NCBI GenBank assembly: GCA_028716365.1
Contig: JAQUPZ010000001.1
Location: 839,393-903,392, forward strand
DNA from: Kiritimatiellia bacterium
GTDB taxonomy: Bacteria > Verrucomicrobiota > Kiritimatiellia > UBA8416 > YA12-FULL-48-11
Reading direction: 5' to 3'
Length of the DNA stretch: 64,000 bases
Shown here: one piece after another, positions 1 to 64,000 of the stretch
How positions within the stretch are numbered: position 1 is the first letter of the stretch
Layout of the letters: each line of letters starts with the position of its first letter
Position numbers and translations under genes: made by a program
Notes under the pieces: generated by a model
What the model saw: only the letters and a program-made list of their open reading frames with translations
Told to the model about the DNA's origin: nothing
The model's database searches: none

Positions 1-2
1 TG

Positions 3-911
3 CAACTCAATGACACACACGCGGATGCCGACGCTGGTAAGGAGGCATATGAGAAGGCTAACGAAAAAGTCCGTTGGCTCATCGCGGCCGCTGCGTCGGG
101 GCAATATTTCGAGCGGCCAGACTTTGTGATTGGGATTGGCGACCTTATCCATGGAGAGCGCATCGGGAACCTTGGAACCGACCTGCGGCTTTTTTCTGAG
201 ATGCTTAAACCGTTGTGTGTTCCTTTCTATCCGGTTGTTGGCAACCACGAGGTTATACAACAAGAAGGAAACCCGAAGTATGAGCAGGCCTATCGCGAGG
301 TATTTGGAAACGACAGGTTAAATTATACATTCAGACATGGCGGATTGCTCTTCATCGTGCTTAACAACAGCGGGGCGTGTTGCGTTGGACCAGCCATCGT
401 CAAGGCGCGAAACGACTGGCTCCACAACGAATTGGAATTAGCACATGATGTCCCGAAGATTATCCTCTGCCATGTTCCGCTCATTCCTCTGCGTGAGGAA
501 GCGGTGCTGGCCAAGAGCTTCGGGTTTAAAAGTTACATGGATCGCGATGGTGATACGTTAAAAATCGTTGAAGAACACGCCGACTCGGTGATTGCAGTAT
601 TATCGGGTCATTTGCATCTAACAGGCGTCGTACAACGTAATGGAGTATATCATGTTTCCGTCTCAGGTACGGGCAGTTATCCCTGTGATTTTGCCTGTTA
701 CGAGGTGTTTAATGATCGTATTCATGTCCGCGTGCATAGTCTTTCCCGGAAACTCTTAACACCTGGTACCAATATCCATGGCAAACCACGTTACAAAATC
801 GACTATACCGATGCTGATCATCCCACGCACGAATTGTACATCCGTGGTAATCAGGCAGAACGCGACTTCGAAATTCACTTACAGGGAAAAAAACGATTAC
901 CTTCTCTGTAA
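3..911 (+). CDS. Calcineurin-like metallophosphoesterase (5' partial, continues upstream of window)
   Basis: The reading frame is open from the window start. It contains the phosphoesterase motifs (N)DTHAD, GDLIHG, GNHE and GHLH. Confidence 0.7.
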   Translation, partial: QLNDTHADADAGKEAYEKANEKVRWLIAAAASGQYFERPDFVIGIGDLIHGERIGNLGTDLRLFSEMLKPLCVPFYPVVGNHEVIQQEGNPKYEQAYREVFGNDRLNYTFRHGGLLFIVLNNSGACCVGPAIVKARNDWLHNELELAHDVPKIILCHVPLIPLREEAVLAKSFGFKSYMDRDGDTLKIVEEHADSVIAVLSGHLHLTGVVQRNGVYHVSVSGTGSYPCDFACYEVFNDRIHVRVHSLSRKLLTPGTNIHGKPRYKIDYTDADHPTHELYIRGNQAERDFEIHLQGKKRLPSL

Positions 912-949
912 TTGTCAAATCCAGAAGCAGAAAACTATTTGTCTGATGT

Positions 950-3900
950 CTACTGTACTTCTCTGGTGGCTGTCGGACGGCCATTGCCCGGTGTAAGGGC
1001 TATTGATGTTTGAATTGAGTAACCACAGATACAACCCGCGCTGGCCTCGGGCATCAATATCAGGCCACCGGCCGGGATAATATTGATCCAGCAACCGGGA
1101 CGGACCACTCCGGTCAGATCGGTGTATTCACCCGTTTTCAGATCGAACATACGGGCGGAATTGAAACGACTGAATGCGCAGTTGGCCGAAGTTGAGAGAA
1201 CACCACAACTGCCGCTTTTCTGCCACTTCCAGCCGGTAACAGGTTCGCCGGTATGCAGATTACATGCAAAACCTGTGTTGTAAATCACATCACCAACAAT
1301 AGCCGAATGCTGAACTTGTTCTCCATGTGGACCCTGCAGGATATGGTCTGGAACAGGGGTCTGTGTGTTTTGCCATAACTGTTTGCCGGTGGCTGCATCG
1401 AAAGCGGCCAGGTCGTATCGAACCTTTTTAACTTTGTCAAACGGTACATTTTTTGTTCCGGTGATGACCAGTTTTTCCTTGGCGTAACTGAGGAAAATCA
1501 TATTTTGGATGGCCTGCAGTTCGGCTGGTTTCCGCCAGAGAATTTTTCCACTGGATAAACTAAGAGATACCAGATCTGCGCCCTGGCCCAGGAGCATTGG
1601 CAACTTGATTCGTCCGTCGGCGATATTTCTGGTTTCCGGATTGGTACTTTCGACAAAGTAAATGCGGCCGTTACCAATGGCTATTGTGGGGTTAATAATC
1701 ACGCCGCGCTGTGGTGTATATGACCAGAGCTTTTTTTCCGAGTGACGTTTGTAGGCAAACATTGAATCACTGCACACAACAGGCATAAGATCACGCCAGA
1801 TCAGTATTTCTGTGTCGATTGTCTGTTCGCGGAAGGCAGCGCCGGGTTTGGTGATGCTTCCCACAAGCAGGTTGTCAACCATTGCGATATATCCCCATTC
1901 ACCAATACTTCCGTCATCGTTCGCGGGCACGGAGAGAGTCAAACGGTGTTGACCCGTCTGTGCATCGAAGGCGATGCAATCACTGCCAGAAGCGACATAG
2001 AGCTGATCGTCTGCAGCAACCATGTTGCCCGAGTGTTTGAATGCGCCCAATCGAACAGAGTCAGGCACATTACGTTCCCAGAGCAGCGTGCCATTGTAGG
2101 CATCGATGACAACGACATAATTGTCTCCGGAAACAAAAAGCCGGCCGTTTTTATAAAGTGGGCCGACGTTTTTGTCATGCCTGTCCGGCATCCGGCGCGG
2201 GCCCGGCCGGCCAAACCACTGAATGTCAACTTCCCCCTGCGATAGAGCATCGCCGCTACAGGCGGTATTTCCCGGATCGGCGTGAAAATACGACCACTCG
2301 CCCGCACCCGGCAATGGACCGCGGTGTGCAAAACCCACTGTGTTCCCGGCGGTCTTCCCGGTTTTCCAGCCAGGGATCGAATCGAGACCCCAGTCTATCA
2401 GATTTGATACATCAGTTTTCTGAGGTATCATCAGCATGACGGTGCCGTTACATGGCCGTAATACTCTGTAAACTTCGGCAGCCGGAGTTGGTAGTTTTCC
2501 CGTGAACAGGGTTTCTTCCGAAACAATCAGGTTGGCGAAATTTTTCTGGTACGGCAACTTATTAAGGTCACCCTCGTGTATTGAGATACGGGCGCCATAT
2601 AAACCGGCTTCGGCCAGCAGTTTACGGGCAGTTGAAACCTTGGAAGCGTCAGGTTCGATACCGATAATCTGCATTTGAGATTGCCGGGCTATTTCATAAG
2701 CCAGTCGGCCGGTATTCGCTCCCAGCACAAGGCAGTAACCTTTCTTCACGCCGGCAAGTTTCAGAGCCGTTTCGGCTGCCTGAGCGCAAAGTTTTGTCTT
2801 TTCATCCGATGGGTAGGGAGACGGTTTGATAACAACGTCAGGTACGTCAACAACCTGGTCTCTGCGCACTGGCGCCGGATCGGTCTCGAAACAATGGATG
2901 ATTCCCTTATCGGTGCTCACATAAAGGTGATTATCACTGACCGCCAAGCCATAAACCTTGCCTGCAACTGCACCGGTCCAAAGCTGTTTGCCGTCTTCGA
3001 TATTATAAGCAGTGACGCGATCCAATGTGCCGGCGAAAATCGTCTTTCCGGCCAGGATCAATTCGTAACAGTCGGCACATGGGATATCCCATTTTACGTA
3101 ATCTTTACGAAGACCACCCAGGTCGGCAATCCGTTTCTTGTCGTCATTGGTCTTTTCCTTCTTTGCCTGCAAACGGCTCAGTTCGAGGTAGTGTGAGCGA
3201 TCCATTGCATAGAGCCGGTCCTTGGTGAGAATATAATTCATCTGTCCAGAGGTGACTACGCGTAAACCATCAGAGAAAATTATTTTTTCCTGGGATCCCG
3301 GCGTACTGAATTGAATGCCTGCTGATTCACCGGCACCGTGCAATATCATGTCGTCAACGACTACCGCGAAACAACTGCCGGCTTTGCGGTCAACGCCATG
3401 GCCTGGTAGAGGTCCGGCATCCGTGCCATCATCCCGGTTATAGACCTGGGGTACAGTACGGCCGGTTGGCACGAAGAGATACTTGGACGAAGCCAGCATG
3501 TAACCCTGTGATGAAATCTTGATCTTCTGTTTCCAAAGTTCTTTCCCATTTACAGCATCAACTGCACAAAGATAATTATCCTGAGTGGGAAATAAACCGG
3601 CACAGAAGTAGACGACGCCGCCATCAACGACGACACCACAGCGGACAGGCCAGAGTGAAATCATCCGGCCATTGCCCGGCAGGCGACGGTCTTCCGGACC
3701 ACCGCGGTACTTCCAGATTAACTGGCCGTCATTTGCGTTAAGGCAATAGAGGTAACCATCGTCGGAACCGGCATAGACTTTACCGGCGACCACTGTTGGA
3801 GCCAACCGTACTGGTCCTTCCGTGGTAAACGACCAGCGCTTTTCGCCCGTCGCGGCATCGAGACAGTAGATTGTATCGTCAGTTGAAGAACCATAATAAA

Positions 3901-4207
3901 CCGATCCGCCGGTTATTACTGCGTGAAATGTCCGGTCGTAGGTTGTTGTCGGTCCGAGTCCGTAAATGCGGTGCCAGACATCCTGTGTAGCGGGTAACTC
4001 GGGCCAGGCTGGACTGGGGGCGTGTGTACTGCGGTGTTTCCAGACCTCGATCAAAGGCAGTTTCAGTTCGTCGGTTACGGTACCGCTGCGCCGTTCGTCA
4101 CCTCGATAAGTTGGCCAATCGGCCGGGGCGAGAATTGGCTGCGAAAATGTCAGGATCGTGAGAAAGATTGTTGTAATTAAAAAATGTAATCGGGTGTGAG
4201 TAGCCAT
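950..4207 (-). CDS. Secreted PQQ-repeat (BamB-like) beta-propeller protein with an embedded SAM-methyltransferase-like domain
   Basis: It has an N-terminal signal peptide. PQQ-type repeats (e.g. GxVYxGSxDGxLYCLdaxtGxxxW) occur in both the N- and C-terminal halves. The middle region (approx nt 2400-2850) has a degenerate MTase motif I (CLVLGANTGRLA...IIGIEPD). Confidence 0.6.
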   Translation of the reverse strand: MATHTRLHFLITTIFLTILTFSQPILAPADWPTYRGDERRSGTVTDELKLPLIEVWKHRSTHAPSPAWPELPATQDVWHRIYGLGPTTTYDRTFHAVITGGSVYYGSSTDDTIYCLDAATGEKRWSFTTEGPVRLAPTVVAGKVYAGSDDGYLYCLNANDGQLIWKYRGGPEDRRLPGNGRMISLWPVRCGVVVDGGVVYFCAGLFPTQDNYLCAVDAVNGKELWKQKIKISSQGYMLASSKYLFVPTGRTVPQVYNRDDGTDAGPLPGHGVDRKAGSCFAVVVDDMILHGAGESAGIQFSTPGSQEKIIFSDGLRVVTSGQMNYILTKDRLYAMDRSHYLELSRLQAKKEKTNDDKKRIADLGGLRKDYVKWDIPCADCYELILAGKTIFAGTLDRVTAYNIEDGKQLWTGAVAGKVYGLAVSDNHLYVSTDKGIIHCFETDPAPVRRDQVVDVPDVVIKPSPYPSDEKTKLCAQAAETALKLAGVKKGYCLVLGANTGRLAYEIARQSQMQIIGIEPDASKVSTARKLLAEAGLYGARISIHEGDLNKLPYQKNFANLIVSEETLFTGKLPTPAAEVYRVLRPCNGTVMLMIPQKTDVSNLIDWGLDSIPGWKTGKTAGNTVGFAHRGPLPGAGEWSYFHADPGNTACSGDALSQGEVDIQWFGRPGPRRMPDRHDKNVGPLYKNGRLFVSGDNYVVVIDAYNGTLLWERNVPDSVRLGAFKHSGNMVAADDQLYVASGSDCIAFDAQTGQHRLTLSVPANDDGSIGEWGYIAMVDNLLVGSITKPGAAFREQTIDTEILIWRDLMPVVCSDSMFAYKRHSEKKLWSYTPQRGVIINPTIAIGNGRIYFVESTNPETRNIADGRIKLPMLLGQGADLVSLSLSSGKILWRKPAELQAIQNMIFLSYAKEKLVITGTKNVPFDKVKKVRYDLAAFDAATGKQLWQNTQTPVPDHILQGPHGEQVQHSAIVGDVIYNTGFACNLHTGEPVTGWKWQKSGSCGVLSTSANCAFSRFNSARMFDLKTGEYTDLTGVVRPGCWINIIPAGGLILMPEASAGCICGYSIQTSIALTPGNGRPTATREVQ

Positions 4208-4263
4208 TTTTTACTCCTCCTTGTTGTCGATATTCGACTGCCCGGACGAATGATAACCAGTTG

Positions 4264-5130
4264 TCAGTTATTGTCAGGGGTTTCGACGATCTGGGCTGAT
4301 TCGCGAATTTTATCAACTGCGCGGCCAATTTCGTCGTTTTTACGCTGGTCTTGAATATTCTTCCTTATATCTTTCTTAACCTTTTCAAATCCTATTGGCT
4401 GGGCGGGACGTTTTTCATGGACCTTTGCAATGTGATAGCCGAACTCGGTTCGGAACACATCACTTACCTGGCCTGGTTCGAGTGAGAAGACGACCTTGTC
4501 AAAGGATTCCACCATGGCGCCACGCGGGAACCAGCCGAGGTCCCCTCCGTTGTCGTTACAACTTGAATACTGCCTGGCAATCCGGGCGAAGTCTGCATCT
4601 TTGGTTACCTGTTCGCGAATGTTCATCATTTCGGCATGGAACATGCCGAAGTCCTCGTCACGCGACGGTTGGCGGAGAATATGCGAGGCGTGGACCATTT
4701 CGGCTGACTGAAAATCACTCTTATGTTCTTCGTAATATGCAAGGCATTCTTCATCAGTTGGCGCGGGGACGTCCTTGCAGATTTGCTTGAAGTATTTATC
4801 CAGCCTGACGCTGTCTGCGATTCCAGCCTTTATTTTTTTAACTTCGTCTTCAGGCATATTCGCCGCGGTTTCCTCATTGCCGTATTGCTTTATGAGGTTG
4901 GAGAATTCACGGTCGATCTCTGTCTGCGCAATGGTTGGGAATACCTTCCTGGCCTCCTGTGCAAGCAGGATCCGTTCGATTGCATTTTCCCGGGCATCGT
5001 TGGCAATTTGTGTTTCGCGATTCTGCATTTCATCTGGCGACATGTGTTCGCGATAGCGCTGTTGCAGCATCGTCAGTTCCTGATCGATCAATGCTTTTTC
5101 CAGTTTTTCCCCGTTAATAGTAATACTCAT
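4264..5130 (-). CDS. PpiC/parvulin-type peptidyl-prolyl cis-trans isomerase
   Basis: The C-terminal parvulin domain is present (ASHIL...GGDLGWFPRGAMVESFDKVVF...FGYHIAKV). I place the start at the internal ATG at 5130 because the upstream part of the ORF looks non-coding (AT-rich, odd composition). Confidence 0.65.
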   Translation of the reverse strand: MSITINGEKLEKALIDQELTMLQQRYREHMSPDEMQNRETQIANDARENAIERILLAQEARKVFPTIAQTEIDREFSNLIKQYGNEETAANMPEDEVKKIKAGIADSVRLDKYFKQICKDVPAPTDEECLAYYEEHKSDFQSAEMVHASHILRQPSRDEDFGMFHAEMMNIREQVTKDADFARIARQYSSCNDNGGDLGWFPRGAMVESFDKVVFSLEPGQVSDVFRTEFGYHIAKVHEKRPAQPIGFEKVKKDIRKNIQDQRKNDEIGRAVDKIRESAQIVETPDNN

Positions 5131-5315
5131 AGATATCTTTCTTTTATTGTTACAGGTGTGAAATTTGCGCGAAAAACGGTTGCAATACAAGACGAAATAA
5201 AAAATGACATAGTTGTAAACCTTGGTCATGTGAAGTATGTGACAAACTACTTGGCAATTGTTAAGTAACAGTCTATTTTTAACATGAATATCGCAGGAAT
5301 ACTTGGAGATATCCT

Positions 5316-6353
5316 ATGACGGAAAATCAGTGGAAGCAGTTGGTCAGGGTTGTTCAGGGAGAAGCTGTAAAACCATTGCCTGTCGGGTTCATAATTGACA
5401 GCCCGTGGCTGCCTGGCTGGTCGGGTATTTCAATTGTTGATTATTTTGCTTCTGAACAGATGTGGTTTGAAGCCAATCTCAAGGCCGTCAGGCGTTTTCC
5501 CGATGTTATTTTCCTGCCCGGGTTCTGGTCGGAATATGGCATGTGTACAGAGCCATCGGCATTTGGTTCGAAATGTGTATTTCACGAAAATGATCTTCCA
5601 TTTGCCGACAAAATAATCGAAACACCGCAACAGATGACATCACTCAGGAAACCTGATGTGAAGACGGACGGTTTACTTCCTTTTGCCCTGAAGCGGCTCC
5701 AGCACGCCCGAAAGGCAATTGAGAAAGAAGGACATGCAATCAAGTTTGCGGTGGCAAGGGGACCGCTGAATATTGCTTCGTTTTTGATGGGCGCGACTGA
5801 ATTCATGATCGCATTGAAAGAATCGCCGCAGGAAAGTCATGCCATGCTTAATACGATCACTGATTTTCTGTGTGACTGGATAAAGCTTCAAAAGGAAACT
5901 ATTCCATCGATTGAGGGTGTGTTCCTGCTGGATGATCTGGCAGGATTTCTGGGTGAGGAAGATTTCGTTGAATTTGCCACACCTTACCTGAAGAAATCAT
6001 TCAGTGCGGTTGATTCGAAAGTAAGGTTCTTTCATAACGATGCAGGCGGCTTGGTATGTGCGCCGCATCTTGCCGGTATTGGCGTTAACCTTTTTAATTT
6101 CAGTTTCCAGCATGGGATGAAAGAGATGCTTGATAAAACCGGCGGAAAGGTTTGCCTGCTGGGCAACATTCCGCCGCGTGACGTGCTGGCCAGCGGAAAG
6201 CCTGATGATGTGCGCAAGGGAGTCAAGGCGATGTTTGAAGGTGTTTCAGACCCGCGCAGAATCATTGCCTCATGCGGTGGCGGCATGTCGCAGAACACGC
6301 CGACGGAGAACATAGAGACATTTGTTGAAGCTGTCAGATTGTTGTCATTCTAA
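5316..6353 (+). CDS. Uroporphyrinogen-decarboxylase (URO-D)-like family protein
   Basis: The size is 345 aa and a GGAG SD lies upstream. Overall resemblance is to the URO-D/MtaA-like TIM-barrel family (weak, by eye). Confidence 0.4.
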   Translation: MTENQWKQLVRVVQGEAVKPLPVGFIIDSPWLPGWSGISIVDYFASEQMWFEANLKAVRRFPDVIFLPGFWSEYGMCTEPSAFGSKCVFHENDLPFADKIIETPQQMTSLRKPDVKTDGLLPFALKRLQHARKAIEKEGHAIKFAVARGPLNIASFLMGATEFMIALKESPQESHAMLNTITDFLCDWIKLQKETIPSIEGVFLLDDLAGFLGEEDFVEFATPYLKKSFSAVDSKVRFFHNDAGGLVCAPHLAGIGVNLFNFSFQHGMKEMLDKTGGKVCLLGNIPPRDVLASGKPDDVRKGVKAMFEGVSDPRRIIASCGGGMSQNTPTENIETFVEAVRLLSF

Positions 6354-6415
6354 AAGTCTGTCCGGTTGCTTCCTGAGATGACGTGGAAGATGACGACAAG
6401 CAACAATAAGGAGTT

Positions 6416-6706
6416 GTGATGATGAATGTGGATCAAAAGTCTTTGAAAAGAAAGGATAGAAACTTTGTAATAGTTTCTGCGATAGTGCTGATTGGGTTAA
6501 GCATCTGGAGTGAGGTTACACCAAAGATTTATTATCTTTCGAATAGATCGGTGATTATAGGAATAATAATGGCTCTCATATCTCCATTTGTAGTTCTCTG
6601 GTTTCAGAAATTATGGAATACGGTGGTTCCTGATATTACAGGTTGGCGAGCGATTACCTTTGTTGAAGCGCTAGGGCTGATTGCCCTGGCCTTGATTCTG
6701 GTTTAA
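6416..6706 (+). CDS. Small hypothetical membrane protein (2-3 TM)
   Basis: It is a 96-aa ORF with hydrophobic helices and an AGGAG SD upstream, in an AT-rich region. Confidence 0.3.
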   Translation: MMMNVDQKSLKRKDRNFVIVSAIVLIGLSIWSEVTPKIYYLSNRSVIIGIIMALISPFVVLWFQKLWNTVVPDITGWRAITFVEALGLIALALILV

Positions 6707-6966
6707 AGCAGTTAATCCTAATATAATATTTATATCAGACTTGAGTATAAATGACAAAGGCTTAATGTGTTGATATGAAAGGTGGGGTAAGTACAACGGC
6801 ATTATCGCCTATTCTCATTCGAAGATCAGTTACTTTTGCAACGTAACGGTCGATCGTTCATTTCCCATATGTGCCATTTCCGGACAAAAGGTTCAATTAT
6901 TTCTGTTTTATGTTTATCAGTCATAAATTTGTGATAATGTTCATATCCGTTTGGAGAGAGGTGCAT

Positions 6967-9477
6967 ATGAAACTTCGACTTATCCTGCTTGCTATAATAA
7001 TTCAGGTTTTTCCTTTGTATGCAGAACAAGTATTCGATGAGTTTGCAGAGCTGAAGAATGAAATTGTGTCCAGCAAAAACTGGGACAATGGAAGACTGTG
7101 GCGCGAAACCTTGCGGAAAGAAGCATTGATAATGGAAAACGACAGGACTCCCGTGGACATTGTCTGGCGCCGGACACTTGCCCTGTTGGCTGATATCAAA
7201 GCAATGAAGAATGTACCTGACCTTTCAGGTGAAACTGCGGCACTCCAGGCGCTTAAACAGGAGGTGGATGATCTTTACAGACAGAAAGATGTGCCAGAGA
7301 AAACTCAGCTCGCAATTTTCGAGAAAATCACGGCAATCAGGCGAAAGATAGCATTTAAAAACCCCATTCTCGATTTCGACAGGATCATTTTCCTGAAACA
7401 TAACAAGCAGGCAAAAGGTTCTATTCACATGATCGATCAGTACCTTGGTTTTAATGCTGAGAAAAAAGGCGGTGTTTATGTACTGGAGAAAGCTTTCAGT
7501 GATGCTCCGATATTGAAAAGTCTGACGAAAGATTTTCCGGTTGAAAAGGGAAGACTGAAAGGGCGCAGGCTTGAAGACAATGGATCATTTATTTCCCTTG
7601 AACTTGATTATGACGCCAGAACAATACTGTTTGGTTTTACCGAAGCCGAGGAAATTTCCAGGAATCGGGACTACAATACGCAGATGTATACCGAGGAAGA
7701 ATTACTTAAACGCATGCCGGGATACAAGACCTACTACTTCTGTCCTGAAACTACTTATCATGTTTTCAAGGCCAATGTCGATGGTTCGAATCTGCAGCAA
7801 TTGACGGATGGCAAATGGAATGAGTTTGACCCGGTCTTCCTGCCAAACGGCAGAATTGTTTTTGTGTCGGAGCGTGCGGAAGGTGCATGCCGGTGCGGTG
7901 CGAGACCTTTACCGTCTGCCACGCTGTTCTCGATGATGCCTGACGGCAGTGATATCATTCAGCTGAGCTGGCATGATACCAATGAATGGCATCCGAGCGT
8001 GGATAATAACGGCATGATTGTTTATACCCGGTGGGATTACGTGGACCGGGATTCCGATATTGCCCATCACATCTGGCATTGTTTTCCTGACGGCCGCGAT
8101 CCGAGGTCCCTGCATGGTAATTACCCTGAAATCCGTGAATTAAGGCCGTGGATGGAAATGTCCATTCGCGCCATTCCTGATTCGTCAAAATATGTAGCGG
8201 TTACTTCCCAGCATCATGGGCAGGCTTATGGGTCATTAATAATGATTGATTTACGGGAAAAGGATGATCGCAGTACTGCTCAATTGAAGAGAATTACCCC
8301 GGAAGCGCCTTTTGCTGAATCCGAATCTCTGCCCGGTGTTCCTTATAAAAAGGGGAAGAGGACAATAGCCGGCGAACGGTATGGTGCTCCGTGGCCTTTA
8401 AGTGACGATTATTACTTGTGTGTTTATGATCCGAAATGCTCCAAGTACGGGATTTATCTGGTAGACAGTTTTGGGAATCGGGAAATGATTTATTATGACC
8501 CGGCGACTTCATGCCTGGACCCGATACCTCTGAAACCACGAAATCGACCTCCAGCAATTCCAGTCAAGACAATACAGGCCAAGGTTGACCAGCCTGCAGG
8601 TAATGTGGATCTGTCGACGGGGAAGATTGCGGTAATGAATATTTATGAGAGCGAATTTGAATGGCCGAAGGATATAAAAATCAGGGAATTACGTATTGTA
8701 AATATTTTTCCGAAAGACAATTCAATCGCAGATGATCCGAATGTCGGAAAGGCCCGGCAATCGCTTTGTCGCGGGGTACTTGGGACCGTACCCGTTGGAG
8801 AGGATGGTAGTGTATATCTCGAGGTGCCTACAGGAGCAGGTATTTATTTCCAGGCGCTGGATGAAAATGGAATGGCAGTACAAACGATGCGTTCAGACAC
8901 GTATGTGCACCCCGGCGAAACCCTGACCTGTATTGGTTGCCACGAGTCTAAATATAATATCATGAGTAATAAGGAGCGGCAGATTCCCATGGCACTGAAA
9001 CGCCAGCCATCGAAACTTAAATCGGAATGTGAAGGTTCTTATCCATTGACATTTTCCAGATTGGTCCAGCCGGTTCTAAATAAACATTGCGTTACCTGCC
9101 ATGACCAGAAGAAAAAGGCGCCGAATCTTCATGGTGATGTTTTCACTTCTCATGGATGGTCACAGGCGTTTATGTCGCTTCAAAAATATGGCTGGGGAAG
9201 AAGCGGCGGGAATGGGATAATTTTCAGCGAAGGACGGCAGTATTCAATCCCAGGGCAGGACTGTGCAAGAGTTTCAAAGCTCTATGACCTGCTGAAGCGC
9301 GGGCATAACGACGTAAAGCTTTCACCAGAAGAACTGCGACGCATTACCCTGTGGATAGACTGCAACAGCAATTTCTACGGTGCATATCATGATATTGAGA
9401 AACAGGCAAAGGCTGAAATAGTAAAACCAAAATTCGGCGTACCTGACTGGACAGAGTTTGAAAAAATAGTGCGCTAA
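6967..9477 (+). CDS. Secreted PD40/TolB-like beta-propeller di-heme (2x CXXCH) protein, HzsA-like family, paralog 1
   Basis: A signal peptide follows the ATG at 6967, which has a good SD. It carries CIGCH and CVTCH motifs. Motifs shared with the three paralogs include TRWDYVDR, YLVDxFGN, DPIPLKPRNRPP, TVPVGEDGS, YFQALD..MRSDT and WIDCN...Y. Confidence 0.75.
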   Translation: MKLRLILLAIIIQVFPLYAEQVFDEFAELKNEIVSSKNWDNGRLWRETLRKEALIMENDRTPVDIVWRRTLALLADIKAMKNVPDLSGETAALQALKQEVDDLYRQKDVPEKTQLAIFEKITAIRRKIAFKNPILDFDRIIFLKHNKQAKGSIHMIDQYLGFNAEKKGGVYVLEKAFSDAPILKSLTKDFPVEKGRLKGRRLEDNGSFISLELDYDARTILFGFTEAEEISRNRDYNTQMYTEEELLKRMPGYKTYYFCPETTYHVFKANVDGSNLQQLTDGKWNEFDPVFLPNGRIVFVSERAEGACRCGARPLPSATLFSMMPDGSDIIQLSWHDTNEWHPSVDNNGMIVYTRWDYVDRDSDIAHHIWHCFPDGRDPRSLHGNYPEIRELRPWMEMSIRAIPDSSKYVAVTSQHHGQAYGSLIMIDLREKDDRSTAQLKRITPEAPFAESESLPGVPYKKGKRTIAGERYGAPWPLSDDYYLCVYDPKCSKYGIYLVDSFGNREMIYYDPATSCLDPIPLKPRNRPPAIPVKTIQAKVDQPAGNVDLSTGKIAVMNIYESEFEWPKDIKIRELRIVNIFPKDNSIADDPNVGKARQSLCRGVLGTVPVGEDGSVYLEVPTGAGIYFQALDENGMAVQTMRSDTYVHPGETLTCIGCHESKYNIMSNKERQIPMALKRQPSKLKSECEGSYPLTFSRLVQPVLNKHCVTCHDQKKKAPNLHGDVFTSHGWSQAFMSLQKYGWGRSGGNGIIFSEGRQYSIPGQDCARVSKLYDLLKRGHNDVKLSPEELRRITLWIDCNSNFYGAYHDIEKQAKAEIVKPKFGVPDWTEFEKIVR

Positions 9478-9490
9478 TGAAAGGGTAATA

Positions 9491-10492
9491 ATGAAAAAAG
9501 GCATAGGTACCGGTTGTTTCTTCATTTCGACAATATTGGTCTGTTTGAATCTATTAGCTGCCGAATCTACTGAGCAATCCCAGCCAATTCAGACCGGTAA
9601 AGGGCATCATTTTGTATGCACGGATTATTCGCAGGGTAAGGTGTTCATTGTTTCTCCAGAAGGAAAGGCTGAATGGGAATACCCGGCAAAGAGTTGTAAT
9701 GATATCTGGGTACTTCCTAACGGGAACCTGCTTTTCAATACCGGGAATGGTGTACAGGAGGTAACGCGCGACAAGAAAGTGGTGTTTAACTACATCGGTT
9801 CACCGGTCAAGAAGACCATCAAACAGAAGGACGGGACAACAAAGGATGTCGAAAGTCCTTCAGAAATCTACGCCTGCCAGCGTCTTGCCAACGGCAACAC
9901 ATTTGTCGGTGAATGCAATTCCGGTCGTCTTCTTGAAATTGAACCATCGGGAAAGATCGTGAAAGAAATAAGAATGCTTCCCGAGGGGAAGGATGGCGGC
10001 CATGCATATATAAGGAATGCCCGCGTTTTGGCAAATGGCAACTACCTTGTTTCTCATTATGGCGAACAGGTGGTGAAAGAATATGATCCGCAGGGAAAGA
10101 TTGTCAGGGAAATTCCGGCTGTTGGAGGACCGCACAGCGCCATCAGACTGCCGAACGGTAACACGCTTATCGCATGCGGTGACAGAAAAGACGGTTCGAG
10201 GGTATTTGAAGTTGATAAGGAAGGCAAAACCGTCTGGGAAGTCAAGGGTGACGAATTACCAGGGATCAGTCTGAAGTTCATGGCCGGTCTTCAGAGATTA
10301 CCGAATGGAAATACAGTTATGTCCAATTGGCTGGGACACGGACAGTTTGGCAAGTCACCGCACGTCATTGAGGTCACGCCGGACAAGAAAGTTGTCTGGA
10401 CTTTTGCCGATCACAAGACCATGAGGACCGTTTCCAGCTTGCAGATGTTGGATGTCCCCGGCGACGTGACGAAAGGTGAGATAATTCACTGA
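9491..10492 (+). CDS. Secreted six-bladed beta-propeller repeat protein (hypothetical)
   Basis: It has a signal peptide and five repeats of an (V/R)LxNGNxL motif spaced about 50 aa apart. Confidence 0.5.
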   Translation: MKKGIGTGCFFISTILVCLNLLAAESTEQSQPIQTGKGHHFVCTDYSQGKVFIVSPEGKAEWEYPAKSCNDIWVLPNGNLLFNTGNGVQEVTRDKKVVFNYIGSPVKKTIKQKDGTTKDVESPSEIYACQRLANGNTFVGECNSGRLLEIEPSGKIVKEIRMLPEGKDGGHAYIRNARVLANGNYLVSHYGEQVVKEYDPQGKIVREIPAVGGPHSAIRLPNGNTLIACGDRKDGSRVFEVDKEGKTVWEVKGDELPGISLKFMAGLQRLPNGNTVMSNWLGHGQFGKSPHVIEVTPDKKVVWTFADHKTMRTVSSLQMLDVPGDVTKGEIIH

Positions 10493-10521
10493 CCTTTATT
10501 CTTGTATTTCAGGGGGTATAA

Positions 10522-13500
10522 ATGAAGAAGATAATGTTATTGGCGTGTTTGTTTATTACCGCTGGAATTTTGAATGCGAAGGAAGAAGGCCTTGTACTTG
10601 GTAAAAAAGGCGAGATTTACAAGGCTGGACCAAACAGGACCCTTGACCTCAAGGATGAGGTTACGCTTGAAGCCTGGATCAAGGCTGATCCCATGGAGCA
10701 GGGAGGCGGACGTATAATGGACAAATCAGTCCGCGGTACTTCTGAGGGTTACATGCTGGATACATTTCCCGGCAACTCGCTTCGTTTCCTAAATCTAAAC
10801 GGCGCGTGCTGCTTTAAGGCAAATCTTTCTGCCGATAAATGGACTCATGTTGCCGGGGTTTACAGTGCCTCGAAAAAAATAATGAAGCTCTACATGGATG
10901 GCAAGGAAGTTGCCAGTAAAGGTGGGGAATTTCCCACCATGTCGCGCACACTTGTTCCACTCTGTATCGGAGCCAACCCTGAAGGTGGAGATCGTTTCCT
11001 TGGTCGCATCAGGCGTGCGGCAGTTTACGGCAGGGCACTGCCAGCAGAGGAAATCGCAAAACGCGCCGTAGAATCCGTAAAATTAGAAGGCGTAATCGGT
11101 GAATGGATTTTCGATGAAAAACCAGGTGATAAAATTACACCGGTTGCCGGTATGCTTGCGTTGTTGACCGGATCGGCTCCGATGGGAGAATTTACGGGTG
11201 AGGCGAAGCCGCCAAGTGAACCCTGGTGCCTCTGGTATAATCGTCCTGCGGCAAAATGGTGTGAGGCACTTCCTGTCGGTAATGGCAAGCTTGGTGCAAT
11301 GGTATTTGGCGGCGCCATGTCCGAACACATCCAGTTCAATGAAGGCACGATCTGGACCGGTTCACCTCATTCTTATGTTCATGAAGGCGCCGTGAAATTT
11401 CTGCCTGAAATACGCAAACTTCTGCAGGAAAGCAGGGGATTTGAAGCCGAGGCTTTGAAGTTAAAGGCTGAAGCTGCAAAACTGGAAGCCGAGGGCAAAC
11501 AGCAGGAAGCCAGGGAAAAATCCAAACTGGCAAATGAACAGCAGAAACAGGCCCGGGCAAAACAGAAGGAAGCCGAGGACCTTGCCGGCAGGGAATTCAT
11601 GAGCGTTCCACTTCGCCAGAAGGCTTATCAACCCTGCGGCGATCTGTTCATTGACTTTCCTGACCATGCGAAGGTTTCCGATTACAGGCGCATGCTCAAT
11701 CTTGATACTGCTGTTGTCGAAACAACCTATAAAGTTGACGGAGTCACTTTCCGGCGCGAAGTTTTTGCTTCGCATCCCGATAATGCAATCATCGTACGGT
11801 TGACGGCGGACAAACCTGGCAGAATTGAGTGCCTCGCGAGGATGGCCAGCGCGCACAAAGACCATGCGGTTAAAAATGACGGAACAGCAGGTATTACTTT
11901 AACAGGGCGGGTTGAACCGGATGGAGTTTGTTTTGAGGCTCGAGCCCGGCTTGTTGTTGAAGGCGGCAAAGTTACAGCCGGAGAGGATGGAATTGATATT
12001 AACGGGGCGGATGCGGTGACAATCAGGCTGGTTGCCGCTTCGAACGTGAAAAATTTCAGGGATATTTCGACTGATCCAAAATCCAGCTGTGACGAAACTT
12101 TGAAAGTATCCGATGGAAAATCATTTGACCAAATCAAACAGGTACATGTTGCAGACCATCAGTCTCTTTTCCGCCGCGTTTCCCTTGATCTTGGTCGTAC
12201 GGATGCGGTGAATGATCCTACGGACAAACGTGTGATTGAATTTGCCAATCGCAATGATGCGCATCTTGCAGCGCTTGTATTTCAGTATGGTCGTTACCTG
12301 ATGATCGCGTGCGGCAGGTCCGGCAGTCAGCCGGCCACTTTGCAGGGTATCTGGAATGACCTGCTGAGTCCGCCCTGGGACAGTAAAATGACCTGTAATA
12401 TCAATACTGAAATGAACTACTGGCCTGTTGAAGTTGCCAACCTGTCGGAATGTCATACTTCGCTGTTTGATGCGCTGGATGATCTTGTAATATCAGGCCG
12501 CGAAACTGCAAAGGTACATTACAACGCGCGCGGTTGGGTTGTTCATCATAATTTTGACATGTGGCGCGGTTCCGCTCCGATCAATGCATCCAACCACGGA
12601 ATCTGGGTGACGGGTAGTGGCTGGATGGCCACGCATTTGTGGGAACATTTTCTGTTTACCCGTGACATGGATTTCCTGAGAAACAGGGCATATCCGATTC
12701 TGAAAGAAGCGGCATTGTTCTATGCTGATTTTCTTTACGAAGATGAGAAGACAAAGTGGCTTATAAGCGGTCCGTCCAATTCACCTGAACAGGGTGGGCT
12801 TGTCATGGGGCCGACAATGGACCACCAGATAATCCGTTCGCTCTTCGGTCATGTTATCGAAGCGGCGCGTCTTCTTGGTGTGGATGCAGATCTTGCCGCA
12901 AAATTGGAGGACATGCGCAAACGTATTGCGCCAAACCTGGTGGGGAAGCACGGTCAGCTTCAGGAATGGCTTGAAGACAAGGATGATCCGAAAAACCAGC
13001 ACAGACATGTTTCGCACCTGTGGGGTGTGTATCCCGGTTATGATGTCAACTGGCAGACGCCGAAGTTCTTTGATGCGGCAAAACAATCGTTGATTTACCG
13101 CGGTGACCAGGCGACCGGCTGGTCAATGGGATGGAAGATCAATCTCTGGGCGCGGTTCCTTGACGGCGATCATGCTTATATAATTCTACGTAACCTGCTC
13201 GGTCCGCCAGGGCGCGGTGGCGGCGGTTTGTATCCGAACCTGTTCGATGCGCATCCGCCGTTCCAGATTGATGGCAATTTTGGTGCCTGTGCGGGAATAG
13301 CCGAGATGATGGTTCAAAGCCACATGCGGGATGGTGACCAGCATATCGTACATCTTCTTCCTGCTCTGCCCGGTGTTTGGCCCAATGGCTCGGTGAAAGG
13401 TCTGAAGGCGCGCGGCGGATTTGAAGTGGATATCAAATGGAAAGATGGCAAATTGGCAAAAGCCGAAATCAAGTCGCTGCTGGGTAATCCCTGTAAGGTC

Positions 13501-13560
13501 AGGTATGGCGATAAAATCCGCGAGGTTAATATCAAAAAAGGCAAGACCTTCCATTGGTAA
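10522..13560 (+). CDS. Glycoside hydrolase family 95 (alpha-L-fucosidase-like) with N-terminal LamG/concanavalin-like domain
   Basis: It has a signal peptide and GH95 hallmarks ([46 protein letters not shown]). The N-terminal 200 aa look like a LamG domain. Confidence 0.8.
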
Positions 13561-13696
13561 GTATTAATAACCCGGCAATTTATTTTTTCAATTTATGAAT
13601 CTCTAGCAAAATCGTTCTGACATTTTTTGCCGTTGACAGTTGTCATATTGGGGCGTCACAATCCTCCAGCAAAGTCAGATTAGAGGTCTAATTCTA

Positions 13697-15073
13697 ATGA
13701 TGTCCGGGAAAACGATTATTTGTGGATTATTGTTTGTCTGTTTTGCCGCTGAGATTGCTTATGGTCAGCCCAAGGACGATGGTTATCGCGGTATCTGGTA
13801 TTATAATCAGCCATCAAAAGACGAGTATCACTACAAATACAGTGGCGGGTTTGCAACCTATCCACAACAGATGTCACCCTATGCCTATTACGCAAAAGAG
13901 GTTAACAAAACCTTTTTCTGTTATGGCGGACGACCGGGCGGTACAAATGTTCTGCTCCATATGGTCAGTTTTTACGACCATGCCACCGGTCAGGTTCCGC
14001 GTCCGACAATACTGTTGAACAAAAAAACCGACGATGCCCATGATAATCCTACCATCATGCTCGACGACGCCGGTTATGTATGGATTTTTTCCGCATCCCA
14101 CGGTACCGCGCGCCCGTCGTGGATCCACCGCAGTAAAAAGCCTTATTCGGTGGATGAATTTGAACAGATCATTGAAACCAATTTTTCGTATACTCATCCT
14201 TGGTGGATACCCGGGAAAGGTTTTCTTTTTCTCCATACCCGCTACAAGGCCGGCCGGGGACTGTTCTGGATGATCAGTACGGACGGCGTGAAATGGGAAG
14301 AACCGCAAAGCCTTGCGCACATCGAGATGGGCGATTACCAGGTCGCCTGGCGTTGTGGCACACGGCTGGCCAGCGTGTTTGATTATCATCCGAAACCAGT
14401 CGGTCTTAACGAACGTTCGAACATCTACTATGTTGAAACTGCCGATTACGGTAAAACATGGCGTACTGTTGCAGGTGAACTGCTGAAGTTGCCGCTGACC
14501 GAAGCAAAAAACCCGGCGCTGGTTTTGGATTCGCGTTCTGAAAGGAAGGTTGTGTATAACAAGGACGTTAACTTTGACGCTGATGGACGGCCTGTAATTC
14601 TTTACATGACGAGTACGGGATACGAATCAGGTCCGAAGAACGGTCTGCGTTATTGGTACACAATGCGTTGGACCGGCAGAGAATGGGTATGCCGGCCGTT
14701 TACAACGAGTGATCATAACTACGATCACGGCTCACTTTACATCGAACCCGACGGTACGTGGCGGATTATCGCTCCGACTGAACCCGGTCCTCAGCCGTGG
14801 ACCACTGGCGGAGAGATGGTGCTTTGGACCAGCCGCGACCAGGGCACAACATGGATAAAAGTAAAACAACTTACCCGTAACAGCCGCTTTAACCACACCT
14901 ACGCCCGGCGTCCCGTCAATGCTCATCCTGGCTTCTATGCCTTCTGGGCCGACGGTAACACGCTGGGAAAGTCCGATTCCTGTCTCTACTTTACAAACAA
15001 AGACGGTGACCATGTCTGGCGATTACCGACGGTAATGAGCGGCGAGTTTGAAAAGCCGGAAGTGGCCTGGTAG
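13697..15073 (+). CDS. Secreted BNR-repeat sialidase-like beta-propeller protein
   Basis: A signal peptide is present. BNR motifs occur (SRDQGTTW, ADYGKTW, STDGVKW). Confidence 0.55.
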   Translation: MMSGKTIICGLLFVCFAAEIAYGQPKDDGYRGIWYYNQPSKDEYHYKYSGGFATYPQQMSPYAYYAKEVNKTFFCYGGRPGGTNVLLHMVSFYDHATGQVPRPTILLNKKTDDAHDNPTIMLDDAGYVWIFSASHGTARPSWIHRSKKPYSVDEFEQIIETNFSYTHPWWIPGKGFLFLHTRYKAGRGLFWMISTDGVKWEEPQSLAHIEMGDYQVAWRCGTRLASVFDYHPKPVGLNERSNIYYVETADYGKTWRTVAGELLKLPLTEAKNPALVLDSRSERKVVYNKDVNFDADGRPVILYMTSTGYESGPKNGLRYWYTMRWTGREWVCRPFTTSDHNYDHGSLYIEPDGTWRIIAPTEPGPQPWTTGGEMVLWTSRDQGTTWIKVKQLTRNSRFNHTYARRPVNAHPGFYAFWADGNTLGKSDSCLYFTNKDGDHVWRLPTVMSGEFEKPEVAW

Positions 15074-15084
15074 GACTCTTCAAG

Positions 15085-17592
15085 ATGTTGAAGCAAATAG
15101 GGACAATATTATTCGCGATTGTTCTGTGTGCGTTTTCGATTCATGCCGCGGATACAACGAATGCGGCAGCAGTACCGAACTTTGACAGCCTGCGGATGGT
15201 GATTCAGGACCTGGGTTCGACATTTCCCCTTGAGTATGAAGGCGTGACATTGAGTAATGAATTCAAGGGGCTTGAAAGTGAATACCGGCATATTCAGAAT
15301 CAGGCAGATCGAGATGCTTTCGCGCAGAAGTACGAGGCATTTTCACGCAGGGTTTTACTGTCGAACCCGTTGTTAATAAAAAATCCGGTGCTGTTTGTGG
15401 TACGACGCCAGTACAAACCGGACCATCACAATACCGAAACCATGTTCCAGACCGGCGAAATAAATACGAAAAGTTTCCAGGGTGGCGGGGCATTGAAGGT
15501 CATCGATTTTAAAAAAGGCGGTGATGTCAGAACTTTGCTTGCTGTTGAAAAAGGTGTGATTCGCGATCCGGATGTGCATTTTGACGGCAGGAAAATTCTC
15601 TTCTCAATGCGAAAAGATATCGACGATAATTATCACATCTACGAAATAAACTCCGATGGTACTGGTTTGAGACAGATTACATCGGCGAAAGGCGTGTTCG
15701 ATATTGATCCGATTTATCTGCCTGACGAAAGCATTGTTTTCTCTTCATCCCGTGAACCGAAGTTTTGCATGTGTAACAGACATATCATGGGAAATCTATT
15801 CAGGATGGATTCCGATGGTGCCAACATTCACCAGATCAGCAAGAACACGCTGCATGACGGGCATGGCTGGCTGATGTCTGACGGAAGAATCATGTATGAC
15901 AGGTGGGAATACGTCGACAGGAACTTTGGCGATGCGCAGGGATTATGGACCGTGAATCCAGACGGGACACAGCACCTGATTTACTGGAAAAACAATACAG
16001 GCAGTCCGGGTGTGGCGCTTGATGGTCACGATATTCCGGAAACCCAGCAGCTGTTATGTGTTTTTTCGTCATGTCACGATCGTCCATGGGGAGCGCTGGC
16101 TCTGGTTGACAGAAGGCTGGGGTTGGATGGACGTCCGCCGGTTGTGCGTACATGGCCAGCTGATGCCGTTAATCTGATAAATGTCAATGGTAGCTTTGAT
16201 GCTTTTCGAAAAGTTAAATTAAAATTTGAAGATCCGTATCCTCTGAGCAGTAAGTATTTCATATGTTCCCGGATGACTGGAAAAGGCGAAGAGATGGGGC
16301 TTTACCTGGTTGATATTTTCGGCAACGAAATCCTTCTGCATGTTGAGGAACCGGCCTGTTTTGATCCGGTCCCGCTGGCGCCGCGTCACCGCCCGCCGGT
16401 CATTCCTTCGAAAAGGGATTACGAAAACAAGGAAGGCGTCCTTTTTGTACAAAACGTTTATCTCGGCACACACATGGAAGGAGTAAAACCCGATACAGTC
16501 AAGTTTCTCCGTGTAATCGAGTCGGGTGAAAAGAGATCATGGAGCCATCCATGCTGGTTTGGTCAGGGCGCGGAAGCGCCTGGTATGAACTGGCATGATT
16601 TTGGTAACAAGAAAATCCTTGGAACAGTTCCGGTGGAGGATGACGGGTCAGCATGTTTTTCCGTACCCAGCGACAGGTTTATTTTTTTCCAACTGTTGGA
16701 TAAAAATTACATGATGATCCAGTCGATGCGCAGCGGAATGGTTGTACAGTCCGGCGAGAGAACGGGTTGTATCGGATGTCACGATGAACGCCGCAGTGCG
16801 CCGCCACTGGCAAAGGCCGACACATTAAAGGCATTGAAAAGGGAACCAAGCAGATTGGAAGGATGGAACGGACCGCCTCGGTTCTTTAATTACATAACTG
16901 AGGTCCAGCCTGTTTTTGACAAGCATTGCGTCAGTTGCCATGATTTTGATAAGCCGGATGGAAAAGTCCTCAACCTGTCCCGTGACCGTGGAATGATTTT
17001 TAATGTTTCGTACCATGAATTATGGACCAAAAAACAGATCAAGGTTGTGGGTGCTGGTCCGGCGGAAATCCAGCAGGCATATTCCTGGGGATCACATGCA
17101 AGTCGATTAGTGGGAGTACTTGCCAAGGAACATGGAGAAGTGAAGTTAACCAGAGAAGAAAAAGACCGGATTATTACATGGGTTGATCTCAATGCACCGT
17201 ATTATCCGGAATTTGATACAAATTTTCCCAACAATCTTTATGGTCGTGCCCCGCTTAGTGGCCAGCAGGTAAAGCGTTTGTTTGAACTTACAGGTGTAAA
17301 TTGTGATGAAAGAAAACATGCCATGGATGTCTGTTTCGACAGACCAGAGGTCAGCCCCTGTCTTGACAAGTTTTCAGACAGAAATGATCCTGTTTATAAA
17401 GAGGCCCTGGCAATCATTGCGGAAGGAAAGAAAATCCTGACAGAAAATCCTTCCGCAGAAATGGCGAATTTCAAGCCCTGTGAGGATCATCAGAAACGAC
17501 AGGATAAATATACAGTACGTCTGGCAATCGAACAGCGTAACCGCGAAGCAATCCGCACCGGGAAAAAGTTGTACGACAAAGATATCAATTAG
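15085..17592 (+). CDS. Secreted PD40 beta-propeller di-heme (2x CXXCH) protein, HzsA-like family, paralog 2
   Basis: A signal peptide is present. It carries CIGCH and CVSCH. The family motifs are conserved (RWEYVDRNFGD, YLVDIFGNE, DPVPLAPRHRPP, TVPVEDDGSA, FFQLLDKNYMMIQSMRS, WVDLNAPYY). Confidence 0.8.
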   Translation: MLKQIGTILFAIVLCAFSIHAADTTNAAAVPNFDSLRMVIQDLGSTFPLEYEGVTLSNEFKGLESEYRHIQNQADRDAFAQKYEAFSRRVLLSNPLLIKNPVLFVVRRQYKPDHHNTETMFQTGEINTKSFQGGGALKVIDFKKGGDVRTLLAVEKGVIRDPDVHFDGRKILFSMRKDIDDNYHIYEINSDGTGLRQITSAKGVFDIDPIYLPDESIVFSSSREPKFCMCNRHIMGNLFRMDSDGANIHQISKNTLHDGHGWLMSDGRIMYDRWEYVDRNFGDAQGLWTVNPDGTQHLIYWKNNTGSPGVALDGHDIPETQQLLCVFSSCHDRPWGALALVDRRLGLDGRPPVVRTWPADAVNLINVNGSFDAFRKVKLKFEDPYPLSSKYFICSRMTGKGEEMGLYLVDIFGNEILLHVEEPACFDPVPLAPRHRPPVIPSKRDYENKEGVLFVQNVYLGTHMEGVKPDTVKFLRVIESGEKRSWSHPCWFGQGAEAPGMNWHDFGNKKILGTVPVEDDGSACFSVPSDRFIFFQLLDKNYMMIQSMRSGMVVQSGERTGCIGCHDERRSAPPLAKADTLKALKREPSRLEGWNGPPRFFNYITEVQPVFDKHCVSCHDFDKPDGKVLNLSRDRGMIFNVSYHELWTKKQIKVVGAGPAEIQQAYSWGSHASRLVGVLAKEHGEVKLTREEKDRIITWVDLNAPYYPEFDTNFPNNLYGRAPLSGQQVKRLFELTGVNCDERKHAMDVCFDRPEVSPCLDKFSDRNDPVYKEALAIIAEGKKILTENPSAEMANFKPCEDHQKRQDKYTVRLAIEQRNREAIRTGKKLYDKDIN

Positions 17593-17789
17593 CCCTCTTC
17601 TTGGTTCTGGCTAATTATAACGACAAATTGTACTAAACAATTGAGTGTTTTATTTATGCATATTATCCTGGTAATGTCGCTTAATTTCGTTTCACCGCTG
17701 CTTGATACTGGTAGAAACTTAACGTGAGGATGCCTTTGTCATCCTCAAAAAACATTTGTCCGGATAATACTGTTATGCGAGGAGATAAA

Positions 17790-19313
17790 ATGGCAGATAG
17801 CAATCTCTTGTTTCGAAGACAGTTCTTGCTGACGCCTGATGCCTGTTCATCTCTCAGTCATTGGCAGCATATACACGTTGGGATTTTTCATATATATGCA
17901 CACCCTGACGTACAACTTTCTACCGTAACATCAGCAGATACAAATGTAACTCTCTCGCTCGTGGGATACATCATCGATCCCAATTTCCCGGAGCGATCAA
18001 ATACAGATGTATTAAACACGATTGCCAGCCTCGGCGATTCAGTTGAAAATATTAGCGACTATCTGTGTGCCCTTTCCGGTCGTTTTGTTTTAATACTAAC
18101 AACCGCAAAGGAAACATTACTGTTTCATGATCCATGCGGATTGCGAACTGTATACTATACAAAATATGAAGGCAAAGTATTCGTTGGTTCGCAGCCGTAT
18201 ATCTTCAAACAGGTTATGCCTCTAAAGGATGGAGAACTCTTCTCGTCCTTTTTCAGATCATCATACGCAAAGCGTAATATTGAATATTGGATACCCAGCG
18301 GGTGCTCACTTTTTGAGGAAGTACACCATTTAATCCCTAATCACTATCTACGCCTTTCAACGCTTGAACAGATAAGGTATTGGCCTAAAAGGATATTGCT
18401 CCAGAAGCGTGTGGATGAAGTCATAACTGATGCCTCTGATCTTTTAAAGAAACTGATGATTGCTGCAAACAACAGATTTAAGCTCGCTCTACCGGTTACA
18501 GCAGGATGGGACTCAAGAATACTTCTTAGTGCTTCAAAGAGTATTTCCAGGGAAATCTACTTTTATACATTGCAATATCGCAACCTTAATTCCAGGTCAA
18601 GCGACATCAAAATTCCGGCAGAGCTATTACGATCTCTTGGCTTACGTCACAATCTTATAGATTGTCGTAAAACTATTTCTGATGAATTTATCGAAATATA
18701 CCGGCGGAATTCGCCGCTTGCGCACATAGAGGACTGGGGAAAAATAGCATACGGAATGATTGATAAGTATCCACAAGACAGGGTAGCCATTAAAGGGAAC
18801 TGTTCCGAAATTGCGAGGTCTTTTTATTATAAATACGGTTTTCATCGACCGATTATTTCTCCTGATCAGATCGTTGCACTTGTGAATGGCTGGCAGACGA
18901 TACCGTTTGTACGCGATCAGATTTTTACCTGGTATAATCAAGCCATTGAAGTGGCTGCTGAAACAAACATGGATATTCTTGATCTATTCTACTGGGAACA
19001 CCGAATGGGCAGTTGGCAGGCACAGAGTCAGCTTGAATGGGATATAGTCCAAGAGGCATATACTCCATTCAATCACAGAGGACTTCTCGAACTCATGCTT
19101 GGTGTTTCTACGAATTTACGAAGTGCTCCCAATTACAGCTTGTACAAAATGATGTTCAAACTTCTTTGGCCGGAAGTCATGAAACAGCCCATTAACCCTA
19201 CAACAACAATGAACAGGCTGAGGAAAATCTTAAAGCACGGTATTTATGAAATAGCGAGGAGAGTCTACGCATATGCTGTCCGGAAAAACGGAAACAATGG
19301 GAAATGGCAATAA
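17790..19313 (+). CDS. Asparagine-synthetase (AsnB)/lasso-cyclase-like amidotransferase homolog, divergent, no N-terminal Cys nucleophile
   Basis: A GAGGAG SD lies 5 nt upstream. An AsnB glutaminase-domain-like stretch is present (GRFVLIL...LFHDPCGLRTVYY). A degenerate PP-loop (LPVTAGWDSR) replaces the usual SGGLDS. GC is low (about 43%) relative to the neighbouring genes. Confidence 0.5.
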   Translation: MADSNLLFRRQFLLTPDACSSLSHWQHIHVGIFHIYAHPDVQLSTVTSADTNVTLSLVGYIIDPNFPERSNTDVLNTIASLGDSVENISDYLCALSGRFVLILTTAKETLLFHDPCGLRTVYYTKYEGKVFVGSQPYIFKQVMPLKDGELFSSFFRSSYAKRNIEYWIPSGCSLFEEVHHLIPNHYLRLSTLEQIRYWPKRILLQKRVDEVITDASDLLKKLMIAANNRFKLALPVTAGWDSRILLSASKSISREIYFYTLQYRNLNSRSSDIKIPAELLRSLGLRHNLIDCRKTISDEFIEIYRRNSPLAHIEDWGKIAYGMIDKYPQDRVAIKGNCSEIARSFYYKYGFHRPIISPDQIVALVNGWQTIPFVRDQIFTWYNQAIEVAAETNMDILDLFYWEHRMGSWQAQSQLEWDIVQEAYTPFNHRGLLELMLGVSTNLRSAPNYSLYKMMFKLLWPEVMKQPINPTTTMNRLRKILKHGIYEIARRVYAYAVRKNGNNGKWQ

Positions 19314-19440
19314 GAAGGGTTTGTTCAAAAAAAGCATGGAATATAACTTTTCCGGAGATTCTTTCTGCTTTTCTATAATGCTTTGAAGAAGCTCCAATAA
19401 AATCTTGCTGCCAATCGTAACAGTGTTAGCATTTTGATAA

Positions 19441-19508
19441 TTAACCGGGACAAGAGCGCTGGAACCGGTGTTTCAGAATTGCTCCCCAAAAAAGCAATTT
19501 CTTGTAAC
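19441..19508 (+). promoter_or_regulatory. Conserved 68-bp leader element, copy 1 (contains palindrome AATTGCT-N9-AGCAATT at 19476-19498)
   Basis: It is about 94% identical to 22170..22237. It ends 20 nt before the ATG of the 19529 gene. An SD (AGGAG) follows it. Confidence 0.6.
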
Positions 19509-19528
19509 TTAACTTTAGGAGTCGTGAC

Positions 19529-21223
19529 ATGTTTCAGCAGCGATTCATTTGTGTGTGTATGATTTTCACCGTCTTGATTCCCATCGCAGTGTCCGCCGAT
19601 TTGAAAGTGTGGACACTCGCCCAAACGGAGCGTGTTCTCCGTGATACGTTACCGGGCGAGGGACTACCGGTCCATATCGCGGCAGCGAAGAATGAGTGGG
19701 AGAGTTTTCAAATTATCGTCCGTTCGGACAAGCCGGTAGGGGGGATCACCATCGAGGCTGGCAAACTCAGGGGGCCATGGTTTTCACACATTCGGGCAAG
19801 AGATGCCCGCCTCTTCCGACAGCACCAGATGGAACTCACAGTTCCCACGTACAGAAACAGTAGTTTCAAAGAGGGGTGGTATCCCGACGCCCTGATCCCG
19901 TTTTTTCATCCGGTCACCGGCGAGGCCTTGTTGAATGCGCGGCTCAAGGCCGTACCGTTCAACCTGCCCGCCAATGAAACGCATGGTTTCTGGGTAGATA
20001 TTTATGTCCCCAAAAACGCCAAAGCCGGCAAATACAAAGGAACGTATGTACTGCGAAGCTCTGTCAAGACGGTCAAAATTCCGGTCGCGCTGACGGTATG
20101 GGATTTCACGCTGCCGCGTGTGGCAACGATCAAGACCTCTCTTGGCTGGCCTCCGGATAGAATGCGCAGCTATTACAAGCAGCGGGCAAAAGACGGCAAG
20201 GAAGAAGAACCAAAAGACTGGGATGCCATCGAGACACAGTGCGCGGAGATGATGACGCAACACCACATCAATTGCTGGCCGCCCGTCCCCTGGATGACGC
20301 CCAAGGCGCAGTCGGATGGCTCGTTCAAGATTCCTTCAGAGAACATCGAGGCATATAGAAAGTTCGTTGATCAGTATCAGGTCAACGCTCTTCAGACGCC
20401 ACATCCCGGAAGTGTTGTCAAGGACCCGGATGCAGATAAGGAAAAATTACATGCCTGGCTCAAGGCATGGACCGACGCCGCGAAGGAACTGGATCGTACG
20501 AACATTGTCTTTTACACCTATCTCAGGGATGAACCAAACGACGAGGAAGCCTACAAGTATGTCCAGAAATGGGGACGGGCGATCTGCCCCGTGAAGTCGG
20601 CGCTCAAGGTGATGGTTGTTGAGCAGACGTGGACACAGGATGAGAAGTGGGGTGATCTCTATGGCGCCGTTGACATCTGGTGCCCGCTGTTCTCATTATT
20701 CAAGCCGGAAAGCGCGGCAAAACGCCAGGCGCTCGGTGAAACCATTTGGACCTATACTGCCCTCTGCCAGCGTGATCCGACACCCTGGTGGCACATTGAT
20801 TTTCCGCTCCTGAACTATCGCGTGTCGTCTTGGATCGCATGGCGCTATCGAATGCGCGGTATCCTCTACTGGGGTGGCATGTCGTACTGGCGGGGTGTGG
20901 ACGATCCGTGGACTGACCCGAAGACGCTTGATCGTCGCAAAAACGGCAAAGGTCCCAACTACAACGGCGAGGGCAGTCTTCTCTATCCGGCCCGTGCAGT
21001 CGGCTATGAGGGCGTTGCGCCCAGCCTGCGATTGAAGGCCCTGCGCGATTCATTCGAAGATTACGAGTATCTCTCCATCCTGGAGCGTGCCGGTCTGGCC
21101 GATCAAGCACAGGAGATTATCATGCCCCTCGCTGGTTCATGGTTTAAATGGGATAGTGATCCCGCGGCCTATGAAAAGGCACGGGCCAAGCTGGCCGAGA
21201 TGATCGTGAAGGCGAAAAAATGA
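19529..21223 (+). CDS. Secreted hypothetical protein (possibly DUF4091/GH123-like glycoside hydrolase)
   Basis: A signal peptide is present. The gene is high GC (about 58%). The family assignment is only a weak recollection. Confidence 0.45.
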   Translation: MFQQRFICVCMIFTVLIPIAVSADLKVWTLAQTERVLRDTLPGEGLPVHIAAAKNEWESFQIIVRSDKPVGGITIEAGKLRGPWFSHIRARDARLFRQHQMELTVPTYRNSSFKEGWYPDALIPFFHPVTGEALLNARLKAVPFNLPANETHGFWVDIYVPKNAKAGKYKGTYVLRSSVKTVKIPVALTVWDFTLPRVATIKTSLGWPPDRMRSYYKQRAKDGKEEEPKDWDAIETQCAEMMTQHHINCWPPVPWMTPKAQSDGSFKIPSENIEAYRKFVDQYQVNALQTPHPGSVVKDPDADKEKLHAWLKAWTDAAKELDRTNIVFYTYLRDEPNDEEAYKYVQKWGRAICPVKSALKVMVVEQTWTQDEKWGDLYGAVDIWCPLFSLFKPESAAKRQALGETIWTYTALCQRDPTPWWHIDFPLLNYRVSSWIAWRYRMRGILYWGGMSYWRGVDDPWTDPKTLDRRKNGKGPNYNGEGSLLYPARAVGYEGVAPSLRLKALRDSFEDYEYLSILERAGLADQAQEIIMPLAGSWFKWDSDPAAYEKARAKLAEMIVKAKK

Positions 21224-21731
21224 TATTGATCCCTTCTAACCCTGACTAAGAATGTCACGCTGGGAAATAGAATTTTGTCCTGATTTTGCCTAATCACTAT
21301 TTACGACTGATTAGCCCGGATATTTCTCAGAGCGGCCAAAGAAGCCGTAACCAAAGAGAGAAGTGGTGTGCATTTTGCAGGGAAGCCGATAAGCGTCTTT
21401 TGCACGCCGACTTTGTTGCTGCAAGCGGTGCAGATGCATATCTAGCCCCGCTTGCAGACGCCGTGTCGGCATCACAAAATCCACTTACCGTTTCCCTGTC
21501 CCCATGGATCCCCAAAATGCACACCACGGCCTGTCATCCGTATCCGTCGACCGACGGATACGGAACTTAAGAAATTTTCTCAGGAAAAGAAAAAAATACC
21601 GGATAATAGTATGAGTAAGAGATTGGCTCATGCATAAGCGCTTTTGCGACAATCACTTTACCGCACCGTAAAAGTTTCGACTGCGTGCTATTGCACTTTG
21701 CTCAAGATGACCCTTCGTCGCGTCGAAAGGT

Positions 21732-21827
21732 AAATCCTGCCTTCGTCCCGAGTTCCTCAGACCGAGAGGATCAAGTCCGTCGAAGAACGGACACGCCGAA
21801 GCCCTTCGGGCGGATATTGCAGGATTT
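21732..21827. ncRNA. Candidate structured RNA element: 9-bp closing stem (AAATCCTGC/GCAGGATTT) enclosing about 78 nt with three internal hairpins
   Basis: Inverted repeats are visible in the sequence. One hairpin has a UUCG-type loop (GCCC-TTCG-GGC). It lies in a 1-kb non-coding gap. Confidence 0.3.
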
Positions 21828-22169
21828 TGATACTATTACCCGTCAACATTTTCCTGTTTTGAGAAGATTTTCTGCCGCGATAAAGATTGTCTCTTGATTC
21901 CGGATCAATCCGCCGATCGGCGGATTGTGTAAACCGTGTCACGAATTTCTATTCTTCGGTGAAATATTTGATGTCAGATGCCGTTGCAGCACGGCAAAAG
22001 GATCGGCGCTGTATATGCATACGCGCCGCATCCTTTCAACACAGCTGCAACGAGCAGATCACATCACAAGATTTCACCGGAAATTCGTAACACTCTTTAA
22101 CTCTAAACAGCGGCGAAATCTGAAATAACTGCTTGTAGCAAGGCATAACCGTGATAGGATTTCCTTAAC

Positions 22170-22237
22170 TAACCGGGACAAGAGCGCTGGAATCGGTGTT
22201 TCAGAATTGCTCCCCAATAAAGCAATTTCTTATAAAC
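22170..22237 (+). promoter_or_regulatory. Conserved 68-bp leader element, copy 2
   Basis: It is near-identical to 19441..19508 and contains the same AATTGCT-N9-AGCAATT palindrome. It ends 18 nt before the ATG at 22256. Confidence 0.6.
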
Positions 22238-22255
22238 TCAACTGACAATACAATC

Positions 22256-23377
22256 ATGAACCAAATCCTTTGTCTCCGTCATAGTCGTACCCGTTCTGGC
22301 AGCTTTGTGCTGTGGGCGGCCATCGCATTCCTCGTAACAACATTGGCATCGGCTCCGCTTTTCGCGGCAGAGGGGCCGCTGGCGTTTTCCGTCGATAAGA
22401 AGACGCAGAGCTACACGATCTCCGAGCAGGGGAAACCGGTTTTGACCTATCGATTTGGCGAAGTTCCGCTTCCGGCAGGGGTCACGGCGCATCATTTTTC
22501 CAAGGGCAACACACCGTATAACGGTGCCTACTTTACCGACGGAAGCCAATTCGGCGGCGCACGGAGCGACTACATTTATCCGCTCTACGGTTTCAACGGT
22601 GAGACACTCACCGCCGACTACCCCAAAGATCATATGCATCACCGAAGTCTCTGGTGGAGCTGGTGCGAGGTTCGCATGAACGACAAGATCGGCGATATTT
22701 GGGCCGTATGCAAAATCCGCGCCTACCCGGTCGAAATCACCAAAATGGAAGCCAGTGCCGATTCCGCCTTTCTCCAGGCGGTGAACATCTGGAGGTATGA
22801 CGATAATCCGGCTGATATCGTGCAAGAGATCGTGACGATTCGTGCCTTCAAGACCGAAGGGATGCCGGGAGCGAGGAGCCGCGCGGTCGATGTTGATGTC
22901 AGGCTCGAGGCGTTGGTCGACGGCGTGGCCATTACCGGCCGCCAGAAAGTCGACTACGGCGGTTACGGCGGAATGACGGTCCGGATGAATCCGGACGTGA
23001 AAGAGTTTTCGATCCGCGCCGTTCATCCGAACCCGGACAAGTGGCGCGGCGACGATCTGAAGATTGTGGAACGGGTGACCGATCCGGCAAAGTTCGGCAA
23101 TGCCGCCTGGATGGCGCTTTACGGCAAGTACCCGGCCGCCGGGATCGAAACTCCCGGCTTCACGACCGTCATGATGTTTGAGTCAAAGGCTACGCCGCTC
23201 TTCCCCAACAATTTCCGCTATTATGGCTCGACCTGCATTTCATTGGCCTTTCCCGCGAAGACGATTGTCCCGCTCGCAAAGGGCAAGCCGCTCGACTACA
23301 AAACCCGCTTTGTGATTTGCGAGGGGAAAACGACCATTGATCGGGAAAAAGCGCTGTGGCATGCGTATCAGCACTAG
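22256..23377 (+). CDS. Secreted DUF6807 (PmoA-like) family protein
   Basis: A signal peptide is present. The family motif HMHHRSLWWS is present. I place the start at 22256 because the upstream GTG-initiated ORF runs through the conserved leader, which is non-coding in copy 1. Confidence 0.6.
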   Translation: MNQILCLRHSRTRSGSFVLWAAIAFLVTTLASAPLFAAEGPLAFSVDKKTQSYTISEQGKPVLTYRFGEVPLPAGVTAHHFSKGNTPYNGAYFTDGSQFGGARSDYIYPLYGFNGETLTADYPKDHMHHRSLWWSWCEVRMNDKIGDIWAVCKIRAYPVEITKMEASADSAFLQAVNIWRYDDNPADIVQEIVTIRAFKTEGMPGARSRAVDVDVRLEALVDGVAITGRQKVDYGGYGGMTVRMNPDVKEFSIRAVHPNPDKWRGDDLKIVERVTDPAKFGNAAWMALYGKYPAAGIETPGFTTVMMFESKATPLFPNNFRYYGSTCISLAFPAKTIVPLAKGKPLDYKTRFVICEGKTTIDREKALWHAYQH

Positions 23378-23600
23378 TGGTCCGTGGAGTTATCGTGCCG
23401 TCTGGGCGGACTTACGCAACGCGACGTGGATTGGCATTACGTATGCTGAATGGGTCAGCCAGGCAATAGGGTATTGACGCGTGGAGTGTTGATGCAATAG
23501 ATTGCGGACATGGCAACGCAAACATGGTTATGGTTTATGCCAATGTTAAAAATCAATTTCTTATAACATTTAATATGCCATTGGGAGTTTAATCTGTATC

Positions 23601-25136
23601 ATGAACAGGATCTTTTGTACCCGCTATTTTCGAGGTCGATCTGACAGCATCATTTTGTGGATAGCCATAGTATTTCTTGTGACAATATTGGCACCGGCCG
23701 AGCTGTACGCCGGCCGCAACTTGATTCGCCGGGAGAACAAAAAAGCAGGTACGTCGGATTGGCAATTGACATATGTTCGTCTCGACAAGGCAGATCGTAC
23801 TGGTACCCGTTCTCCCGGTATTGAAGGCTACTGCTCGCGACAATCGGTTGCCGCCGGGGAATCGATCGAATTCTTTGTCAGCACTGAGCCGGCGTGCAAC
23901 TTCACCCTGGAGATCTTTCGGATGGGCTACTACGGAGGTTTGGGTGCCCGGCTGATGAAAACGTTGGGGCCTTTGACCGGCAAGACGCAGGCCCTGCCGC
24001 CGGTCGGTCCCCGGCGAATCCGCGAGTGCCGCTGGGAGTCCAGCGCCAAGTTGCTGATCCCGGCCGATTGGCCAAGCGGCGTCTACTTGGGTCGGCTGTC
24101 CCGAGTGCCAAATCCCGACGGTACGATGCCCTGGCAGAGCTACGTGGTGTTCATTGTTAAGGATGACCGTCCAGCCGACATTCTCTTACAGTGTCCCGAC
24201 AACACTTGGCAAGCCTACAACCGTTGGCCCGACGAATATTCGCTGTACATCGACCCGGGGAACAAATTTGCCTGGTGTAACACCAACGTCGATGTCAGCT
24301 TCAACCGGCCCTACGGCAAATACGTGCAGATTTACGAGAACCCGCAGTCCGTCGGTTCAGGCGAATTCCTGTGCTTTGAGTTTCCATTGTGTTATTGGCT
24401 GGAACAAAACGGATATGATGTCAGTTATTGCTCCAACAGCGACATGCTCACACCGGACCGCGCAGCAAAGTGCAAGGCCTTTATCAGCGTGGGACACGAC
24501 GAATACTGGGATCTGCGCCAGTATGAGAGCGTACTGAAGATTTCGCGCAGCGGTACCTGCGTGTTGTTCCTGTCGGGTAACTCCATTTGCTATGTGACGC
24601 CGTTCCGCCCGGGGCCCGATGGTTGTCCCAATCGGATTATTTCCCGCAAAGGCCCATATCAGGGGCTGACCATGGGTGCGGAACCGCCAACGAACAAGTT
24701 TGAATACGTGGGACCGGATGAAGGTCTATTGCTCGGTGCCCGCAATATCCTGCCTGTTAACGGCGGAGGCGACTGGGTCTGTACCAAACCGGAACACTGG
24801 ATATTTGCCGGCACGGGGATGAAAAAAGGCGACAGGATTCGCGGACTGGTAGGCTGGGAATTCCATGGCGATCCCCCGCCAATCAAGGGCTTGGAGGTGG
24901 TGGCCGAGGGCATTGCTTTGCACGGTGGTACGCGTCCCGTTCCATACCAGGCCACGATCTACCCCACTGAGAAAGGTGGTTTTGTTTTCAACGCCTCGAC
25001 CATCTTCTGGTCCACGGGCTTGAGTACTCCGCCAGGGCACATGCCACTGTGGAGCCATAACACGCGGCCCAACGGTCCAGACCCGCGAGTACAGCAGATC
25101 ACACACAACCTGCTGCGGCGTGCCATTAAGCGGTAG
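23601..25136 (+). CDS. Secreted hypothetical protein, possibly N,N-dimethylformamidase large-subunit-like (DmfA2-type) domain
   Basis: Its N-terminal 40 aa are homologous to the N-terminus of the 22256 protein. A TWQAYN motif is present. The family call is weak. Confidence 0.4.
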   Translation: MNRIFCTRYFRGRSDSIILWIAIVFLVTILAPAELYAGRNLIRRENKKAGTSDWQLTYVRLDKADRTGTRSPGIEGYCSRQSVAAGESIEFFVSTEPACNFTLEIFRMGYYGGLGARLMKTLGPLTGKTQALPPVGPRRIRECRWESSAKLLIPADWPSGVYLGRLSRVPNPDGTMPWQSYVVFIVKDDRPADILLQCPDNTWQAYNRWPDEYSLYIDPGNKFAWCNTNVDVSFNRPYGKYVQIYENPQSVGSGEFLCFEFPLCYWLEQNGYDVSYCSNSDMLTPDRAAKCKAFISVGHDEYWDLRQYESVLKISRSGTCVLFLSGNSICYVTPFRPGPDGCPNRIISRKGPYQGLTMGAEPPTNKFEYVGPDEGLLLGARNILPVNGGGDWVCTKPEHWIFAGTGMKKGDRIRGLVGWEFHGDPPPIKGLEVVAEGIALHGGTRPVPYQATIYPTEKGGFVFNASTIFWSTGLSTPPGHMPLWSHNTRPNGPDPRVQQITHNLLRRAIKR

Positions 25137-25191
25137 CCCACCTGGTTAAGAAGTTTGATATTTCCGAAACTACAGGAAGGATAAACTCAAA

Positions 25192-28149
25192 ATGAAAACA
25201 AACAGGATTAAGAAAGAAAAATGCTTTTTTCCCGTCAGGGCACTTATTACAGCCATGATAATCATTTTGCCACTGTTGTTCCTTCCGAAGGATGTTTCCG
25301 CCATGGCGGCGAAGATGAAGTCAGCTGGGAACGTAATTATCGAATGCGACACCTTTTCCTATGAATTTACGGCCAAGGGCAGGAACGTCCGTTTTGTCGA
25401 CAAGGCTTCCGGAAAAAATTATCTCAAAAGCGGGGATTCGTACTGCGCGTATGCGAAAAAGGATGGAAAAACTTTTTATCCGTCCACCGTTTCCCTCCGT
25501 GACGGCGTCCTCGCGATTCAATTTGCGGGAACAGGCCTTTCGTCTGAGGTTAAAGTGCTGAAACAGAAGGAACGGGTTCTTTACGAAGTTCAAAAAGTCA
25601 CTGGAGACCCGGAGTCACTGACATTTCTGAATATTCCTCTTAACCTTGAAGGAATGCCCTGGGAACCATTTGCGGCCTGTTCGCTCAAGCTGAACCTGTT
25701 TACGCATGTGCACCAGCTTCCCGCTCTGCAAACCGAACTTTGGGCTACTTGCTACAAAAGATTCGGACTAAACGGGGCAAAGGCGGCATTTATCGGGGTT
25801 CCTCAAAAGCAAATTCTTCCGGTCATACGCGACGTCCTGACGAAAGCCGCCCCGGCTATCCCGTTCGGCGACCAGGGTGGCGCCTGGGCTCTTTCCTCAA
25901 AGGAAGGGTATGGCTCCTACCTCATGAATTTCGGAAGCCTGACTGAGGAAACCGTCGACCAATGGATCGAAAACTGCAAACGTGTCGGATTCAATCAGGT
26001 CGACAACCACGGCGGCAGTTCGTCGTTCTTTCTGTTCGGTAGTTTTGAAATGGATAAGAAAAAATTTCCGGAAGGATGGAAGTCGTTCAAGAAGATTGTG
26101 GATAAACTCCACGCGGCAGGCATCTCTTCAATCCTGCACACCTATGCGTGCTATATCGGGCCGTCGTCGAAATACGTAACACCCATTCCACATGCCGGGC
26201 TGGATACTGTCACGACGTTTACGCTTGCCGGACCGCTTTCCGAAACGGCAAACGAGGTTGTGGTCCGCGAATCGACGGCTAACCGCTCTCTGGACGTCGG
26301 ATACAGGGTTACAAACAACCGGACATTGAGGATAGGTGATGAAATCATCAAATACGAAGGGGTCACGTCCGAAGCACCGTTTAAATTCACCGGCTGCAAG
26401 CGCGGATTCCATGGGACGAAAGTCTCGGAACATAAAGCCGGTGTGAAAGCCTCTGTTCTCAAAACGTTCTGGGGCGGCCTGTACGTCCCGAACCCGGATT
26501 CCCCTCTCTTCGACGAAATTGCGAAAAACACTGCCGATGTCATTAACGAATGCGGATTTGACGGAATATATCTCGATGCCATTGAAGGTATACGTGACAT
26601 GTGGGGAGAAGAAAATTACTGGTATTACGGCGACCGTTTCGTTTTTGAAATCGCAAAGCATCTCAAGAAACCGATAGGAATGGAATATGCAGGAATGATG
26701 CACGGCTGGTGGTTTTACCGCTCACGATACCAGGCTTGGGATTCCGCGGCCCGCGGTTACAAGCGGTTTATTGATATTCATATCGCCGCCATGAAAGCCA
26801 ATTCAGAATATCAGCACGGATGCTGGAGCGGAAACCTGCCGCTGATCGAAAAATATGCTCCCCTGGAAAATTATCCGCTTTTTCTTCCCCTCCAGTTCGG
26901 ATGGTGGTCCTTCCATACCTGGCAAGGTCCAAAAACGGAACCGACCTATTATGACGATATGGAGTACGTCTGCTGCAAAATGATCGGTAATAACGCCGGA
27001 TTGTCCCTGAACCGCGATATCGGTGAGTCAACGCTCCGGGCCCATCCCGTCTACCGGGACTTCCTTGCAATGATCAAGCAGTATGAGGAACTGCGGCACC
27101 AGAATTACTTCGACGAATCCGTACGCGCCAAATTGCGGCAGGTCGGGAAAGAGTTTACCCTCTTCCGTGAAGCGGGTGGCAAATGGAATTTCAAGCCGAT
27201 TTTCTACAGGAAACACAAGGTCTGCGGCCTGGCCCATCCGTCTGCGCAATGGAACGTCGAAAATGAATTTGCGGACCAACCGGTCAAATTGCGCCTTGAA
27301 TCCCTGGTTTCCGTTGCCCGGGATTCGGATCAGGTTCTCCTTCTCGATTCAAAAGACACAGAAGAGTTTCGTCTGGTCAAAGCGGCGGATGGGGTTACCT
27401 GTTCCGTAAAACCGGATAAACTCACAGTACCTGCCACGGGTGAAACTGCTGTCGAATTGACCGGACGAAGTACCGGAGCATCCCCCCGAGAGGGCTCCTG
27501 GGTCTCCATGGGTAAAACGTTTGAACCGTCCCTCAACTTGGGAAACAAACAGGCAATCGGCGTCTGGATTTGTGGTGACGGTAGCGGTGCGCTCCTTAAT
27601 TTCCGTGTCTCGACACGCCTCCCGCACTGGGGAATGAGCAACCATTACGTCCTGCTGGATTTTACCGGTTGGAAATACTTCGAACTCGTGGAATCGGAAT
27701 CGACGCGGAGCAGCGATTATATCTGGCCGAAATCCGGTGGCTATTTCGTATACGATCATTACCGCGGAAAGGCAACCTACGGAAGTATCAGTTCCTTTGA
27801 ACTCTGGTTCAACAACCTTCCGGCGAATAAAACCGTCAACTGCAAACTCGGTCCGGTCCGGGCGCTGAACATCGCCATGAAGAAAATCGAAAATCCGACC
27901 GTTACAATCAATGGTTCGAAACTCACTTTCCCGGTTACGATGGAATCCGGCATGTACCTGGAACTGAAATCGAAGGACAACTGCAAGCTTTACGACAAGG
28001 ACGGCAAAGTTGTTTGCGAAGTCGTACCGAAGGGAGAAATTCCCACCCTGAAGAGCGGCGGGAACAATGTTTTGTTCCATTGCGAAAACCCCGGTAAAGA
28101 GGACCCCAGGGTACAGGTCACCCTTATCGGTGAGGGTAAACCCCTGTAG
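25192..28149 (+). CDS. Large secreted hypothetical protein (985 aa), possible glycan-active TIM-barrel enzyme
   Basis: A signal peptide is present. I see no diagnostic family motif. A GFDGIYLDAIEG stretch suggests a hydrolase-like barrel. Confidence 0.4.
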   Translation: MKTNRIKKEKCFFPVRALITAMIIILPLLFLPKDVSAMAAKMKSAGNVIIECDTFSYEFTAKGRNVRFVDKASGKNYLKSGDSYCAYAKKDGKTFYPSTVSLRDGVLAIQFAGTGLSSEVKVLKQKERVLYEVQKVTGDPESLTFLNIPLNLEGMPWEPFAACSLKLNLFTHVHQLPALQTELWATCYKRFGLNGAKAAFIGVPQKQILPVIRDVLTKAAPAIPFGDQGGAWALSSKEGYGSYLMNFGSLTEETVDQWIENCKRVGFNQVDNHGGSSSFFLFGSFEMDKKKFPEGWKSFKKIVDKLHAAGISSILHTYACYIGPSSKYVTPIPHAGLDTVTTFTLAGPLSETANEVVVRESTANRSLDVGYRVTNNRTLRIGDEIIKYEGVTSEAPFKFTGCKRGFHGTKVSEHKAGVKASVLKTFWGGLYVPNPDSPLFDEIAKNTADVINECGFDGIYLDAIEGIRDMWGEENYWYYGDRFVFEIAKHLKKPIGMEYAGMMHGWWFYRSRYQAWDSAARGYKRFIDIHIAAMKANSEYQHGCWSGNLPLIEKYAPLENYPLFLPLQFGWWSFHTWQGPKTEPTYYDDMEYVCCKMIGNNAGLSLNRDIGESTLRAHPVYRDFLAMIKQYEELRHQNYFDESVRAKLRQVGKEFTLFREAGGKWNFKPIFYRKHKVCGLAHPSAQWNVENEFADQPVKLRLESLVSVARDSDQVLLLDSKDTEEFRLVKAADGVTCSVKPDKLTVPATGETAVELTGRSTGASPREGSWVSMGKTFEPSLNLGNKQAIGVWICGDGSGALLNFRVSTRLPHWGMSNHYVLLDFTGWKYFELVESESTRSSDYIWPKSGGYFVYDHYRGKATYGSISSFELWFNNLPANKTVNCKLGPVRALNIAMKKIENPTVTINGSKLTFPVTMESGMYLELKSKDNCKLYDKDGKVVCEVVPKGEIPTLKSGGNNVLFHCENPGKEDPRVQVTLIGEGKPL

Positions 28150-28167
28150 TTGTAAAAATAATAGATG

Positions 28168-30249
28168 TTATTTGTTATTAACCGTAATGCCCGGGAAGTC
28201 GTCGGTACGGAATGGGTATGCCGGTAAACCTTCCTTGTTGTAAAGGTTACACGTGGGGTTGGCTGTCCAGGCATAACGTACTGCCACAGGTTTCTGAACT
28301 TTGTCTGATGAGACAACCACTATATTACCATCTATTTTTGCATCTGCCCATTCCCATTTGTGGTCTTCGCCGCAGATTGTAAAGCCCTGGAGCTGACTAT
28401 TGGGACTGTATTTGATCAGCGGCAGTTCTTTCGGTTCAGCGCTCTTTGGTTTGAAGGTTGCCGGAAGTTCCTGTGCAACGAGCCCATTTGCATGACTGAA
28501 CTTTATGATGATTTTCCCACCATCGATTTTCATAGATTCATAAACCGGTCCATAATATTCCAGGTTCTTTTCGCCGTGAATGTTGGCGAAAGCTATGAGA
28601 GCCAGGCGTCTTCCTACTTCCTGTTTGTCCCTCGGATGAATGTCTGCAGCTTCACCAATATCTATCAGGTTGGCCTGTCCGGTGTTTGGAAGAGCGAGGG
28701 CCATTGTTTGTGCTTCGCGGAGTTCAGCCCAGTTATTATCTTCAGGAACATCCACTTTGTTCATGAAGTTAGCCAATTGGCAGAAATAAAAAGGAAAATC
28801 ACCCAAGCCCCATCGTGTACGCCAGTCTGTGATCATGACCTGGAAAAGTTTCCTGTATTGGTATGCACGGCCGGCATTACTTTCGCCCTGGTACCAGAGT
28901 GCGCCGGTGAATGCATAAGGTATTATTGGATTGATCATGCCATTAAAAAGACCGGCCGCGGTATGTGGAAGGTCTCTTTTGGGCGGTGGGATAGGTCTCT
29001 GGTCAGCACCCTGGGGCAGGGGCTGGAATTCAGTTTCAGCTTTGCAGAGCCATTCACCATCCAAAGGAAGAGATTCATTTTGATTAAATGCAAGGCGGAT
29101 TGCCTTGGGATCACCCGAAATACCACAGTAACCGTTGGATGCATGAATGCGTACTGTTACCGTTGCTTTTCCCGGTTGAACAATTTTGTTGGGAACAGGG
29201 AAAAAGAACTGGTTACGACCGGGTTCTGTGTTGACATCGACTGCCCCGACTTTGGTTCCGTTGAAATAAGCAGTTACAAAGTCGCTGATTCTTGGAAATT
29301 CCACTATCAATCTGCGGCCTTTCCAGTCTGCGGGAATTTCGACCTCTTTACGCAACCATATTATTCCTCCACTTTTGAAACCTGCTTTTACGATCAGGCC
29401 GGGTACAGTCATTTTCTTCCAGTCAGCTGTGTTTGCAGATACATCTGCAAATGCATTACTTAAACCGGCCGTACATGTGTCTTTCCTCCCGTATTTCTCT
29501 TCCCATGCAGTCAAGTCAGTCTTGAACTTTGCAAAATTCTGCGGGTAACTGATGAAATCAGAAATCTGTTTCTCCATGGGCTCCTTGAGTTCTGCAACGG
29601 CCATCAACGCCTCCTTGCTTGTCCATGCTTCGGCTGGTGTGCCACCCCAGGAAGTATTGAGGAAAGCAACAGGGATTTTCAGTTTCTTCTGGATTTCGCG
29701 TGCAAAGAAATAACCAACAGCCGTGAAACCACCTGTTGTGTTTGTATTGGCAGCATCCCATTTGCCCTTGCAATCGGCTTCTGGCTCCAGCGAAGGCCGA
29801 CGATCAACGGCAAACTGGCGGATCAGAGGATTTGGCGATTTCCCAATTTCTTCCCTGGCATCCTTGCATCCATTGACAGTCATCGCCATGTTTGACTGCC
29901 CGGAACAGATCCAGATATCACCGATAAGAATATTTTTAATTTCCAATTTTTGATTTCCGATTGAAGAAGTAATGGTCATAACCTGCGGCTCGGATGAGGC
30001 TTTCATGGCATCGAGTCTGACCATCCACTTTCCGTCACTTCCGGCTTTTGTGGTTTTCTTCTGGCCGGCAAATTCCACCGTAACTGCAGCATCGGCATCA
30101 GTCCATCCCCAGACAGGAACCGATTTGTCGCGCTGGAGGATCATGTCGTCCTTGAAAATACCAGGCATTTTCAGTTCGGCGAAAAGTACGGCGGGTAACA
30201 TTGTTACGGCAATGCAAATAACGAACCACAGATTCTTCCTGATCCTCAT
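28168..30249 (-). CDS. Sialate O-acetylesterase family (SASA, SGNH-like) carbohydrate esterase
   Basis: A signal peptide is present. The GQSNM catalytic motif (ICSGQSNMA) is present. The size is about 690 aa. Confidence 0.75.
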   Translation of the reverse strand: MRIRKNLWFVICIAVTMLPAVLFAELKMPGIFKDDMILQRDKSVPVWGWTDADAAVTVEFAGQKKTTKAGSDGKWMVRLDAMKASSEPQVMTITSSIGNQKLEIKNILIGDIWICSGQSNMAMTVNGCKDAREEIGKSPNPLIRQFAVDRRPSLEPEADCKGKWDAANTNTTGGFTAVGYFFAREIQKKLKIPVAFLNTSWGGTPAEAWTSKEALMAVAELKEPMEKQISDFISYPQNFAKFKTDLTAWEEKYGRKDTCTAGLSNAFADVSANTADWKKMTVPGLIVKAGFKSGGIIWLRKEVEIPADWKGRRLIVEFPRISDFVTAYFNGTKVGAVDVNTEPGRNQFFFPVPNKIVQPGKATVTVRIHASNGYCGISGDPKAIRLAFNQNESLPLDGEWLCKAETEFQPLPQGADQRPIPPPKRDLPHTAAGLFNGMINPIIPYAFTGALWYQGESNAGRAYQYRKLFQVMITDWRTRWGLGDFPFYFCQLANFMNKVDVPEDNNWAELREAQTMALALPNTGQANLIDIGEAADIHPRDKQEVGRRLALIAFANIHGEKNLEYYGPVYESMKIDGGKIIIKFSHANGLVAQELPATFKPKSAEPKELPLIKYSPNSQLQGFTICGEDHKWEWADAKIDGNIVVVSSDKVQKPVAVRYAWTANPTCNLYNKEGLPAYPFRTDDFPGITVNNK

Positions 30250-30488
30250 GAAGTGAATCCTTTCTTAGGTGTTGAAAAACATGAATCAGAACAATACGAA
30301 TTGTATCGTATTTTGTCATCACAAAACTGGTTTGTTCCCAGGTTCAACACGGTCTGGCTGATGAGAGAAGGGACTCCATTTCCACGTTGCATTCTCGATC
30401 TGATTCGATATTATCTGCCACAGAATAACCGGTATTTGTACGTCCTGTTAAATAAACCCAAAGAGAAAGCGGGGAGGAAGAATTCAAA

Positions 30489-31475
30489 ATGAAGAGACAT
30501 GTTCCATCGTCATTCCGGAAAAAAATGATAGCAGCAGTTTTCGGGCTTTTATTGTTATTGGTGTTTGCAGTACGGGAAGCTGGCGCTGAGGTCAAGGTTA
30601 CCGAGACGGGTGACAAGGTAAAAGTTGAAATCAACGGCAAACTGTTTACAGAATATAATTATAAAGAAGTACAGCGTCCTTTCTTTTATCCGCTTATAGG
30701 ACCGACCGATTGTAACGTAACCAGAAATTTCCCCATGAAGGAAGTTCCAGATGAAGAAAGGGACCATCCGCATCACAAATCACTCTGGTTTACCCATGGT
30801 AATGTCAGCGGGACAAATTTCTGGGCCGACAGCACAGGAAAAGTGATTCATGGGAAAGTAGTTCATGACAAGTTCCTCGAGATATCGTCTGGTAAAGACG
30901 TTGGTGTTATTAAAAGCCAGAACAATTGGGTGGCACCTGACGGGAAAATCGTGTGTTCCGATACCCGAACTCACAGGTTTTATAACAGGGCTGGATGTTG
31001 TGTCATGGATTTCGAGGTAACTATTCATGCTTCCAATGGTGAAATAGTGTTTCACGACACCAAGGAGGGCTCGATGGCGATACGCATGGCACCAACCATG
31101 GCAGTGAAAGGTAAGGTAGCCAAGGGGCATATTGTTAACAGCCTTGGTGATCGCGATGCTGCGGCCTGGGGTAAAAAGGCGGAATGGTGTGATTATTACG
31201 GTCCGCTGGAAGGACAGGTTGTTGGTGTGGCGATGTTTGATCATCCTTCCAATCCGCGGCATCCCACGTGGTGGCATGTGCGTGACTACGGTCTGTTTGC
31301 TGCGAATCCATTCGGTCAGCATGATTTTGAAAAGAAACCTGCCGGTGTCGGCAATCTGAAAATAGCCGCCGGTGAAAACGTGACCTTCCGTTATCGTGTT
31401 TATATTCATAAGGGTGACGAAAAGGCAGGCCAGGTAGACGCGCAATACCGTGAGTACATTAAAGAAGTGAAATAG
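30489..31475 (+). CDS. Secreted DUF6807 (PmoA-like) family protein, second paralog
   Basis: A signal peptide is present. The motif HPHHKSLWFTHG matches HHRSLWW in the 22256 protein. Confidence 0.6.
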   Translation: MKRHVPSSFRKKMIAAVFGLLLLLVFAVREAGAEVKVTETGDKVKVEINGKLFTEYNYKEVQRPFFYPLIGPTDCNVTRNFPMKEVPDEERDHPHHKSLWFTHGNVSGTNFWADSTGKVIHGKVVHDKFLEISSGKDVGVIKSQNNWVAPDGKIVCSDTRTHRFYNRAGCCVMDFEVTIHASNGEIVFHDTKEGSMAIRMAPTMAVKGKVAKGHIVNSLGDRDAAAWGKKAEWCDYYGPLEGQVVGVAMFDHPSNPRHPTWWHVRDYGLFAANPFGQHDFEKKPAGVGNLKIAAGENVTFRYRVYIHKGDEKAGQVDAQYREYIKEVK

Positions 31476-31544
31476 TATTAAATTCTGCCTGTTACGGTGT
31501 TTAACGATTGTCCTAATTGTAAAGAACCTCACTCTTCCTGGGAG

Positions 31545-33317
31545 ATGATAGTGATCAGAAAATTCATCTGGGATGTGGTATTAGTGTTTGTAATTTCCAT
31601 TCCTTATACTTTGGTCGCCGCTGACAATGTAACGGTGAAATGGGCAAAAGGTAAACAACCTGCGACAGAAGCTTTTCCGGAAATGCGCAAATTGTGGGAC
31701 CGGGAGCCGCCGGCGCCTTCAAAACCGGCAGATGAAAGAACAGAAAAACTGTTCCGGGTAGCTGAAAAAAACGGACGTAGCGCTGCAGAAGGACTTTACC
31801 GGTGTCGAAAATATGTAGATGGGTGGATAATATATGCCGATCCGGAAACTGGTCTCATTCCTCGAGGTCTTGGAAAAGGTAAATGGCTGCATGGTGTCAA
31901 CACATCTGATGTATGGAACGGGCGGGATGCGGGTGCAGACAATTATGCCTTTATGGTTCTTACCTGTGCCATTACTGACCGCACGATGTTTGAGGGACGG
32001 ATGCTTGATATCCTCAAGGCGGAAATCAAGTATTGCAGTCGTGTTGACCGGCTGGGTGACAATTATTGCTTCTCAACCCGGAAGTTTGTTACGGACCAGC
32101 CGATTCTTGATGAAATCATATTCGATAATGCCGAATATGTTAAGGACGGATTGATTCCTCTGACTGAGTGGCTGGGTAAAAGTCCCTGGTCTGACCGGGC
32201 GGTGGCCCTTATCGAGGACATCTGGAAAAATGCATCTGTTGACACGCCTTTCGGAAAGATTCCCACACTGAACTTTGAGGTCAACGGTGACCTTCTTCAG
32301 GCGTGTTCGCGATTCTACTGGTTCACTGGTGAAAGAAAATTCCTGGACTGGGCCATTCGCCTGGGTGATTACTATTTGCTTGGCGATCATCATCCGACCC
32401 GTAACATGAAGGAACTCCGTTTGCGTGACCACGGTTGTGAAGTGATCAACGGCCTGACCGAACTCTATGCGGCATTGAAGCACGCACAGCCTGAGAAAGC
32501 GGAGACATACCGGAAGCCAATTCACGACATGTTTGACAGGATTCTTGCCGTTGGTCGTAATGAACACGGTATGCTTTATAACTCTTTCAATCCCCAGACT
32601 GGTGAACACGGCAAGGGAATTTGTGATACCTGGGGCTATAACTACGATGGGTTCTATACTGTGTATCTCCTGGACAAGACCGAAACATATCGCGATGCAG
32701 TACGGCAGGCGATGGGTAATCTTCAGGCTCATTACACAAACTATTTATGGGAAGGTCAGAGTTCGGACGGTTATGCTGATTCAGTTGAAAGCGGGATCAA
32801 CCTTTATAACCGCGAACCAATTGCTTCTACGGCTGGCTGGATAGATAGCGAAATCAGAGTAATGTGGGCCAAGCAGCATGACGATGGGGTCATTGAAGGC
32901 TGGCATGGTGATGGTAATTTTGCCCGTACGACGGTCATGTACGTATTATGGAAAACGCAGGGAATTCGTGTTGAACCATGGCGTCCGGATGTAAGGATTG
33001 GAACGGTACGTGAAGGTGATACTCTGTTCATAAGTCTTGCTGTTGACCAGCCGTGGTCTGGTAAAGTTGTTTTTGACCAGCCGCGCCATAAGGTTAATCT
33101 GCACATGCCTATTGATTATCCACGAATCAACCAGTTTCCCGAATGGTTTACTGTTGAGGATAGTACCCGTTACGAGGTGAAAAACCTTGCCGATAGCAAA
33201 CCTGAAGAACATGATGGGAAGGAAATGTCCTCAGGTATTCCGGTAACAGTTCCGGCTAACACAGAGTTGAGGTTAACAGTAAAGAAGAAATTGAAAGACG
33301 GTTTGGGAAATACCTGA
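31545..33317 (+). CDS. Secreted hypothetical protein, possibly (alpha/alpha)6-barrel glycoside hydrolase/lyase-like
   Basis: A signal peptide follows the ATG at 31545. The fold guess is weak. Confidence 0.35.
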   Translation: MIVIRKFIWDVVLVFVISIPYTLVAADNVTVKWAKGKQPATEAFPEMRKLWDREPPAPSKPADERTEKLFRVAEKNGRSAAEGLYRCRKYVDGWIIYADPETGLIPRGLGKGKWLHGVNTSDVWNGRDAGADNYAFMVLTCAITDRTMFEGRMLDILKAEIKYCSRVDRLGDNYCFSTRKFVTDQPILDEIIFDNAEYVKDGLIPLTEWLGKSPWSDRAVALIEDIWKNASVDTPFGKIPTLNFEVNGDLLQACSRFYWFTGERKFLDWAIRLGDYYLLGDHHPTRNMKELRLRDHGCEVINGLTELYAALKHAQPEKAETYRKPIHDMFDRILAVGRNEHGMLYNSFNPQTGEHGKGICDTWGYNYDGFYTVYLLDKTETYRDAVRQAMGNLQAHYTNYLWEGQSSDGYADSVESGINLYNREPIASTAGWIDSEIRVMWAKQHDDGVIEGWHGDGNFARTTVMYVLWKTQGIRVEPWRPDVRIGTVREGDTLFISLAVDQPWSGKVVFDQPRHKVNLHMPIDYPRINQFPEWFTVEDSTRYEVKNLADSKPEEHDGKEMSSGIPVTVPANTELRLTVKKKLKDGLGNT

Positions 33318-33345
33318 ATGATTATTTGAGAAAGGATAATTTAAG

Positions 33346-33981
33346 ATGAATACAGTTCTTGAGAAAATCGGAGTAATGAAACTGGTTCCTGCCGTGATAC
33401 TTCAAAAGGCGGAAGATGCATCACCTCTGGCGGATGCGCTGGTAAAGGGCGGCTTGCCCTGCGCAGAAATAACTTTTCGTACAGCGGCTGCAGCCGAAGC
33501 GATAAACATCATGGCAAAGCGCGGTGATTTGCTGGTCGGTGCCGGAACGGTACTGAGTGTTGATCAGGTTAAACAGGCGGTGGACAACGGTGCGACATAT
33601 ATTGTTGCGCCGGGTTTTAGCGAAAAAGTTGTTGGTTACTGCGTTTCGGAAAACATTACAATAATTCCCGGGGTATCGACAGCGACAGAAATTACATCAG
33701 CTCTTGAAGCAGGACTCGATGTGGTGAAGTTCTTTCCCGCAGATGCGTGTGGAGGATTGAAAGCGCTGAAGGCGTTAAGCGGGCCATTCCCTATGATGAA
33801 ATTTATTCCCACAGGCGGAATAGATTCGGTAAATATGATTGAGTATTTGAAGTTTCCAAAAGTAATGGCATGTGGTGGTTCGTGGATGGTCAAGTCCGAT
33901 CTGATAAAGGAAAAGAAATTTGACGAAATCCAGCGGATCACCCATCAGGCCGTAACGATTGCCGGGACAATAAAGCATTAA
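33346..33981 (+). CDS. eda: 2-dehydro-3-deoxyphosphogluconate (KDPG) aldolase
   Basis: Eda-family conservation is clear (VPVIL...GLPCAEITFRT...GAGTVL...YIVAPG...IPGVSTATEI...VKFFPA). A good SD lies upstream. Confidence 0.8.
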   Translation: MNTVLEKIGVMKLVPAVILQKAEDASPLADALVKGGLPCAEITFRTAAAAEAINIMAKRGDLLVGAGTVLSVDQVKQAVDNGATYIVAPGFSEKVVGYCVSENITIIPGVSTATEITSALEAGLDVVKFFPADACGGLKALKALSGPFPMMKFIPTGGIDSVNMIEYLKFPKVMACGGSWMVKSDLIKEKKFDEIQRITHQAVTIAGTIKH

Positions 33982-34010
33982 TGATAAATGCAGGACGGCG
34001 GGACATACAA

Positions 34011-35324
34011 ATGATAGAGAAAAAGACATGTATAGTGGTAATTTTCTTTGCACTACTGATTGTCGTACCGTCAGTACGTGCGGATTGGCCTGAAATTCGC
34101 GGCCCTTTTGGGGATGGACATGTTTCGGCGCCGGGTAACACAAAACCAATTGGTCTTCCGCTTCGCTGGGGTGAAAATGAGAACGTTAAATGGAAGACGG
34201 AGATTCCTCACCGCGGCTGGTCCACACCTGTTGTGCTTGGTAACCAGATATGGCTGACAACGGCCACGACAAATGGCAATGATTTCTTTGCGATCTGCGT
34301 CGATGCCGATACCGGAAAGATCGTCTTCAATCAAAAGTTGTTTCACTGCGACAATCCGGAACCGCTTGCTAATAATGTGAATTGTTATGCAGCGCCGTCG
34401 CCGGCGATTGAACAGGGGCGGGTTTATGTACATTTTGGCAGTTATGGTACGGCCTGTCTTGACACATCCAATGCCGGGATTATCTGGCAGCGTAATGATC
34501 TTCCGTGTCGTCATTATCGCGGACCCGGTTCATCGATAATTCTTTTTGAAGACCTTCTGATGCTTACGATGGATGGCGTCGATGTTCAATACATTGTTGC
34601 GCTTGACAAGAAGACCGGTAAAACAGTCTGGAAAACTGATCGCACGGCCATCTGGAATGACCTGGGCCCTGACGGTAAACCTTTTAGAGAGGGCGATTGC
34701 CGCAAGGCCTACAGTATCCCGCTGATTGTGAATGTTGGCGGAAAATACCAGATGTTCACGCCCAGTGCGAAGGCCATGTATGCGTATGAACCAAAGACCG
34801 GTGTGGAATTGTGGAAGGTACGGCATATTTGTTATTCTTCCGTGGCGCGGCCACTTTTCAGTAAAGGACTTGTTATGATGGCTACAGGCATGCCGAAGTT
34901 GGAAATGCTGGCCATCAAGGTTGATGGACAGGGAGATGTGACCGATTCGCATGTGGTCTGGAGGATTGGCAAGGCTGTCGGGCGGATACCGTCACCGATA
35001 CTCGTTGATGATCTGCTTTATTTGATCAGCGATGATGGCACTGTCACATGTCTTGAGGTTGCGACAGGACAACAAGTCTGGCAGGAACGTATCCGCAGTA
35101 ATTATTACTCTTCGCCAATTTATGGTGATGGACGTATTTATTTTTTCAGTAATCTGGGTAAGACAACAGTACTCAAGGCGGGGCGAACTTACGGGGTTTT
35201 GGCAACGAACACGCTTGAAAACGGTTTCATGGCATCGCCGGCGGTATTGGGCAAGTCGCTTATCTTGAGAACCAAGACACATCTCTATCGTATCGAGGAA
35301 TCTGCAACTTCATCAGGTAAATAA
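34011..35324 (+). CDS. Secreted PQQ-repeat (BamB-like) beta-propeller protein
   Basis: A signal peptide follows the ATG at 34011. PQQ-type repeats are present. Confidence 0.6.
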   Translation: MIEKKTCIVVIFFALLIVVPSVRADWPEIRGPFGDGHVSAPGNTKPIGLPLRWGENENVKWKTEIPHRGWSTPVVLGNQIWLTTATTNGNDFFAICVDADTGKIVFNQKLFHCDNPEPLANNVNCYAAPSPAIEQGRVYVHFGSYGTACLDTSNAGIIWQRNDLPCRHYRGPGSSIILFEDLLMLTMDGVDVQYIVALDKKTGKTVWKTDRTAIWNDLGPDGKPFREGDCRKAYSIPLIVNVGGKYQMFTPSAKAMYAYEPKTGVELWKVRHICYSSVARPLFSKGLVMMATGMPKLEMLAIKVDGQGDVTDSHVVWRIGKAVGRIPSPILVDDLLYLISDDGTVTCLEVATGQQVWQERIRSNYYSSPIYGDGRIYFFSNLGKTTVLKAGRTYGVLATNTLENGFMASPAVLGKSLILRTKTHLYRIEESATSSGK

Positions 35325-35437
35325 CAGACTTTTCTGCTTATTGAGATGTCTATTGACTTTTTGTCTGAAATTTCTGCAAATACCCGGAATCAATTCATAA
35401 TTTTCAGAAAACATCAATTAATGGAAGGAAGAAAAAA

Positions 35438-36172
35438 ATGAAGTTCAACCGTGGTCTGGTCAGTATTGTTGCGTCTATTGGTCTTCTGCATGGTATTTGC
35501 GTTGCACAGACAAATTCGCTCGCCACAACGTCGGTGGGCAAGGAAAATGAAGCGTGGTGGAAAAAAAGACATGAGGCCAAGGTTGAACTGGCGAAGCAGG
35601 GCAATGTGGATCTTCTTTGGATAGGTGATTCAATAACTCACGGATTTGAAGGCGGTGGCAAGGCCATGTGGGAAAAGTATTACGCACCGCGCCATGCACT
35701 GAATATTGGCTTCAGTGCCGACAGAACGGAACATGTACTGTGGCGGCTGGATAATGGCGAAATAGATGGGATTTCTCCGAAGCTGGCCATCATAATGCTT
35801 GGCACAAACAATACCGGTCACCGCAAGGACAAACCCGAGGAAATAGCGGAAGGCATAAAACTTATTTGTGAAAAACTGCGGACAAAACTGCCGAACATGA
35901 AGGTCCTTGTTCTCGGAATCTTTCCCCGCGGCGAAAAATCGACTGATTTTGGCAGGATGAATAATGATGAGGCGAATAAACTGATTGCCAAACTGGTGGA
36001 CGACAAGAATATTTTCTTCCTGAATATCAATGACAAGTTTCTTGGACCTGATGGTGTTCTTTCAAAGGAAATCATGCCGGATTTCCTGCATCCCAATCCC
36101 AAGGGTTACCAGATTTGGGCAGAAACGATTGAACCTACCGTAGCGAAGCTGATGGGTGAAGAGAAGAAATAG
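35438..36172 (+). CDS. SGNH/GDSL hydrolase (esterase/acetylesterase)
   Basis: A signal peptide is present. The GDSIT block I ([11 protein letters not shown]) and block III (GTNN) are present. Confidence 0.75.
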
Positions 36173-36389
36173 CTGTTTCACTCAAGAACAAACAGTATTT
36201 CAGTTACGAAAAAGGCCAAAGTTTGCGGGACCGTGACTTTGTGGGCCGTTTTCATTCGTTTTTTTCCGCATATTCTAGTGTCATAATCCGTTTTAAATAC
36301 AATATCTTATTAGAGTTCCATGCCCGGTTATAGAACCGACTAAAACCGGGTTTCCACTTGAAACAACAGAAAGGCAGGTATGTAAAACC

Positions 36390-37817
36390 ATGTATCGGAA
36401 AACAAGAATTAATCGTCGCAGTTTTATCAAGGGACTTTGTGCCGCTGGTGGCTGTGCCCTGGTATCTCCGCTTATCCTGCCGTCACGCGGTTTTAGTGCC
36501 GATGTTGTATCTCCGGGCAACAAGCTCAATATTGCCGTTATTGGTGCAGGTATACGCAGTCGTACCGCGCTCATCCCTGAAGTTCTGCGACAGGGCGATA
36601 ACATCACGGTCCTCTGTGATGTGGATGTGGCCCAGATCGACTTGATGAGGAAACACATCTCCCAAAAAGTTGAAAATGTTGGTGCGGCATCAATGGCGAA
36701 AGTGAAAATATATGATGACTATCGTAAACTGCTGGAATCGGAAAAATCGCTTGATGCAGTTATTATTGCCCCAGGTGCCCGATGGCATGCGCCGCTTTCG
36801 GCGGTGTTTATGAAAGCCGGGAAACATGTCTATTGCGAAAAACCGCTTGTACACAAATTGACCGAGGCACGCGAGCTGGAGGAGCTGGCTCGTACAAGTA
36901 AGGTTGTCACACAGACTGGTACGCAGGGTGGAAGTACAAAAACATTCCGTCGCTCCCTGGAAATAATACAGGCTGGAGTACTGGGCCAGGTCCGCGAGGT
37001 TCATATGTGGTGTTGCATGTTTCCCATGTACCCGCCGAGCCATGATCGGCCTGCAGGAGAGGACCCGGTACCTGAAGGCTTTAACTGGGATTTCTGGCTG
37101 GGGCCTGCGCCGTACCGCCCGTTCAAGAAAGATGTCTATCATCCCGGCAGTCTAAAATACCTGCCATGGCTTGAATTCAGTGACGGCATGCTGGCCGGCT
37201 TTGGTTCACACACGTTCTACCTGCCTATCCGGGCTTTGAATCTCGACGCTCCGGTCCGTGTTGAAGCGGATAACAATGAGCCGATCAGGGAAACCTATAC
37301 TTCCGCCGGCAGGTTCCGGTTTGATTTTGCTGCACGTGGCAAGCTGGATCCTGTGACGCTCTGGTGGACAGACGGTAACAGATATCCGCCTGAAGAAGTT
37401 ACCGCGAGCCTGAAAATCCTTTACCGTCAAGTTCCGAAAGTGGGTTGTCTATTTCTCGGCGAGAAAGGTGAAATGTATACCGGCGGCTGGGGTGGCGAAG
37501 GCTTGCTGAAAATGAAAGGCAATGATAAATGGCGCGGCGTGCTCGATCACGAGGCGGGCAAGCCTGTGCCGCAGACCCTGCCTCGAGTGGAAGGCGATAA
37601 CCACATGCGGGAATGGCTGCAGGCATGTAAGGGAGGGGCACCAACATTCAGCAGTATCGAAGTTGGTGCGAAATGCACTGAAGTTTTTATGCCCGGTATC
37701 CTGTCGCTAAGGCTTGCCAAGCCCATCGAATGGGACGGTGTGAATCTGAAGGCCAAAAATGCGCCTGAAGCTGATCAGCTGATTCAGAAGAATTACAGGA
37801 TGAAGTGGCTGAGCTAA
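36390..37817 (+). CDS. Tat-exported Gfo/Idh/MocA family oxidoreductase
   Basis: A twin-arginine motif (RRSFIKG) is present. A Rossmann motif (IAVIGAGIRSR) and the Gfo/Idh/MocA C-terminal domain are present. Confidence 0.8.
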   Translation: MYRKTRINRRSFIKGLCAAGGCALVSPLILPSRGFSADVVSPGNKLNIAVIGAGIRSRTALIPEVLRQGDNITVLCDVDVAQIDLMRKHISQKVENVGAASMAKVKIYDDYRKLLESEKSLDAVIIAPGARWHAPLSAVFMKAGKHVYCEKPLVHKLTEARELEELARTSKVVTQTGTQGGSTKTFRRSLEIIQAGVLGQVREVHMWCCMFPMYPPSHDRPAGEDPVPEGFNWDFWLGPAPYRPFKKDVYHPGSLKYLPWLEFSDGMLAGFGSHTFYLPIRALNLDAPVRVEADNNEPIRETYTSAGRFRFDFAARGKLDPVTLWWTDGNRYPPEEVTASLKILYRQVPKVGCLFLGEKGEMYTGGWGGEGLLKMKGNDKWRGVLDHEAGKPVPQTLPRVEGDNHMREWLQACKGGAPTFSSIEVGAKCTEVFMPGILSLRLAKPIEWDGVNLKAKNAPEADQLIQKNYRMKWLS

Positions 37818-37880
37818 TGGCGTCAGGTTTGTCGTGTTGCTGGAGTGAATGACAGAATAATATAACGATTCAGGAGTTGA

Positions 37881-39998
37881 ATGATGATTAAGATGTTCAA
37901 TATCAAGCATATGATGGTCCTGTGTGTGGTGGTGTTTCTTGTTTTCCCTGTCTTGAGTCCGTCAGAGGCGATGGCTAAAGACAAGAAAGTTGTTCTGCTG
38001 GCTGGTGTAAAAAGCCATAAGCCCGGAGAACATGAATATGAGAAGACCATGATGCTGTTCATGCATTGCCTGGATACCGCACCGAATGTTAAGAGAGTGA
38101 GTACGGAAGTCCATGTCAACGGCTGGCCGCAGGATGAGAAAATACTGGATGATGCTGATACGATTGTCATTTTCTGTGATGGTGGCAGTAAGGGGCTCCA
38201 GCATCCACTTCTAAAGGATGGCCACATGGCAGTTCTGGAGAAGCAGATGAAACGGGGTTGCGGCCTCGTTGTCATACATTGGGCTTTGAATCTACCGTCA
38301 AAGATTGGCAACGAAACATTTCTTCGATGGATTGGCGGGTTTAAAGACTACGAGAATCCGCCGCGCCCGATCGGTGAACAACTGAAAGTTCAGGACTGGT
38401 CCAAACAGGCGAAACATCCGATCTGCCGCGGCTTGAAACCATTCGAGATGCCAAAGGACGAGTATAAAACCCCTGAACGTTTTCTGTCGGATCAGCCGGG
38501 ATTTATCCCGATCCTGCCGTTCCCCGGTGAACCTGGTTCACCTCTTTGGGCCTGGGCCTGGGAACGTGAGGACGGCGGTCGCGGATTTGGTTTCATAGGT
38601 GGACACCTCCATGAGATATGGAACATCGAAGACCTGCGGAAGACCATGCTTAATGCTATTCTATGGACAGCCAAAGCAGCGGTTCCTGATGATGGTGTAA
38701 TATCGATGCTTCCAGTAGTTGCCAAAACTCCTCCAGAACCTGTTTTTATTCCAATAAAGATCGATGGCCCCATGAACAATCCGGCTATCGGGAGTTACTG
38801 GTACGGCCCGTTTAATGAATCTTGCTCCCTGGTGGATGTCAACGGTGATGGCGAAGTTGATATTACCTGTGGTGTCAATTGGTATGAAGCACCTAAATGG
38901 AAAAAGCATGCCTGTTATTTTGAGGGCGCAGAACAACGTAACTTTCTATATGGTCATTGCGATGAAACAGCCATGGACGTAAACAGGGACGGATTGGTCG
39001 ATGTGGTCAATTCGGGATACCAGCCGGGTATAGCCGGTGTGTTGTGGCACGAAAACCCCGGCAAAGGTGGCGGCAAGTGGAAGGTACACCGTGTTCATGC
39101 CTCGCCATTCATGGAAGGTGTGGTTCAGGTCGATATCAATGGTGACGGCCAAAAAGATTTATTGATGAATCATTTCCGCAGATACGGTGGGGCGGAAGGC
39201 GAAGGATCTGTTGCTCACATGGAGGCAATTGGCTGGTTGGAATCAATCGACAAGGAACCATGGCTTGTCACTCATGTCATTGCACCTGAATCGGAAGACC
39301 ACGGCATTGGTGCGGGTGATATTAGTGGTGATGGTCGCGTGGATGTAGTTACCAAGCACGGTTGGTACGAGGCGCCGTCCAATCCCTCTTCAGGCAACTG
39401 GCAGTTTCATAAGGACTTCGAACTGCCGTTCAGGGCCTCGTTACCCATGGTGGTTATTGACGTTAATGGTGACAAGTTGAATGACATTATTGTCGGCAAT
39501 GGTCACGGGTACGGTTTGTTCTGGCTGGAGCAGCGTGTTGATTCTCAGGGGAAACGTGAATTCCTGCAGCATGCGATAGAGGAACATTATGGCAATTTTC
39601 ATACCGTTACATTGGCCGATCTGAACGGCGACGGCAAGCTGGACCTGGTTGCCGGCAAGAGGCTGCTTGGTCACGATGGCCGTGATGGCGGCGAGTGGGA
39701 TCCACTGTTTCTTTTCTGGTACGATATTCAGGGGGGTAAATTTGAACGGCACCTGATTTCGTTCAATAATCTCCAGTATTATCCTGGTCTTGAGAATTTT
39801 AACGAGCCTCCACAATATGCGCCCGGGACGGGTATGAGGATCACCGTTGGTGATGTCACTGGTGACGGCAAACCCGACATTGTTGTGGCCGGTCGTGGCG
39901 GATTGTATGCCTTCATCAATCGCGGTATGACGCCTAAAACGAAATCCGAAAATCCCAAGGTTCCGCTGATCGGCGATAAAATTCCGGACCTGAAGTGA
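37881..39998 (+). CDS. Secreted ThuA-like (class I GATase-like) domain fused to FG-GAP/VCBS-repeat beta-propeller
   Basis: A signal peptide is present. The N-terminus has ThuA-like blocks (KKVVLLAG...DADTIVIFCDGG). The C-terminus has six or more D(V/I/L)NGDGxxD repeats. Confidence 0.65.
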   Translation: MMIKMFNIKHMMVLCVVVFLVFPVLSPSEAMAKDKKVVLLAGVKSHKPGEHEYEKTMMLFMHCLDTAPNVKRVSTEVHVNGWPQDEKILDDADTIVIFCDGGSKGLQHPLLKDGHMAVLEKQMKRGCGLVVIHWALNLPSKIGNETFLRWIGGFKDYENPPRPIGEQLKVQDWSKQAKHPICRGLKPFEMPKDEYKTPERFLSDQPGFIPILPFPGEPGSPLWAWAWEREDGGRGFGFIGGHLHEIWNIEDLRKTMLNAILWTAKAAVPDDGVISMLPVVAKTPPEPVFIPIKIDGPMNNPAIGSYWYGPFNESCSLVDVNGDGEVDITCGVNWYEAPKWKKHACYFEGAEQRNFLYGHCDETAMDVNRDGLVDVVNSGYQPGIAGVLWHENPGKGGGKWKVHRVHASPFMEGVVQVDINGDGQKDLLMNHFRRYGGAEGEGSVAHMEAIGWLESIDKEPWLVTHVIAPESEDHGIGAGDISGDGRVDVVTKHGWYEAPSNPSSGNWQFHKDFELPFRASLPMVVIDVNGDKLNDIIVGNGHGYGLFWLEQRVDSQGKREFLQHAIEEHYGNFHTVTLADLNGDGKLDLVAGKRLLGHDGRDGGEWDPLFLFWYDIQGGKFERHLISFNNLQYYPGLENFNEPPQYAPGTGMRITVGDVTGDGKPDIVVAGRGGLYAFINRGMTPKTKSENPKVPLIGDKIPDLK

Positions 39999-40028
39999 GC
40001 ATTTACAACTATAGGAGAAAAAACTGCA

Positions 40029-40808
40029 ATGAGACCCGTAAATATGATCCGGTACTTTCTAACCGTACTGATTGTTGTGGTCCTCGTGTCGATTGACTTG
40101 GGGATATCTGCTCCGGCTTTATCCGGTAAAGCTAAAATACTGGTTCTTACCGGTAACGAGTATCCCGGGCATAAATGGCGTGAAACTGCTCCATTAATTG
40201 CTAAGTTTCTTGCGACTGATTCACGGCTGACGGCTGAGGTCAATAATGACCCGCAGTTTCTTGCTTCTCCACAGTTACACGAGTATGACGCAATCGTACT
40301 CAACTATCTTAACTGGAAGTGCCCTGATCCCGGTGAAAAGGCCCGCGCGAACTTAAAGAAATTTGTAGAAGGTGGAAAAGGGCTTGTGATTGTGCATAAT
40401 GCGTGTGCTGCTTTCGGGGAATGGCCAGAGTTCAAGGAAATTGCCGGTCGCGCATGGAACCCGAATCGTGTACACGGCCATGATCCTAATGGATCGTTTC
40501 AGGTCGAAATTACAAATGTAGATCATCCGATCACGAAGGGAATGAAGTCATTTGTGACAACGGATGAACTGTACACCTGCCTTTTGACCAATGGTCCTCC
40601 GGTCGAGGTTCTGGCCAAGGCCATGTCGAAAGTCGAAAAGAAGGATCATCCGATGGTCATTGTAAATCATTACGGGAAAGGGCGCGTGTTTCTCTGCGTT
40701 TTGGGGCATGACGTGGCGGCTCTCAGCGTTGAAGCTGTACAGGAACTTTATCGACGCGGGACTGCCTGGACTGCTAGATTGTCGCCTGATAATGGAGAGG
40801 TATATTGA
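40029..40808 (+). CDS. Secreted ThuA family protein
   Basis: A signal peptide is present. ThuA-like blocks are present (KILVLTGNEYPGHKW, YDAIVLNY, GKGLVIVHNA). Confidence 0.65.
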   Translation: MRPVNMIRYFLTVLIVVVLVSIDLGISAPALSGKAKILVLTGNEYPGHKWRETAPLIAKFLATDSRLTAEVNNDPQFLASPQLHEYDAIVLNYLNWKCPDPGEKARANLKKFVEGGKGLVIVHNACAAFGEWPEFKEIAGRAWNPNRVHGHDPNGSFQVEITNVDHPITKGMKSFVTTDELYTCLLTNGPPVEVLAKAMSKVEKKDHPMVIVNHYGKGRVFLCVLGHDVAALSVEAVQELYRRGTAWTARLSPDNGEVY

Positions 40809-41364
40809 GGTGGAAGAGAAAGAACTCATAATCAAGTCCCAGCAGGGCGATATTGATGCCTTTTCCGGACTGGTCAAACTGTATCAGGGAAATATTCGCG
40901 CGTGTCTTGCTGTACGCCTTACTAATACCTTTGAAGCTGACGATCTGGCCCAGGAGACGTTCATTGTGGCTTTCCGTAAGATAAATGACTTTGATTCTAC
41001 CCGTCCATTTGGCCCATGGCTGAGATCGATAGCGTTCAACCTGCTCCGCAATTTCTGGCACAAGCATAAAGCGGAACCCGTTGGCCATTCAGAGGAACTT
41101 GCCCTGCTGGTGGACGAGCACATTGCCCTGAATTATTCGGAGCGGAATGAACTGAATGCACTTAATACCCTGCGTGAATGCATGAAGAAACTCGACGAGT
41201 CGATGCGCAGGCTCGTTGAATTGCGTTACCATGAGAATCTCCCGCTGGCTGATCTTATGAAGAAGCTGAATATAAATCATTCCACTCTGACCATGCGCCT
41301 TCACCGTGTAAGGTTTTCGCTGAAGCAGTGCGTGGAGACCAATCTCGAAGGTGTTTCTTCATGA
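40792..41364 (+). CDS. ECF-type RNA polymerase sigma-70 factor
   Basis: Sigma region 2 (DDLAQETFIVAF) and region 4 (LRYHENLPLADLMKKLN) are present. The gene overlaps the next gene by ATGA. Confidence 0.8.
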   Translation: MERYIEVEEKELIIKSQQGDIDAFSGLVKLYQGNIRACLAVRLTNTFEADDLAQETFIVAFRKINDFDSTRPFGPWLRSIAFNLLRNFWHKHKAEPVGHSEELALLVDEHIALNYSERNELNALNTLRECMKKLDESMRRLVELRYHENLPLADLMKKLNINHSTLTMRLHRVRFSLKQCVETNLEGVSS

Positions 41365-42956
41365 ATGAAAATCACGAAAAAATGATAGCTGAATTCATGA
41401 GCGGTGAAGGCTCCGGCAGGGAACTGCTTGAGCTGTGCCGTAAGGACAAGGCCCTTCTGAATGAGCTGGCTGAACTGACCGTGATGGAAAGACTGTTATC
41501 TCACCAGGCACAGGATTCGAGTTCCGAGCTTTTTGCCGCGGAAGTCAGAGCTATCCTGTCGCGCGGGGAAGAATCTGATTCTTTCGTGTTCGGGGTTCGG
41601 GACAGGCTTGCAAAAGAAAACCAAACGTTACCGGTAAGCAGGCTTTTCTGGTTGCCAAATATGTTGAAGCTGGCCGCGGCTGCGCTGATTGTTTTTTCAA
41701 TGTCCTATTGGATATATGTAAACCGCCCTGTTGCAGTCCTGGCAAATTCTGCTGCTGCCGACTGGACCGACAAAACCATAGGAATTGAGCAGGTATTCAA
41801 GCGCGGCATAGTTGATCTCAAAGCGGGTTGTGCGGAACTTAAGTTCCGGAATAATGTGATAGTTCTCCTCGAAGGGCCAGCCAGGCTCAGGATCAAATCG
41901 GCCGATCACGTGGTTTTGTATCAAGGCAACCTTGTGGCTGACGTACCGAAAAATGCAATCGGGTTTCGGGTGGACACGCCCACTTCCGAGGTGATTGATC
42001 TTGGCACAGTGTTTGGAGTTTCGGTTGACCAGAAGGGTGTTTCAGAGATTCATGTGATCAAGGGTAAAGTCAAGGCCAGGAAGAATGGAAATCAGTCCTT
42101 TGTTGATTTGACGGAGAACGAAGCCCGGTCTTTCAGCAGGGATGAGAATTTGGCCAGGATTATTGAGAGCAATATGGACAAGTTTCTAAGGGTGTTACCC
42201 GGTAAATCCGGGCGTAATCCGGCATATCTGCACTGGTCTTTCGATGAAGGACAGGGAACAGAGGCCGGTGAGAACCATGTCGGAAACAATACAACAAACT
42301 ATCCGGCACGTCTTAAGTCGCTCAAGGAAGATGGTGAAATTCCTGAATGGAACAATGGTCAGTTCGGCAACGCGCTTTATTTCAATGGAAGTACTGCATA
42401 TGCGGTCACCGATTATCCCGGCATAGGTGCAAATCATCCGCGAACGGTGGCGTTTTGGGTTAAAGTTCCCAAGCCTGATTCAATGACGCCTGTCTACGGA
42501 TTGGTAAGCTGGGGATCCATGGCGGATATTGGAAGCGCGTGGCAAATCTCCATCAATCCGACTGAAAAGGAAGGACCTCTGGGACGGTTAAGAATGGGTA
42601 CAAAACAAGCACAGGCAATCGGTACTACAGATCTTCGCGATAATCGCTGGCACCATATTGCCGTCGTGATGTATGGCGGAGAAACGGCTGATGTTTCAAC
42701 CCATATTTTGCTGTACATTGATGGCAAACTTGAAAAAACTTCCAGGAAATCCATTCACCGTATTTTTACGGATATCGAGAGCGGACTTGCGGTAACTGTC
42801 ATGTTCGGACGGGATATGGGGCATCCTCTTGATGACAGTAAGTTTTCGTATAACCTGTTCAAGGGCTGGCTGGATGAAGTCTATATTTTTGAAGCGGCTC
42901 TTTCACGTGAGCAGGTGGAATCGCTCATGAAAAATAACAGGGTGCCATCGGGGTGA
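41361..42956 (+). CDS. FecR-type anti-sigma factor with C-terminal LamG/concanavalin-like domain
   Basis: The start ATG overlaps the sigma stop (ATGA). It has an N-terminal anti-sigma region, one TM helix, a FecR domain (GFRVDTPTSEVIDLGTVFGVSVD) and a C-terminal LamG-like domain. Confidence 0.75.
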   Translation: MNENHEKMIAEFMSGEGSGRELLELCRKDKALLNELAELTVMERLLSHQAQDSSSELFAAEVRAILSRGEESDSFVFGVRDRLAKENQTLPVSRLFWLPNMLKLAAAALIVFSMSYWIYVNRPVAVLANSAAADWTDKTIGIEQVFKRGIVDLKAGCAELKFRNNVIVLLEGPARLRIKSADHVVLYQGNLVADVPKNAIGFRVDTPTSEVIDLGTVFGVSVDQKGVSEIHVIKGKVKARKNGNQSFVDLTENEARSFSRDENLARIIESNMDKFLRVLPGKSGRNPAYLHWSFDEGQGTEAGENHVGNNTTNYPARLKSLKEDGEIPEWNNGQFGNALYFNGSTAYAVTDYPGIGANHPRTVAFWVKVPKPDSMTPVYGLVSWGSMADIGSAWQISINPTEKEGPLGRLRMGTKQAQAIGTTDLRDNRWHHIAVVMYGGETADVSTHILLYIDGKLEKTSRKSIHRIFTDIESGLAVTVMFGRDMGHPLDDSKFSYNLFKGWLDEVYIFEAALSREQVESLMKNNRVPSG

Positions 42957-43048
42957 TTAGGAAGATACGCTGTTGACAGCGCACACTACAGAAGAAGATT
43001 ATCTGTAGAGTCGGCTGTCCACAGCCGAGAAAAAAGAGGGATAATACA

Positions 43049-45418
43049 ATGAAGAAATGTAGAACATTGCTGTTTATGATGGTTCTGGTTTGTTTGTCTG
43101 TTTATGGCGCTGATAAAAAAGATAGTAAAATTCAAATCAGCGGGATTTATCCGCACCTTGCGGCGTTCAGTACCAATGGAGAAGTCGGGATTGGCGCAGT
43201 TGTTCCGTGGGCCGGCAAATTGTGGACAATGACATATCCGCCGCATCATCCTGAAGGCGGCAGTGACAAACTGTATGAAATCGATGGTAATCTGAACATG
43301 ACCATCCGGCGCGAAAGCGTTGGCGGTACCCATGCCGGAAGGATGATACACAAGGAAAGTAACCAGCTGATAATGGGTCCGTATTTTATTGATGCATCAG
43401 GCAAGGTCCGCGCTGCTAATATTCATAAACTGCGCGGACGATTGACGGCCGTGGCGCGGCATCTGACCGATCCGGCCAACAAGGTGTATATCTATGACAT
43501 GGAAGGTGCAGTTTATGAGGTTGACGTCCACAGTCTTGCACCAAAGAAACTTTTTGACAGACCTGTACCCGGCTGGCATGGCAAGGGGGGATATACAGGA
43601 CAGGGCCGGCTGGTTATCGCCAATAACGGTGAAAGCCCTGCGGATAAAAAGAAATATACATACCTTGTCGGTGATGAAGCCAAGGAGCCGGAAGAAGCGG
43701 GAATACTGGCAGAGTGGGAAGGAAAGGATTGGAGGATAGTCGAAAGGCGCCAGTTCACGGATGTGACAGGGCCGGGTGGTATCTACGGTTCACCTGATGA
43801 CAAGAGTCCATTATGGAGTATCGGATGGGACAAACGTTCCGTCATCCTGAAACTGCTTGATGGCGGTAAATGGTCAACATTCCGCCTTCCGAAGGCGAGT
43901 CACAGCTATGATCCGAAACATGGCTGGTACACCGAATGGCCGCGTATTCGGGGAGCGGCAACAGGAAGATTGATGATGGACATGCATGGCATGTTTTATA
44001 ACTTTCCAGGCGGATTCTGTTCGTCACAAACAGGCGGGATAAGTCCCATTGCAAGTCATCTCCGTTATATCCCGGATTTCTGCGACTGGAACGGGAAGCT
44101 TGTTCTTGCCTCGGACGATACGTCGATCATGCAGAACCCGATGGCGGGAAAGTCGCAATCCAACCTGTGGTTTGGCCGTTTCGATGATCTGCCAACATTC
44201 GGTCCGCGATCGGGCTGGGGTGGTCCCTGGGTTGGCGATAATGTGAAGGCCGGGCAGGTATCCGATCCTTTCCTTATTAAAGGGTTCCATAATCGTGTGA
44301 TACATATTGCACATACAAGTGATGGCGAAGTTGAGTTCACATTTGAGAATGATAAAGCCGGTGACGGCAAGTGGCTGGAATATCAAAAAATCTCAGTACC
44401 GGCGCGTGGTTACCGGATGCATATTTTCATGAAAGATTTTGATGCCAGCTGGATCCGCGTGAAAGCAGACAAGGATTGTAAAGCCACGGTTTATTTTCAT
44501 TATTCTTCACCGCGTGACACATCCAAAGATGACGAACCGATATTTGAATCTCTCGCGACAATAAATGATTCTTCAGTTGGCTGTGCGGGAATTATTCGTC
44601 CATCCAAGGCCAATAATAATCTTGAGTTTGTTGTATCGACGAAAGGAGAGGATGCCGGCGGTTATGAAGTGAACGAGAAGATGGAAATGATCCCCGGCGG
44701 GGAAAGGGTAATTGCCGCGGTGAAAGAGGTTGCCCAGATCAAGAAAGAACTCGAGGTTGATGATGCATCAGGTATCATGACTCTGAAAGACAAGCGGTAT
44801 CGCATCCCGGTCAGTGATCCAAAATATGGCAAGCCTTTTGAGTTTGGATTGTCACGTTGTATACGGGAGTGTGTTTCCGAACGCTATCTGTTCAATGCCT
44901 GCGGCACTTTTTATGAAATGCCGCGTGACAGTGGATTGCCGTTGATCAAACCTGTTGCGACTCATAACCGGCAGATCATGGATTTCTGTACATGGCGCGG
45001 GCTTATGGTTTTAAGTGGAACAAAAGCCGGTGCCAAGGCGGATGGCCATTATTTTGGTTCTGCCGATGGCAAGGCCGGATTATGGTTTGGATCAATTGAT
45101 GATCTCTGGCGGCTGGGTAAACCGGTCGGTAAAGGCGGACCCTGGAAAAATGCCGATGTACAGGCGAACAAACCATCTGATCCCTACCTCATGACCGGCT
45201 ATGACAGGAAGAAGGTGGAGATAACATCCGACAAAGACGCCAATATAACGCTTGAGGTGGATTTCGATCATCAGAGCGGCTGGCACAAATATCTGACTTT
45301 CAAAGTAAAGCCGGGCAAAACGTCCAAACATGAATTTTCGGAAGGGTTTTCGGCACACTGGATACGTGCAGTCTCCGATACCGACTGTAAGGCCACAGTC
45401 TGGTTAGTTTATGAGTAG
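43049..45418 (+). CDS. Secreted hypothetical protein with an internal tandem duplication of a ~150-aa domain
   Basis: A signal peptide is present. Two repeats both end in WIR(V/A)xxDxDCKATV(Y/W). Confidence 0.6.
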   Translation: MKKCRTLLFMMVLVCLSVYGADKKDSKIQISGIYPHLAAFSTNGEVGIGAVVPWAGKLWTMTYPPHHPEGGSDKLYEIDGNLNMTIRRESVGGTHAGRMIHKESNQLIMGPYFIDASGKVRAANIHKLRGRLTAVARHLTDPANKVYIYDMEGAVYEVDVHSLAPKKLFDRPVPGWHGKGGYTGQGRLVIANNGESPADKKKYTYLVGDEAKEPEEAGILAEWEGKDWRIVERRQFTDVTGPGGIYGSPDDKSPLWSIGWDKRSVILKLLDGGKWSTFRLPKASHSYDPKHGWYTEWPRIRGAATGRLMMDMHGMFYNFPGGFCSSQTGGISPIASHLRYIPDFCDWNGKLVLASDDTSIMQNPMAGKSQSNLWFGRFDDLPTFGPRSGWGGPWVGDNVKAGQVSDPFLIKGFHNRVIHIAHTSDGEVEFTFENDKAGDGKWLEYQKISVPARGYRMHIFMKDFDASWIRVKADKDCKATVYFHYSSPRDTSKDDEPIFESLATINDSSVGCAGIIRPSKANNNLEFVVSTKGEDAGGYEVNEKMEMIPGGERVIAAVKEVAQIKKELEVDDASGIMTLKDKRYRIPVSDPKYGKPFEFGLSRCIRECVSERYLFNACGTFYEMPRDSGLPLIKPVATHNRQIMDFCTWRGLMVLSGTKAGAKADGHYFGSADGKAGLWFGSIDDLWRLGKPVGKGGPWKNADVQANKPSDPYLMTGYDRKKVEITSDKDANITLEVDFDHQSGWHKYLTFKVKPGKTSKHEFSEGFSAHWIRAVSDTDCKATVWLVYE

Positions 45419-45432
45419 GAAGGAGAAACAGT

Positions 45433-46005
45433 ATGAGTAAATTTGTTGCTGGTATGGTTTGGGTGGTTTTCCTTTGCCTTTCCTGTGCCTGGGCAGGTGA
45501 CAATACCGAAATGAAAATTCAGAATCTTGTTGCCGTGTCCGGAAAAGTCTATGTCAGTGGTGTTGGTAATTTTAAAGCTGGAATGAAGCAGTATATTGAT
45601 AGGGACTACATCTTTGACTACATACCGGCTTTTCTTCAGGGTGCCACTCATATTCTAACTGCCGGCAATGACAAGTTCATTGACGAAGAAAAACCATGTT
45701 TAAGCTTCGAAGTAAATATTCCTGTCTCCGTTTACATTGTTTATGGCGACAAACTGCGTGTTATTCCCTCATGGCTGAAGGAATTTGAGGATACGCGATG
45801 GAAAGTAACGCGAAAAGACTCCAATGCCACTACTTTGAAGGGTATTTTTACGCTTTTCCGGAAAGATTTTTCTGCTGGAAAAATTACTCTGAATGGGAAC
45901 CTGTCGAAGGCAATGGCAAATGACCCGGAATTCAAGAAGATGAAGGGTGGTACCTTTTGCATGTATACTGTTGTCGTTGTCCCTAAAAGCAGCCGTCAGG
46001 AGTAG
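45433..46005 (+). CDS. Small secreted hypothetical protein
   Basis: A signal peptide is present (cleavage after AWA). A good SD (GGAGGAG-like) lies upstream. Confidence 0.5.
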   Translation: MSKFVAGMVWVVFLCLSCAWAGDNTEMKIQNLVAVSGKVYVSGVGNFKAGMKQYIDRDYIFDYIPAFLQGATHILTAGNDKFIDEEKPCLSFEVNIPVSVYIVYGDKLRVIPSWLKEFEDTRWKVTRKDSNATTLKGIFTLFRKDFSAGKITLNGNLSKAMANDPEFKKMKGGTFCMYTVVVVPKSSRQE

Positions 46006-46077
46006 TGTGGTTTAGTTGCTGAAGTTTTGTTCATCATGATTGATATACAGTTTCGAAATGAGTAAAGAGGAGAAAAA

Positions 46078-47928
46078 ATGAACCGAAGAGATTTTCTTAA
46101 AAGTGTTGGTTTGGCTGTTGTTGCACTTCCTCAGATTGGCATTTCTGCGTCAGGATCAACATCAGTTCTGATAGAAGCTGAAAGTTTTCAGGATCCGGGC
46201 GGGTGGGGGCTGGATCAGCAGTTCATGGACCAGATGGGTTCTCCTTATTTATTGGCTCATGGACTTGGAAATCCCGTCAAGGATGCTGTGACGACGGTCA
46301 AATTTCCTGAAACTGGTGAATACAAGGTATGGGTGCGGACAAAAGACTGGGTAGGCCAGTGGAAAACACCTGACACACCAGAAGTTTTAAAAGCAAAAGG
46401 TACCCCGGGCGAATTCCAGATAATTGTTAATGGCAAAACGCTTCCTGCAATATTTGGTAATGAAGGTGCGGAATGGCACTGGCAGGATGGCGGAAAAATT
46501 ACAATCAGCGGGAAAAAAGCGTCACTGGCATTACATGACCTTACGGGTTTTGATGGCCGGTGTGAAGCAATACTGTTTACGACGGACGAAAAACTTGTAC
46601 CGCCGAATACCGGAAAGGAGATGGCGGAGTTTCGCAGGCAGCTTCTTGGCCTGCCTGGCAAACCTCAGAATGCGGGAAAGTTTGATCTTGTCGTTGTAGG
46701 TGGCGGAATTGCGGGAACCTGTGCGGCGCTTTCCGCAGCAAGACTCGGCCTGACTGTCGCGCTTATCCAGGATCGTCCCGTTCTCGGAGGCAATAACAGT
46801 TCTGAAGTTCGCGTCTGGTTGAGCGGTGAGGTCAATAAAGAGCCGTATCCAAGGATTGGTGACATTGTAAAAGAACTTGACCAGAAAAGAAGGGGACATC
46901 CCGGCACGGGGGATATGTACGAGGATGAAAAGAAACTTTCGCTTGTTAAATCAGAAAAGAAAATAAAACTGTTTATTGATTTCAGGGCAAATGAGGTCCA
47001 GGTGGATTCCGGCGGAATCAAGACCGTGGTTGCACAGAACACGCGGACCGGCCGCAAAATGAGTTTTAAAGGGAAATTTTTTGCGGACTGTACGGGCGAT
47101 GCGATAATAGGTGTCCTTGCCGGTGCTGATCATGAGACCAGGATGAAGGATCACATGGGGCCAAGCAACTTATGGAATGCAAAAGACACAGGCAGTCCTG
47201 TGACTTTCCCGCGATGTCCCTGGGCGCTGGACCTGAGTACGAAACCTTTCCCGGGTCGCGGTCAAGGTTCGGCCCAGTGGTCAAAAAAAGGTGTTGATAG
47301 TCTGGGTCGATGGTTCTGGGAAACGGGATTCGACTGGGACCCTATTAAGGACAGGGAAAAAATGCGTGACTGGAACATGCGGGCGATGTTCGGGGCCTGG
47401 GATGCGTTGAAGAATGTTGATAAACTCTATCCGAACCATGTTCTCGAATGGTCGGCATACATTTCCGGTCCGCGTGAGTCACGCCAGATTCTTGGTGATG
47501 TTATTCTGAACAGGGAAGACCTTGTCAACAGCAGGAAATGGGATGATGGTTGTTTTCCATGTACCTGGAGCATTGATCTTCACACGCCGCATCTTGCATA
47601 CCAGAAAGGGTTTGAAGGGAATGAATTCATCTCACAGTGTACCGGTGATAAGTTCCCGCGTCCCTACTGGGCACCGTACCGGTGTCTTTACAGCCGCAAT
47701 ATCCCAAATCTTTTCATGGCAGGTCGCGATATCAGCGTGACACATGACGCTCTCGGTGTTGTCCGTGTAATGCGTACCTGCGGCGCAATGGGTGAAATTG
47801 TCGGCATGGCTGCTTCACTGTGCAAAAAACACAGCGCAACACCTCGTGATGTTTACCAGAAATACCTGGAAGAATTGAAACAACTCATGGCAAAAGGGAC
47901 GGGTAAGGTGGAACCTGCGAAACCATAA
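46078..47928 (+). CDS. Tat-exported FAD-dependent oxidoreductase (PF12831-like) with N-terminal beta-sandwich domain
   Basis: A twin-arginine motif (RRDFLKS) is present. The FAD motif DLVVVGGGIAGTCAALSAARLG is present. Confidence 0.7.
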   Translation: MNRRDFLKSVGLAVVALPQIGISASGSTSVLIEAESFQDPGGWGLDQQFMDQMGSPYLLAHGLGNPVKDAVTTVKFPETGEYKVWVRTKDWVGQWKTPDTPEVLKAKGTPGEFQIIVNGKTLPAIFGNEGAEWHWQDGGKITISGKKASLALHDLTGFDGRCEAILFTTDEKLVPPNTGKEMAEFRRQLLGLPGKPQNAGKFDLVVVGGGIAGTCAALSAARLGLTVALIQDRPVLGGNNSSEVRVWLSGEVNKEPYPRIGDIVKELDQKRRGHPGTGDMYEDEKKLSLVKSEKKIKLFIDFRANEVQVDSGGIKTVVAQNTRTGRKMSFKGKFFADCTGDAIIGVLAGADHETRMKDHMGPSNLWNAKDTGSPVTFPRCPWALDLSTKPFPGRGQGSAQWSKKGVDSLGRWFWETGFDWDPIKDREKMRDWNMRAMFGAWDALKNVDKLYPNHVLEWSAYISGPRESRQILGDVILNREDLVNSRKWDDGCFPCTWSIDLHTPHLAYQKGFEGNEFISQCTGDKFPRPYWAPYRCLYSRNIPNLFMAGRDISVTHDALGVVRVMRTCGAMGEIVGMAASLCKKHSATPRDVYQKYLEELKQLMAKGTGKVEPAKP

Positions 47929-48029
47929 GCCGGTAAATTGGGCAAAGAACAGAACTGATTACGAGTTGTATTTTTCGAAATAGATGCCAGTCTATGTAAA
48001 AAAGTGCATTCTTTCACCGAGGTGATATT

Positions 48030-50609
48030 ATGCTGGCATTCAGAATGAGTATTTTGATTTTCTGCTTTTTCTTTCCCGTTCTGCGTTTGTGTGCCGCTAT
48101 TCAAGGTCTGCCGGCAAAACCCTGGGACGATCTCCCGACAGACCGGCCTAGAACGCAACAGATTGTTGTTACCACCAGTCCAAAACAATACGAGATTGTG
48201 ATGGACTCAACCGTGGACGGAGTCATGACCAGGATGCCCGTCGGATATTCCGCCTTCCATCAGGGCTGGCAGCCAAACCGTTTCGTCCGGCTTGAAAACA
48301 TAGGTGACACCGATGTCATCAACCCCTGGCTCACAATCAATGGCAAACGCAAGTGGCGCTCTCTTCAGGAACTGACCAGGGAAGCCACAGGCAGTTATCA
48401 AACGGATGCGGACAAGGCGCGTGCTGTCTATGAATTTACACGTCAGCACCGTTTCCATGCATGTACTTGGGATAGAGAAGTTGACGATGCTGTTAAGGTC
48501 TTCAACGTTTACGGCTACACGCTTTGCGGTGATGATGCTCAGGTGATCGCAGACCTGTGGAAAGCAGCAGGTCTTCAAACGCGCCGCGGCTACCCGGTTG
48601 GACATTGTGTCTCTGAAGTGTTTTATGACGGTGATTTCCATTTGATGGATGGAGATGAACACGGTATCTACCTGAAACGGGATAACCAGACTGTAGCGTC
48701 CGAAGCGGAAGTGGTGCATGACCACGATTTGATGAAGCGGACACACACTTACGGCATACTGTCCGGCGACAGTCCGCAGACAGATGAATTTTCTGCATCG
48801 CTTTTCGGATACGAGGGGAAACGCGAAGGTTCAAATGGCGGTTATACCAGGCATGTCATGGCTTTCACGCTGCGGCCGGGCGAATCTATTGAGTGGAGGT
48901 GGGACCACATCGGCAAGCAGTATAGCGCGGGTACGGTAACGGCGGATGGTAAATGGCATAAGGATGGGGAAGGAGACTTGGCCATCTGGGGTGATATCTT
49001 CTATTCCAAAATGCGCAATGGCAGGACGGTCTATCAACCGGATCTGACAAAAGATATTGCCCGGCGCGGTATGATGGATGCTGTTGGCCTTGCGGTGCCG
49101 GGCTTGACCGGTCTGACTCCTGTAACAGCCGGTAAAGTGGCATCCGCCACCTGGCAGGTTGCCACAGCGTATGTGACCGTTGGCGGCAAAGTCACTACCC
49201 GGTTCAAACGGGCAGGCATCGCGGACAAGATTTCTGTAAGTCTCTCCCGTGACGGAAAAGACTGGCAAACTGTTTGGGAAGCGAAGGACCAGACGGGAGT
49301 GTTTCCTGTCGAGCTTGTCCTGGATGATCGTCTTTCTCCGCGTGCGAAGCCGCAATACGCCTATCGCGTCCGGATTGATATGACTGCAGCCGTGAATCCC
49401 GCTGATGTTGTCCTGGAAAAAATATTATTCGAGACGGATTTGCAGATGGCGGCACTGGGTCTGCCGGAATTGGAGGTTGGAAAGAACAGCGTTGAATACA
49501 CAGACGAAACACCGGGCCTCCGAAAAGTCAGCATTACGCATAACTGGCTCGAACGTACTGCATGGCAGCCGCCGGCGGCGCCGGTTCCAGAATTACCTGC
49601 TGACGGTGCCACTGTCGACGGTACACAGGTATCCCTGCGCTGGCAGCCGGCAGGGCATCCTGCAGGGACGGCAATTTCCGATTACCGCGTACAGGTCAGC
49701 GCATTTGCCGACATGCGCTGGGTACTCTCGCCCAACTTCGACAAGATCGTATCGAAAACTGCTTCCAAAGAAAAAACCGGGTGGGCTGTGCCTTTCATTG
49801 GATTATTGAACCCTGCTGTTCCCTACTACTGGCGGGTTTGTGCAAAAGATGCCAATGGTGTGTGGGGTCCGTGGAGCAAGGTGTCAAGTTTCTTGTGTGA
49901 TGCGCCGGGTGTTCCGATTCTTGTCAGGGCAATAGCGGACCAGGTTGGTCACACTGTTACATTGACATGGGAGCCGAGTCCCGGGGGTACAACCCCAGTC
50001 GAATATAGGGTTTATGCCAGTGATGAAAAAGGATTCTCCATCAGTGATGTTGAATACAAAGTGCGTATGGGCCGGGGATTTTGCAGGGACATGGCCGAAT
50101 ACAAGGCCAGGGAAAAGGTGAATGAATATATTGCGACTCCCGCAAATTTCCTTGCCGCAACGAAAGAACGGACAATGATTGTCGCGGGACCGGACCTGAC
50201 TGTACAAAATGCAAACAAGTGTTTCTACCGTGTGGTTGCCGTTGATAAGAGCGGATTACGCAGTGGCGCTTCCGAATATGCCGAGGCGCCTCATCCTTTT
50301 ATCTACACAAAGCCGGTCACCCGTCTTGTCAAGGGTCAGGCGTTCGATTACCAACCCCGCGTCTTGCGCTCCATTGGAGACTTGCGATGCAAGGATGGAT
50401 ACAATGCCGCTTTCTGGAACCGTGAGATATTGACATTCTCTCTCGCCAGGGCGCCAGTCTGGATGACAGTGGACTCACAGACTGGACATATTTCCAGTAC
50501 TCCGCCGCAAAATGCCGCGGGCAGTCACGAAGTTGTACTCAAGATCGTCAATGACAAGGGTAGCACCGCTGAGCAATCCTTTGTTCTTGATGTGACTCCA
50601 GCTAGGTGA
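48030..50609 (+). CDS. Secreted transglutaminase-like cysteine-protease-fold protein with C-terminal FN3/Ig-like (He_PIG-type) domains
   Basis: A signal peptide is present. A Cys...His...Asp core is present (GYTLCGDDAQ...GHCVSEVFYDGDFHLMD). The C-terminal repeats are beta-sandwich-like. Confidence 0.6.
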   Translation: MLAFRMSILIFCFFFPVLRLCAAIQGLPAKPWDDLPTDRPRTQQIVVTTSPKQYEIVMDSTVDGVMTRMPVGYSAFHQGWQPNRFVRLENIGDTDVINPWLTINGKRKWRSLQELTREATGSYQTDADKARAVYEFTRQHRFHACTWDREVDDAVKVFNVYGYTLCGDDAQVIADLWKAAGLQTRRGYPVGHCVSEVFYDGDFHLMDGDEHGIYLKRDNQTVASEAEVVHDHDLMKRTHTYGILSGDSPQTDEFSASLFGYEGKREGSNGGYTRHVMAFTLRPGESIEWRWDHIGKQYSAGTVTADGKWHKDGEGDLAIWGDIFYSKMRNGRTVYQPDLTKDIARRGMMDAVGLAVPGLTGLTPVTAGKVASATWQVATAYVTVGGKVTTRFKRAGIADKISVSLSRDGKDWQTVWEAKDQTGVFPVELVLDDRLSPRAKPQYAYRVRIDMTAAVNPADVVLEKILFETDLQMAALGLPELEVGKNSVEYTDETPGLRKVSITHNWLERTAWQPPAAPVPELPADGATVDGTQVSLRWQPAGHPAGTAISDYRVQVSAFADMRWVLSPNFDKIVSKTASKEKTGWAVPFIGLLNPAVPYYWRVCAKDANGVWGPWSKVSSFLCDAPGVPILVRAIADQVGHTVTLTWEPSPGGTTPVEYRVYASDEKGFSISDVEYKVRMGRGFCRDMAEYKAREKVNEYIATPANFLAATKERTMIVAGPDLTVQNANKCFYRVVAVDKSGLRSGASEYAEAPHPFIYTKPVTRLVKGQAFDYQPRVLRSIGDLRCKDGYNAAFWNREILTFSLARAPVWMTVDSQTGHISSTPPQNAAGSHEVVLKIVNDKGSTAEQSFVLDVTPAR

Positions 50610-50779
50610 GAAAGTTTTATTGACGGAATGCAGGTCTTGATTCCCTCGAACCTACCGTAAAGACCGGGATATGGAAAAGGTATAGAATCTTTTCTGAAAG
50701 TATCGTTGGACTGACGGTCATTTTCACCGTTTCGAGTCCGCCGAGGACGAAGAATACGGTGCAAAAACTTGTTTGAAAA

Positions 50780-51220
50780 TCAGTTGTTTTTCTTTGATGC
50801 CATAACTTTATATATTCCAGCGATGGATATGAGAAGTCCGGCGATGCATGTTCCGTAGAACGCTGGAGATCCCGGTTCAATGGGCCACTGGCCGCCAACT
50901 TGACCTGCGCGATTGATGTATGGTTGCCCTCCTGACGAACCGAAGAAAACGCCACCAACTGCAAAACACGCAAGAACAACTCCGATAACAATCATGACGA
51001 TACCGAAAGACTTACCAGGATTCTGATTCTTCTTTGGGTCAACTCCTAGCCACATCATCAATTCCTTTATTTCTTCTGATTTCCAACTTATAGATAACCC
51101 GCACGCATCCCAGAGGGCAGTGTCGGATTCATCTATGATGCAGTCTATTTTAGACGGGTTCCTATTTATGGCAAGCATCAAACAGGGTGAATTTGACGGC
51201 TTTGATAAGAATGAGATCAA
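50780..51220 (-). CDS. Small hypothetical membrane protein (start uncertain, TTG/ATG)
   Basis: Two hydrophobic helices lie in the C-terminal half. It sits in a lower-GC 0.8-kb gap. The true start may be the internal Met (MMWLG...). Confidence 0.3.
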   Translation of the reverse strand: MISFLSKPSNSPCLMLAINRNPSKIDCIIDESDTALWDACGLSISWKSEEIKELMMWLGVDPKKNQNPGKSFGIVMIVIGVVLACFAVGGVFFGSSGGQPYINRAGQVGGQWPIEPGSPAFYGTCIAGLLISIAGIYKVMASKKNN

Positions 51221-51399
51221 CTTCCTTTTTACGTTGAAGATTTGGTAGGGCGGCGAGTCCCTTCGCCGCCGTCCGGAAAGAAGATGGCGCTCAACGGAGT
51301 GAACGCCCTACCTTTAGAAGATAGAGAAATCTGGCATTTCGCAGACATTCTGTCTTATATTGCCAATCTAAATAGCGTCATTGAATAGGAGATTTAAAC

Positions 51400-52269
51400 A
51401 TGAATTTAATTAAAAGGCAGTTATCCATAACCAACCAAACCATAATCCTGTTCCTGTTGATTCTCAGTCTCACGTTTTCCAATACAGCGCAGGCGTTCAA
51501 GGTGTATGTGTTTACCGATATGGAAGGATGCAGTGGGATCACAGGCAGTGAACAGATCGGCGGGACGCGTAAGGATGAGGGAAAGAAATTCATGGCTGAG
51601 GACATGAATGCTTGTATCGCCGGATGTTTTGCGGCTGGTGCTACAGAGGTTGTGGTTCGGGACGGACATGGGGGCGGTACGAATGTAAATGCGAAGTTGA
51701 TTGATTCGCGCGCCAAGCTGGTCCAGGGCCCTACGCCGGGTGTGCGATTCAAGGATTTTGATGGGGCTGATGCACTTATCCTGCTGGGATATCATGCAAT
51801 GGCATTGACACCAGGAGGGGTCCTTGCACACTCCTATTCTTCGGCATCAATCCAGGGGATGTGGTTGAATGGACGAGAAGTGGGAGAGATCGGTGTGGAT
51901 GCGGCGATTGCGGCGGAACATAAAGTCCCAGTGGTGATGGTTTCGGGCGATGACAAGGTGTGTGCGGAGGCGAAGGCGTGGATTCCGGGTGTGATTACCT
52001 GTGAGGTGAAGAAAGGGACAGGTCCCCAGAGTGCGGATATTGTGCCGGTGGAAGAAGCTCATCGTCTGATTAAGCAGAAAACCGAAGAGGCACTTGCCAG
52101 GCGCAAGGACATAAAGATGATTAAAGTGAAGTATCCGGCAACGCTGCGGTGGGATTATCTTCCCAAGGGATCATTGCGTACGCATAATCCGGCATTCAAG
52201 CCGGTTGATAATCCGCGACGGGTTGAAAAGTCTGGCGACTCGGTCGAAAAGTTGCTTTTAGGGAAGTGA
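51400..52269 (+). CDS. M55 family D-aminopeptidase (DppA-like)
   Basis: A signal peptide is present. An M55 N-terminal block is present (KVYVFTDMEGCSGITG). The size is about 290 aa. Confidence 0.6.
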   Translation: MNLIKRQLSITNQTIILFLLILSLTFSNTAQAFKVYVFTDMEGCSGITGSEQIGGTRKDEGKKFMAEDMNACIAGCFAAGATEVVVRDGHGGGTNVNAKLIDSRAKLVQGPTPGVRFKDFDGADALILLGYHAMALTPGGVLAHSYSSASIQGMWLNGREVGEIGVDAAIAAEHKVPVVMVSGDDKVCAEAKAWIPGVITCEVKKGTGPQSADIVPVEEAHRLIKQKTEEALARRKDIKMIKVKYPATLRWDYLPKGSLRTHNPAFKPVDNPRRVEKSGDSVEKLLLGK

Positions 52270-52329
52270 AGTTTTCAAACCTAAAAGCGTCGCGAATTGG
52301 TCAAAACAGATCACGTGTGAACTTACCCC

Positions 52330-52510
52330 GTCTCCTTCGTTACTGAAGTCCTCGGATACCGAGAGTATCCCTTGGACTTCAGATGCCTTGGAGCCATGAC
52401 AAGTTGACGCGTTCCTGTTTTAGTCCGACGTCCGTCGGCTGACGGACGATGGGCAACACCAATTCGCGCCACGTTTACCCCGCCATGCCGAACGCATGGC
52501 GGAATAAGAG
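52330..52510. terminator. Cluster of GC-rich perfect stem-loops in convergent intergenic region
   Basis: Three stem-loops are visible: GAAGTCC...GGACTTC (52346-52380), CGTCCGTC-ggct-GACGGACG (52429-52448) and CCGCCATGC-cgaac-GCATGGCGG (52480-52502). No clean U-run follows any of them. Confidence 0.4.
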
Positions 52511-52565
52511 TAGGAGTACATAGCTGTTTATTCTCCTGACGAAAGCGAGTTTGTATTCTATTGTT

Positions 52566-55295
52566 TCAGTGTTTCATTGAGACCAGATCGCGGCGTGGAT
52601 TTTCCCAGGCCTTATTGACAGCGGTTTCGATGAGTTGAAGAATGCTTTTATAGTCTGAATCATCCTGGTTTTTGTAAACCGATTGTCCACATTTGTCCGT
52701 ACCACCCATATTTTTAGCAAGAGGTGCTTTTAGAAACAGGCTTTTTGCAGGGTTGTAAATATCGATCCAGTCCAGGCGCGAGATTTCAGAGGGTTTGTGG
52801 CATGTAACACAGCGCTTTTCATGTACAGCAGCGATCTGTTTTGCCAGTTCCATGTCGGCGGCAAGATCGTAAGCTGGTTGTTTGGGCCTCTTGTTAACAA
52901 AATGGTCATGATATGGCGCATTGGAATCTATCCACATTGTCAGTCGCAACCTGTCTTCAGCACTTAGCTTTACACGTTTGGCATGGGGTTCTTTGTTGAG
53001 CACATCAATGAGTTTGCTTTTATGTGAGCCATAGGCCAGCGGCGGCGTAACGGTTGCATCCTGCTTGCGTGCTGGTGAACACGAGACAAGGTCGTTGGCC
53101 ATGATGGTTGCATAGGCGCGGTTGTAGCCGTAGCCCGGTACTGCCAGGTCAAAGGATGTCAGGCCGCCGCAGAAATTCAAACCACCGGCTGGTTTCAATC
53201 CGCCATGACACCGCACGCAGTGCCAGTCGAGTACCGGCTGGACATCGCGCAGGAAATTGACTGTCCGGTCGCCCCATGGCGGAGGAATTAGATCAGATGG
53301 GGGTCGTTGCGCAGCAAGCGGAACAGGAGCGAGGCGCGGTACGATATTACGCGTTTCGTGGCAGCCGGCGCAGGAACGGCGTTCACCGGGTTGGAAGCTG
53401 ATGAAACTGCGCATACGGCGGAGTTCCATATGGTTCTGATCGAGCAATTGAAAATATACTGCCGTGTCCATCGGCACGCGGAAGTGCGCGCTGCCGTCGC
53501 GTTCGACAGGCACATCGCCGAGAATACGCACGGGTGTCCAGTTATCGAGAATACGCTTTTCACCGCTCGGTTTCTGACAGTTGTGGTCTTCGACATATCG
53601 CTGGCCACCGTGCTGGTTGTCGTATGGCCAGCCAACCGGCTCGGCGATGCGGAGATAGCGAATACGTTCCGGGGCTATGCCGTTACAGCCAAAACTCGCG
53701 TCACTGACAACACACGTTGCGTATGGTACATTCAAGTCCACGAGTTCAGGCAGTACGGGTGGACGCGGCCGGGCACGCAGAGGGATCGGTATAAAACACG
53801 AAATGTCCGGATCACGATAGAGCAGTTCCTTCGTGCCGAAAACATCAATGAGATACAGTGCATAACCTTTTGGATCAACTTCGCTCGCCAGTCCTGTCTT
53901 GCCGGTGCCATAACTGTAGGAAACAAGAAAAGTTTTTGCTGAGAGCGGCCACGGATACATGTAAAAGCCGCCCCGGTCGAACGCGCCACCTTCCTGCACT
54001 GGTACGCCGTCCATGCCGCCTTCGGGTGGTTTTACGCCGGGAGTAACGATGCCGATACCGCGTGGTTCGTTAATGCCGGGCGCGGTGTCAATGATTACCA
54101 CCGGCCCGGCAGCAAGTGTGTGGTGTCCGGTGGCGATGGCGACGAGTTTACGAATACTGGGAATTGAACGGACCTCTTCCAGTGCCCACGGGTTGGTAAA
54201 ATGCTGTTTGAATATCGCATCTGCGCCGGTACCGTCGGGCCGGATAAACCACAGCGACTGGATAAACGCGAAACTGCGTTCGTGATATTCCCAGCGAGTG
54301 TAGCCGATGGTACCATCATCAAGCGTGTGCGGCAGGTAGTCACCGTCTTTGTTGACACTGAGCCTACGGATACCACTGCCATCGGGTCGCATGACATAAA
54401 GATTACAACTGGTTTCATCCTTGTCGTATTCATTGCACTGGAGCGACGTACCACAACGTTCAGAGACGAATACGATGTCACCGTTGGGCGCATAGGTCGG
54501 GTCGAGATCACTCCACTCTCCGCTGGTAATCTGTCGTAGCCGGCTGCCATCCGTGCCAACCTCGAAGATGTGAATGGGCTCTTCCGAGCGCCGCAAGTCA
54601 TAATTTGTCCGGCGATCAAGCCAGCCTTCCGGTGGTTCATTACTTTTTGCCTTTGCGTAACCAAATACTATGCGACTGCCATCCCACCAGAGATCCATGC
54701 CGTGGACATGTCCCGGTCCCAATGTGCCCTTAAGAATATTTTTAGTTTGTGGCTTATTTTCCGGTCCAGTCATGGAGAGAATGCACAAATCTCCTCCGGG
54801 CCGGGAAACCCATGGCATGTGGTTCAGGCAGACATCAGGATAAGTCTGCTGCCCGAAACGTTTCACGAACAGGAGGCGATCGAAATTTAGCAATGGATTT
54901 CGGAAGGCAAGCCGGCGAAACGTCCAGCGGACATTAAGATAAAGCGCCTTCTGTGCATCGATAGAAGCAGTATTAGAAGATTGTGATGCTGCAACGCTGA
55001 ACTCTTGATCGTTAAACTCCTGTTCAAACGAAGTTGTATCAATACCCTGCTTTTTGAGATCAGCTGCCAGTAAACGTCCCCGTTCGATAAAATAATGAAT
55101 AGGTTTTTCGAATTCCGATTTCTGCTGTGCCACTCCAGTGGTATTGGTTTGTATTGAAGTAATTGGATCCCAGGCTTTGGCTTGCTTCAACCAGTCGTCT
55201 TCTATCTGGTCACGCATTGATGTTGCTGCCTGATTGATCCCGGCGGCGAACAGCATGCTGATGAGGAACAAGACATTTACTTTACATTTATTCAT
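52566..55295 (-). CDS. Secreted PD40 beta-propeller multi-heme (3x CXXCH) protein, HzsA-like family, paralog 3
   Basis: A signal peptide is present. CAGCH, CVRCH and CVTCH are present. Family motifs are conserved (TRWEYHERS, YLIDVFGTKELLY, IPIPLRARPRPP, DVPVERDGSAHF, YFQLLDQNHMELRRMRS, WIDSNAPYH). Confidence 0.8.
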   Translation of the reverse strand: MNKCKVNVLFLISMLFAAGINQAATSMRDQIEDDWLKQAKAWDPITSIQTNTTGVAQQKSEFEKPIHYFIERGRLLAADLKKQGIDTTSFEQEFNDQEFSVAASQSSNTASIDAQKALYLNVRWTFRRLAFRNPLLNFDRLLFVKRFGQQTYPDVCLNHMPWVSRPGGDLCILSMTGPENKPQTKNILKGTLGPGHVHGMDLWWDGSRIVFGYAKAKSNEPPEGWLDRRTNYDLRRSEEPIHIFEVGTDGSRLRQITSGEWSDLDPTYAPNGDIVFVSERCGTSLQCNEYDKDETSCNLYVMRPDGSGIRRLSVNKDGDYLPHTLDDGTIGYTRWEYHERSFAFIQSLWFIRPDGTGADAIFKQHFTNPWALEEVRSIPSIRKLVAIATGHHTLAAGPVVIIDTAPGINEPRGIGIVTPGVKPPEGGMDGVPVQEGGAFDRGGFYMYPWPLSAKTFLVSYSYGTGKTGLASEVDPKGYALYLIDVFGTKELLYRDPDISCFIPIPLRARPRPPVLPELVDLNVPYATCVVSDASFGCNGIAPERIRYLRIAEPVGWPYDNQHGGQRYVEDHNCQKPSGEKRILDNWTPVRILGDVPVERDGSAHFRVPMDTAVYFQLLDQNHMELRRMRSFISFQPGERRSCAGCHETRNIVPRLAPVPLAAQRPPSDLIPPPWGDRTVNFLRDVQPVLDWHCVRCHGGLKPAGGLNFCGGLTSFDLAVPGYGYNRAYATIMANDLVSCSPARKQDATVTPPLAYGSHKSKLIDVLNKEPHAKRVKLSAEDRLRLTMWIDSNAPYHDHFVNKRPKQPAYDLAADMELAKQIAAVHEKRCVTCHKPSEISRLDWIDIYNPAKSLFLKAPLAKNMGGTDKCGQSVYKNQDDSDYKSILQLIETAVNKAWENPRRDLVSMKH

Positions 55296-55304
55296 GTCAA
55301 ACTT

Positions 55305-58300
55305 TTAGTCTTCTTCCACAATTATACGGAATCCAACGTTGTAAACCCGTTGAAACTGACGGTAAGGCAGGCGGAAGCTTGAGGTACATCGGAATGGCCG
55401 GTCATACCATGAACCGCCGCGGACAACGCGTTCGGTGCCGGCAGGAACATCTTCAACCTGGTTCCGTCCATCATCATCTTTATATGGATAAGGTTTGTAA
55501 GTAGATCTGGTCCATTCCCAGGCGTTGCCATGCATATCGTGAAGACCCCATGGATTTGGTTTATATTTGCCGACTAATTCTGTCACAAAACCTCCGTCAT
55601 TAAACCTGGTGTCATGTGGTATCCAGTCATCATATTTGCCTGGATTTTTATATGCGGCAGCCTTCCAGTCCTGTGTATATGGATTACCCGCGAAATAGGA
55701 CAACATCTTATCGCCGAGATTGGCGAACAGCGAAAAATCGGTGTTGATATCACCGTACCAGAATTGGGAGGACGTACCCGCGCGACAGGCCCATTCCCAT
55801 TGTGCTTCTGTTGGTAGAGTTACTTTCTTGCCTGTTTTCCGGGAAAGCCATTTACAAAAAGCCATAGCTTCTTCCCATGATATGCGTATTGCAGGTTGAT
55901 CCGGCTGGTCCTGATCATAACCGGTGATCCCGAACTGATAGCCATGCCGGTCTTCATTCCGGCTTTCGTGTTTTGGATTGAACTGCAGGTACATGGCATT
56001 TGAGATCTCAACTTTGCTCATCCAAAATCCCTTCTTGATTTTTACCAGCGTTGCGGGACTCTCGTCAAAATGACCGGCAGTACTGCCCATAATAAATTCA
56101 CCTGCAGGTATCCACACGAGATTTGCAAAGGCCGGGTTTTCATTTAGAAGGTAAACAGTTCTACCTGGATTTTTTTCCGTCTTTTTGCACCAGACTTCTT
56201 TCCTGTCCACATCAAACAGGGAAACCGTAACGCCGGCCAGGCGTTCCATGGCGCAATCTGTTCGATTCCATATGACTAAACGTTCAATGGTTGTAACAGC
56301 GCCGAGGTCAACTTCCCACCATTCGTTTTCTCCATTGCCGGTATGGGCTAGGGAATTTTTCGCATATTCACCATCTGTATTTCCATCAACAGCACGGCTT
56401 GCCGAACAAACCCCGTAAGTGCTGGACTGTGTTGCCTTTTTCCCGACGGCAATGTTCTGTCCGCCGGCAAAAACCTGTACTTCTGCAAAATTCATCCAGC
56501 GGTTGGGGCCGGCAGTTATACGGACATAGCGGCATTGAATCGGGGTTTGTTTTTTGTCTGCCAGTGACAAATTCAGAATTCCGGAAGTACCTGATGGAAC
56601 AGTCTCTTTTTGTTTGGTTACAGCGACTGCCGTATCGAAAGGCCAACCGGAAGCGTTTTCGGTTGTTAACTGTTGCCTGCCCGAGCCGATGCTCGGTGTC
56701 GGCCAGGGATTTTTGATTTCGGATGGCTTGACTGGTGTGGAATCATATTCTGGCGTTTCAGGAATTTCTTCGTAGTTGGGGAAAGGACCCATAGATACGT
56801 ATTTCCTTCGAAACTCCTGTGCACGACCCACCACGGTTTTAACGTGAGGTTGTTTGTCGAACGGAGGGATCTCGCCCCAGGTGCCATAATAGGGAGCATT
56901 CATGTCTGTCCACGCTGTCAACCGTTCCCATGATTCTGCATCGATCTGGACACCATGATGACCTTTTCGAAGAATCTGGCCGAGTTCTGTGGAACTGAAA
57001 TGGAAATCCATGGAAGAAAACATCCGGCGATCACCTTCAATACCGGCCCGGCGTACAAATCGCTGGAGTTCAAAATAAGTTTTGGTGAATTTGCCGCCGC
57101 CGCCCCAGTGTCCGGACTGCTGGGTTTGCCAGTCTGTCAACATTTCGTCGCCTTTAAAGTTTGGTATTGGGTTGCCGTCATTTGTCTTGAGATCTTTAGA
57201 ACCGTGACATCCTGTGCAGTACCTGTTCAAGACGGGTTGAACTTCCCGCATAAAACTGAACCCGCGTGTTGGTCCATACCACGATTTGATTGTGGAAGGT
57301 TTGTTTCTAGCCGCTGACGAAGAATGGGTGATCGGGGCCTCAATTGGTGATTCATGACAGCCAATGCAGGAGACATTTTCGCCCGGCATGGCAGTGAGCC
57401 ATGAACGCATCAACTGAAGGGCCTGGCCTTTTTCGTCAAGCGGCTGAATTGCCAGCGGCGTGTTTGCCGGGATGATGAAATATGCGGAGCCGTCAGGTTC
57501 AACCGGGACTGTTCCGATTATGCGCTTGATGTCCCAGGGACCATCGAAGCCGAGAGTTCCGTAAAGCCCGCCCATTCCGCGGTGAGAGAAATAGTATTCA
57601 TATATTCTGAGTCGTTTGACTGTTCCGCGCGCCACGCCTTCAAGGCCGGGACCGGCATGGATATCGATTATATGAGCAGTAGCGGTGTCAATGGCGAGAT
57701 TGATACGCGGCGGTATGGTGATAGGTTCTGTAGTTTTCTGAACAGCAATCGGTTGTAAAAGGGCGGAACCTTCAATTTCTTTGATGAGCGTCAGGTTGTC
57801 GAAAGTGTCTGCCAGATAGATACCCCAGAGACCATCGGATTGCAGCATTATTGATACGATATGGTATTTCTCGCTTAGCGGAAATGGAGTCAGGAATTGC
57901 GGCCAGACACCATTTACAAGGGTGTCTCTGACCAGCGGTTCTGTGTGTTTACCGTAGCCGGGGATTTCCTGGACTATTCCATCTCCATCACGCTGGCCCT
58001 GTGCCGGATCGAGAATTAACAGTCTACCGGCCCGTGCAACACCATGATGGCCTGATGCTATTCCTATTATATGCCGTGGGTTGCCGGGGAGGGGACGGGC
58101 ATAAAAGAAGGAACCAGGGAAGAATGATCCGCTCCGGGAATAAGCGCGCTGATCGGTTCCATCAGGGTTCATGTGGAAAATCATGCGCGAATTGGCATGG
58201 GCGGCATCCGTGTATTCCCAGCGCTGGTATAGAATGCGACCGTTGGGAAGCACAACAGGACTCCAGTCGTGCTCCTGTTCGAATGTCAACTGGCGGATTG

Positions 58301-59474
58301 TGCCGGAACGCGTATCGAGGCGGTAGAAGTTGGCTATATGTGAACTACCAAAAACACATGGTACGCCAAGAAAAGTGGCGGTGGAACTGAAGAGAATATC
58401 TCCTCCCGGAAGATAACAGCCTTCATAATTATCAACATCATTGTCGATATTTGGCGTGACCTGGCGCAGGTTTTTTCCATCGAGTCCGATCTCAAACACC
58501 TGGTAGCAGCCGTTTGTACCTATTGAAGAAAAGAGAAGCCGGTCGGCATTGAAATGAAGACAAAGGTCACCTGCAAATCCACCATCGCCCGGTTTATAAA
58601 GTGTGGTTAATTTTGCTTCAGGATCCTTCAGGGACATGGACATAATTTCATTGTCGTAACCTTTTTTGGGTAATGAACTATTACCCTGCCAGTTTTGCGG
58701 CAGGCCCGGATGGCCTGAGAGTCCGCGACGGACTAAAATTATTTTATCAAATTCCAGAAGTGGATTAGCGAGCAGGGCAGAACGTACAGCGTTAGCCAGC
58801 TTGTCTGCTTCTGCAAGTGCCTCTGGTTCTGATTCCTTTAATGACTGTAATAGGACATCACGTTTCTGTTTGAATTCATCTAGGCTCTTCAGATGGGGCG
58901 TTGCATTGTATTTATCCGGCCATGTCTTCGCCATGTCGAAAATGGCGCGACCAACTGCCTCGATGTTTATGGATTCGATGCGGCGGATGGTGTCGCTGAA
59001 TTGCATGGATTTCCTGTAAATCTCCCGTACCTGCATCAGTTGGGTTAGGGATGTTGTGGATTCAGCTATTGTTGTTGCTTCCTTTGTTAAGGTTGCGTTG
59101 CAGGCACGGACATAACGCCGGGCCAGTTCACGGAAATCACCCGGTTTCCAGTCGGCGGACCAGACCGTGGTTATCTCGGTTTTGTATAACCGGTCTTTCA
59201 GCATTTCGGGGAAATCACGTTTCAACATGTTGGAAAGCTGTTCGCGTGCATTACGAAGTTGAGTTTGTGCTTTTATATCATCGGCCTTGACTGGAGCCTG
59301 GCTGGCAAGCGCTTCCCGGGCGGCACGCATCGTTTCCAGCCAGGTATCTTTTTTTTCGTACCAGGATGGGTCTTTGGCGAGGGCAGGGGTTGACGTCATC
59401 ATGATAATGGTTATTGCAATGAGAAAAGCCATGATGTCCTTTAATCTCTGGAGAGTAATTCTGCCGTATTTCAT
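55305..59474 (-). CDS. Secreted HzsA-like PD40 beta-propeller di-heme protein (paralog 4) fused to an F5/8 discoidin domain and a C-terminal FGE-sulfatase (SUMF1-like) domain
   Basis: A signal peptide is present. CIGCH and CTGCH are present, with the family motifs. The discoidin-like block is at approx nt 56234-56684. The FGE-like block is at approx 55305-56180 (LPTEAQWEWACRAG, NPWGLHDMHGNAWEWT, RGGSWYDRPFRC, GFRII). The start codon overlaps the IclR stop (ATGA). Confidence 0.75.
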   Translation of the reverse strand: MKYGRITLQRLKDIMAFLIAITIIMMTSTPALAKDPSWYEKKDTWLETMRAAREALASQAPVKADDIKAQTQLRNAREQLSNMLKRDFPEMLKDRLYKTEITTVWSADWKPGDFRELARRYVRACNATLTKEATTIAESTTSLTQLMQVREIYRKSMQFSDTIRRIESINIEAVGRAIFDMAKTWPDKYNATPHLKSLDEFKQKRDVLLQSLKESEPEALAEADKLANAVRSALLANPLLEFDKIILVRRGLSGHPGLPQNWQGNSSLPKKGYDNEIMSMSLKDPEAKLTTLYKPGDGGFAGDLCLHFNADRLLFSSIGTNGCYQVFEIGLDGKNLRQVTPNIDNDVDNYEGCYLPGGDILFSSTATFLGVPCVFGSSHIANFYRLDTRSGTIRQLTFEQEHDWSPVVLPNGRILYQRWEYTDAAHANSRMIFHMNPDGTDQRAYSRSGSFFPGSFFYARPLPGNPRHIIGIASGHHGVARAGRLLILDPAQGQRDGDGIVQEIPGYGKHTEPLVRDTLVNGVWPQFLTPFPLSEKYHIVSIMLQSDGLWGIYLADTFDNLTLIKEIEGSALLQPIAVQKTTEPITIPPRINLAIDTATAHIIDIHAGPGLEGVARGTVKRLRIYEYYFSHRGMGGLYGTLGFDGPWDIKRIIGTVPVEPDGSAYFIIPANTPLAIQPLDEKGQALQLMRSWLTAMPGENVSCIGCHESPIEAPITHSSSAARNKPSTIKSWYGPTRGFSFMREVQPVLNRYCTGCHGSKDLKTNDGNPIPNFKGDEMLTDWQTQQSGHWGGGGKFTKTYFELQRFVRRAGIEGDRRMFSSMDFHFSSTELGQILRKGHHGVQIDAESWERLTAWTDMNAPYYGTWGEIPPFDKQPHVKTVVGRAQEFRRKYVSMGPFPNYEEIPETPEYDSTPVKPSEIKNPWPTPSIGSGRQQLTTENASGWPFDTAVAVTKQKETVPSGTSGILNLSLADKKQTPIQCRYVRITAGPNRWMNFAEVQVFAGGQNIAVGKKATQSSTYGVCSASRAVDGNTDGEYAKNSLAHTGNGENEWWEVDLGAVTTIERLVIWNRTDCAMERLAGVTVSLFDVDRKEVWCKKTEKNPGRTVYLLNENPAFANLVWIPAGEFIMGSTAGHFDESPATLVKIKKGFWMSKVEISNAMYLQFNPKHESRNEDRHGYQFGITGYDQDQPDQPAIRISWEEAMAFCKWLSRKTGKKVTLPTEAQWEWACRAGTSSQFWYGDINTDFSLFANLGDKMLSYFAGNPYTQDWKAAAYKNPGKYDDWIPHDTRFNDGGFVTELVGKYKPNPWGLHDMHGNAWEWTRSTYKPYPYKDDDGRNQVEDVPAGTERVVRGGSWYDRPFRCTSSFRLPYRQFQRVYNVGFRIIVEED

Positions 59475-60313
59475 GATGCCATCTCCATTTTTTCGTTTTG
59501 ACTGTCGTTATGGTTCAACCCGTAGCCTAACCTTCTGGAGATTTCGGCGGTATACTTTTTCATGAGCGTGCCGATGCGGGGAAAAGCGGAGATGGGCATC
59601 CGTTCTGCTGGACCTGTTGTCGTTATGGCCGCGACTGGATACCCCTGGTAATTTAGCACAGGCGTGGCAACACAATGCACTCCGTGCAGCGCTTCGGCAC
59701 GGTCGACAGCGTAACCGTTACAACGTGCCATTGCCAGTTCGTTTATGAAATCTTTACGACAGGTGATTGTCGTGGCGGTCATGCGTTTGAACGAAATTCC
59801 TTTAATAATGTCTTCTCGTTCTTTTGCCGGAAGAAATGCGAAAATAATTTTCGTGGAGGCAGAGGCGTAGATGACGGGTTGACGCGTGCCGGGATCGCAT
59901 ACAAAACGAAATGGATGAAGTCCCTGGACCTGTTCCAGAACGATACCTTCGCCGCGGTCAAAAATACTGATAACGACGGTTTCTGTGATCATGTCCCGGA
60001 GACGGCGCATAACATCCAGGGAGGACTCCATCAAAGTACGGTCCTGGGCAGAGCCGTAAGCGAAGGTGACCATTTTCCTGCTCAGCAGGTAACGAAGGGA
60101 GTCGGTGTCACGTGTTATATATTCGTGTACGCTTAAGGTGTTGAGAATTCGATATACCGTGTTTTTAGGAAAGTGGAGTTCTCGTGCGATTTCGCTGAGG
60201 GTAAGTCCCTGAGGATGAAGGCGAAGATGGTCGAGAATGGTCAGTGTGCGATGAAGTATCGGTACTCCGGTCCCTCCTTTTCCCGCGGGAGATTTCTTTG
60301 TGGCTGGTTTCAT
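59471..60313 (-). CDS. IclR family transcriptional regulator
   Basis: An N-terminal wHTH is present (LTLSEIARELHFPKNTVYRILNTL) with an IclR effector domain. A strong SD (AGGTGG) lies 4 nt before the ATG at 60313. Confidence 0.8.
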   Translation of the reverse strand: MKPATKKSPAGKGGTGVPILHRTLTILDHLRLHPQGLTLSEIARELHFPKNTVYRILNTLSVHEYITRDTDSLRYLLSRKMVTFAYGSAQDRTLMESSLDVMRRLRDMITETVVISIFDRGEGIVLEQVQGLHPFRFVCDPGTRQPVIYASASTKIIFAFLPAKEREDIIKGISFKRMTATTITCRKDFINELAMARCNGYAVDRAEALHGVHCVATPVLNYQGYPVAAITTTGPAERMPISAFPRIGTLMKKYTAEISRRLGYGLNHNDSQNEKMEMAS

Positions 60314-60396
60314 AGGTCCACCTTGTTCCTTAGATGGTCTAATGTTCCTGTATTGGTACGATAATTCTGGTGCCAGGTCAACCAAAATTATTGAAT

Positions 60397-60428
60397 AAAA
60401 AAAGGGCCCTCGATTGAGGGCCCTTGTT
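60397..60428 (-). terminator. Rho-independent terminator of the permease gene
   Basis: The stem is GGGCCCTC-gatt-GAGGGCCC. On the minus strand it is followed by a 7-nt U-run. It lies 23 nt downstream of the minus-strand stop codon at 60446. Confidence 0.7.
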
Positions 60429-60445
60429 ACTGACAGTTTCTGATG

Positions 60446-61795
60446 TCAATGTCCGCCGCGGGTTGGATCCACATGCATGGATTCCGCCTTGCTGAACTTG
60501 GGCCAGAAGTAACCATAGAAGGAAACAAATGCAAAGCAACCCAGCGGTACGATGAATGCACGTGACATGTCGTACAAGTCGCCAACATGCCCCATCAGTT
60601 TAGGGAGAATTGCACCCCCCATGATTGCCATTACAATATAAGATGAAGCTTTCTTTGCTCTTGCACCGAGCCCGTAAATCCCGAGAGCAAAAATCGTCGG
60701 GAACATGATGGACATGAAGAAATAGCTGAGGAATACACAAACTACAGAGATCCATCCAAGCTTCAGGAACACGAGAAGGCAGGCCATGACGTTCATGAGA
60801 CCGTAAAGGCCAAGGACCTTGTGAGCTGAGAATGTTCTAAGAATGGCAGCGCCGGAGAAGCGGCCTATAAGGAAGCATACAAAACCTACAGAGGCCAGCT
60901 TTGCAGCGCCCTGGTCGGTCAGCCTGACGGCTCCTCCTGCTGTGCCTGGTTCAAGCCAGCTTTTCAAAAAACCGGAAGTCCAGGATTCAGGTAATGGAGG
61001 TACCTGTGAAGTCATGTAATTGATGAAGAAACTGAATATACCGGCCTGGGCAGCAACATACAGGAATTGTGCAATTACGGCCAATACGAAGTGAGGATGA
61101 GTCCAGATTGAATGTGAAACGTTCGGAGCAGAATCATCCAGGTGGTAAGTATCCTCTGTTTTGATGTCGGGAACGTTGGCAAAATAAAATATTATTGCCA
61201 GAACAAGCACAACTACGCCTACAGCTGCGTATGGTATCCAAAGTGTTGCAGACCCGGTGCTTTGACCGCTTGAGTCTTTTCCATAGAAGAACGCGGCACC
61301 AGCGATTGGGCCAAAAATCCAGCCGATACCGTTACAGGACTGTGCGAGGTTGATACGAGTTGCCGCGTAACGCTTGTCGCCCAGCACGGTGGTATACGGA
61401 TTGGCGATCGTTTCAAGGAAAGTGAGACCAGCGGCGATGACGCAAACTCCCAACAGGAAGGCCCAGAAGGAAGCGATTTTAGTCGCGGGGATAAACCAGA
61501 ATCCGCCGACGGCCACCATAAGGAGTCCGGCAATAATACCGCCTTTGTAACCCAGTTTGGTTGCCAGCCAGCCTGCTGGAATTGCCATGAGAAAATATCC
61601 AAGATAATGTGCGAACTGTACCCATGCAGATTGGGCAAGTGAAAGCTTAAGTTCCGTCTGGAAATGCTTATCCATCACGTCGATCATACCGTTGCAGAAT
61701 CCCCAGAGGAGGAACAACGAGCTTACAAGGATGAATGTGACCACTACGTTCCTTCCGTCATCCGTTACGAACATGCTCTTTTTTTCTGTACTCAT
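60446..61795 (-). CDS. fucP: MFS sugar:H+ symporter, FucP/glucose-galactose (GGP) family
   Basis: A 12-TM profile is present. A FucP-family N-terminal block is present (LLWGFCNGMIDVMDKHFQ). Confidence 0.7.
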   Translation of the reverse strand: MSTEKKSMFVTDDGRNVVVTFILVSSLFLLWGFCNGMIDVMDKHFQTELKLSLAQSAWVQFAHYLGYFLMAIPAGWLATKLGYKGGIIAGLLMVAVGGFWFIPATKIASFWAFLLGVCVIAAGLTFLETIANPYTTVLGDKRYAATRINLAQSCNGIGWIFGPIAGAAFFYGKDSSGQSTGSATLWIPYAAVGVVVLVLAIIFYFANVPDIKTEDTYHLDDSAPNVSHSIWTHPHFVLAVIAQFLYVAAQAGIFSFFINYMTSQVPPLPESWTSGFLKSWLEPGTAGGAVRLTDQGAAKLASVGFVCFLIGRFSGAAILRTFSAHKVLGLYGLMNVMACLLVFLKLGWISVVCVFLSYFFMSIMFPTIFALGIYGLGARAKKASSYIVMAIMGGAILPKLMGHVGDLYDMSRAFIVPLGCFAFVSFYGYFWPKFSKAESMHVDPTRGGH

Positions 61796-61963
61796 ATTGG
61801 GTTGTACTCCTAATGATTTCGAAACGATTTCTCAGCACTGCTATTTGCTGGATCGCCCTTTCAGTCCAAGCCACACAATTTCGCGTTTTTGTATTATATT
61901 CACTGTGATTGCACAAGCCCCAATTATTGTTTAGGGATTCCGGGCTTTTAAACTATTCAGCTT

Positions 61964-61992
61964 GTTGACGTAAAAGGACAAGTAAAGTATAA
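61964..61992 (+). promoter_or_regulatory. Putative sigma70-like promoter (TTGACG-17-TATAAG)
   Basis: The -35 element is at 61964-61969. The -10 element is at 61987-61992 with a 17-nt spacer. It lies about 58 nt upstream of the ATG at 62051, in a divergent intergenic region. Confidence 0.35.
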
Positions 61993-62050
61993 GCGGGAAA
62001 TCAAGACGGTAAAATGGTGAGAAAAGACGGGATATTCGGGAGGATAAACT

Positions 62051-63043
62051 ATGAAGAAATGGCTGTTAACGTTAGGATTTGGATTATGTATTGCTGTTCC
62101 TGTTATTGCGCAGAAAGTACCTACAGGCAACCCGAAAGATTTCAAGGTCAAGACATGCCTTCATTCAGTAAGTTACATGGGAATCTGGCGCGGTCAGGCA
62201 AAACTTACTGTCGATGAATTCCTTGTTAAAGCCAAGGAACTTGGTTACGACGGTATAATGCTCGTTGCAAAACGTCCGCATGTATCAGTGCTCGATTATG
62301 ACAGCGAAGCCCGGCGAAAATTAAAGGCCAGAATTAATGAATTGGGACTCGAACTTGTTTGCCTTGCAGGGTATTGCGATTTTACAGCGGGTATTGACAA
62401 GGTAGGTGTACCGAATGTTGAAATCCAGGCAGCCTACGTCGGTGAAGTGGCGAAACTTGCAAAAGACCTTGGTACCAGCATGGTACGAATATTTACCGGA
62501 TACGAGCGTCCTGGTATTCCTTACGATAAACAGTATGAGGCAGTACTTGAAGGTTTGAAACTTGCCGGCAAAGAAGCGGCGAAGTATGGCGTTACGCTTG
62601 CCGTACAGAATCACCATGACATTGGCCTGCATCACAATGCCATGTACTGGCTCTTGAAAGAAGTAAACCTGCCGAATGTTATGGCTGCCTGGGATGCATG
62701 GTCTCCAACCCTGGAAGGTTTGAGCGCCGAAGAAATCCGGCAATCTGTCTTCAAGATGAAGCCATATATAGTACATACAACGACAGCCGACTATATACGT
62801 ATCCCACGGTATAAGTATGATAATCATTTGACCAATTATCTCCTCCAGGATGCCGTTTTACGGGCTGTGCCAATGGGGGAAGGTATTGTTGATTACAAAA
62901 ATTTTATCAATGCCCTGAAGGAAATTGGTTACCAGGGTTATATAACCTACGAAATGTGCGAAGTACTTGATGGTGGTGGTTCGGTTGAGAATCTTGACAA
63001 GGCTGCCAGAAAGTTTCTGGAATACGTTCAGCAATTCAAATGA
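62051..63043 (+). CDS. Sugar phosphate isomerase/epimerase (xylose-isomerase-like TIM barrel), with signal peptide
   Basis: A signal peptide is present. An AP-endonuclease-2/xylose-isomerase-like TIM barrel is indicated (GYDGIML...VTLAVQNHHDIGL...TYEMCE). Confidence 0.65.
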   Translation: MKKWLLTLGFGLCIAVPVIAQKVPTGNPKDFKVKTCLHSVSYMGIWRGQAKLTVDEFLVKAKELGYDGIMLVAKRPHVSVLDYDSEARRKLKARINELGLELVCLAGYCDFTAGIDKVGVPNVEIQAAYVGEVAKLAKDLGTSMVRIFTGYERPGIPYDKQYEAVLEGLKLAGKEAAKYGVTLAVQNHHDIGLHHNAMYWLLKEVNLPNVMAAWDAWSPTLEGLSAEEIRQSVFKMKPYIVHTTTADYIRIPRYKYDNHLTNYLLQDAVLRAVPMGEGIVDYKNFINALKEIGYQGYITYEMCEVLDGGGSVENLDKAARKFLEYVQQFK

Positions 63044-63106
63044 TCGGGACATCGTTTAATTAGTGGGTTAATCCCGCTATTTGTACATAAGGAAACGAGG
63101 TGAAAA

Positions 63107-64000
63107 ATGCCTGATTTAAATCGTCGTGATTTTCTGAAGTCCGCTGGTTTTGGTACTGTTGCTTTTGCATTGCCGACATGGTTGAGGGCTGGAGAAACCA
63201 GGAAAAATCTACCAAATATAATTTATATCCTTTGTGATGACCTGGGTTATGGAGATGTGAAATGTCTGAACCCAGACGGTAAGATTGCTACGCCAAACAT
63301 GGACAAGCTTGCCGCGGGTGGAATGATTTTTACAGATGCGCATTCCGGTTCATCAGTTTGTACTCCGACGCGATATGGGGTGATGACCGGACGTTATTGC
63401 TGGCGGACGCGATTGCAAACCCACGTGCTTGGCGGATATTCTTCACGACTGATAACGCCCGGAAGAATGACAGTGGCTTCGCTTCTGAAGCAGAATGGTT
63501 ATGACACGGCCTGTTTCGGTAAATGGCATCTTGGCATGGACTGGGCAAGGACCACTGATGAACCGCTTCCTGATGAAATAAAGAATGCCACCAATGTCGA
63601 CTTCAGCAAGCCGGCTGTTGGTGGTCCGGTGGATTGCGGTTTTGATTATTATTATGGTATTTCCGCTTCACTCGACATGCCGCCTTTTGTTTTCATCGAG
63701 AACAATAAGACGGTGAGTATTCCCACGGAAATAACGAAAGAAGGCGGATACAGGGAAGGTTTGACGGCAAAAGGCTTCAAGGCTGTGGAAGTTCTTCCGA
63801 CTATCACTAGAAAGACTGTTGAGTATATTGACCGGATTTCGAAAAAGGCCAAGGATGGTACTCCTTTCTTTATATATATGCCTCTGAATTCTCCGCATGC
63901 ACCAATAGTTCCTGCCAGTGAATGGCAGGACAAAAGCGGGCTGAACAAATATGGCGATTTTGTGATGCAGACTGACTGGACTGTTGGTGAGGTAATGAAA
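63107..64000 (+). CDS. Tat-exported Cys-type sulfatase (3' partial, runs off window end)
   Basis: A twin-arginine motif (RRDFLKS) is present. The sulfatase signature SVCTPTRYGVMTGRY (C-x-P-x-R FGly motif) is present with LCDDLGYGD. The ORF track does not list it because there is no stop in the window. Confidence 0.85.
   Translation, partial: MPDLNRRDFLKSAGFGTVAFALPTWLRAGETRKNLPNIIYILCDDLGYGDVKCLNPDGKIATPNMDKLAAGGMIFTDAHSGSSVCTPTRYGVMTGRYCWRTRLQTHVLGGYSSRLITPGRMTVASLLKQNGYDTACFGKWHLGMDWARTTDEPLPDEIKNATNVDFSKPAVGGPVDCGFDYYYGISASLDMPPFVFIENNKTVSIPTEITKEGGYREGLTAKGFKAVEVLPTITRKTVEYIDRISKKAKDGTPFFIYMPLNSPHAPIVPASEWQDKSGLNKYGDFVMQTDWTVGEVMK

Follow-up and report, generated by a model that had tools for sequence, protein, structure and literature searches.

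The window, i.e. the whole 64-kb stretch of DNA analysed, comes from a Kiritimatiellae MAG and carries four paralogous open reading frames, P1 to P4, which are present at exactly the coordinates given in the original prediction.

6967..9477, plus strand: P1, HzsA-related di-haem protein, 836 aa (Pfam HZS_alpha 80.9 bits, E 1.1e-22)
15085..17592, plus strand: P2, HzsA-related di-haem protein, 835 aa (HZS_alpha 105.5 bits)
52566..55295, minus strand: P3, HzsA-related tri-haem protein, 909 aa (HZS_alpha 78 bits)
55305..59474, minus strand: P4, HzsA-related di-haem core with F-type lectin and FGE-like domain, 1389 aa (HZS_alpha 112.8 bits)

The NCBI annotation places the start of P1 at the same position (836 aa). 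Pairwise BLASTP of the four proteins gives 26-32% identity over about 570-840 aligned residues, with E values of about 1e-57 to 1e-88 (573-782 alignment columns and E 3e-57 to 2e-88 in the pairwise comparison), a likeness which is far beyond chance and confirms the proposed paralogy. P1-P4 diverged from one another long ago and belong to a catalogued but uncharacterised family, whose members NCBI names "HzsA-related protein" and which, when clustered at 50% identity, forms at least 3,076 clusters, mainly from PVC bacteria; it corresponds to no characterised enzyme family. The closest orthologue of P1 shares 60% identity and belongs to a Lentisphaerae MAG, and P2 has orthologues of 57-76% identity across phyla. 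Among the colinear motifs, RW[ED]Y, YLxDxF, VPVxxDGS, QxLD, MRS and WxDxN are found in all four proteins, while DPxPLxPRxRPP, also predicted to be common to them, is absent from P4 alone. Furthermore, all four are probably Sec-exported as expected, with signal peptides, judged by inspection only, in which 1-4 basic residues precede a hydrophobic stretch of 12 residues (mean hydropathy 2.5-3.0).

The order of parts is the same in P1-P4: the N-terminal region is helical and is followed by a six-bladed TolB/Tricorn-type beta-propeller; next comes the HZS_alpha beta-sandwich, with a first CxxCH motif (haem 1) at its end, and then a cytochrome c-like domain holding the second one (haem 2). To these P3 adds a third haem domain.

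8929..8943, plus strand: P1 haem-1 motif CIGCH
9088..9102, plus strand: P1 haem-2 motif CVTCH
16768..16782, plus strand: P2 haem-1 motif CIGCH
16927..16941, plus strand: P2 haem-2 motif CVSCH
53358..53372, minus strand: P3 haem-1 motif CAGCH
53205..53219, minus strand: P3 haem-2 motif CVRCH
52797..52811, minus strand: P3 haem-3 motif CVTCH
57354..57368, minus strand: P4 haem-1 motif CIGCH
57204..57218, minus strand: P4 haem-2 motif CTGCH

The predicted number of motifs, two or three per protein, is correct, but their position near the C-terminus does not apply to P4, where the pair lies mid-protein because about 630 more residues come after it. Likewise, the label "di-haem" suits P1, P2 and P4 but is incomplete, since P3 is one of a conserved subfamily of tri-haem proteins, 119 of 120 P3-type orthologues having three CxxCH motifs. 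The C-terminal tail of P2 is a haem-less remnant of this third haem domain (alignment A1). All 338 homologues examined retain at least two CxxCH motifs, and the median spacing between haem 1 and haem 2 is 50-53 residues across all three homologue sets.

The architecture is indeed that of HzsA, as had been suggested. Pfam HZS_alpha is matched by all four proteins (E 1e-22 to 1e-33), and the profile search returned 5c2v_A at E 1.9e-31, colinear over the propeller, the middle domain and the C-terminal haem domain. The AF2 model of P2 (pLDDT 82.8, pTM 0.85) matches HzsA (5C2V) end to end, with 5c2v_A as the top Foldseek match (E 2.4e-28, 788 columns), and a histidine is present in the loop aligned with the distal His772 of HzsA. 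It also holds that the function of HzsA homologues outside anammox bacteria is unknown (PMC12758564).

The genes surrounding the paralogues, and others of the window, are the following.

9491..10492, plus strand: secreted Mal s 1-like / NHL-like six-bladed propeller, 13 bp after P1 (Pfam Mala_s_1-like 77.7 bits)
10522..13560, plus strand: GH95 glycoside hydrolase with N-terminal LamG (Pfam Glyco_hydro_95_cat 565.7 bits)
13640..15073, plus strand: BNR_4 (sialidase-fold) propeller protein (Pfam BNR_4 61.8 bits)
28168-30249: SASA esterase
35438-36172: GDSL esterase
36390-37817: Tat-signal GFO_IDH_MocA
59471..60385, minus strand: IclR-family regulator (Pfam IclR_C, HTH_IclR), its stop overlapping the P4 start by 4 bp
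60402..60425, minus strand: strong terminator-like hairpin between fucP and iclR (10-bp stem, 7 GC pairs, T-run)
60446..61795, minus strand: L-fucose:H+ symporter FucP (NCBIfam TIGR00885 292.8 bits, above the equivalog cut-off of 280.4)
63107..64000, plus strand: partial sulfatase gene running off the window (Pfam Sulfatase 109.7 bits)

Two likely operons, which the original prediction had missed, can be recognised. The first would consist of P1, the Mal s 1-like propeller, GH95, BNR_4 and P2, with intergenic gaps of 13, 29, 79 and 11 bp, and the second of iclR, P4 and P3, adjoining fucP, with the 4-bp iclR/P4 overlap and a 9-bp gap between P4 and the downstream P3. An iclR gene is the immediate neighbour in related loci as well (L081 and L089/L090). 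The Mal s 1-like protein matches PDB 3no2, a B. caccae protein of unknown function (E 4e-27), and two family members (P0162, P0165) have a Mala_s_1-like domain as a fused module, with the HzsA-like part on one side of it and the FGE-like part on the other. Concerning the neighbours originally named, GH95 and BNR_4 do lie between P1 and P2, but no paralogue lies within 10 kb of the esterases and the sole sulfatase gene is partial and 3.6 kb from P4.

P4 carries two further domains that had not been noticed.

56154..56435, minus strand: F5/8 type C / F-type lectin (fucolectin, CBM47-like) domain of P4, aa 1014-1107 (Pfam F5_F8_type_C_2 54.2 bits)
56241..56345, minus strand: complete L-fucose-binding motif H-x26-R-x-D-x4-R of P4, aa 1044-1078
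55320..56123, minus strand: FGE-sulfatase-fold domain of P4 without the FGE catalytic Cys pair, aa 1118-1385 (Pfam FGE-sulfatase 152.9 bits)

Against the PDB, phmmer matches the lectin domain to FBP32 (3cqo, E 6.6e-22), the S. pneumoniae fucolectin-related protein (2j22/2j1r), lectinolysin (3le0) and eel agglutinin (1k12). All 37 P4-type lectin domains compared keep the histidine and both arginines of the motif, as defined in PMC5297725. In the FGE-like domain, 113 of 114 P4 orthologues have Asp instead of the first catalytic Cys, and only 64 of the 114 retain Cys at the second position; at this motif the domain resembles the non-enzymatic PorK/GldK. All 120 best matches listed for P4 share the fusion of HzsA-like and FGE-like parts. 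No lectin module was found in P1 or P2, and no FGE-like domain in P1, P2 or P3.

Fusions to lectin or CBM-like modules recur throughout the family. Among 40 long representatives there are 16 with FGE-like, four with LamG, three with NPCBM, two with F5/8C and one with CBM6 domains, a LanC-like fusion is seen in one case, and an N-terminal discoidin domain, absent from P3 of the window, is present in 102 of 120 P3-type orthologues. The proposed role in glycan or sulfated-glycan processing stands in its glycan part, and a more specific tie, to fucose, is supported by the P4 lectin motif, the adjoining fucP, GH95 and the family fusions. GH95 adjoins one P4-type orthologue (P0125), and GH29, SASA and GH95 adjoin another gene (P0132). 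Counting against a glycan reading, GH95 occurs in only 2 of 87 related loci, glycan genes within 10 kb are weak evidence because they are so common in PVC genomes, and P1 and P2 are devoid of lectin modules. The sulfatase part is not supported: of 87 related loci, 9 contain sulfatase genes, which are not enriched beside the HzsA-related gene, and the FGE-like domain of P4 lacks the catalytic Cys pair.

Across 617 family sequences a signature Y-R-W-Y-H-D-M-R-S-E is nearly universal, corresponding in P2 to Tyr271, Arg273, Trp274, Tyr276, His331, Asp342, Arg549, Ser550 and Glu558, together with Met548 (conserved at about 93%). In one sequence (L039_6448_9348) it is lost as a block, with ALT for MRS and changes at C230, Y271, R273, Y276 and D342. 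Because of such co-variation and of the HzsA architecture, we infer that these residues are placed at haem 1.

The best reading, which we hold tentatively and at somewhat below an even chance, is that P1-P4 are stand-alone haem oxidoreductases of the periplasm which are directed to fucosylated glycans. Each protein would act alone, in the periplasm or at the surface, the substrate reaching haem 1, presumably a haem c with ordinary His ligation, where the propeller meets the middle domain, in a pocket that would be lined by the nine P2 residues listed above other than Met548. Electrons would travel through haem 2, probably bis-His as in HzsA, and in P3 also haem 3, to or from a soluble periplasmic carrier. 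The F-type lectin, discoidin, NPCBM, CBM6 and LamG modules and the FGE-fold domain would tether the enzyme to its target. In this case the target would be either a glycan containing fucose or a product that the GH95 and BNR enzymes, encoded nearby, release from such a glycan. The IclR regulator, probably co-transcribed, would control P4-P3 expression. As regards the electron partner, it counts against an oxidoreductase that many hosts of the family are rumen or gut fermenters.

We consider it unlikely that the proteins are instead electron-transfer cytochromes with no chemistry of their own, relaying onward the electrons of periplasmic sugar dehydrogenases; these would be Tat-exported enzymes of the GFO_IDH_MocA, FAD or ThuA type, such as those of 3-keto-glycoside pathways. 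In favour of this, Met548 could be a sixth ligand, in which case haem 1 would serve electron transfer and not catalysis. The window holds, besides the Tat-signal GFO gene, two ThuA genes and one FAD oxidoreductase; GFO_IDH_MocA is the commonest neighbour family (about 9-11 of 81-87 loci, no family recurring in more than 11), accounts for 4 of 164 immediately adjacent genes vs 6 of 568 more distant ones, and is also found near P0129, P0125, P0131 and P0470. However, this adjacency concerns only about 10% of loci, GFO genes are abundant in PVC genomes anyway, and that of the window lies about 15-19 kb from the nearest paralogues. Moreover, a protein of 800 residues with lectin fusions, numerous subfamilies and a propeller pocket that is strongly conserved goes far beyond the needs of an electron shuttle.

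It is similarly improbable that P1-P4 serve in the periplasm as reductases, oxidases or peroxidases of inorganic or small species (H2O2, NO, hydroxylamine, nitrite, sulfur oxyanions) in detoxification or respiration, with the lectin modules as surface anchors only. The conserved Tyr/Arg/His/Asp signature resembles NrfA- or peroxidase-type acid-base pockets, and such a pocket is also typical of haem enzymes whose substrates are small inorganic molecules, e.g. nitrite, hydroxylamine and peroxide. A cbb3 oxidase subunit adjoins one P4-type locus. In HzsA, the only characterised relative, haem alpha-I is the site at which NO, hydroxylamine and ammonia are handled (PMC12758564). Nevertheless, massive paralogy, deep subfamilies and several unlike paralogues within an operon are to be expected of substrate-diverse enzymes rather than of a detoxifier, carbohydrate control is indicated by the lectin specific for fucose together with fucP, GH95 and the IclR-type regulator, and no nitrogen- or sulfur-cycle genes were found in the window.

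A non-catalytic haem-containing lectin or scaffold, capturing glycans or storing haem or iron at the surface or in the periplasm, is quite improbable. It would accommodate the lectin fusions, the lack of a conserved enzymatic partner and the structural role of PorK-like FGE-fold domains elsewhere, but about 10 polar propeller/middle-domain residues near-invariant across phyla, in orthologues 57-84% identical, exceed what a scaffold needs. Slightly less probable still is protein or peptide modification, e.g. sulfatase maturation, in which the propeller and FGE-fold domain would bind unfolded polypeptides for oxidation by the haems. FGE-like domains are the commonest fusion and common to the listed P4 matches, one LanC-like fusion exists, the hosts belong to sulfatase-rich PVC phyla and the propeller is similar to those of TolB, Tricorn and S9 peptidases; yet the substituted Cys pair, the PorK/GldK-like motif region, the lack of sulfatase enrichment and the confinement of the FGE-like domain to P4 among the paralogues all speak against it.

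Finally, true hydrazine synthase alpha subunits, implying a cryptic anammox-like nitrogen metabolism in Kiritimatiellae, were rejected as effectively refuted: despite the three-domain fold and both haem sites shared with HzsA, P1-P4 score 44-60 bits with NCBIfam hydrazine_alpha vs a cut-off of 800, the 64-kb window contains no HzsB/C-like (beta/gamma) gene and no CxxCH open reading frame besides P1-P4, the position of the HzsA haem ligand Tyr591 holds Y, R, N and I in P1-P4 respectively (Tyr in only 4 of 297 homologues), the family has MRS where HzsA has ALT, and the host is a Kiritimatiellae MAG. P1-P4 are "orphan alphas", with neither a beta/gamma partner nor the special haem ligation of HzsA, and therefore make no hydrazine. 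A beta/gamma-like gene is adjacent in only 5 of 87 related loci, and other homologues were judged likewise by Hägglund et al.

Four open reading frames of the window encode proteins related to HzsA, the alpha subunit of hydrazine synthase, and all were found where the original prediction had placed them:

6967-9477, + strand: P1, HzsA-related ORF
15085-17592, + strand: P2, HzsA-related ORF
52566-55295, - strand: P3, HzsA-related ORF
55305-59474, - strand: P4, HzsA-related ORF

By BLASTP the four proteins show pairwise identities of 26-32% over 573-782 aligned columns, with E values from 3e-57 to 2e-88. The colinear motifs first described for them are shared by all four, with the exception of the proline-rich DPxPLxPRxRPP, which is missing from P4. 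Two or three CxxCH motifs had been noticed as well, and P1, P2 and P4 carry two each while P3 carries three; at least two are found in every one of 338 homologues (338/338), the first and second being separated by medians of 50-53 residues in three homologue sets. On inspection the N-termini resemble Sec signal peptides, as had been proposed, and look like export-type sequences, P1-P4 being predicted to reach the periplasm.

The resemblance to HzsA that had been recognised in their architecture is correct. Indeed, the Pfam family HZS_alpha (PF18582) matches P1-P4 at 78-113 bits, all above its gathering score of 26.6 bits, and a profile built from P2 and related sequences, searched against the whole PDB, gave HzsA as the sole multi-domain match (5c2v_A, E 1.9e-31), colinear across the propeller, the middle domain and the C-terminal haem domain. 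Furthermore, the AlphaFold2 model of P2 is a confident one (pLDDT 82.8, pTM 0.85) and was aligned by Foldseek to 5c2v_A over 788 columns with an E value of 2.4e-28 (TM 0.57/0.62). HzsA of Kuenenia stuttgartiensis (kuste2861; PDB 5C2V/5C2W) is the only full-length structural match, and P1-P4 share with it the order of a six-bladed propeller, an HZS_alpha middle domain ending in CxxCH and a C-terminal haem c domain closing with a WxDxN/G helix, both haem-binding motifs being retained. In contrast, the identity is only ~ 18%, a helical region at the N-terminus and lectin, FGE-like or third-haem domains come in addition, and the host is a heterotroph and not an anammox bacterium. The propellers of TolB and of the Tricorn N-terminus share only the propeller fold, TolB having no haem domains; on the NCBIfam TolB model (TIGR02800) P1-P3 score 16.6-31.6 bits against a cut-off of 343, and P4 gives no match. 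No match to the di-haem cytochrome c peroxidase family CCP_MauG (PF03150) was obtained by Pfam in P1-P4 at E <= 0.01 either; this domain is present as an addition in 1/40 family representatives.

Haem 1 differs from its counterpart in HzsA in the expected ligation. In HzsA, Tyr591 of the sequence CSGCHYGSY, four residues past the CxxCH His, is the proximal haem ligand, and the motif His is diverted to a Zn site (PMC12758564). This Tyr is not kept across P1-P4, where the equivalent residue is Y, R, N and I respectively, and it is found in 4/297 homologues; therefore an ordinary His ligation is expected for haem 1, the counterpart of HzsA haem alpha-I. Given the His present in the loop that carries the distal His772 in HzsA, with which it aligns, haem 2 (the counterpart of alpha-II) is probably bis-His ligated. 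A third haem characterises the subfamily of P3, in which 119 of 120 orthologues have three CxxCH, and P2 ends in a C-terminal tail that can be aligned with the third haem domain of P3 but has lost the CxxCH. An equivalent of HzsA Cys303 was sought in the P2 propeller region 242-419, and the alignment to HzsA gave no match. The P2 propeller residue C230, which looked invariant, was considered as a haem ligand or cross-link and was rejected, since about a quarter of 617 family sequences have Phe, Tyr, Asn or Gly in its place.

In the same 617 sequences, the residues Y271, R273, W274, Y276, H331, D342, M548, R549, S550 and E558 (P2 numbering) are near-universal, and they were taken in this analysis to define a family signature. 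The full 11-residue pattern is found in 332/617 sequences, the commoner variants deviating at one or two positions each. All of P1, P2, P3 and P4 possess the signature (RWEY, His331, MRS), whereas HzsA does not. In L039_6448_9348, an alpha-like protein encoded beside a beta/gamma-like gene in a related genome locus, MRS is replaced by ALT, which is also what HzsA has at this position, and C230, Y271, R273, Y276 and D342 are changed as well. Such a loss as a block suggests that the signature residues of the propeller and of the middle domain form one site, which by analogy with HzsA would correspond to the haem 1 pocket.

Unlike HzsA, P1-P4 are not accompanied by partner subunits. No beta/gamma-like (hzsB/hzsC) gene is found in the 64-kb window, in which none of all the ORFs other than P1-P4 contains a CxxCH, and a fused gene for a YVTN propeller and a di-haem CCP-like domain adjoins the alpha-like gene in only 5/87 related loci. 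On these grounds P1-P4 are orphan alphas. Distant homologues of HzsA are already known, namely the non-anammox HzsA clades I-IV of Hägglund et al. 2025 (PMC12758564) and the 'hzsA-like' genes of Phycisphaerae and KSB1 (PMC10732223); like the proteins described here they belong to Planctomycetota and neighbouring phyla, and they do not conserve the residues that are key in HZS. However, these studies picked alpha homologues adjoining beta/gamma homologues (PMC12758564; PMC10732223), an arrangement which is that of the five loci (Hägglund et al. 2025, PMC12758564), whereas P1-P4 are in the orphan, majority state (82/87 loci). Moreover, haem alpha-II is missing in clades II and III (PMC12758564) but retained in P1-P4, and neither lectin or FGE-like fusions nor a tri-haem subfamily are described in these studies (PMC12758564; PMC10732223). 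A fused HzsBC-like gene lies beside the HzsA-like gene in locus L039 (4601-12379) and also in L043, L071, L073 and L075; the alpha-like proteins of the last four retain the orphan signature, while that of L039 is changed as a block, as in HzsA.

The family itself is large; it has been catalogued, and that it is distantly related to HzsA is published. NCBI names its members 'HzsA-related protein', 'PD40 domain-containing protein', 'discoidin domain-containing protein' or 'SUMF1/EgtB/PvdO family nonheme iron enzyme'. With a profile run against 1.84 billion cluster representatives, at least 3,076 family clusters (50% identity) were obtained at E <= 1e-30, and 18,610 at E <= 1e-10; with one genome per species searched, at least 595 stretches were confirmed. 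Among the matches listed, the hosts are mostly Planctomycetota (Pirellulales, Thermoguttaceae, Sedimentisphaerales, Phycisphaerae), Lentisphaerae and Victivallales, Kiritimatiellia, Verrucomicrobiota and Hydrogenedentota, with a few Fibrobacterota and Armatimonadota; cultured carriers include Aquisphaera, Thermogutta terrifontis and Anaerohalosphaera lusitana. The window itself belongs to a Kiritimatiellae MAG, NCBI proteins of a "Kiritimatiellae bacterium" being 100% identical to P2, P3 and P4, and P2 occurs in GCA_028706615.1 as well. Orthologues in other phyla are 60% identical to P1, 72-76% to P2, 75-84% to P3 and 72% to P4. Each paralogue being far nearer to these than to the others in the window, the four represent old subfamilies and do not stem from a recent tandem duplication. 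The searchable literature assigns no function to the family, and holds nothing on function either for HzsA homologues in connection with sulfatases, Kiritimatiellae, polysaccharides or fucoidan or for FGE domains in connection with cytochromes; a fucolectin fusion, an FGE-like fusion or any glycan link of the family is not described there. With respect to HzsA, the only characterised member, P1-P4 are a distinct variant, which as read from the sequences would be marked by the lack of partner subunits, ordinary haem ligation, an active-site signature of its own, and tri-haem and lectin/FGE-fold architectures.

P4 extends beyond the haem core with two domains, both overlooked in the original prediction:

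P4 aa 1014-1107: F5/8 type C domain, C-terminal to the haem core (Pfam)
P4 aa 1044-1078: complete fucose-binding motif H-x26-R-x-D-x4-R, HTGNGENEWWEVDLGAVTTIERLVIWNRTDCAMER
P4 aa 1118-1385: FGE-sulfatase-fold domain (PF03781), 152.9 bits, E 1.6e-44 (Pfam)

The first of these domains is, by its sequence, an F-type lectin (fucolectin, CBM47). Against the PDB it matches FBP32 (3cqo, 6.6e-22), the fucolectin-related protein of S. pneumoniae (2j22, 2e-17), lectinolysin (3le0, 7e-17) and eel agglutinin (1k12, 6e-13). The L-fucose-binding motif has been defined as H-x26-R-x-D-x4-R/K (PMC5297725). Homologous to known F-type lectins/CBM47 (1K12, 3CQO, SP2159 2J1R, 3LE0), the domain has this motif in full, and in the orthologous domains of P4-type proteins the His and both Arg are present in 37/37 and the Asp in 24/37. 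The bacterial examples among these are joined to the glycoside hydrolase GH98 or to a pore-forming toxin; no F-type lectin joined to a haem c protein is described in the searchable literature. An N-terminal discoidin domain is found in 102/120 P3-type proteins, although P3 of the window is without it. In this discoidin the fucolectin His, Arg and Asp are kept and the last Arg is replaced by Leu in 100/102, a systematic variant which perhaps alters the sugar specificity.

The second domain has the fold common to FGE/SUMF1, PvdO, PorK/GldK and the C-domain of EgtB, and against the PDB it matches PorK, FGE and PvdO at ~ 70 bits. However, the Cu-binding Cys pair is not shared. In human FGE, C336 and C341 are the catalytic, Cu-binding Cys pair; the P4 motif RGGSWYDRPFRCT has Asp where FGE has the first catalytic Cys, as do 113/114 orthologous domains, and Cys occupies the Cys341 position in only 64/114. 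With this pair missing the domain is judged not to be an FGE, and the database label of P4-type proteins, 'formylglycine-generating enzyme required for sulfatase activity', is to be corrected. In the region of the catalytic-Cys motif it is similar to PorK/GldK. As many polar residues peculiar to this domain are invariant, a specific binding partner is probable.

Fusions of this kind recur in the family. An HzsA-like core joined to an FGE-like domain is seen in all of the 120 best P4 matches listed and in 16/40 long family representatives, and other recurrent fusions involve LamG, NPCBM, CBM6 and a Mal s 1-like propeller, the latter being the same domain as the separate gene directly after P1 (9491-10492, + strand). 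Since it is fused elsewhere and separate here, the Mal s 1-like propeller and the HzsA-like protein may work together. A single-sequence AF2 model of this neighbour (pLDDT 70), examined as a lactonase candidate, has as its only structural matches the uncharacterised B. caccae protein 3no2, which is the closest, and NHL-type or designed propellers. The homologues P0162 and P0165 have the Mal s 1-like propeller inserted between their HzsA-like and FGE-like parts, and P0243 joins the HzsA-like core to a LanC-like (lanthionine synthetase C) domain. Taken with the FGE-fold fusions, the LanC-like one is a hint that some subfamilies carry out chemistry on thiols or peptides.

The genes form two compact clusters. 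On the + strand, P1 is followed after 13 bp by the Mal s 1-like propeller gene, after a further 29 bp by a GH95 gene, then after 79 bp by a BNR_4 gene and after 11 bp by P2, a run which is probably one operon. On the - strand, the stop of iclR and the start of P4 overlap by 4 bp and P3 begins 9 bp after P4; upstream of iclR lies fucP (292.8 bits against an equivalog cut-off of 280.4), a strong terminator-like hairpin separating the two. In four related loci, of which two represent one region obtained from two sources, a family member has an IclR gene as its direct neighbour, and in the related loci none was found farther away. Glycan-related neighbours are also seen at P4-type orthologues, GH95 being directly upstream of P0125, and GH95, GH29 and a SASA esterase downstream of P0132. 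The neighbourhoods were surveyed in 80 genome loci and 10 individually looked up, neighbouring ORFs being clustered and families counted by gene distance. No conserved partner emerged: GFO_IDH_MocA neighbours occur in ~ 10% of loci, and in 87 loci sulfatase is found in 9 and GH95 in 2. The proposed tie to sulfatases was dropped, as a sulfatase is not enriched as an adjoining gene. Since any one neighbour family recurs in 11 at most of the 81-87 loci compared, neighbourhood evidence is weak in general, and the evidence from fusions is strong. P4 and P3 are not a fixed pair, as P4 orthologues have other downstream genes and the P3 orthologue in locus L093 is preceded by a P1-like and not a P4-like gene; unlike paralogues stand in tandem in 11/87 loci, with variable pairing.

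The reading we prefer, tentatively and with slightly less than even confidence, is that P1-P4 work as stand-alone haem oxidoreductases, in the periplasm or at the surface, whose substrates are borne on glycans or derived from them. Haem 1 would hold the catalytic pocket, electrons would be relayed via haem 2 and, in P3, haem 3, and the enzymes would be targeted to fucosylated glycans. Also listed among the closest systems are propeller dehydrogenases with a built-in cytochrome domain, such as quinohaemoproteins and the fungal AA12-AA8-CBM1 pyranose dehydrogenase, which oxidises L-fucose. That P1-P4 would be pure electron carriers for periplasmic sugar dehydrogenases appears unlikely. A role as small-molecule reductases or peroxidases is to be given no more credit. 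We consider it quite improbable that P1-P4 are non-catalytic lectins or scaffolds, and a shade less probable still that they modify proteins or peptides through the FGE-fold domain. Finally, P1-P4 are not hydrazine synthases, their standing as true alpha subunits being next to inconceivable with scores of 60.1, 54.6, 43.7 and 48.4 bits on the NCBIfam equivalog NF052339, far below its curated cut-off of 800 bits, Tyr591 not conserved and no beta/gamma gene in the window.

Beyond the preferred reading of P1-P4 as glycan-directed haem oxidoreductases, a wider one, which we regard as doubtful, would make the HzsA-related proteins carbohydrate-active redox enzymes that depend on haem c, forming in PVC and allied bacteria a large class that has gone unrecognised. 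It would be an 'auxiliary activity' on the hydrazine synthase alpha fold, with lectin-like modules directing subfamilies to different glycans, and the P4-type (core, fucose lectin and FGE-fold) would act on fucosylated or sulfated fucans, performing a redox step beyond the reach of hydrolases and sulfatases. If so, hydrazine synthase would be a late specialisation of a glycan-processing scaffold. The ancestral function of the family bears on the origin of hydrazine synthesis, given that its members are the nearest relatives of the key anammox enzyme, and they are often present in several copies per genome in degraders of the most recalcitrant marine and gut polysaccharides. For this large family the window offers a concrete lead: a fucose-lectin-bearing member in one probable operon, with one regulator and an adjoining fucose permease, and a second probable operon with two family members and GH95. 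The testable predictions are that fucose is bound, that fucosylated glycans induce expression and that a redox step takes part in breaking down fucan.

Several other genes of the window were noted. A URO-D-family protein (5316-6353, + strand), 614 bp upstream of P1, scores 62-69 bits on the models of HemE and of the MtaA/CmuA methylcobamide methyltransferases (cut-offs 235-303); it might be a corrinoid-dependent methyltransferase and, in an anaerobe, could act as an O-demethylase for methylated sugars. At 950-4207 (- strand), a 1085-aa protein fuses a PQQ_2/BamB-like propeller to a SAM methyltransferase domain, and 3/80 related genome loci have a homologue of it no farther than 10 kb from a family member. 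A ThuA and FG-GAP fusion (37881-39998, + strand) adjoins a second ThuA gene (40029-40808, + strand) and is more than 12 kb from every paralogue; as FG-GAP (CRTAC1-like) genes flank HzsA homologues of clades I-III (Hägglund et al. 2025, PMC12758564), a link to P1-P4 is possible. At 40708-42956 (+ strand), an ECF sigma factor is followed by a FecR-type anti-sigma factor with a C-terminal LamG, a pair which is likely glycan-sensing; a FecR domain is also fused to one family representative. Four apparently secreted ORFs, three large (606-985 aa) and one of 190 aa, have no Pfam match at E <= 0.01 (25192-28149, 31497-33317, 43049-45418 and 45433-46005, + strand).

Divergent from fucP are a secreted xylose-isomerase-like TIM barrel (62051-63043, + strand) and a sulfatase (63107-64000, + strand) whose Tat signal match is weak and below threshold. 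The related locus L085 (1-19786) contains three HzsA-like genes within 20 kb, two of them with FGE-like domains, together with a Ser/Thr kinase-FGE-like fusion, an ECF sigma factor, DUF1800 and a xylose-isomerase-like TIM barrel, and this same TIM-barrel family is found near P4- and P3-type orthologues in L085 and L094.

What the first reader, a model, noticed from the sequence alone, without database searches (positions are those of the whole stretch)
17790..19313. Divergent AsnB / lasso-cyclase-like protein without a Cys nucleophile and with an altered PP-loop
The N-terminal half carries the asparagine-synthetase glutaminase-domain signature region (GRFVLIL...HDPCGLRTVYY versus the canonical GMFAFAL...RDxxGIKPLYY). 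There is no Cys at position 2. The synthetase-domain PP-loop reads TAGWDSR instead of SGGLDS. This pattern is typical of AsnB homologs recruited for amide or isopeptide formation on peptides or glycans (lasso cyclases, amidotransferases), not for Asn synthesis. No RiPP protease or precursor is obvious nearby. A 24-aa ORF (17656..17730) directly upstream has no SD and a 5-aa putative core, so a lasso-peptide role is unsupported.
Basis: partly seen in the sequence, partly recalled or inferred. Interest (0 to 1): 0.5.

Follow-up and report, generated by a model that had tools for sequence, protein, structure and literature searches.

The report
Cys-less AsnB-like ligase, orphan gene
This gene encodes a very divergent relative of asparagine synthetase that cannot use glutamine but keeps its ATP-activating site; it belongs to a large unnamed enzyme family normally found in surface-polysaccharide gene clusters, and here it sits alone as a recent horizontal insertion among sugar-degrading genes.

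Summary

It falls below every curated AsnB model. It belongs to a large unnamed family: 1,855 50%-identity representatives at E<=1e-30, in many bacterial phyla and a haloarchaeon. G239 and D241 of the PP-loop are invariant, while the glutaminase residues are lost.

In 40 of 53 related loci the gene lies among polysaccharide-biosynthesis genes (GT2/GT4, Wzx, Wzy, Wza/Wzc, Wzt). One such locus is an E. coli plasmid capsule locus.

No lasso or RiPP partners are present. The window copy is atypical. It is a single low-GC gene (0.415 against 0.47-0.56) in a Kiritimatiellae glycan-degradation cluster, and it is 77-83% identical in DNA, over the CDS only, to copies in other phyla. That indicates recent single-gene transfer.

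Best reading: a glutamine-independent, adenylate-forming amide ligase or cyclase that decorates a surface glycan. The substrate is unknown. Moderately interesting; a new variant of a known kind.

The parts
17790..19313 (+). CDS of the 507-aa Cys-less AsnB-superfamily protein (stop codon included)
17780..17784 (+). Shine-Dalgarno AGGAG, 5 nt before the ATG
   Evidence: Read directly from the sequence. DNA similarity to other loci starts at 17771, so it includes this site.
17790..18389 (+). N-terminal Ntn/class-II glutaminase-like domain (about residues 1-200), catalytically degenerate
17811..17828 (+). Conserved N-terminal motif FRRQFL (residues 8-13), at and just before the first beta-strand, where Cys1 of true Ntn amidotransferases would lie
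   Evidence: R9, R10, Q11 and F12 are conserved in 197-225 of 246 members. In the model the first strand is residues 12-15 and the 10-residue block 11-20 has mean pLDDT 98. The motif resembles a Tat signal but has no hydrophobic h-region.
18078..18158 (+).
   Evidence: Aligned by hhalign to GMFAFAL...GRDHLGIIPLY of E. coli AsnB. G97 and D114 are invariant in 246 sequences.
18390..19199 (+). PP-loop ATP-pyrophosphatase (synthetase) domain, about residues 201-470
18498..18518 (+). PP-loop T237-A-G239-W-D241-S-R243
   Evidence: Aligned to S234-G-G-L-D238-S239 of AsnB. G239 and D241 are invariant, T/S237 is 246/246 and R243 is 245/246. Variants are listed. A family member on an E. coli plasmid has canonical SGGLDSR.
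18792..18812 (+). KGNCSEI (residues 335-341), probable counterpart of the AsnB SGEGSDE motif (G336=G347, N337=E348, E340=D351 Mg ligand)
   Evidence: Global hhalign, with low per-column confidence. G336 is 234/246 and E340 is 227/246. This mapping is inferred, not shown.
19200..19310 (+). Poorly conserved, strongly basic amphipathic C-terminal helix (residues 471-507, net charge +8)
   Evidence: AF2 helix 473-501 with pLDDT 77-84. Across 239 members the tail is about 33 aa, with median net charge +7 and median hydrophobic moment 0.5. A peripheral membrane-binding role is inferred.
17593..19528 (.). Low-GC segment (gene 0.415, intergenic flanks 0.365 and 0.381) between HZS_alpha-domain and GH123 genes; probable horizontally acquired insert
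   Evidence: Composition. DNA similarity to loci from other phyla is confined to 17771-19288. dS is 0.44-0.9 and dN/dS 0.13-0.29 against those copies.
17716..17730 (+). Left copy of a 15-nt imperfect direct repeat (AACTTAACGTGAGGA); the right copy is at 19506-19520
   Evidence: the repeat finder family D1, 13/15 identical, spacing 1790 nt. It may be an insertion scar or chance. The empty-site test could not be done.
19506..19520 (+). Right copy of the 15-nt direct repeat (AACTTAACTTTAGGA), overlapping the GH123 ribosome-binding site
   Evidence: sequence.
17725..17747 (.). 8-bp hairpin TGAGGATGcctttgtCATCCTCA in the upstream spacer, followed by an A-run on the + strand
   Evidence: Terminator-like only on the - strand. 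Function unknown.

Best explanation
The gene encodes a cytoplasmic, glutamine-independent member of the asparagine-synthetase-B superfamily. The proposed mechanism has three parts. (1) The C-terminal PP-loop domain binds Mg-ATP through T237-A-G-W-D241-S-R243 and probably E340, and adenylates a carboxylate on its substrate, releasing PPi. (2) A pre-formed amine then attacks the acyl-AMP to give an amide and AMP. The amine could be free ammonia, an amino acid or amino alcohol, or an amino group within the same molecule. (3) The N-terminal Ntn-like domain cannot hydrolyse glutamine, because it has no N-terminal Cys and the Asn74, Glu76 and Asp98 equivalents are replaced. It is nevertheless well conserved, so it probably serves as a substrate-binding or structural module, as in beta-lactam synthetase and carbapenam synthetase. 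By genomic association, the family's normal substrate is a sugar unit of a surface polysaccharide, most likely a nucleotide- or undecaprenyl-linked precursor. The basic amphipathic C-terminal helix may hold the enzyme at the inner face of the membrane. The window copy is a recently transferred single gene in a Kiritimatiellae glycan-degradation cluster. It is intact and under purifying selection. It presumably decorates a glycan that is made elsewhere in the genome. What is shown: the fold, loss of the glutaminase residues, PP-loop conservation, the genomic association of the family, and the horizontal transfer. What is inferred: carboxylate adenylation, amide formation, a glycan substrate, and membrane association.
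Against: No biochemical data exist for any member. UDP-sugar 6-dehydrogenase genes, the obvious source of a sugar carboxylate, lie within 10 kb in only 5 of 53 loci. No single gene is an obligate neighbour. Thirteen of 53 loci, and the window itself, show no recognised polysaccharide-biosynthesis neighbour. The counterparts of AsnB Glu348 and Lys449 could not be identified with confidence. Three family representatives are fused to a 2H phosphoesterase domain, which a glycan-amidation model does not explain.
Confidence: 0.55

Rival explanations
1. It is a PP-loop enzyme that does something other than amide formation on a glycan carboxylate. Examples are activation of a carbonyl oxygen (amidine or thio-modification), ester formation, or action on a nucleotide or RNA substrate.
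Confidence: 0.18
2. It is an intramolecular lactam-forming synthetase for a small molecule, like beta-lactam synthetase or carbapenam synthetase, and not a glycan-tailoring enzyme.
Against: Identity to these enzymes is only 12-13%. No clavam or carbapenem pathway genes, and no other secondary-metabolite genes, were found in the window or in related loci. The family is associated with polysaccharide loci.
Confidence: 0.08
3. The window copy is a functionally idle passenger: an orphan horizontally acquired gene with no substrate in this host, on its way to decay.
For: It is a low-GC single-gene insert inside a catabolic cluster with none of the family's usual neighbours. dN/dS against its nearest relative is the highest of the set, at 0.29.
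Against: The reading frame is intact and it has a good Shine-Dalgarno sequence. All family-invariant residues are present in the window protein. A dN/dS of 0.29 still indicates purifying selection. The same gene-context arrangement is seen in three independent assemblies.
Confidence: 0.1
4. It is a lasso-peptide or other RiPP macrolactam cyclase.
For: It is a Cys-less AsnB-like protein, the class to which lasso cyclases belong. There is a faint hit to the NCBIfam macrolactam-cyclase model (E=0.26, 9.8 bits). A 23-aa ORF lies upstream.
Against: The model score is 9.8 bits against a cut-off of 300. No transglutaminase-like protease, PqqD/RRE or ABC exporter was found anywhere in the Pfam-scanned neighbourhood. 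The mini-ORF has no Shine-Dalgarno sequence and is not conserved in related loci. None of the 53 related loci looks like a RiPP cluster.
Confidence: 0.03
5. It is a genuine, perhaps ammonia-dependent, asparagine synthetase of primary metabolism.
For: Its best curated-model hit is TIGR01536, asparagine synthase.
Against: The score is 33.7 bits against the equivalog cut-off of 267. There is no PF00733 hit for this protein. Identity to AsnB and ASNS is 11-14%. The gene is horizontally transferred and lies in polysaccharide loci that in five cases also encode an AsnB-like protein, two of them with the canonical MCG N-terminus and two without a Cys at residue 2.
Confidence: 0.03

Closest known systems
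Beta-lactam synthetase (PDB 1jgt/1m1z) and carbapenam synthetase CarA (PDB 1q15)
   Different: Identity is only 12-13%. No clavam or carbapenem pathway genes are nearby. The genomic context of the family is polysaccharide biosynthesis. The beta-LS catalytic residues (Tyr348/Glu382/Lys443, from the literature) could not be mapped.
Asparagine synthetase B (E. coli AsnB, PDB 1ct9; human ASNS)
   Different: There is no Cys1. Asn71 sits at the Asp98 position. There is no NGE(I)YN motif. It scores 33.7 bits against the cut-off of 267 on TIGR01536. The C-terminal half does not align with confidence.
TsnB9 hydroxyamidotransferase (PDB 7ylz)
   Different: Identity is 12%. From the literature, TsnB9 is glutamine-dependent and acts in trichostatin biosynthesis. 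No such context is present here.
Lasso-peptide cyclases (McjC-type C proteins)
   Same: They are also Cys-less AsnB-like ATP-dependent amide (isopeptide) formers (established knowledge).
   Different: There is no precursor peptide, no B protease and no RRE. The NCBIfam macrolactam-cyclase model scores 9.8 bits against a cut-off of 300.
Canonical AsnB-type amidotransferases of O-antigen and capsule loci (WbpS/WbtH type, recalled from memory; Cys-first examples seen here: L005, L022 and L041 'AsnB_canon' proteins)
   Same: They lie in polysaccharide loci and are thought to amidate sugar carboxylates.
   Different: Three of the five 'AsnB_canon' proteins start with MCG; the L005 one matches the GATase and Asn_synthase Pfam models. 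The present family does neither. An 'AsnB_canon' protein of this cluster co-occurs with the family in five loci, so the two are not redundant.
Other enzymes that add amino acids to polysaccharide uronic acids (V. cholerae VpsH; E. coli K40/K54 Ser/Thr transferases)
   Same: They catalyse the reaction type proposed here: ATP-dependent amide formation on a lipid-linked sugar acid (PMC13463779).
   Different: VpsH is described as acyl-CoA-ligase/CapK-like, which is a different fold.

Membership tests
AsnB superfamily (Ntn-glutaminase-like domain + PP-loop ATP pyrophosphatase domain) | Two-domain fold in the AsnB arrangement | tested here: met
AsnB superfamily (Ntn-glutaminase-like domain + PP-loop ATP pyrophosphatase domain) | PP-loop SGGxDS at the start of the synthetase domain | tested here: met
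   TAGWDS aligns column for column with SGGLDS. Ser-to-Thr and Gly-to-Ala are conservative changes. G239 and D241 are invariant in 246 members. A family member has SGGLDS itself.
AsnB superfamily (Ntn-glutaminase-like domain + PP-loop ATP pyrophosphatase domain) | Passes the curated sequence models (Pfam PF00733 Asn_synthase, PF13537 GATase_7) | tested here: not met
   There is no PF00733 hit. GATase_7 scores 20.7 bits against a cut-off of 25. Five of the 72 A1 members hit PF00733 weakly (best E=4.5e-4). So superfamily membership rests on fold and profile-profile evidence.
AsnB superfamily (Ntn-glutaminase-like domain + PP-loop ATP pyrophosphatase domain) | Second acidic Mg ligand (AsnB Asp351 in SGEGSDE) | tested here: inconclusive
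   E340 in KGNCSEI aligns with D351 only in a low-confidence global hhalign. E340 is conserved in 227 of 246 members.
Glutamine-hydrolysing asparagine synthetase (EC 6.3.5.4) | N-terminal Cys1 nucleophile | tested here: not met
   The sequence starts MADSNL. Only 2 of 246 members have Cys at residue 2.
Glutamine-hydrolysing asparagine synthetase (EC 6.3.5.4) | Glutamine-binding and oxyanion residues Arg49, Asn74, Glu76, Asp98 | tested here: not met
   Asn71 aligns with Asp98. There is no NGE motif. Only the Gly (G59) is kept under my structural register, and the alignment of the first 65 residues is of low confidence.
Glutamine-hydrolysing asparagine synthetase (EC 6.3.5.4) | TIGR01536 equivalog cut-off | tested here: not met
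   33.7 bits against 267.1.
Lasso-peptide cyclase | Adjacent precursor peptide, leader protease (transglutaminase-like) and RRE/PqqD | tested here: not met
   All ORFs >=150 aa in the 64-kb window were Pfam-scanned, and none belongs to these families. The upstream 23-aa ORF is not conserved. Related loci contain none either.
Lasso-peptide cyclase | Match to a curated macrolactam-cyclase model | tested here: not met
   NF033561 scores 9.8 bits against a cut-off of 300, E=0.26.
Beta-lactam / carbapenam synthetase | Cys-less AsnB fold | tested here: met
   These are the top structural hits.
Beta-lactam / carbapenam synthetase | Catalytic Tyr-Glu dyad and Lys of beta-LS in equivalent positions | not testable with these tools
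   Residue-level structural superposition is not returned by the tools. The sequence alignment of this region is unreliable.
Beta-lactam / carbapenam synthetase | Clavam or carbapenem pathway gene context | tested here: not met
   No such genes were found in the window or in 53 related loci.
Unnamed family defined here (about 500-aa Cys-less AsnB-like proteins of polysaccharide loci) | Full-length match to the family profile with the invariant residues G59, G97, D114, R196, G239, D241 and E403 | tested here: met
   The window protein scores 766 bits against the family HMM and carries all invariant residues.
Unnamed family defined here (about 500-aa Cys-less AsnB-like proteins of polysaccharide loci) | Location in a polysaccharide-biosynthesis locus | tested here: not met
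   This holds for 40 of 53 relatives. The window copy instead lies between HZS_alpha-domain and GH123 genes in a degradative cluster.

The most novel reading that the evidence does not exclude
The family may be a widespread, so far unrecognised class of glutamine-independent AsnB-type ligases. These would attach amino acids, amines or ammonia through amide bonds to acidic sugars of O-antigens, capsules, exopolysaccharides and archaeal glycans. For most known structures carrying this decoration the responsible enzyme has not been identified. Because the gene works without a dedicated partner, it could spread as a single-gene cassette that re-decorates the surface glycan of whichever host receives it, as seems to have happened in this Kiritimatiellae genome.
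Probability: 0.3. Interest if true: 0.6.

Novelty: new variant of a known kind. Interest (0 to 1): 0.4.

Why it matters
Amide-linked amino acids and amines on uronic and other acidic sugars are common in bacterial O-antigens and capsules and in archaeal N-glycans. They change charge, antigenicity and phage or immune recognition, yet few of the enzymes that install them are known. A family with about 1,900 representatives at 50% identity, no Pfam or NCBIfam model, a confidently predicted AsnB-type fold, an intact adenylation loop and a consistent home in polysaccharide loci is a concrete candidate for this chemistry. Tractable members exist, including one in an E. coli plasmid capsule locus and several in cultured Bacteroidota and Halomonas. 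For annotation, the result shows that these 'hypothetical proteins' should be called AsnB-superfamily, glutamine-independent PP-loop ligases. They should not be called asparagine synthetases or lasso cyclases.

Tried and rejected
(1) Lasso/RiPP reading. No partner genes were found, the mini-ORF is not conserved, and the cyclase model scores 9.8 bits against a cut-off of 300.

(2) Tat signal. The conserved FRRQFL resembles the twin-arginine motif. It is followed by polar residues, and it forms the first beta-strand of a confidently modelled domain. Rejected.

(3) Fe-S or persulfide sulfur-transfer chemistry through Cys116, Cys292 and Cys338. These are present in only 172, 201 and 147 of 246 members. 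Rejected as a family feature.

(4) Uronic-acid amidation as a specific claim. UDP-sugar 6-dehydrogenases lie within 10 kb in only 5 of 53 loci, so the carboxylate donor is left open.

(5) An obligate partner gene. Analysis of the immediate neighbours found none.

(6) Anti-phage defence gene. There is no PADLOC hit.

(7) 2H-phosphoesterase partners encoded separately near family members. None were found. The context of one fusion protein was uninformative.

(8) Empty-site test for the insertion. The closest GH123 homologues on long contigs (76% identity) are in non-syntenic Planctomycetota loci. The 15-nt flanking repeat therefore remains unverified.

(9) Literature. No paper describing this family was found. 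Amor et al. 1999 (K40 serine transferase) and Ding et al. 2013 (M. maripaludis threonine addition) are not held in the library.

(10) The AFDB Foldseek library was unavailable.

(11) Rfam and tRNA scans of the window found nothing.

(12) The E. coli plasmid homologue has no near match in complete RefSeq E. coli genomes.

Full report
**Observation.** The ORF at 17790-19313 (+) translates to a 507-aa protein. An AGGAG Shine-Dalgarno sequence lies five bases before the ATG. The longer GTG-initiated frame from 17724 is not used, because homologues align from residue 1. Residue 2 is Ala. The upstream mini-ORF is 23 aa and ends at 17727, a trivial correction. The protein is identical to a 'hypothetical protein' of a Kiritimatiellae MAG.

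**Is it an AsnB relative?** Curated models barely see it.
- Pfam gives only a sub-threshold GATase_7 hit: 20.7 bits against a cut-off of 25.
- NCBIfam gives TIGR01536 at E=2e-8, but with 33.7 bits against a cut-off of 267.
- A 72-sequence family profile finds no AsnB-type chain among solved structures by sequence. It finds only PurF and NAD synthetase, weakly.

More sensitive methods are unambiguous.
- hhalign of the family against canonical AsnB gives 96.4% probability and E=1e-9 over residues 68-305, with LTAGWDSR aligned to LSGGLDSS.
- The AlphaFold model is very confident: pLDDT 95.5, pTM 0.91.

**Active-site anatomy.** I aligned 246 family members.
- The PP-loop is T/S-(A/S/G)-G-x-D-(S/T)-R. 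G239 and D241 are invariant, and R243 is present in 245 of 246.
- TAGWDSR is simply the commonest variant (80 of 246). A distant member on an E. coli plasmid has the canonical SGGLDSR.
- KGNCSEI (residues 335-341) probably corresponds to SGEGSDE of AsnB, which would place E340 at the Asp351 Mg-ligand position. This comes from a low-confidence global alignment.
- Further invariant or near-invariant residues are D272, W381, E403, R430 and R444. These are candidates for substrate and phosphate binding, but they could not be mapped onto Lys449 or Glu348.
- The glutaminase site is gone. There is no N-terminal Cys/Ser/Thr nucleophile. Ten residues, including a conserved FRRQF motif, precede the first strand. 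Asn71 aligns with Asp98, and the NGE motif is absent.
- The N-domain is nevertheless about as conserved as the C-domain: 12 against 14 columns at >=95% identity. It is therefore not a vestige.
- The last ~35 residues are poorly conserved in sequence. They are consistently basic (median net charge +7) and amphipathic.

**The family and where it lives.**
- An exhaustive HMM search finds 1,855 50%-identity representatives at E<=1e-30 and 7,285 at E<=1e-3.
- The source names seen for close homologues are 'hypothetical protein' or, in UniRef, 'Glutamine amidotransferase type-2 domain…'.
- Members occur in Thermodesulfobacteriota, Chloroflexota, Acidobacteriota, Cyanobacteria, Bacteroidota, Balneolales, Proteobacteria, Nitrospirota, Verrucomicrobiota, Clostridia, Rubrobacter and the haloarchaeon Natrinema.
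- I clustered the ORFs within 10 kb of the gene in 53 loci and annotated the cluster representatives. Polysaccharide-biosynthesis genes were present in 40 loci: GT2 in 19, hexapeptide acyltransferase in 14, Wzt ABC exporter in 11, and Wzx, Wzc, Wza and DegT in 9-10 each. Wzy, WecG, FdtA, polysaccharide deacetylase and the initiating transferase also occur.
- Individually annotated loci show the same picture.
- Two annotated records are especially clear. One is an E. coli IncF plasmid kps-like capsule locus, where a 781-aa 'asparagine synthase-related protein' sits between wecB/wecC and glycosyltransferases. The other is a Natrinema megaplasmid locus with a flippase, glycosyltransferases and dTDP-rhamnose genes. 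Both proteins are bona fide members by HMM, at 251 and 374 bits.
- No single neighbour is obligatory.
- UDP-sugar 6-dehydrogenases are nearby in only 5 loci.

**The window copy is out of context.**
- Its neighbours are glycan-degradation genes: GH95, BNR_4, two HZS_alpha-domain proteins, GH123, DUF6807, DMFA2_C and a SASA esterase. No polysaccharide-synthesis gene was found among the window's ORFs of 150 aa or more.
- The gene and its spacers are markedly AT-rich. The gene has GC 0.415 and GC3 0.40, and the spacers have GC 0.37-0.38. The neighbours have GC 0.47-0.56 and GC3 0.48-0.68.
- Its DNA is 83% identical to an unassigned metagenomic copy. It is 77% identical to copies in a Thermodesulfobacteriota MAG and an Anaerolineae MAG. 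The similarity is confined to 17771-19288.
- Synonymous divergence from these copies is unsaturated (dS 0.44-0.9), and dN/dS is 0.13-0.29.
- The gene is also GC-poor relative to its flanks in L063, in the Anaerolineae locus (L012) and in the Halomonas locus (L036). It matches its flanks in the Thermodesulfobacteriota locus.
- I therefore read it as a recent transfer of one self-sufficient gene, still under purifying selection.
- A 15-nt imperfect direct repeat brackets the insert (17716-17730 and 19506-19520). I could not find an empty site to test it.

**Mechanism.** The best-supported explanation is a glutamine-independent, adenylate-forming ligase or cyclase. ATP is bound by the PP-loop, a carboxylate is adenylated, and a pre-formed amine attacks to give an amide. 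The degenerate Ntn domain would serve substrate binding, as in beta-LS and CarA. By association, the substrate is a unit of a surface glycan. The basic amphipathic tail would suit action on lipid-linked intermediates at the membrane. The fold, loss of the glutaminase residues, PP-loop conservation, the context of the family and the transfer are shown. The chemistry and the substrate are inferred.

**Rivals.**
- Lasso cyclase: no partner genes, and the curated model scores 9.8 bits against a cut-off of 300.
- True asparagine synthetase: it fails the equivalog cut-off, and an AsnB-like protein co-occurs with it in five loci (two of those five begin with MCG at full length or more).
- Small-molecule lactam synthetase: no pathway context was found.
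- Defence gene: no PADLOC hit.
- Two rivals remain open. One is a different PP-loop chemistry or substrate class. This is hinted at by three family representatives fused to a 2H phosphoesterase, plus one fused to a methyltransferase and one to a PAS domain. The other is that this particular copy is idle in its host.

**Comparison and novelty.** In fold and logic the protein resembles the Cys-less AsnB homologues beta-LS, CarA and the lasso cyclases. It differs from the canonical AsnB-type amidotransferases of O-antigen loci because it lacks Cys1 and fails their models. It is not a member of any curated family. The recent V. cholerae work assigns glycine addition to a different fold (VpsH) and cites K40/K54 Ser/Thr transferases whose sequences I could not obtain. 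Whether those belong to this family is the key open test. I rate it a new variant of a known kind, of moderate interest.

Noticed in passing
window 6871-9477 (+), 15085-17592 (+), 52566-55295 (-), 55305-59474 (-): Four large paralogous proteins each carry the 'hydrazine synthase alpha middle domain' (PF18582). One is fused to F5/8 type C and FGE-sulfatase domains. All lie in a Kiritimatiellae glycan-degradation region. Their role in glycan catabolism is not obvious.
   Followed up: no
window 17716-17730 and 19506-19520: A 15-nt imperfect direct repeat (13/15 identical) brackets the low-GC AsnB-like gene. The right copy overlaps the GH123 ribosome-binding site. It may be an insertion scar or chance.
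   Followed up: partly
window 17725-17747: An 8-bp hairpin followed by an A-run on the + strand looks like a terminator only for the - strand, yet no - strand gene is nearby.
   Followed up: no
window 21224-22195: About 1 kb between GH123 and the DUF6807 gene has no long ORF, no Rfam hit and no Pfam hit for its 94- and 70-aa ORFs. It may be a decayed gene or a regulatory region.
   Followed up: partly
P0216, P0253, P0269 (family representatives); L067:10001-12175: Some members of the AsnB-like family carry an N-terminal 2H (LigT/2'-5' RNA ligase-like) phosphoesterase domain with both HxT/S motifs. Others have a C-terminal methyltransferase (P0257) or PAS domain (P0187), or an unassigned 470-aa extension (P0238). 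The glycan-amidation model does not explain these fusions.
   Followed up: partly
L068:9023-11368 (E. coli plasmid pCE1537-B, NZ_MT162140.1): A 781-aa family member with a canonical SGGLDS loop and an unassigned ~300-aa N-terminal extension lies in a plasmid-borne kps-type capsule locus next to wecB/wecC (UDP-ManNAcA synthesis). It has no near match in 5,426 complete E. coli genomes. This makes it a tractable system for testing the family's function.
   Followed up: partly
L028:~3074-6000 and L031:10001-12124: Two Bacteroidota loci (Mariniphaga sp., Proteiniphilum acetatigenes) show tandem or split copies of the family gene. In L031 the match spans 2.1 kb in several ORFs, which may reflect a frameshifted or duplicated gene.
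   Followed up: no
window 40029-40808 and 40708-41364; 41328-42956: A ThuA-like ORF overlaps by about 100 nt an ECF sigma factor gene, which is followed by a FecR/Laminin_G_3 anti-sigma-like gene. This is probably a trans-envelope signalling pair that controls the glycan-utilisation genes. The ECF gene's start is probably downstream of the listed ATG.
   Followed up: no
window 25192-28149, 31497-33317, 43049-45418, 45433-46005: Several large ORFs in the degradative cluster (985, 606, 789 and 190 aa) have no Pfam match at E<=1e-4.
   Followed up: no

What the first reader, a model, noticed from the sequence alone, without database searches (positions are those of the whole stretch)
19441..22237. 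Duplicated 68-bp leader carrying a 7-bp palindrome (AATTGCT-N9-AGCAATT) upstream of two unrelated secreted-protein genes
19441..19508 and 22170..22237 are about 94% identical. Each lies 18-20 nt upstream of a start codon (19529 and 22256). Both contain the perfect inverted repeat AATTGCT ccccaa(a/t)aa AGCAATT. The right half of the motif (CAATTTCTTATAAC) also recurs about 30 nt upstream of the third gene, at 23601. Two readings fit. It could be an operator for a dimeric regulator. It could instead form a 5'UTR hairpin (7-bp stem, 9-nt loop) acting as an RNA regulatory element. Translating through the element gives an in-frame stop in copy 1, which argues it is non-coding.
Basis: seen in the sequence. 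Interest (0 to 1): 0.6.

Follow-up and report, generated by a model that had tools for sequence, protein, structure and literature searches.

The report
Solo IS91-type transposon ends as promoters
The duplicated "leader" is most likely the promoter-bearing right end of a rolling-circle (IS91/ISCR-type) insertion sequence, left without its transposase gene in front of two, probably three, neighbouring secreted-enzyme genes; it is a new example of a known way for mobile DNA to supply promoters.

Summary
The repeat is real. 19441-19508 matches 22169-22236 at 63/68 positions, and weaker similarity runs upstream to about 120 nt. It is not private to this window. A metagenome scan found 10 more copies upstream of unrelated genes.

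All copies share the same anatomy:
- an invariant TTG (-35), then 16-17 nt, then TGnTAnnAT (extended -10), then an invariant AA (probable start site);
- a roughly 65-nt block more than 90% conserved, holding two small palindromes;
- a sharp 3' boundary at ...AAAAAGCAATTTCTTAT, after which nothing aligns.

In one Lentisphaerae locus the unit directly follows an IS91-family (Y2 HUH) transposase gene and ends 216-221 nt after its stop codon. A five-copy IS91-family element in Trichlorobacter lovleyi ends 232 nt after its stop with AAAAAGCAAATTCCTAT-T, a 15/17 match at the same terminal position. Published ISCR1 and ISCR27 oriIS cores are ...CTTCCTATACC.

The best reading is therefore solo oriIS-type IS ends whose outward sigma70-type promoter now reads into the GH123-like and DUF6807 genes. 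A second subfamily sits before the third gene.

The operator and riboswitch readings gain no support: there is no Rfam hit, folding is not significant, no covariation is seen, and the left palindrome arm is dispensable. This is a new member of a known kind.

The parts
19320..19505 (+). Copy W1: solo right-end module of an IS91-family element, about 185 of about 221 nt. There is no transposase gene upstream.
   Evidence: blastn homology to L071 and to the region after the transposase gene in L094 (window 19305/19320-19503). Alignment A3. No transposase remnant in the window.
19405..19440 (+). Outward sigma70-type promoter of W1. The -35 is TTGCTG (19405-19410), followed by a 16-nt spacer, TG at 19424-19425 and the -10 TAGCAT (19427-19432). 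The invariant AA at 19439-19440 is the predicted transcription start.
   Evidence: TTG, TA..AT and AA are invariant in 10 aligned copies, whereas the spacer and the middle of the -10 vary. Coordinates were checked. The start site is predicted, not measured.
19441..19505 (+). Palindrome 1 is CTGGAA (19459-19464) / TTTCAG (19471-19476). Palindrome 2 is AATTGCT (19477-19483) / AGCAATT (19493-19499). The terminal 17-mer AAAAAGCAATTTCTTGT (19489-19505) is the oriIS-like core.
   Evidence: Alignment A2 of 11 copies. The terminal 17-mer matches the terminus of the T. lovleyi IS at 15/17. Homology ends at 19505.
19529..21223 (+). Downstream gene 1: a secreted GH123-like (DUF4091) protein.
   Evidence: Pfam GH123_cat and Glyco_hydro_123_N_2. 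Orthologues at 76% identity in L099 and L100 lack the element.
22114..22233 (+). Copy W2: solo right-end module, about 120 nt. The -35 is TTGTAG (22133-22138), TG is at 22152-22153, the -10 is TAGGAT (22155-22160) and the AA is at 22167-22168. The palindromes are at 22187-22204 and 22205-22227. The terminal 17-mer ATAAAGCAATTTCTTAT is at 22217-22233.
   Evidence: nhmmer E = 4e-34. Alignments A2 and A3. Coordinates checked.
22256..23377 (+). Downstream gene 2: a DUF6807 / PmoA-family protein with a signal peptide.
   Evidence: Pfam DUF6807. Homologues at 76-87% identity sit in other contexts with a different promoter.
23474..23564 (+). W3: a module of a second subfamily. It has a promoter-like TTGACG-18-TAGATT (23474-23503), a block CATGGTTATGGTTTATGCC..., and the terminal motif AAAAATCAATTTCTTAT (23548-23564).
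   Evidence: Promoter scan. An 82.6% match over 45-46 nt (window 23523-23567) to the opposite strand of L094, again ending at the motif. The terminal motif has 1 mismatch; four matches within 3 mismatches were found in the window against 0.33 expected, three of them W1-W3 with 1 mismatch each.
23601..25136 (+). Downstream gene 3: a DMFA2_C-domain protein. Its 37-residue signal peptide is homologous to that of gene 2.
   Evidence: Pfam. BLASTP of the N-termini gives 22/39 identical, E = 2e-10. DNA alignment A5.

Best explanation
The 68-mer is the terminal, oriIS-type segment of the non-coding right end of an IS91/ISCR-family (HUH Y2, rolling-circle) insertion sequence. The weaker similarity upstream of it is that element's outward-facing sigma70-type promoter with an extended -10. 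In the window the two copies, plus a third of a related subfamily, are 'solo' ends: the transposase gene is gone. Each lies 19-35 nt before the start codon of an unrelated exported-enzyme gene. Most likely they now act as transplanted promoters plus a roughly 65-nt transcribed leader for those genes, as the POUT promoters in the oriIS region of ISCR1 do for resistance genes. The two small palindromes are best read as the subterminal hairpins that such transposases recognise, and AAAAAGCAATTTCTTAT as the conserved terminus. Shown here: the family of copies, its anatomy, its sharp 3' end, its linkage to a Y2 transposase gene in one lineage, and the match to a bona fide IS terminus. Inferred: that the promoter fires, that the solo copies descend from full insertions, and that the palindromes are transposase sites.
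For: (1) Twelve copies in all. There are two in the window and ten in JGI metagenome contigs. They lie upstream of unrelated genes: GH123-like, DUF6807, BNR sialidase, apiosidase-like, Gfo/Idh/MocA, a xylose-isomerase-like TIM barrel, and unknown proteins.
(2) The anatomy is conserved. TTG, TGnTAnnAT and AA are invariant, the next roughly 65 nt are more than 90% identical, and similarity is lost abruptly after ...TTCTTAT.
(3) In L094 (Lentisphaerae bacterium RIFOXYA12_FULL_48_11) the unit directly follows a gene with Y2_Tnp and Zn_Tnp_IS91 domains. Homology to the solo copies starts at that gene's stop codon. The boundary lies 216-221 nt after the stop. The left edge of the IS, defined against a degenerate second copy, lies 16 nt before the start codon and carries a 9-bp palindrome GTGAAACTG-N17-CAGTTTCAC.
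(4) The closest multi-copy relative (41% aa) is in T. lovleyi pIAE1. Five identical copies with five different flanks define an IS running from -104 to +232. Its terminus reads ...TTGACG-18-TGgTATACA-...-AAAAAGCAAATTCCTAT-T|. The best local alignment between its 232-nt right region and that of L094 is exactly this terminal 17-mer (15/17). Only 3 of 500 shuffles reach that score, and the match is terminal in both sequences.
(5) Literature agrees. The ISCR1 oriIS is GTGGTTTATACTTCCTATACCC at the right end (PMC13023784). The ISCR27 oriIS is GCGGTTGAACTTCCTATACC, 236 bp after the stop (PMC8894482). The 232-bp oriIS region of ISCR1 holds outward promoters that drive downstream genes (PMC6218425). 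The oriIS of IS91 and IS801 has two imperfect subterminal palindromes and an adjacent target tetranucleotide (PMC13181058).
(6) Orthologues of the downstream genes in relatives lack the unit, so it is gained or lost gene by gene.
(7) CAAC follows the boundary in 7 of 11 informative copies.
Against: Only one independent locus links the unit to a transposase gene; L107-L114 are the same locus. None of the 11 solo copies keeps any detectable transposase remnant, including the 890 nt of non-coding DNA before W2. The T. lovleyi IS has no perfect palindrome of 6 bp or more in its right region. The core TTCTTAT differs by one base from the ISCR consensus TTCCTAT. No empty site was available to show insertion. 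Eight of ten informative copies point into a gene that starts within about 100 nt, which needs selection or a target preference to explain. The very high conservation of the core in solo copies could instead reflect a host function. The genome-contig scan found only chance hits, so copy number in any complete genome is unknown. Transcription from the promoter is predicted only.
Confidence: 0.65

Rival explanations
1. Host cis-regulatory 5' leader RNA. The roughly 65-nt block is a structured 5'UTR (a protein- or ligand-binding element, an attenuator or a stabiliser) shared by a regulon of exported glycan-degrading enzymes. It would have spread with its promoter by recombination, and the adjacency to an IS in one lineage would be coincidental.
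For: A conserved promoter places the block at the 5' end of the transcript. The block is far better conserved than the promoter spacer. In the helix CUGAAAU/GUUUCAG all 5'-arm changes keep pairing: A-to-G at two positions and U-to-C at one, giving 100% of cells paired. Two mutually exclusive folds exist, a long hairpin versus the palindrome hairpin followed by UUUCUU. A group II intron in L070 sits exactly after that U-rich tail.
Against: There is no Rfam hit even at E < 5. Fold z-scores are -0.35 to -0.98. No compensatory pair is seen, and the 3' arms were fixed by the search pattern, so the test has little power. The preferred fold differs between copies. The terminal 17-mer is shared with the terminus of an IS in an unrelated phylum, which an RNA regulon does not explain. 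Two copies (L079, L094) have no co-oriented downstream gene.
Confidence: 0.15
2. DNA operator(s). The inverted repeats AATTGCT-N9-AGCAATT and CTGAAA-N6-TTTCAG, downstream of the start site, would bind a dimeric transcription factor that co-represses the downstream genes.
For: There are two perfect or near-perfect inverted repeats in both window copies. Their position just downstream of a promoter is compatible with a roadblock repressor.
Against: The right arm is broken in L073 (two mismatches) and L097 (one mismatch), and the spacer is 8 rather than 9 nt in L094. The A-to-G changes in CTGAAA break the DNA dyad but keep RNA or single-strand pairing. The right half recurs without the left half at W3, on the L094 minus strand and in T. 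lovleyi. About 65 contiguous nt are conserved, far more than an operator needs. No regulator gene is consistently adjacent.
Confidence: 0.07
3. A promoter cassette propagated by recombination or gene conversion (a generic 'putative mobile promoter') with no transposon ancestry. The similarity to IS termini would be fortuitous.
For: It meets the operational definition: at least 50 nt at 80% identity or more upstream of non-homologous CDSs (PMC3488235). The 5' limits of similarity fade at different points in different copies. W2 and W3 also share a signal-peptide module, which shows that local recombination occurs.
Against: The sharp common 3' end, the conserved flanking CAAC, the position 216-221 nt after a Y2 transposase stop codon, and the end-anchored 15/17 match to a bona fide IS terminus are not expected under this reading.
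Confidence: 0.1

Closest known systems
The oriIS region of ISCR1 with its outward promoters POUT (PCR1-1, PCR1-2)
   Same: It is a non-coding region of about 220-235 bp downstream of an IS91-family transposase gene. It ends in a conserved oriIS core (...TTCCTATACC there...TTTCTTATC here). It contains sigma70-type promoters that read out of the element into whatever gene lies next (PMC6218425, PMC13023784, PMC8894482).
   Different: The host is an environmental PVC-type bacterium, not clinical Gammaproteobacteria. The downstream genes are secreted glycan-degrading or oxidoreductase enzymes, not resistance genes. The window copies have lost the transposase gene entirely. Promoter activity is not measured. 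The core differs by one base.
Right ends (oriIS) of IS91 and IS801
   Same: There are two imperfect subterminal palindromes within the last roughly 80 bp, a single palindrome at the other (terIS) end, and a short conserved sequence abutting the oriIS end (CTTG/GTTC there, CAAC here on the transposase-sense strand) (PMC13181058).
   Different: Sequences are unrelated apart from the short core. The polarity and role of CAAC were not established. No transposition data exist.
Putative mobile promoters (Matus-Garcia et al. 2012, PMC3488235)
   Same: These are homologous 50-100-nt upstream regions, at 80% identity or more, in front of non-homologous genes. That study also found that many such families are really IS ends.
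   Different: That category is operational. Here an origin (an IS91-family end) and an anatomy can be assigned.
Integron attC sites / Vibrio cholerae repeats
   Same: These are repeats of about 120 nt, in one orientation, between unrelated genes.
   Different: The element has no end-to-end dyad symmetry, no RYYYAAC/GTTRRRY core sites and no integrase nearby, and it carries a promoter. By inspection it is not a member.

Membership tests
IS91/ISCR-family insertion sequence, right (oriIS) end | An HUH Y2 transposase gene (Y2_Tnp + Zn_Tnp_IS91) immediately upstream on the same strand, in at least one family member | tested here: met
   L094: Pfam Y2_Tnp at 1.7e-27 and Zn_Tnp_IS91 at 5.3e-16. The unit starts at that gene's stop codon. 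This is only one independent locus.
IS91/ISCR-family insertion sequence, right (oriIS) end | A transposase gene adjacent to the copies in this window | tested here: not met
   tblastn of the L094 transposase against the window at E <= 10 finds nothing. The window copies are solo ends.
IS91/ISCR-family insertion sequence, right (oriIS) end | The terminus lies about 200-240 bp downstream of the transposase stop codon | tested here: met
   L094: 216-221 nt. T. lovleyi IS: 232 nt. ISCR1: 232 bp. ISCR27: 236 bp (PMC6218425, PMC8894482).
IS91/ISCR-family insertion sequence, right (oriIS) end | A terminal sequence homologous to termini of bona fide family members | tested here: met
   AAAAAGCAATTTCTTAT against AAAAAGCAAATTCCTAT at the defined end of a five-copy IS gives 15/17. 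It is the best local alignment, 3/500 shuffles reach it, and it is terminal in both. The core TTCTTAT matches the ISCR consensus TTCCTAT at 6/7 (literature).
IS91/ISCR-family insertion sequence, right (oriIS) end | One or two subterminal palindromes at oriIS and one at terIS | tested here: met
   CTGAAA-N6-TTTCAG and AATTGCT-N8/9-AGCAATT lie within the last 50 nt. GTGAAACTG-N17-CAGTTTCAC lies at the left edge in L094.
IS91/ISCR-family insertion sequence, right (oriIS) end | A sharp end of homology with unrelated flanks in different copies | tested here: met
   All copies lose similarity after ...TTCTTAT(C). W3 and the L094 minus strand do the same at the same motif.
IS91/ISCR-family insertion sequence, right (oriIS) end | A specific target tetranucleotide abutting oriIS, and no target-site duplication | tested here: inconclusive
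   CAAC follows the end in 7 of 11 copies; the others have CAAT, CAGT, AAAC or AACT. No empty sites were available, so duplication could not be tested.
IS91/ISCR-family insertion sequence, right (oriIS) end | Rolling-circle transposition initiated at oriIS | not testable with these tools
   This needs mating-out or nicking assays.
Putative mobile promoter (operational) | At least 50 nt at 80% identity or more upstream of non-homologous CDSs | tested here: met
   120 nt at 81% and 68 nt at 93% between W1 and W2. The downstream proteins are unrelated.
Cis-regulatory RNA / riboswitch | A match to a described family, or a conserved structure supported by covariation | tested here: not met
   Rfam gives no match at the gathering threshold and none at E <= 5 that overlaps the 68-mer. 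There are 0 compensatory pairs. Fold z-scores are -0.35 to -0.98. Power is limited because 18 columns were fixed by the search pattern.
Transcription-factor operator | Both half-sites and their spacing conserved across copies | tested here: not met
   The right arm is mutated in L073 and L097. The spacer is 1 nt shorter in L094. The right half occurs alone at W3, on the L094 minus strand and in T. lovleyi.

The most novel reading that the evidence does not exclude
The solo ends may not be dead relics but working rolling-circle origins. The literature says that about 100 bp of oriIS plus transposase supplied in trans is enough for one-ended mobilisation. On that basis, directly repeated oriIS modules such as W1, W2 and W3 would delimit nick-to-nick 'cassettes', each made of a gene plus a promoter-bearing oriIS. 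An ISCR-like system would then shuffle secreted glycan-degrading enzyme genes among Planctomycetes, Verrucomicrobia and Lentisphaerae, with each cassette's promoter driving the next gene in the array. This would fit three observations: three consecutive modules in one orientation here, two modules about 6.5 kb apart in the L073/L092 lineage, and downstream genes that have homologues at 75-88% identity in quite different contexts and phyla.
Probability: 0.15. Interest if true: 0.75.

Novelty: new member of a known kind. Interest (0 to 1): 0.42.

Why it matters
It explains a striking non-coding repeat without invoking a new regulator. It also extends the ISCR1-type phenomenon, IS91-family ends that donate promoters, from clinical resistance plasmids to environmental PVC bacteria and to polysaccharide-degrading gene clusters. 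If the promoters are active, three adjacent enzyme genes owe their transcription to transposon debris. That is relevant to how such clusters are assembled and rewired, and it warns against reading repeated palindromic 'leaders' as riboswitches or operators before mobile-element ends are excluded.

Tried and rejected
- **Rfam.** Searches at the gathering threshold on the whole window and at E <= 5 on 19200-23700 found nothing relevant.
- **Single-sequence folding.** Both strands of both copies gave non-significant results.
- **Genome-contig scan.** The pattern AATTGCT-N9-AGCAATTTCTT gave 65 loci. None had similarity to the element beyond the pattern in blastn, so they were treated as chance; L016, L047 and L060 were read by eye. 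L060 lies inside a methyltransferase gene and L016 is unrelated. The source genome was not found there.
- **Viral-contig scans.** Two scans gave 0 hits.
- **Orthologue route.** Upstream regions of homologues of DUF6807 (L002-L004), GH123 (L099, L100) and BNR (L101-L105) carry no element. This gave no unbiased extra copies for covariation.
- **Covariation.** Counting on 11 copies was uninformative, because the search 18-mer fixed one arm of each helix.
- **Small-ORF reading.** Rejected because of the stop in copy 1 and the 1-nt indel in L094.
- **Integron attC reading.** Rejected on inspection: there is no end-to-end dyad and there are no core sites.
- **Terminator or attenuator reading.** Kept only as a minor possibility. 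The stem has two G-C pairs and a 9-nt loop, and the terminator scan does not call it.
- **Sigma-54 and ECF promoter readings of TGGAAC...** Rejected, because most copies read TGAAAT there.
- **Transposase remnants upstream of solo copies.** None found.
- **terIS-like palindromes upstream of solo copies.** None found, so these are not two-ended miniature elements.
- **blastn of the L094 right region against plasmids.** No match.
- **Independent contexts for the L094 transposase.** All eight further contigs are the same locus.
Full report
**Observation.** The two copies are real. Neither half has any match in 100 shuffles of the window. The repeat is longer than reported. Weaker similarity (65%) continues 52 nt upstream, giving about 120 nt at 81%. 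It ends abruptly at 19505/22233, and the next 55 nt are only 24% identical. The 7-bp inverted repeat with a 9-nt spacer occurs only in these two places in the window. The partial motif before the third gene is at 23554-23567. The downstream proteins are unrelated: a GH123-like protein, a DUF6807/PmoA-family protein and a DMFA2_C protein.

**Known RNA families and folding.** Rfam gives nothing at the gathering threshold for the whole window, and nothing relevant at E <= 5 around the element. Single-sequence folds of either strand are no better than shuffles, with z-scores from +0.44 to -0.98.

**More copies.** The window matches NCBI MAG GCA_028706615.1. A scan of species-representative genomes with the palindrome plus tail gave 65 loci; none showed similarity to the element beyond the pattern in blastn, so they were treated as chance. 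A metagenome scan with the central 18-mer gave 29 loci, and ten of these carry the whole unit.

Including the window there are 12 copies. Their downstream genes are unrelated:
- two BNR sialidase-family genes;
- an apiosidase-like GH140;
- a TAT-exported Gfo/Idh/MocA oxidoreductase;
- a TAT-exported xylose-isomerase-like TIM barrel;
- a 683-aa protein of unknown function.

Close orthologues of the GH123-like gene (76% aa), of DUF6807 (81-87%) and of the BNR gene (81-88%) in other genomes have no such unit upstream. The unit therefore belongs to a narrow lineage and is gained or lost gene by gene.

**Anatomy (alignments A2 and A3).**
An invariant AA follows 7-8 nt downstream. This is the conservation signature of a sigma70-type extended -10 promoter and its start site.
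- In the window the promoter elements are TTGCTG 19405-19410 with TAGCAT 19427-19432, and TTGTAG 22133-22138 with TAGGAT 22155-22160.
- The predicted start sites are at 19439-19440 and 22167-22168.
- From there about 65 nt are more than 90% identical in all copies, ending ...AAAAAGCAATTTCTTAT. After that nothing aligns.
- CAAC follows the end in 7 of 11 informative copies.

That is a prediction, not a measurement.

**RNA or operator?**
- Per-copy partition functions show the 7-bp hairpin dominating only in W1 and L084.
- No pair shows a compensatory change. Because my search pattern fixed columns 31-48, one arm of every helix could not vary, so the test has little power.
- The only mild hint of single-strand pairing is that all three kinds of change in CUGAAAU keep pairing (A-to-G at two positions, U-to-C at one). 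I estimate this has roughly a one-in-ten chance of arising by accident.
- Against an operator: the right arm is mutated in L073 (two positions) and L097 (one position), and the spacer is one base shorter in L094.
- The right arm with its tail also occurs without any left arm, as described below.

**The transposon link.** In L094 the unit lies directly after a gene with Y2_Tnp and Zn_Tnp_IS91 domains, that is, an IS91-family HUH transposase. Homology between L094 and the longer solo copies (L071, W1) begins at the transposase stop codon. The exact protein belongs to a Lentisphaerae MAG (RIFOXYA12_FULL_48_11). Eight further contigs carrying it are all the same locus, so this is one independent observation.

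A degenerate second copy in L094 defines the left edge of the IS. It lies 16 nt before the start codon and carries a perfect 9-bp palindrome, GTGAAACTG-N17-CAGTTTCAC. The right region holds CTGAAA-N6-TTTCAG and AATTGCT-N8-AGCAATT, and it ends 216-221 nt after the stop. Downstream of the unit in L094, a minus-strand secreted-protein gene is cut off after about 35 codons. This fits insertion of a segment whose right edge is the unit.

**Independent support.** The closest relative of that transposase in the plasmid collection (41% aa) is multi-copy in Trichlorobacter lovleyi pIAE1. Five identical copies with five different flanks define that IS as running from -104 to +232 relative to the gene. 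Its right region contains an outward TTGACG-18-TGgTATACA promoter-like site and ends ...GAAAAAGCAAATTCCTATT|flank.

The best local alignment between that 232-nt region and the L094 right region is the terminal 17-mer: AAAAAGCAAATTCCTAT against AAAAAGCAATTTCTTAT, at 15/17. Only 3 of 500 shuffles reach this score, and the match lies at the extreme end of both sequences.

Published oriIS cores read the same way:
- ISCR1 has GTGGTTTATACTTCCTATACCC at its right end (PMC13023784).
- ISCR27 has GCGGTTGAACTTCCTATACC, 236 bp after the stop codon (PMC8894482).
- The 232-bp oriIS region of ISCR1 carries two outward promoters that raise expression of downstream genes 13- to 15-fold (PMC6218425).
- The oriIS of IS91 and IS801 has two imperfect subterminal palindromes and an adjacent target tetranucleotide, and terIS has one palindrome (PMC13181058).

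The element matches this description feature by feature.

**The third gene.** Its upstream region has its own promoter-like site, TTGACG-18-TAGATT at 23474-23503. It also has a block CATGGTTATGGTTTATGCC... and the terminal motif AAAAATCAATTTCTTAT at 23548-23564. The same block plus motif occurs on the opposite strand of L094, 7 nt before another start codon, and similarity again stops at the motif. I read this as the right end of a second subfamily. W2 and W3 differ upstream of the motif but are homologous downstream of it, through 37 codons of signal peptide. The motif is thus a junction between independently assorting blocks, as expected for an insertion end.

**What is inferred rather than shown.** I have not shown that the promoter fires. 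I have not shown that the solo copies descend from full insertions; no transposase remnant survives, and no terIS-like palindrome lies upstream of them. I have not shown that the palindromes are transposase sites, and the T. lovleyi IS lacks perfect palindromes in its right region. The strong conservation of the core in solo copies, and the fact that 8 of 10 informative copies point into a gene starting within about 100 nt, could mean that the host now uses the leader. The RNA-leader reading therefore keeps some weight, at about 0.15.

**Verdict.** The feature is real and non-coding. It is best explained as solo oriIS-type ends of an IS91/ISCR-family element that donate an outward promoter and a roughly 65-nt leader to adjacent exported-enzyme genes (confidence 0.65). 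It also satisfies the operational definition of a putative mobile promoter (PMC3488235). It is a new member of a known kind, of moderate interest. The more novel reading is that the solo ends are live origins delimiting mobilisable enzyme-gene cassettes. This is not excluded, but it has only circumstantial support (about 0.15).

Noticed in passing
window 22256-22370 and 23601-23715: The DUF6807 and DMFA2_C genes are otherwise unrelated but share a homologous N-terminal signal peptide of about 37 residues (22/39 identical, E = 2e-10) and the few bases before the ATG. The DUF6807 homologues elsewhere have a different, shorter N-terminus. This suggests swapping of a 5'UTR-plus-signal-peptide module.
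   Followed up: partly
window 21224-22113: About 890 nt between the GH123-like gene and copy W2 have no convincing ORF, no Rfam or Pfam signal and no match to any fetched locus. The stretch contains several G+C-rich hairpins. It is not a detectable transposase remnant.
   Followed up: partly
window 17724-19313: The gene ending 7 nt before copy W1 has about 40% G+C against about 55% for its neighbours. It shows only a weak asparagine-synthase/GATase_7 similarity and is probably foreign DNA abutting the element.
   Followed up: partly
L070 551-729 (minus strand of the locus); compare L075: A group II intron (Rfam group-II-D1D4-4, 68.9 bits, E = 1.6e-13) begins exactly after ...GCAATTTCTTAT in L070. 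The 95%-identical allele in L075 continues CAACTTGG... into an apiosidase-like gene. The insertion point therefore coincides with the element's 3' boundary.
   Followed up: partly
L094 (as oriented for the analysis, about 4470-8270); the same locus in L110-L114: This is a region rich in mobile elements. It contains a degenerate fragment of the Y2 transposase gene, an AbiEii/AbiEi toxin-antitoxin pair, the intact transposase gene with the element, a truncated secreted-protein gene, and a Y1 (IS200-like/REP-associated) transposase homologue. The toxin-antitoxin pair sits on the terIS side, where IS91-type elements capture DNA.
   Followed up: partly
L047 5160-5190 and 5444-5911: In a deltaproteobacterial MAG fetched by chance, a 10-bp-arm hairpin AATTGCTGCA-TCT-TGCAGCAATT lies about 240 nt beyond the stop of a Y2-transposase fragment. 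It is inverted relative to the arrangement in L094. It may be a terminator or a related IS end, and this was not resolved.
   Followed up: partly
L002 9800-10000, L003 9800-10000, L004 3550-3751: DUF6807 homologues in three unrelated contexts share a different conserved upstream block (CCTTGAC-N18-TCTAATAG ... AATCAAAC..GAGAGAGGAG). This gene therefore also seems to travel with a promoter and leader of its own.
   Followed up: no
L073 13116-14110 and L092 1-997: These two metagenome contigs overlap at 91% identity. In that lineage two copies of the element therefore lie about 6.5 kb apart in one orientation, with three genes between them. This resembles the tandem arrangement in the window.
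   Followed up: partly
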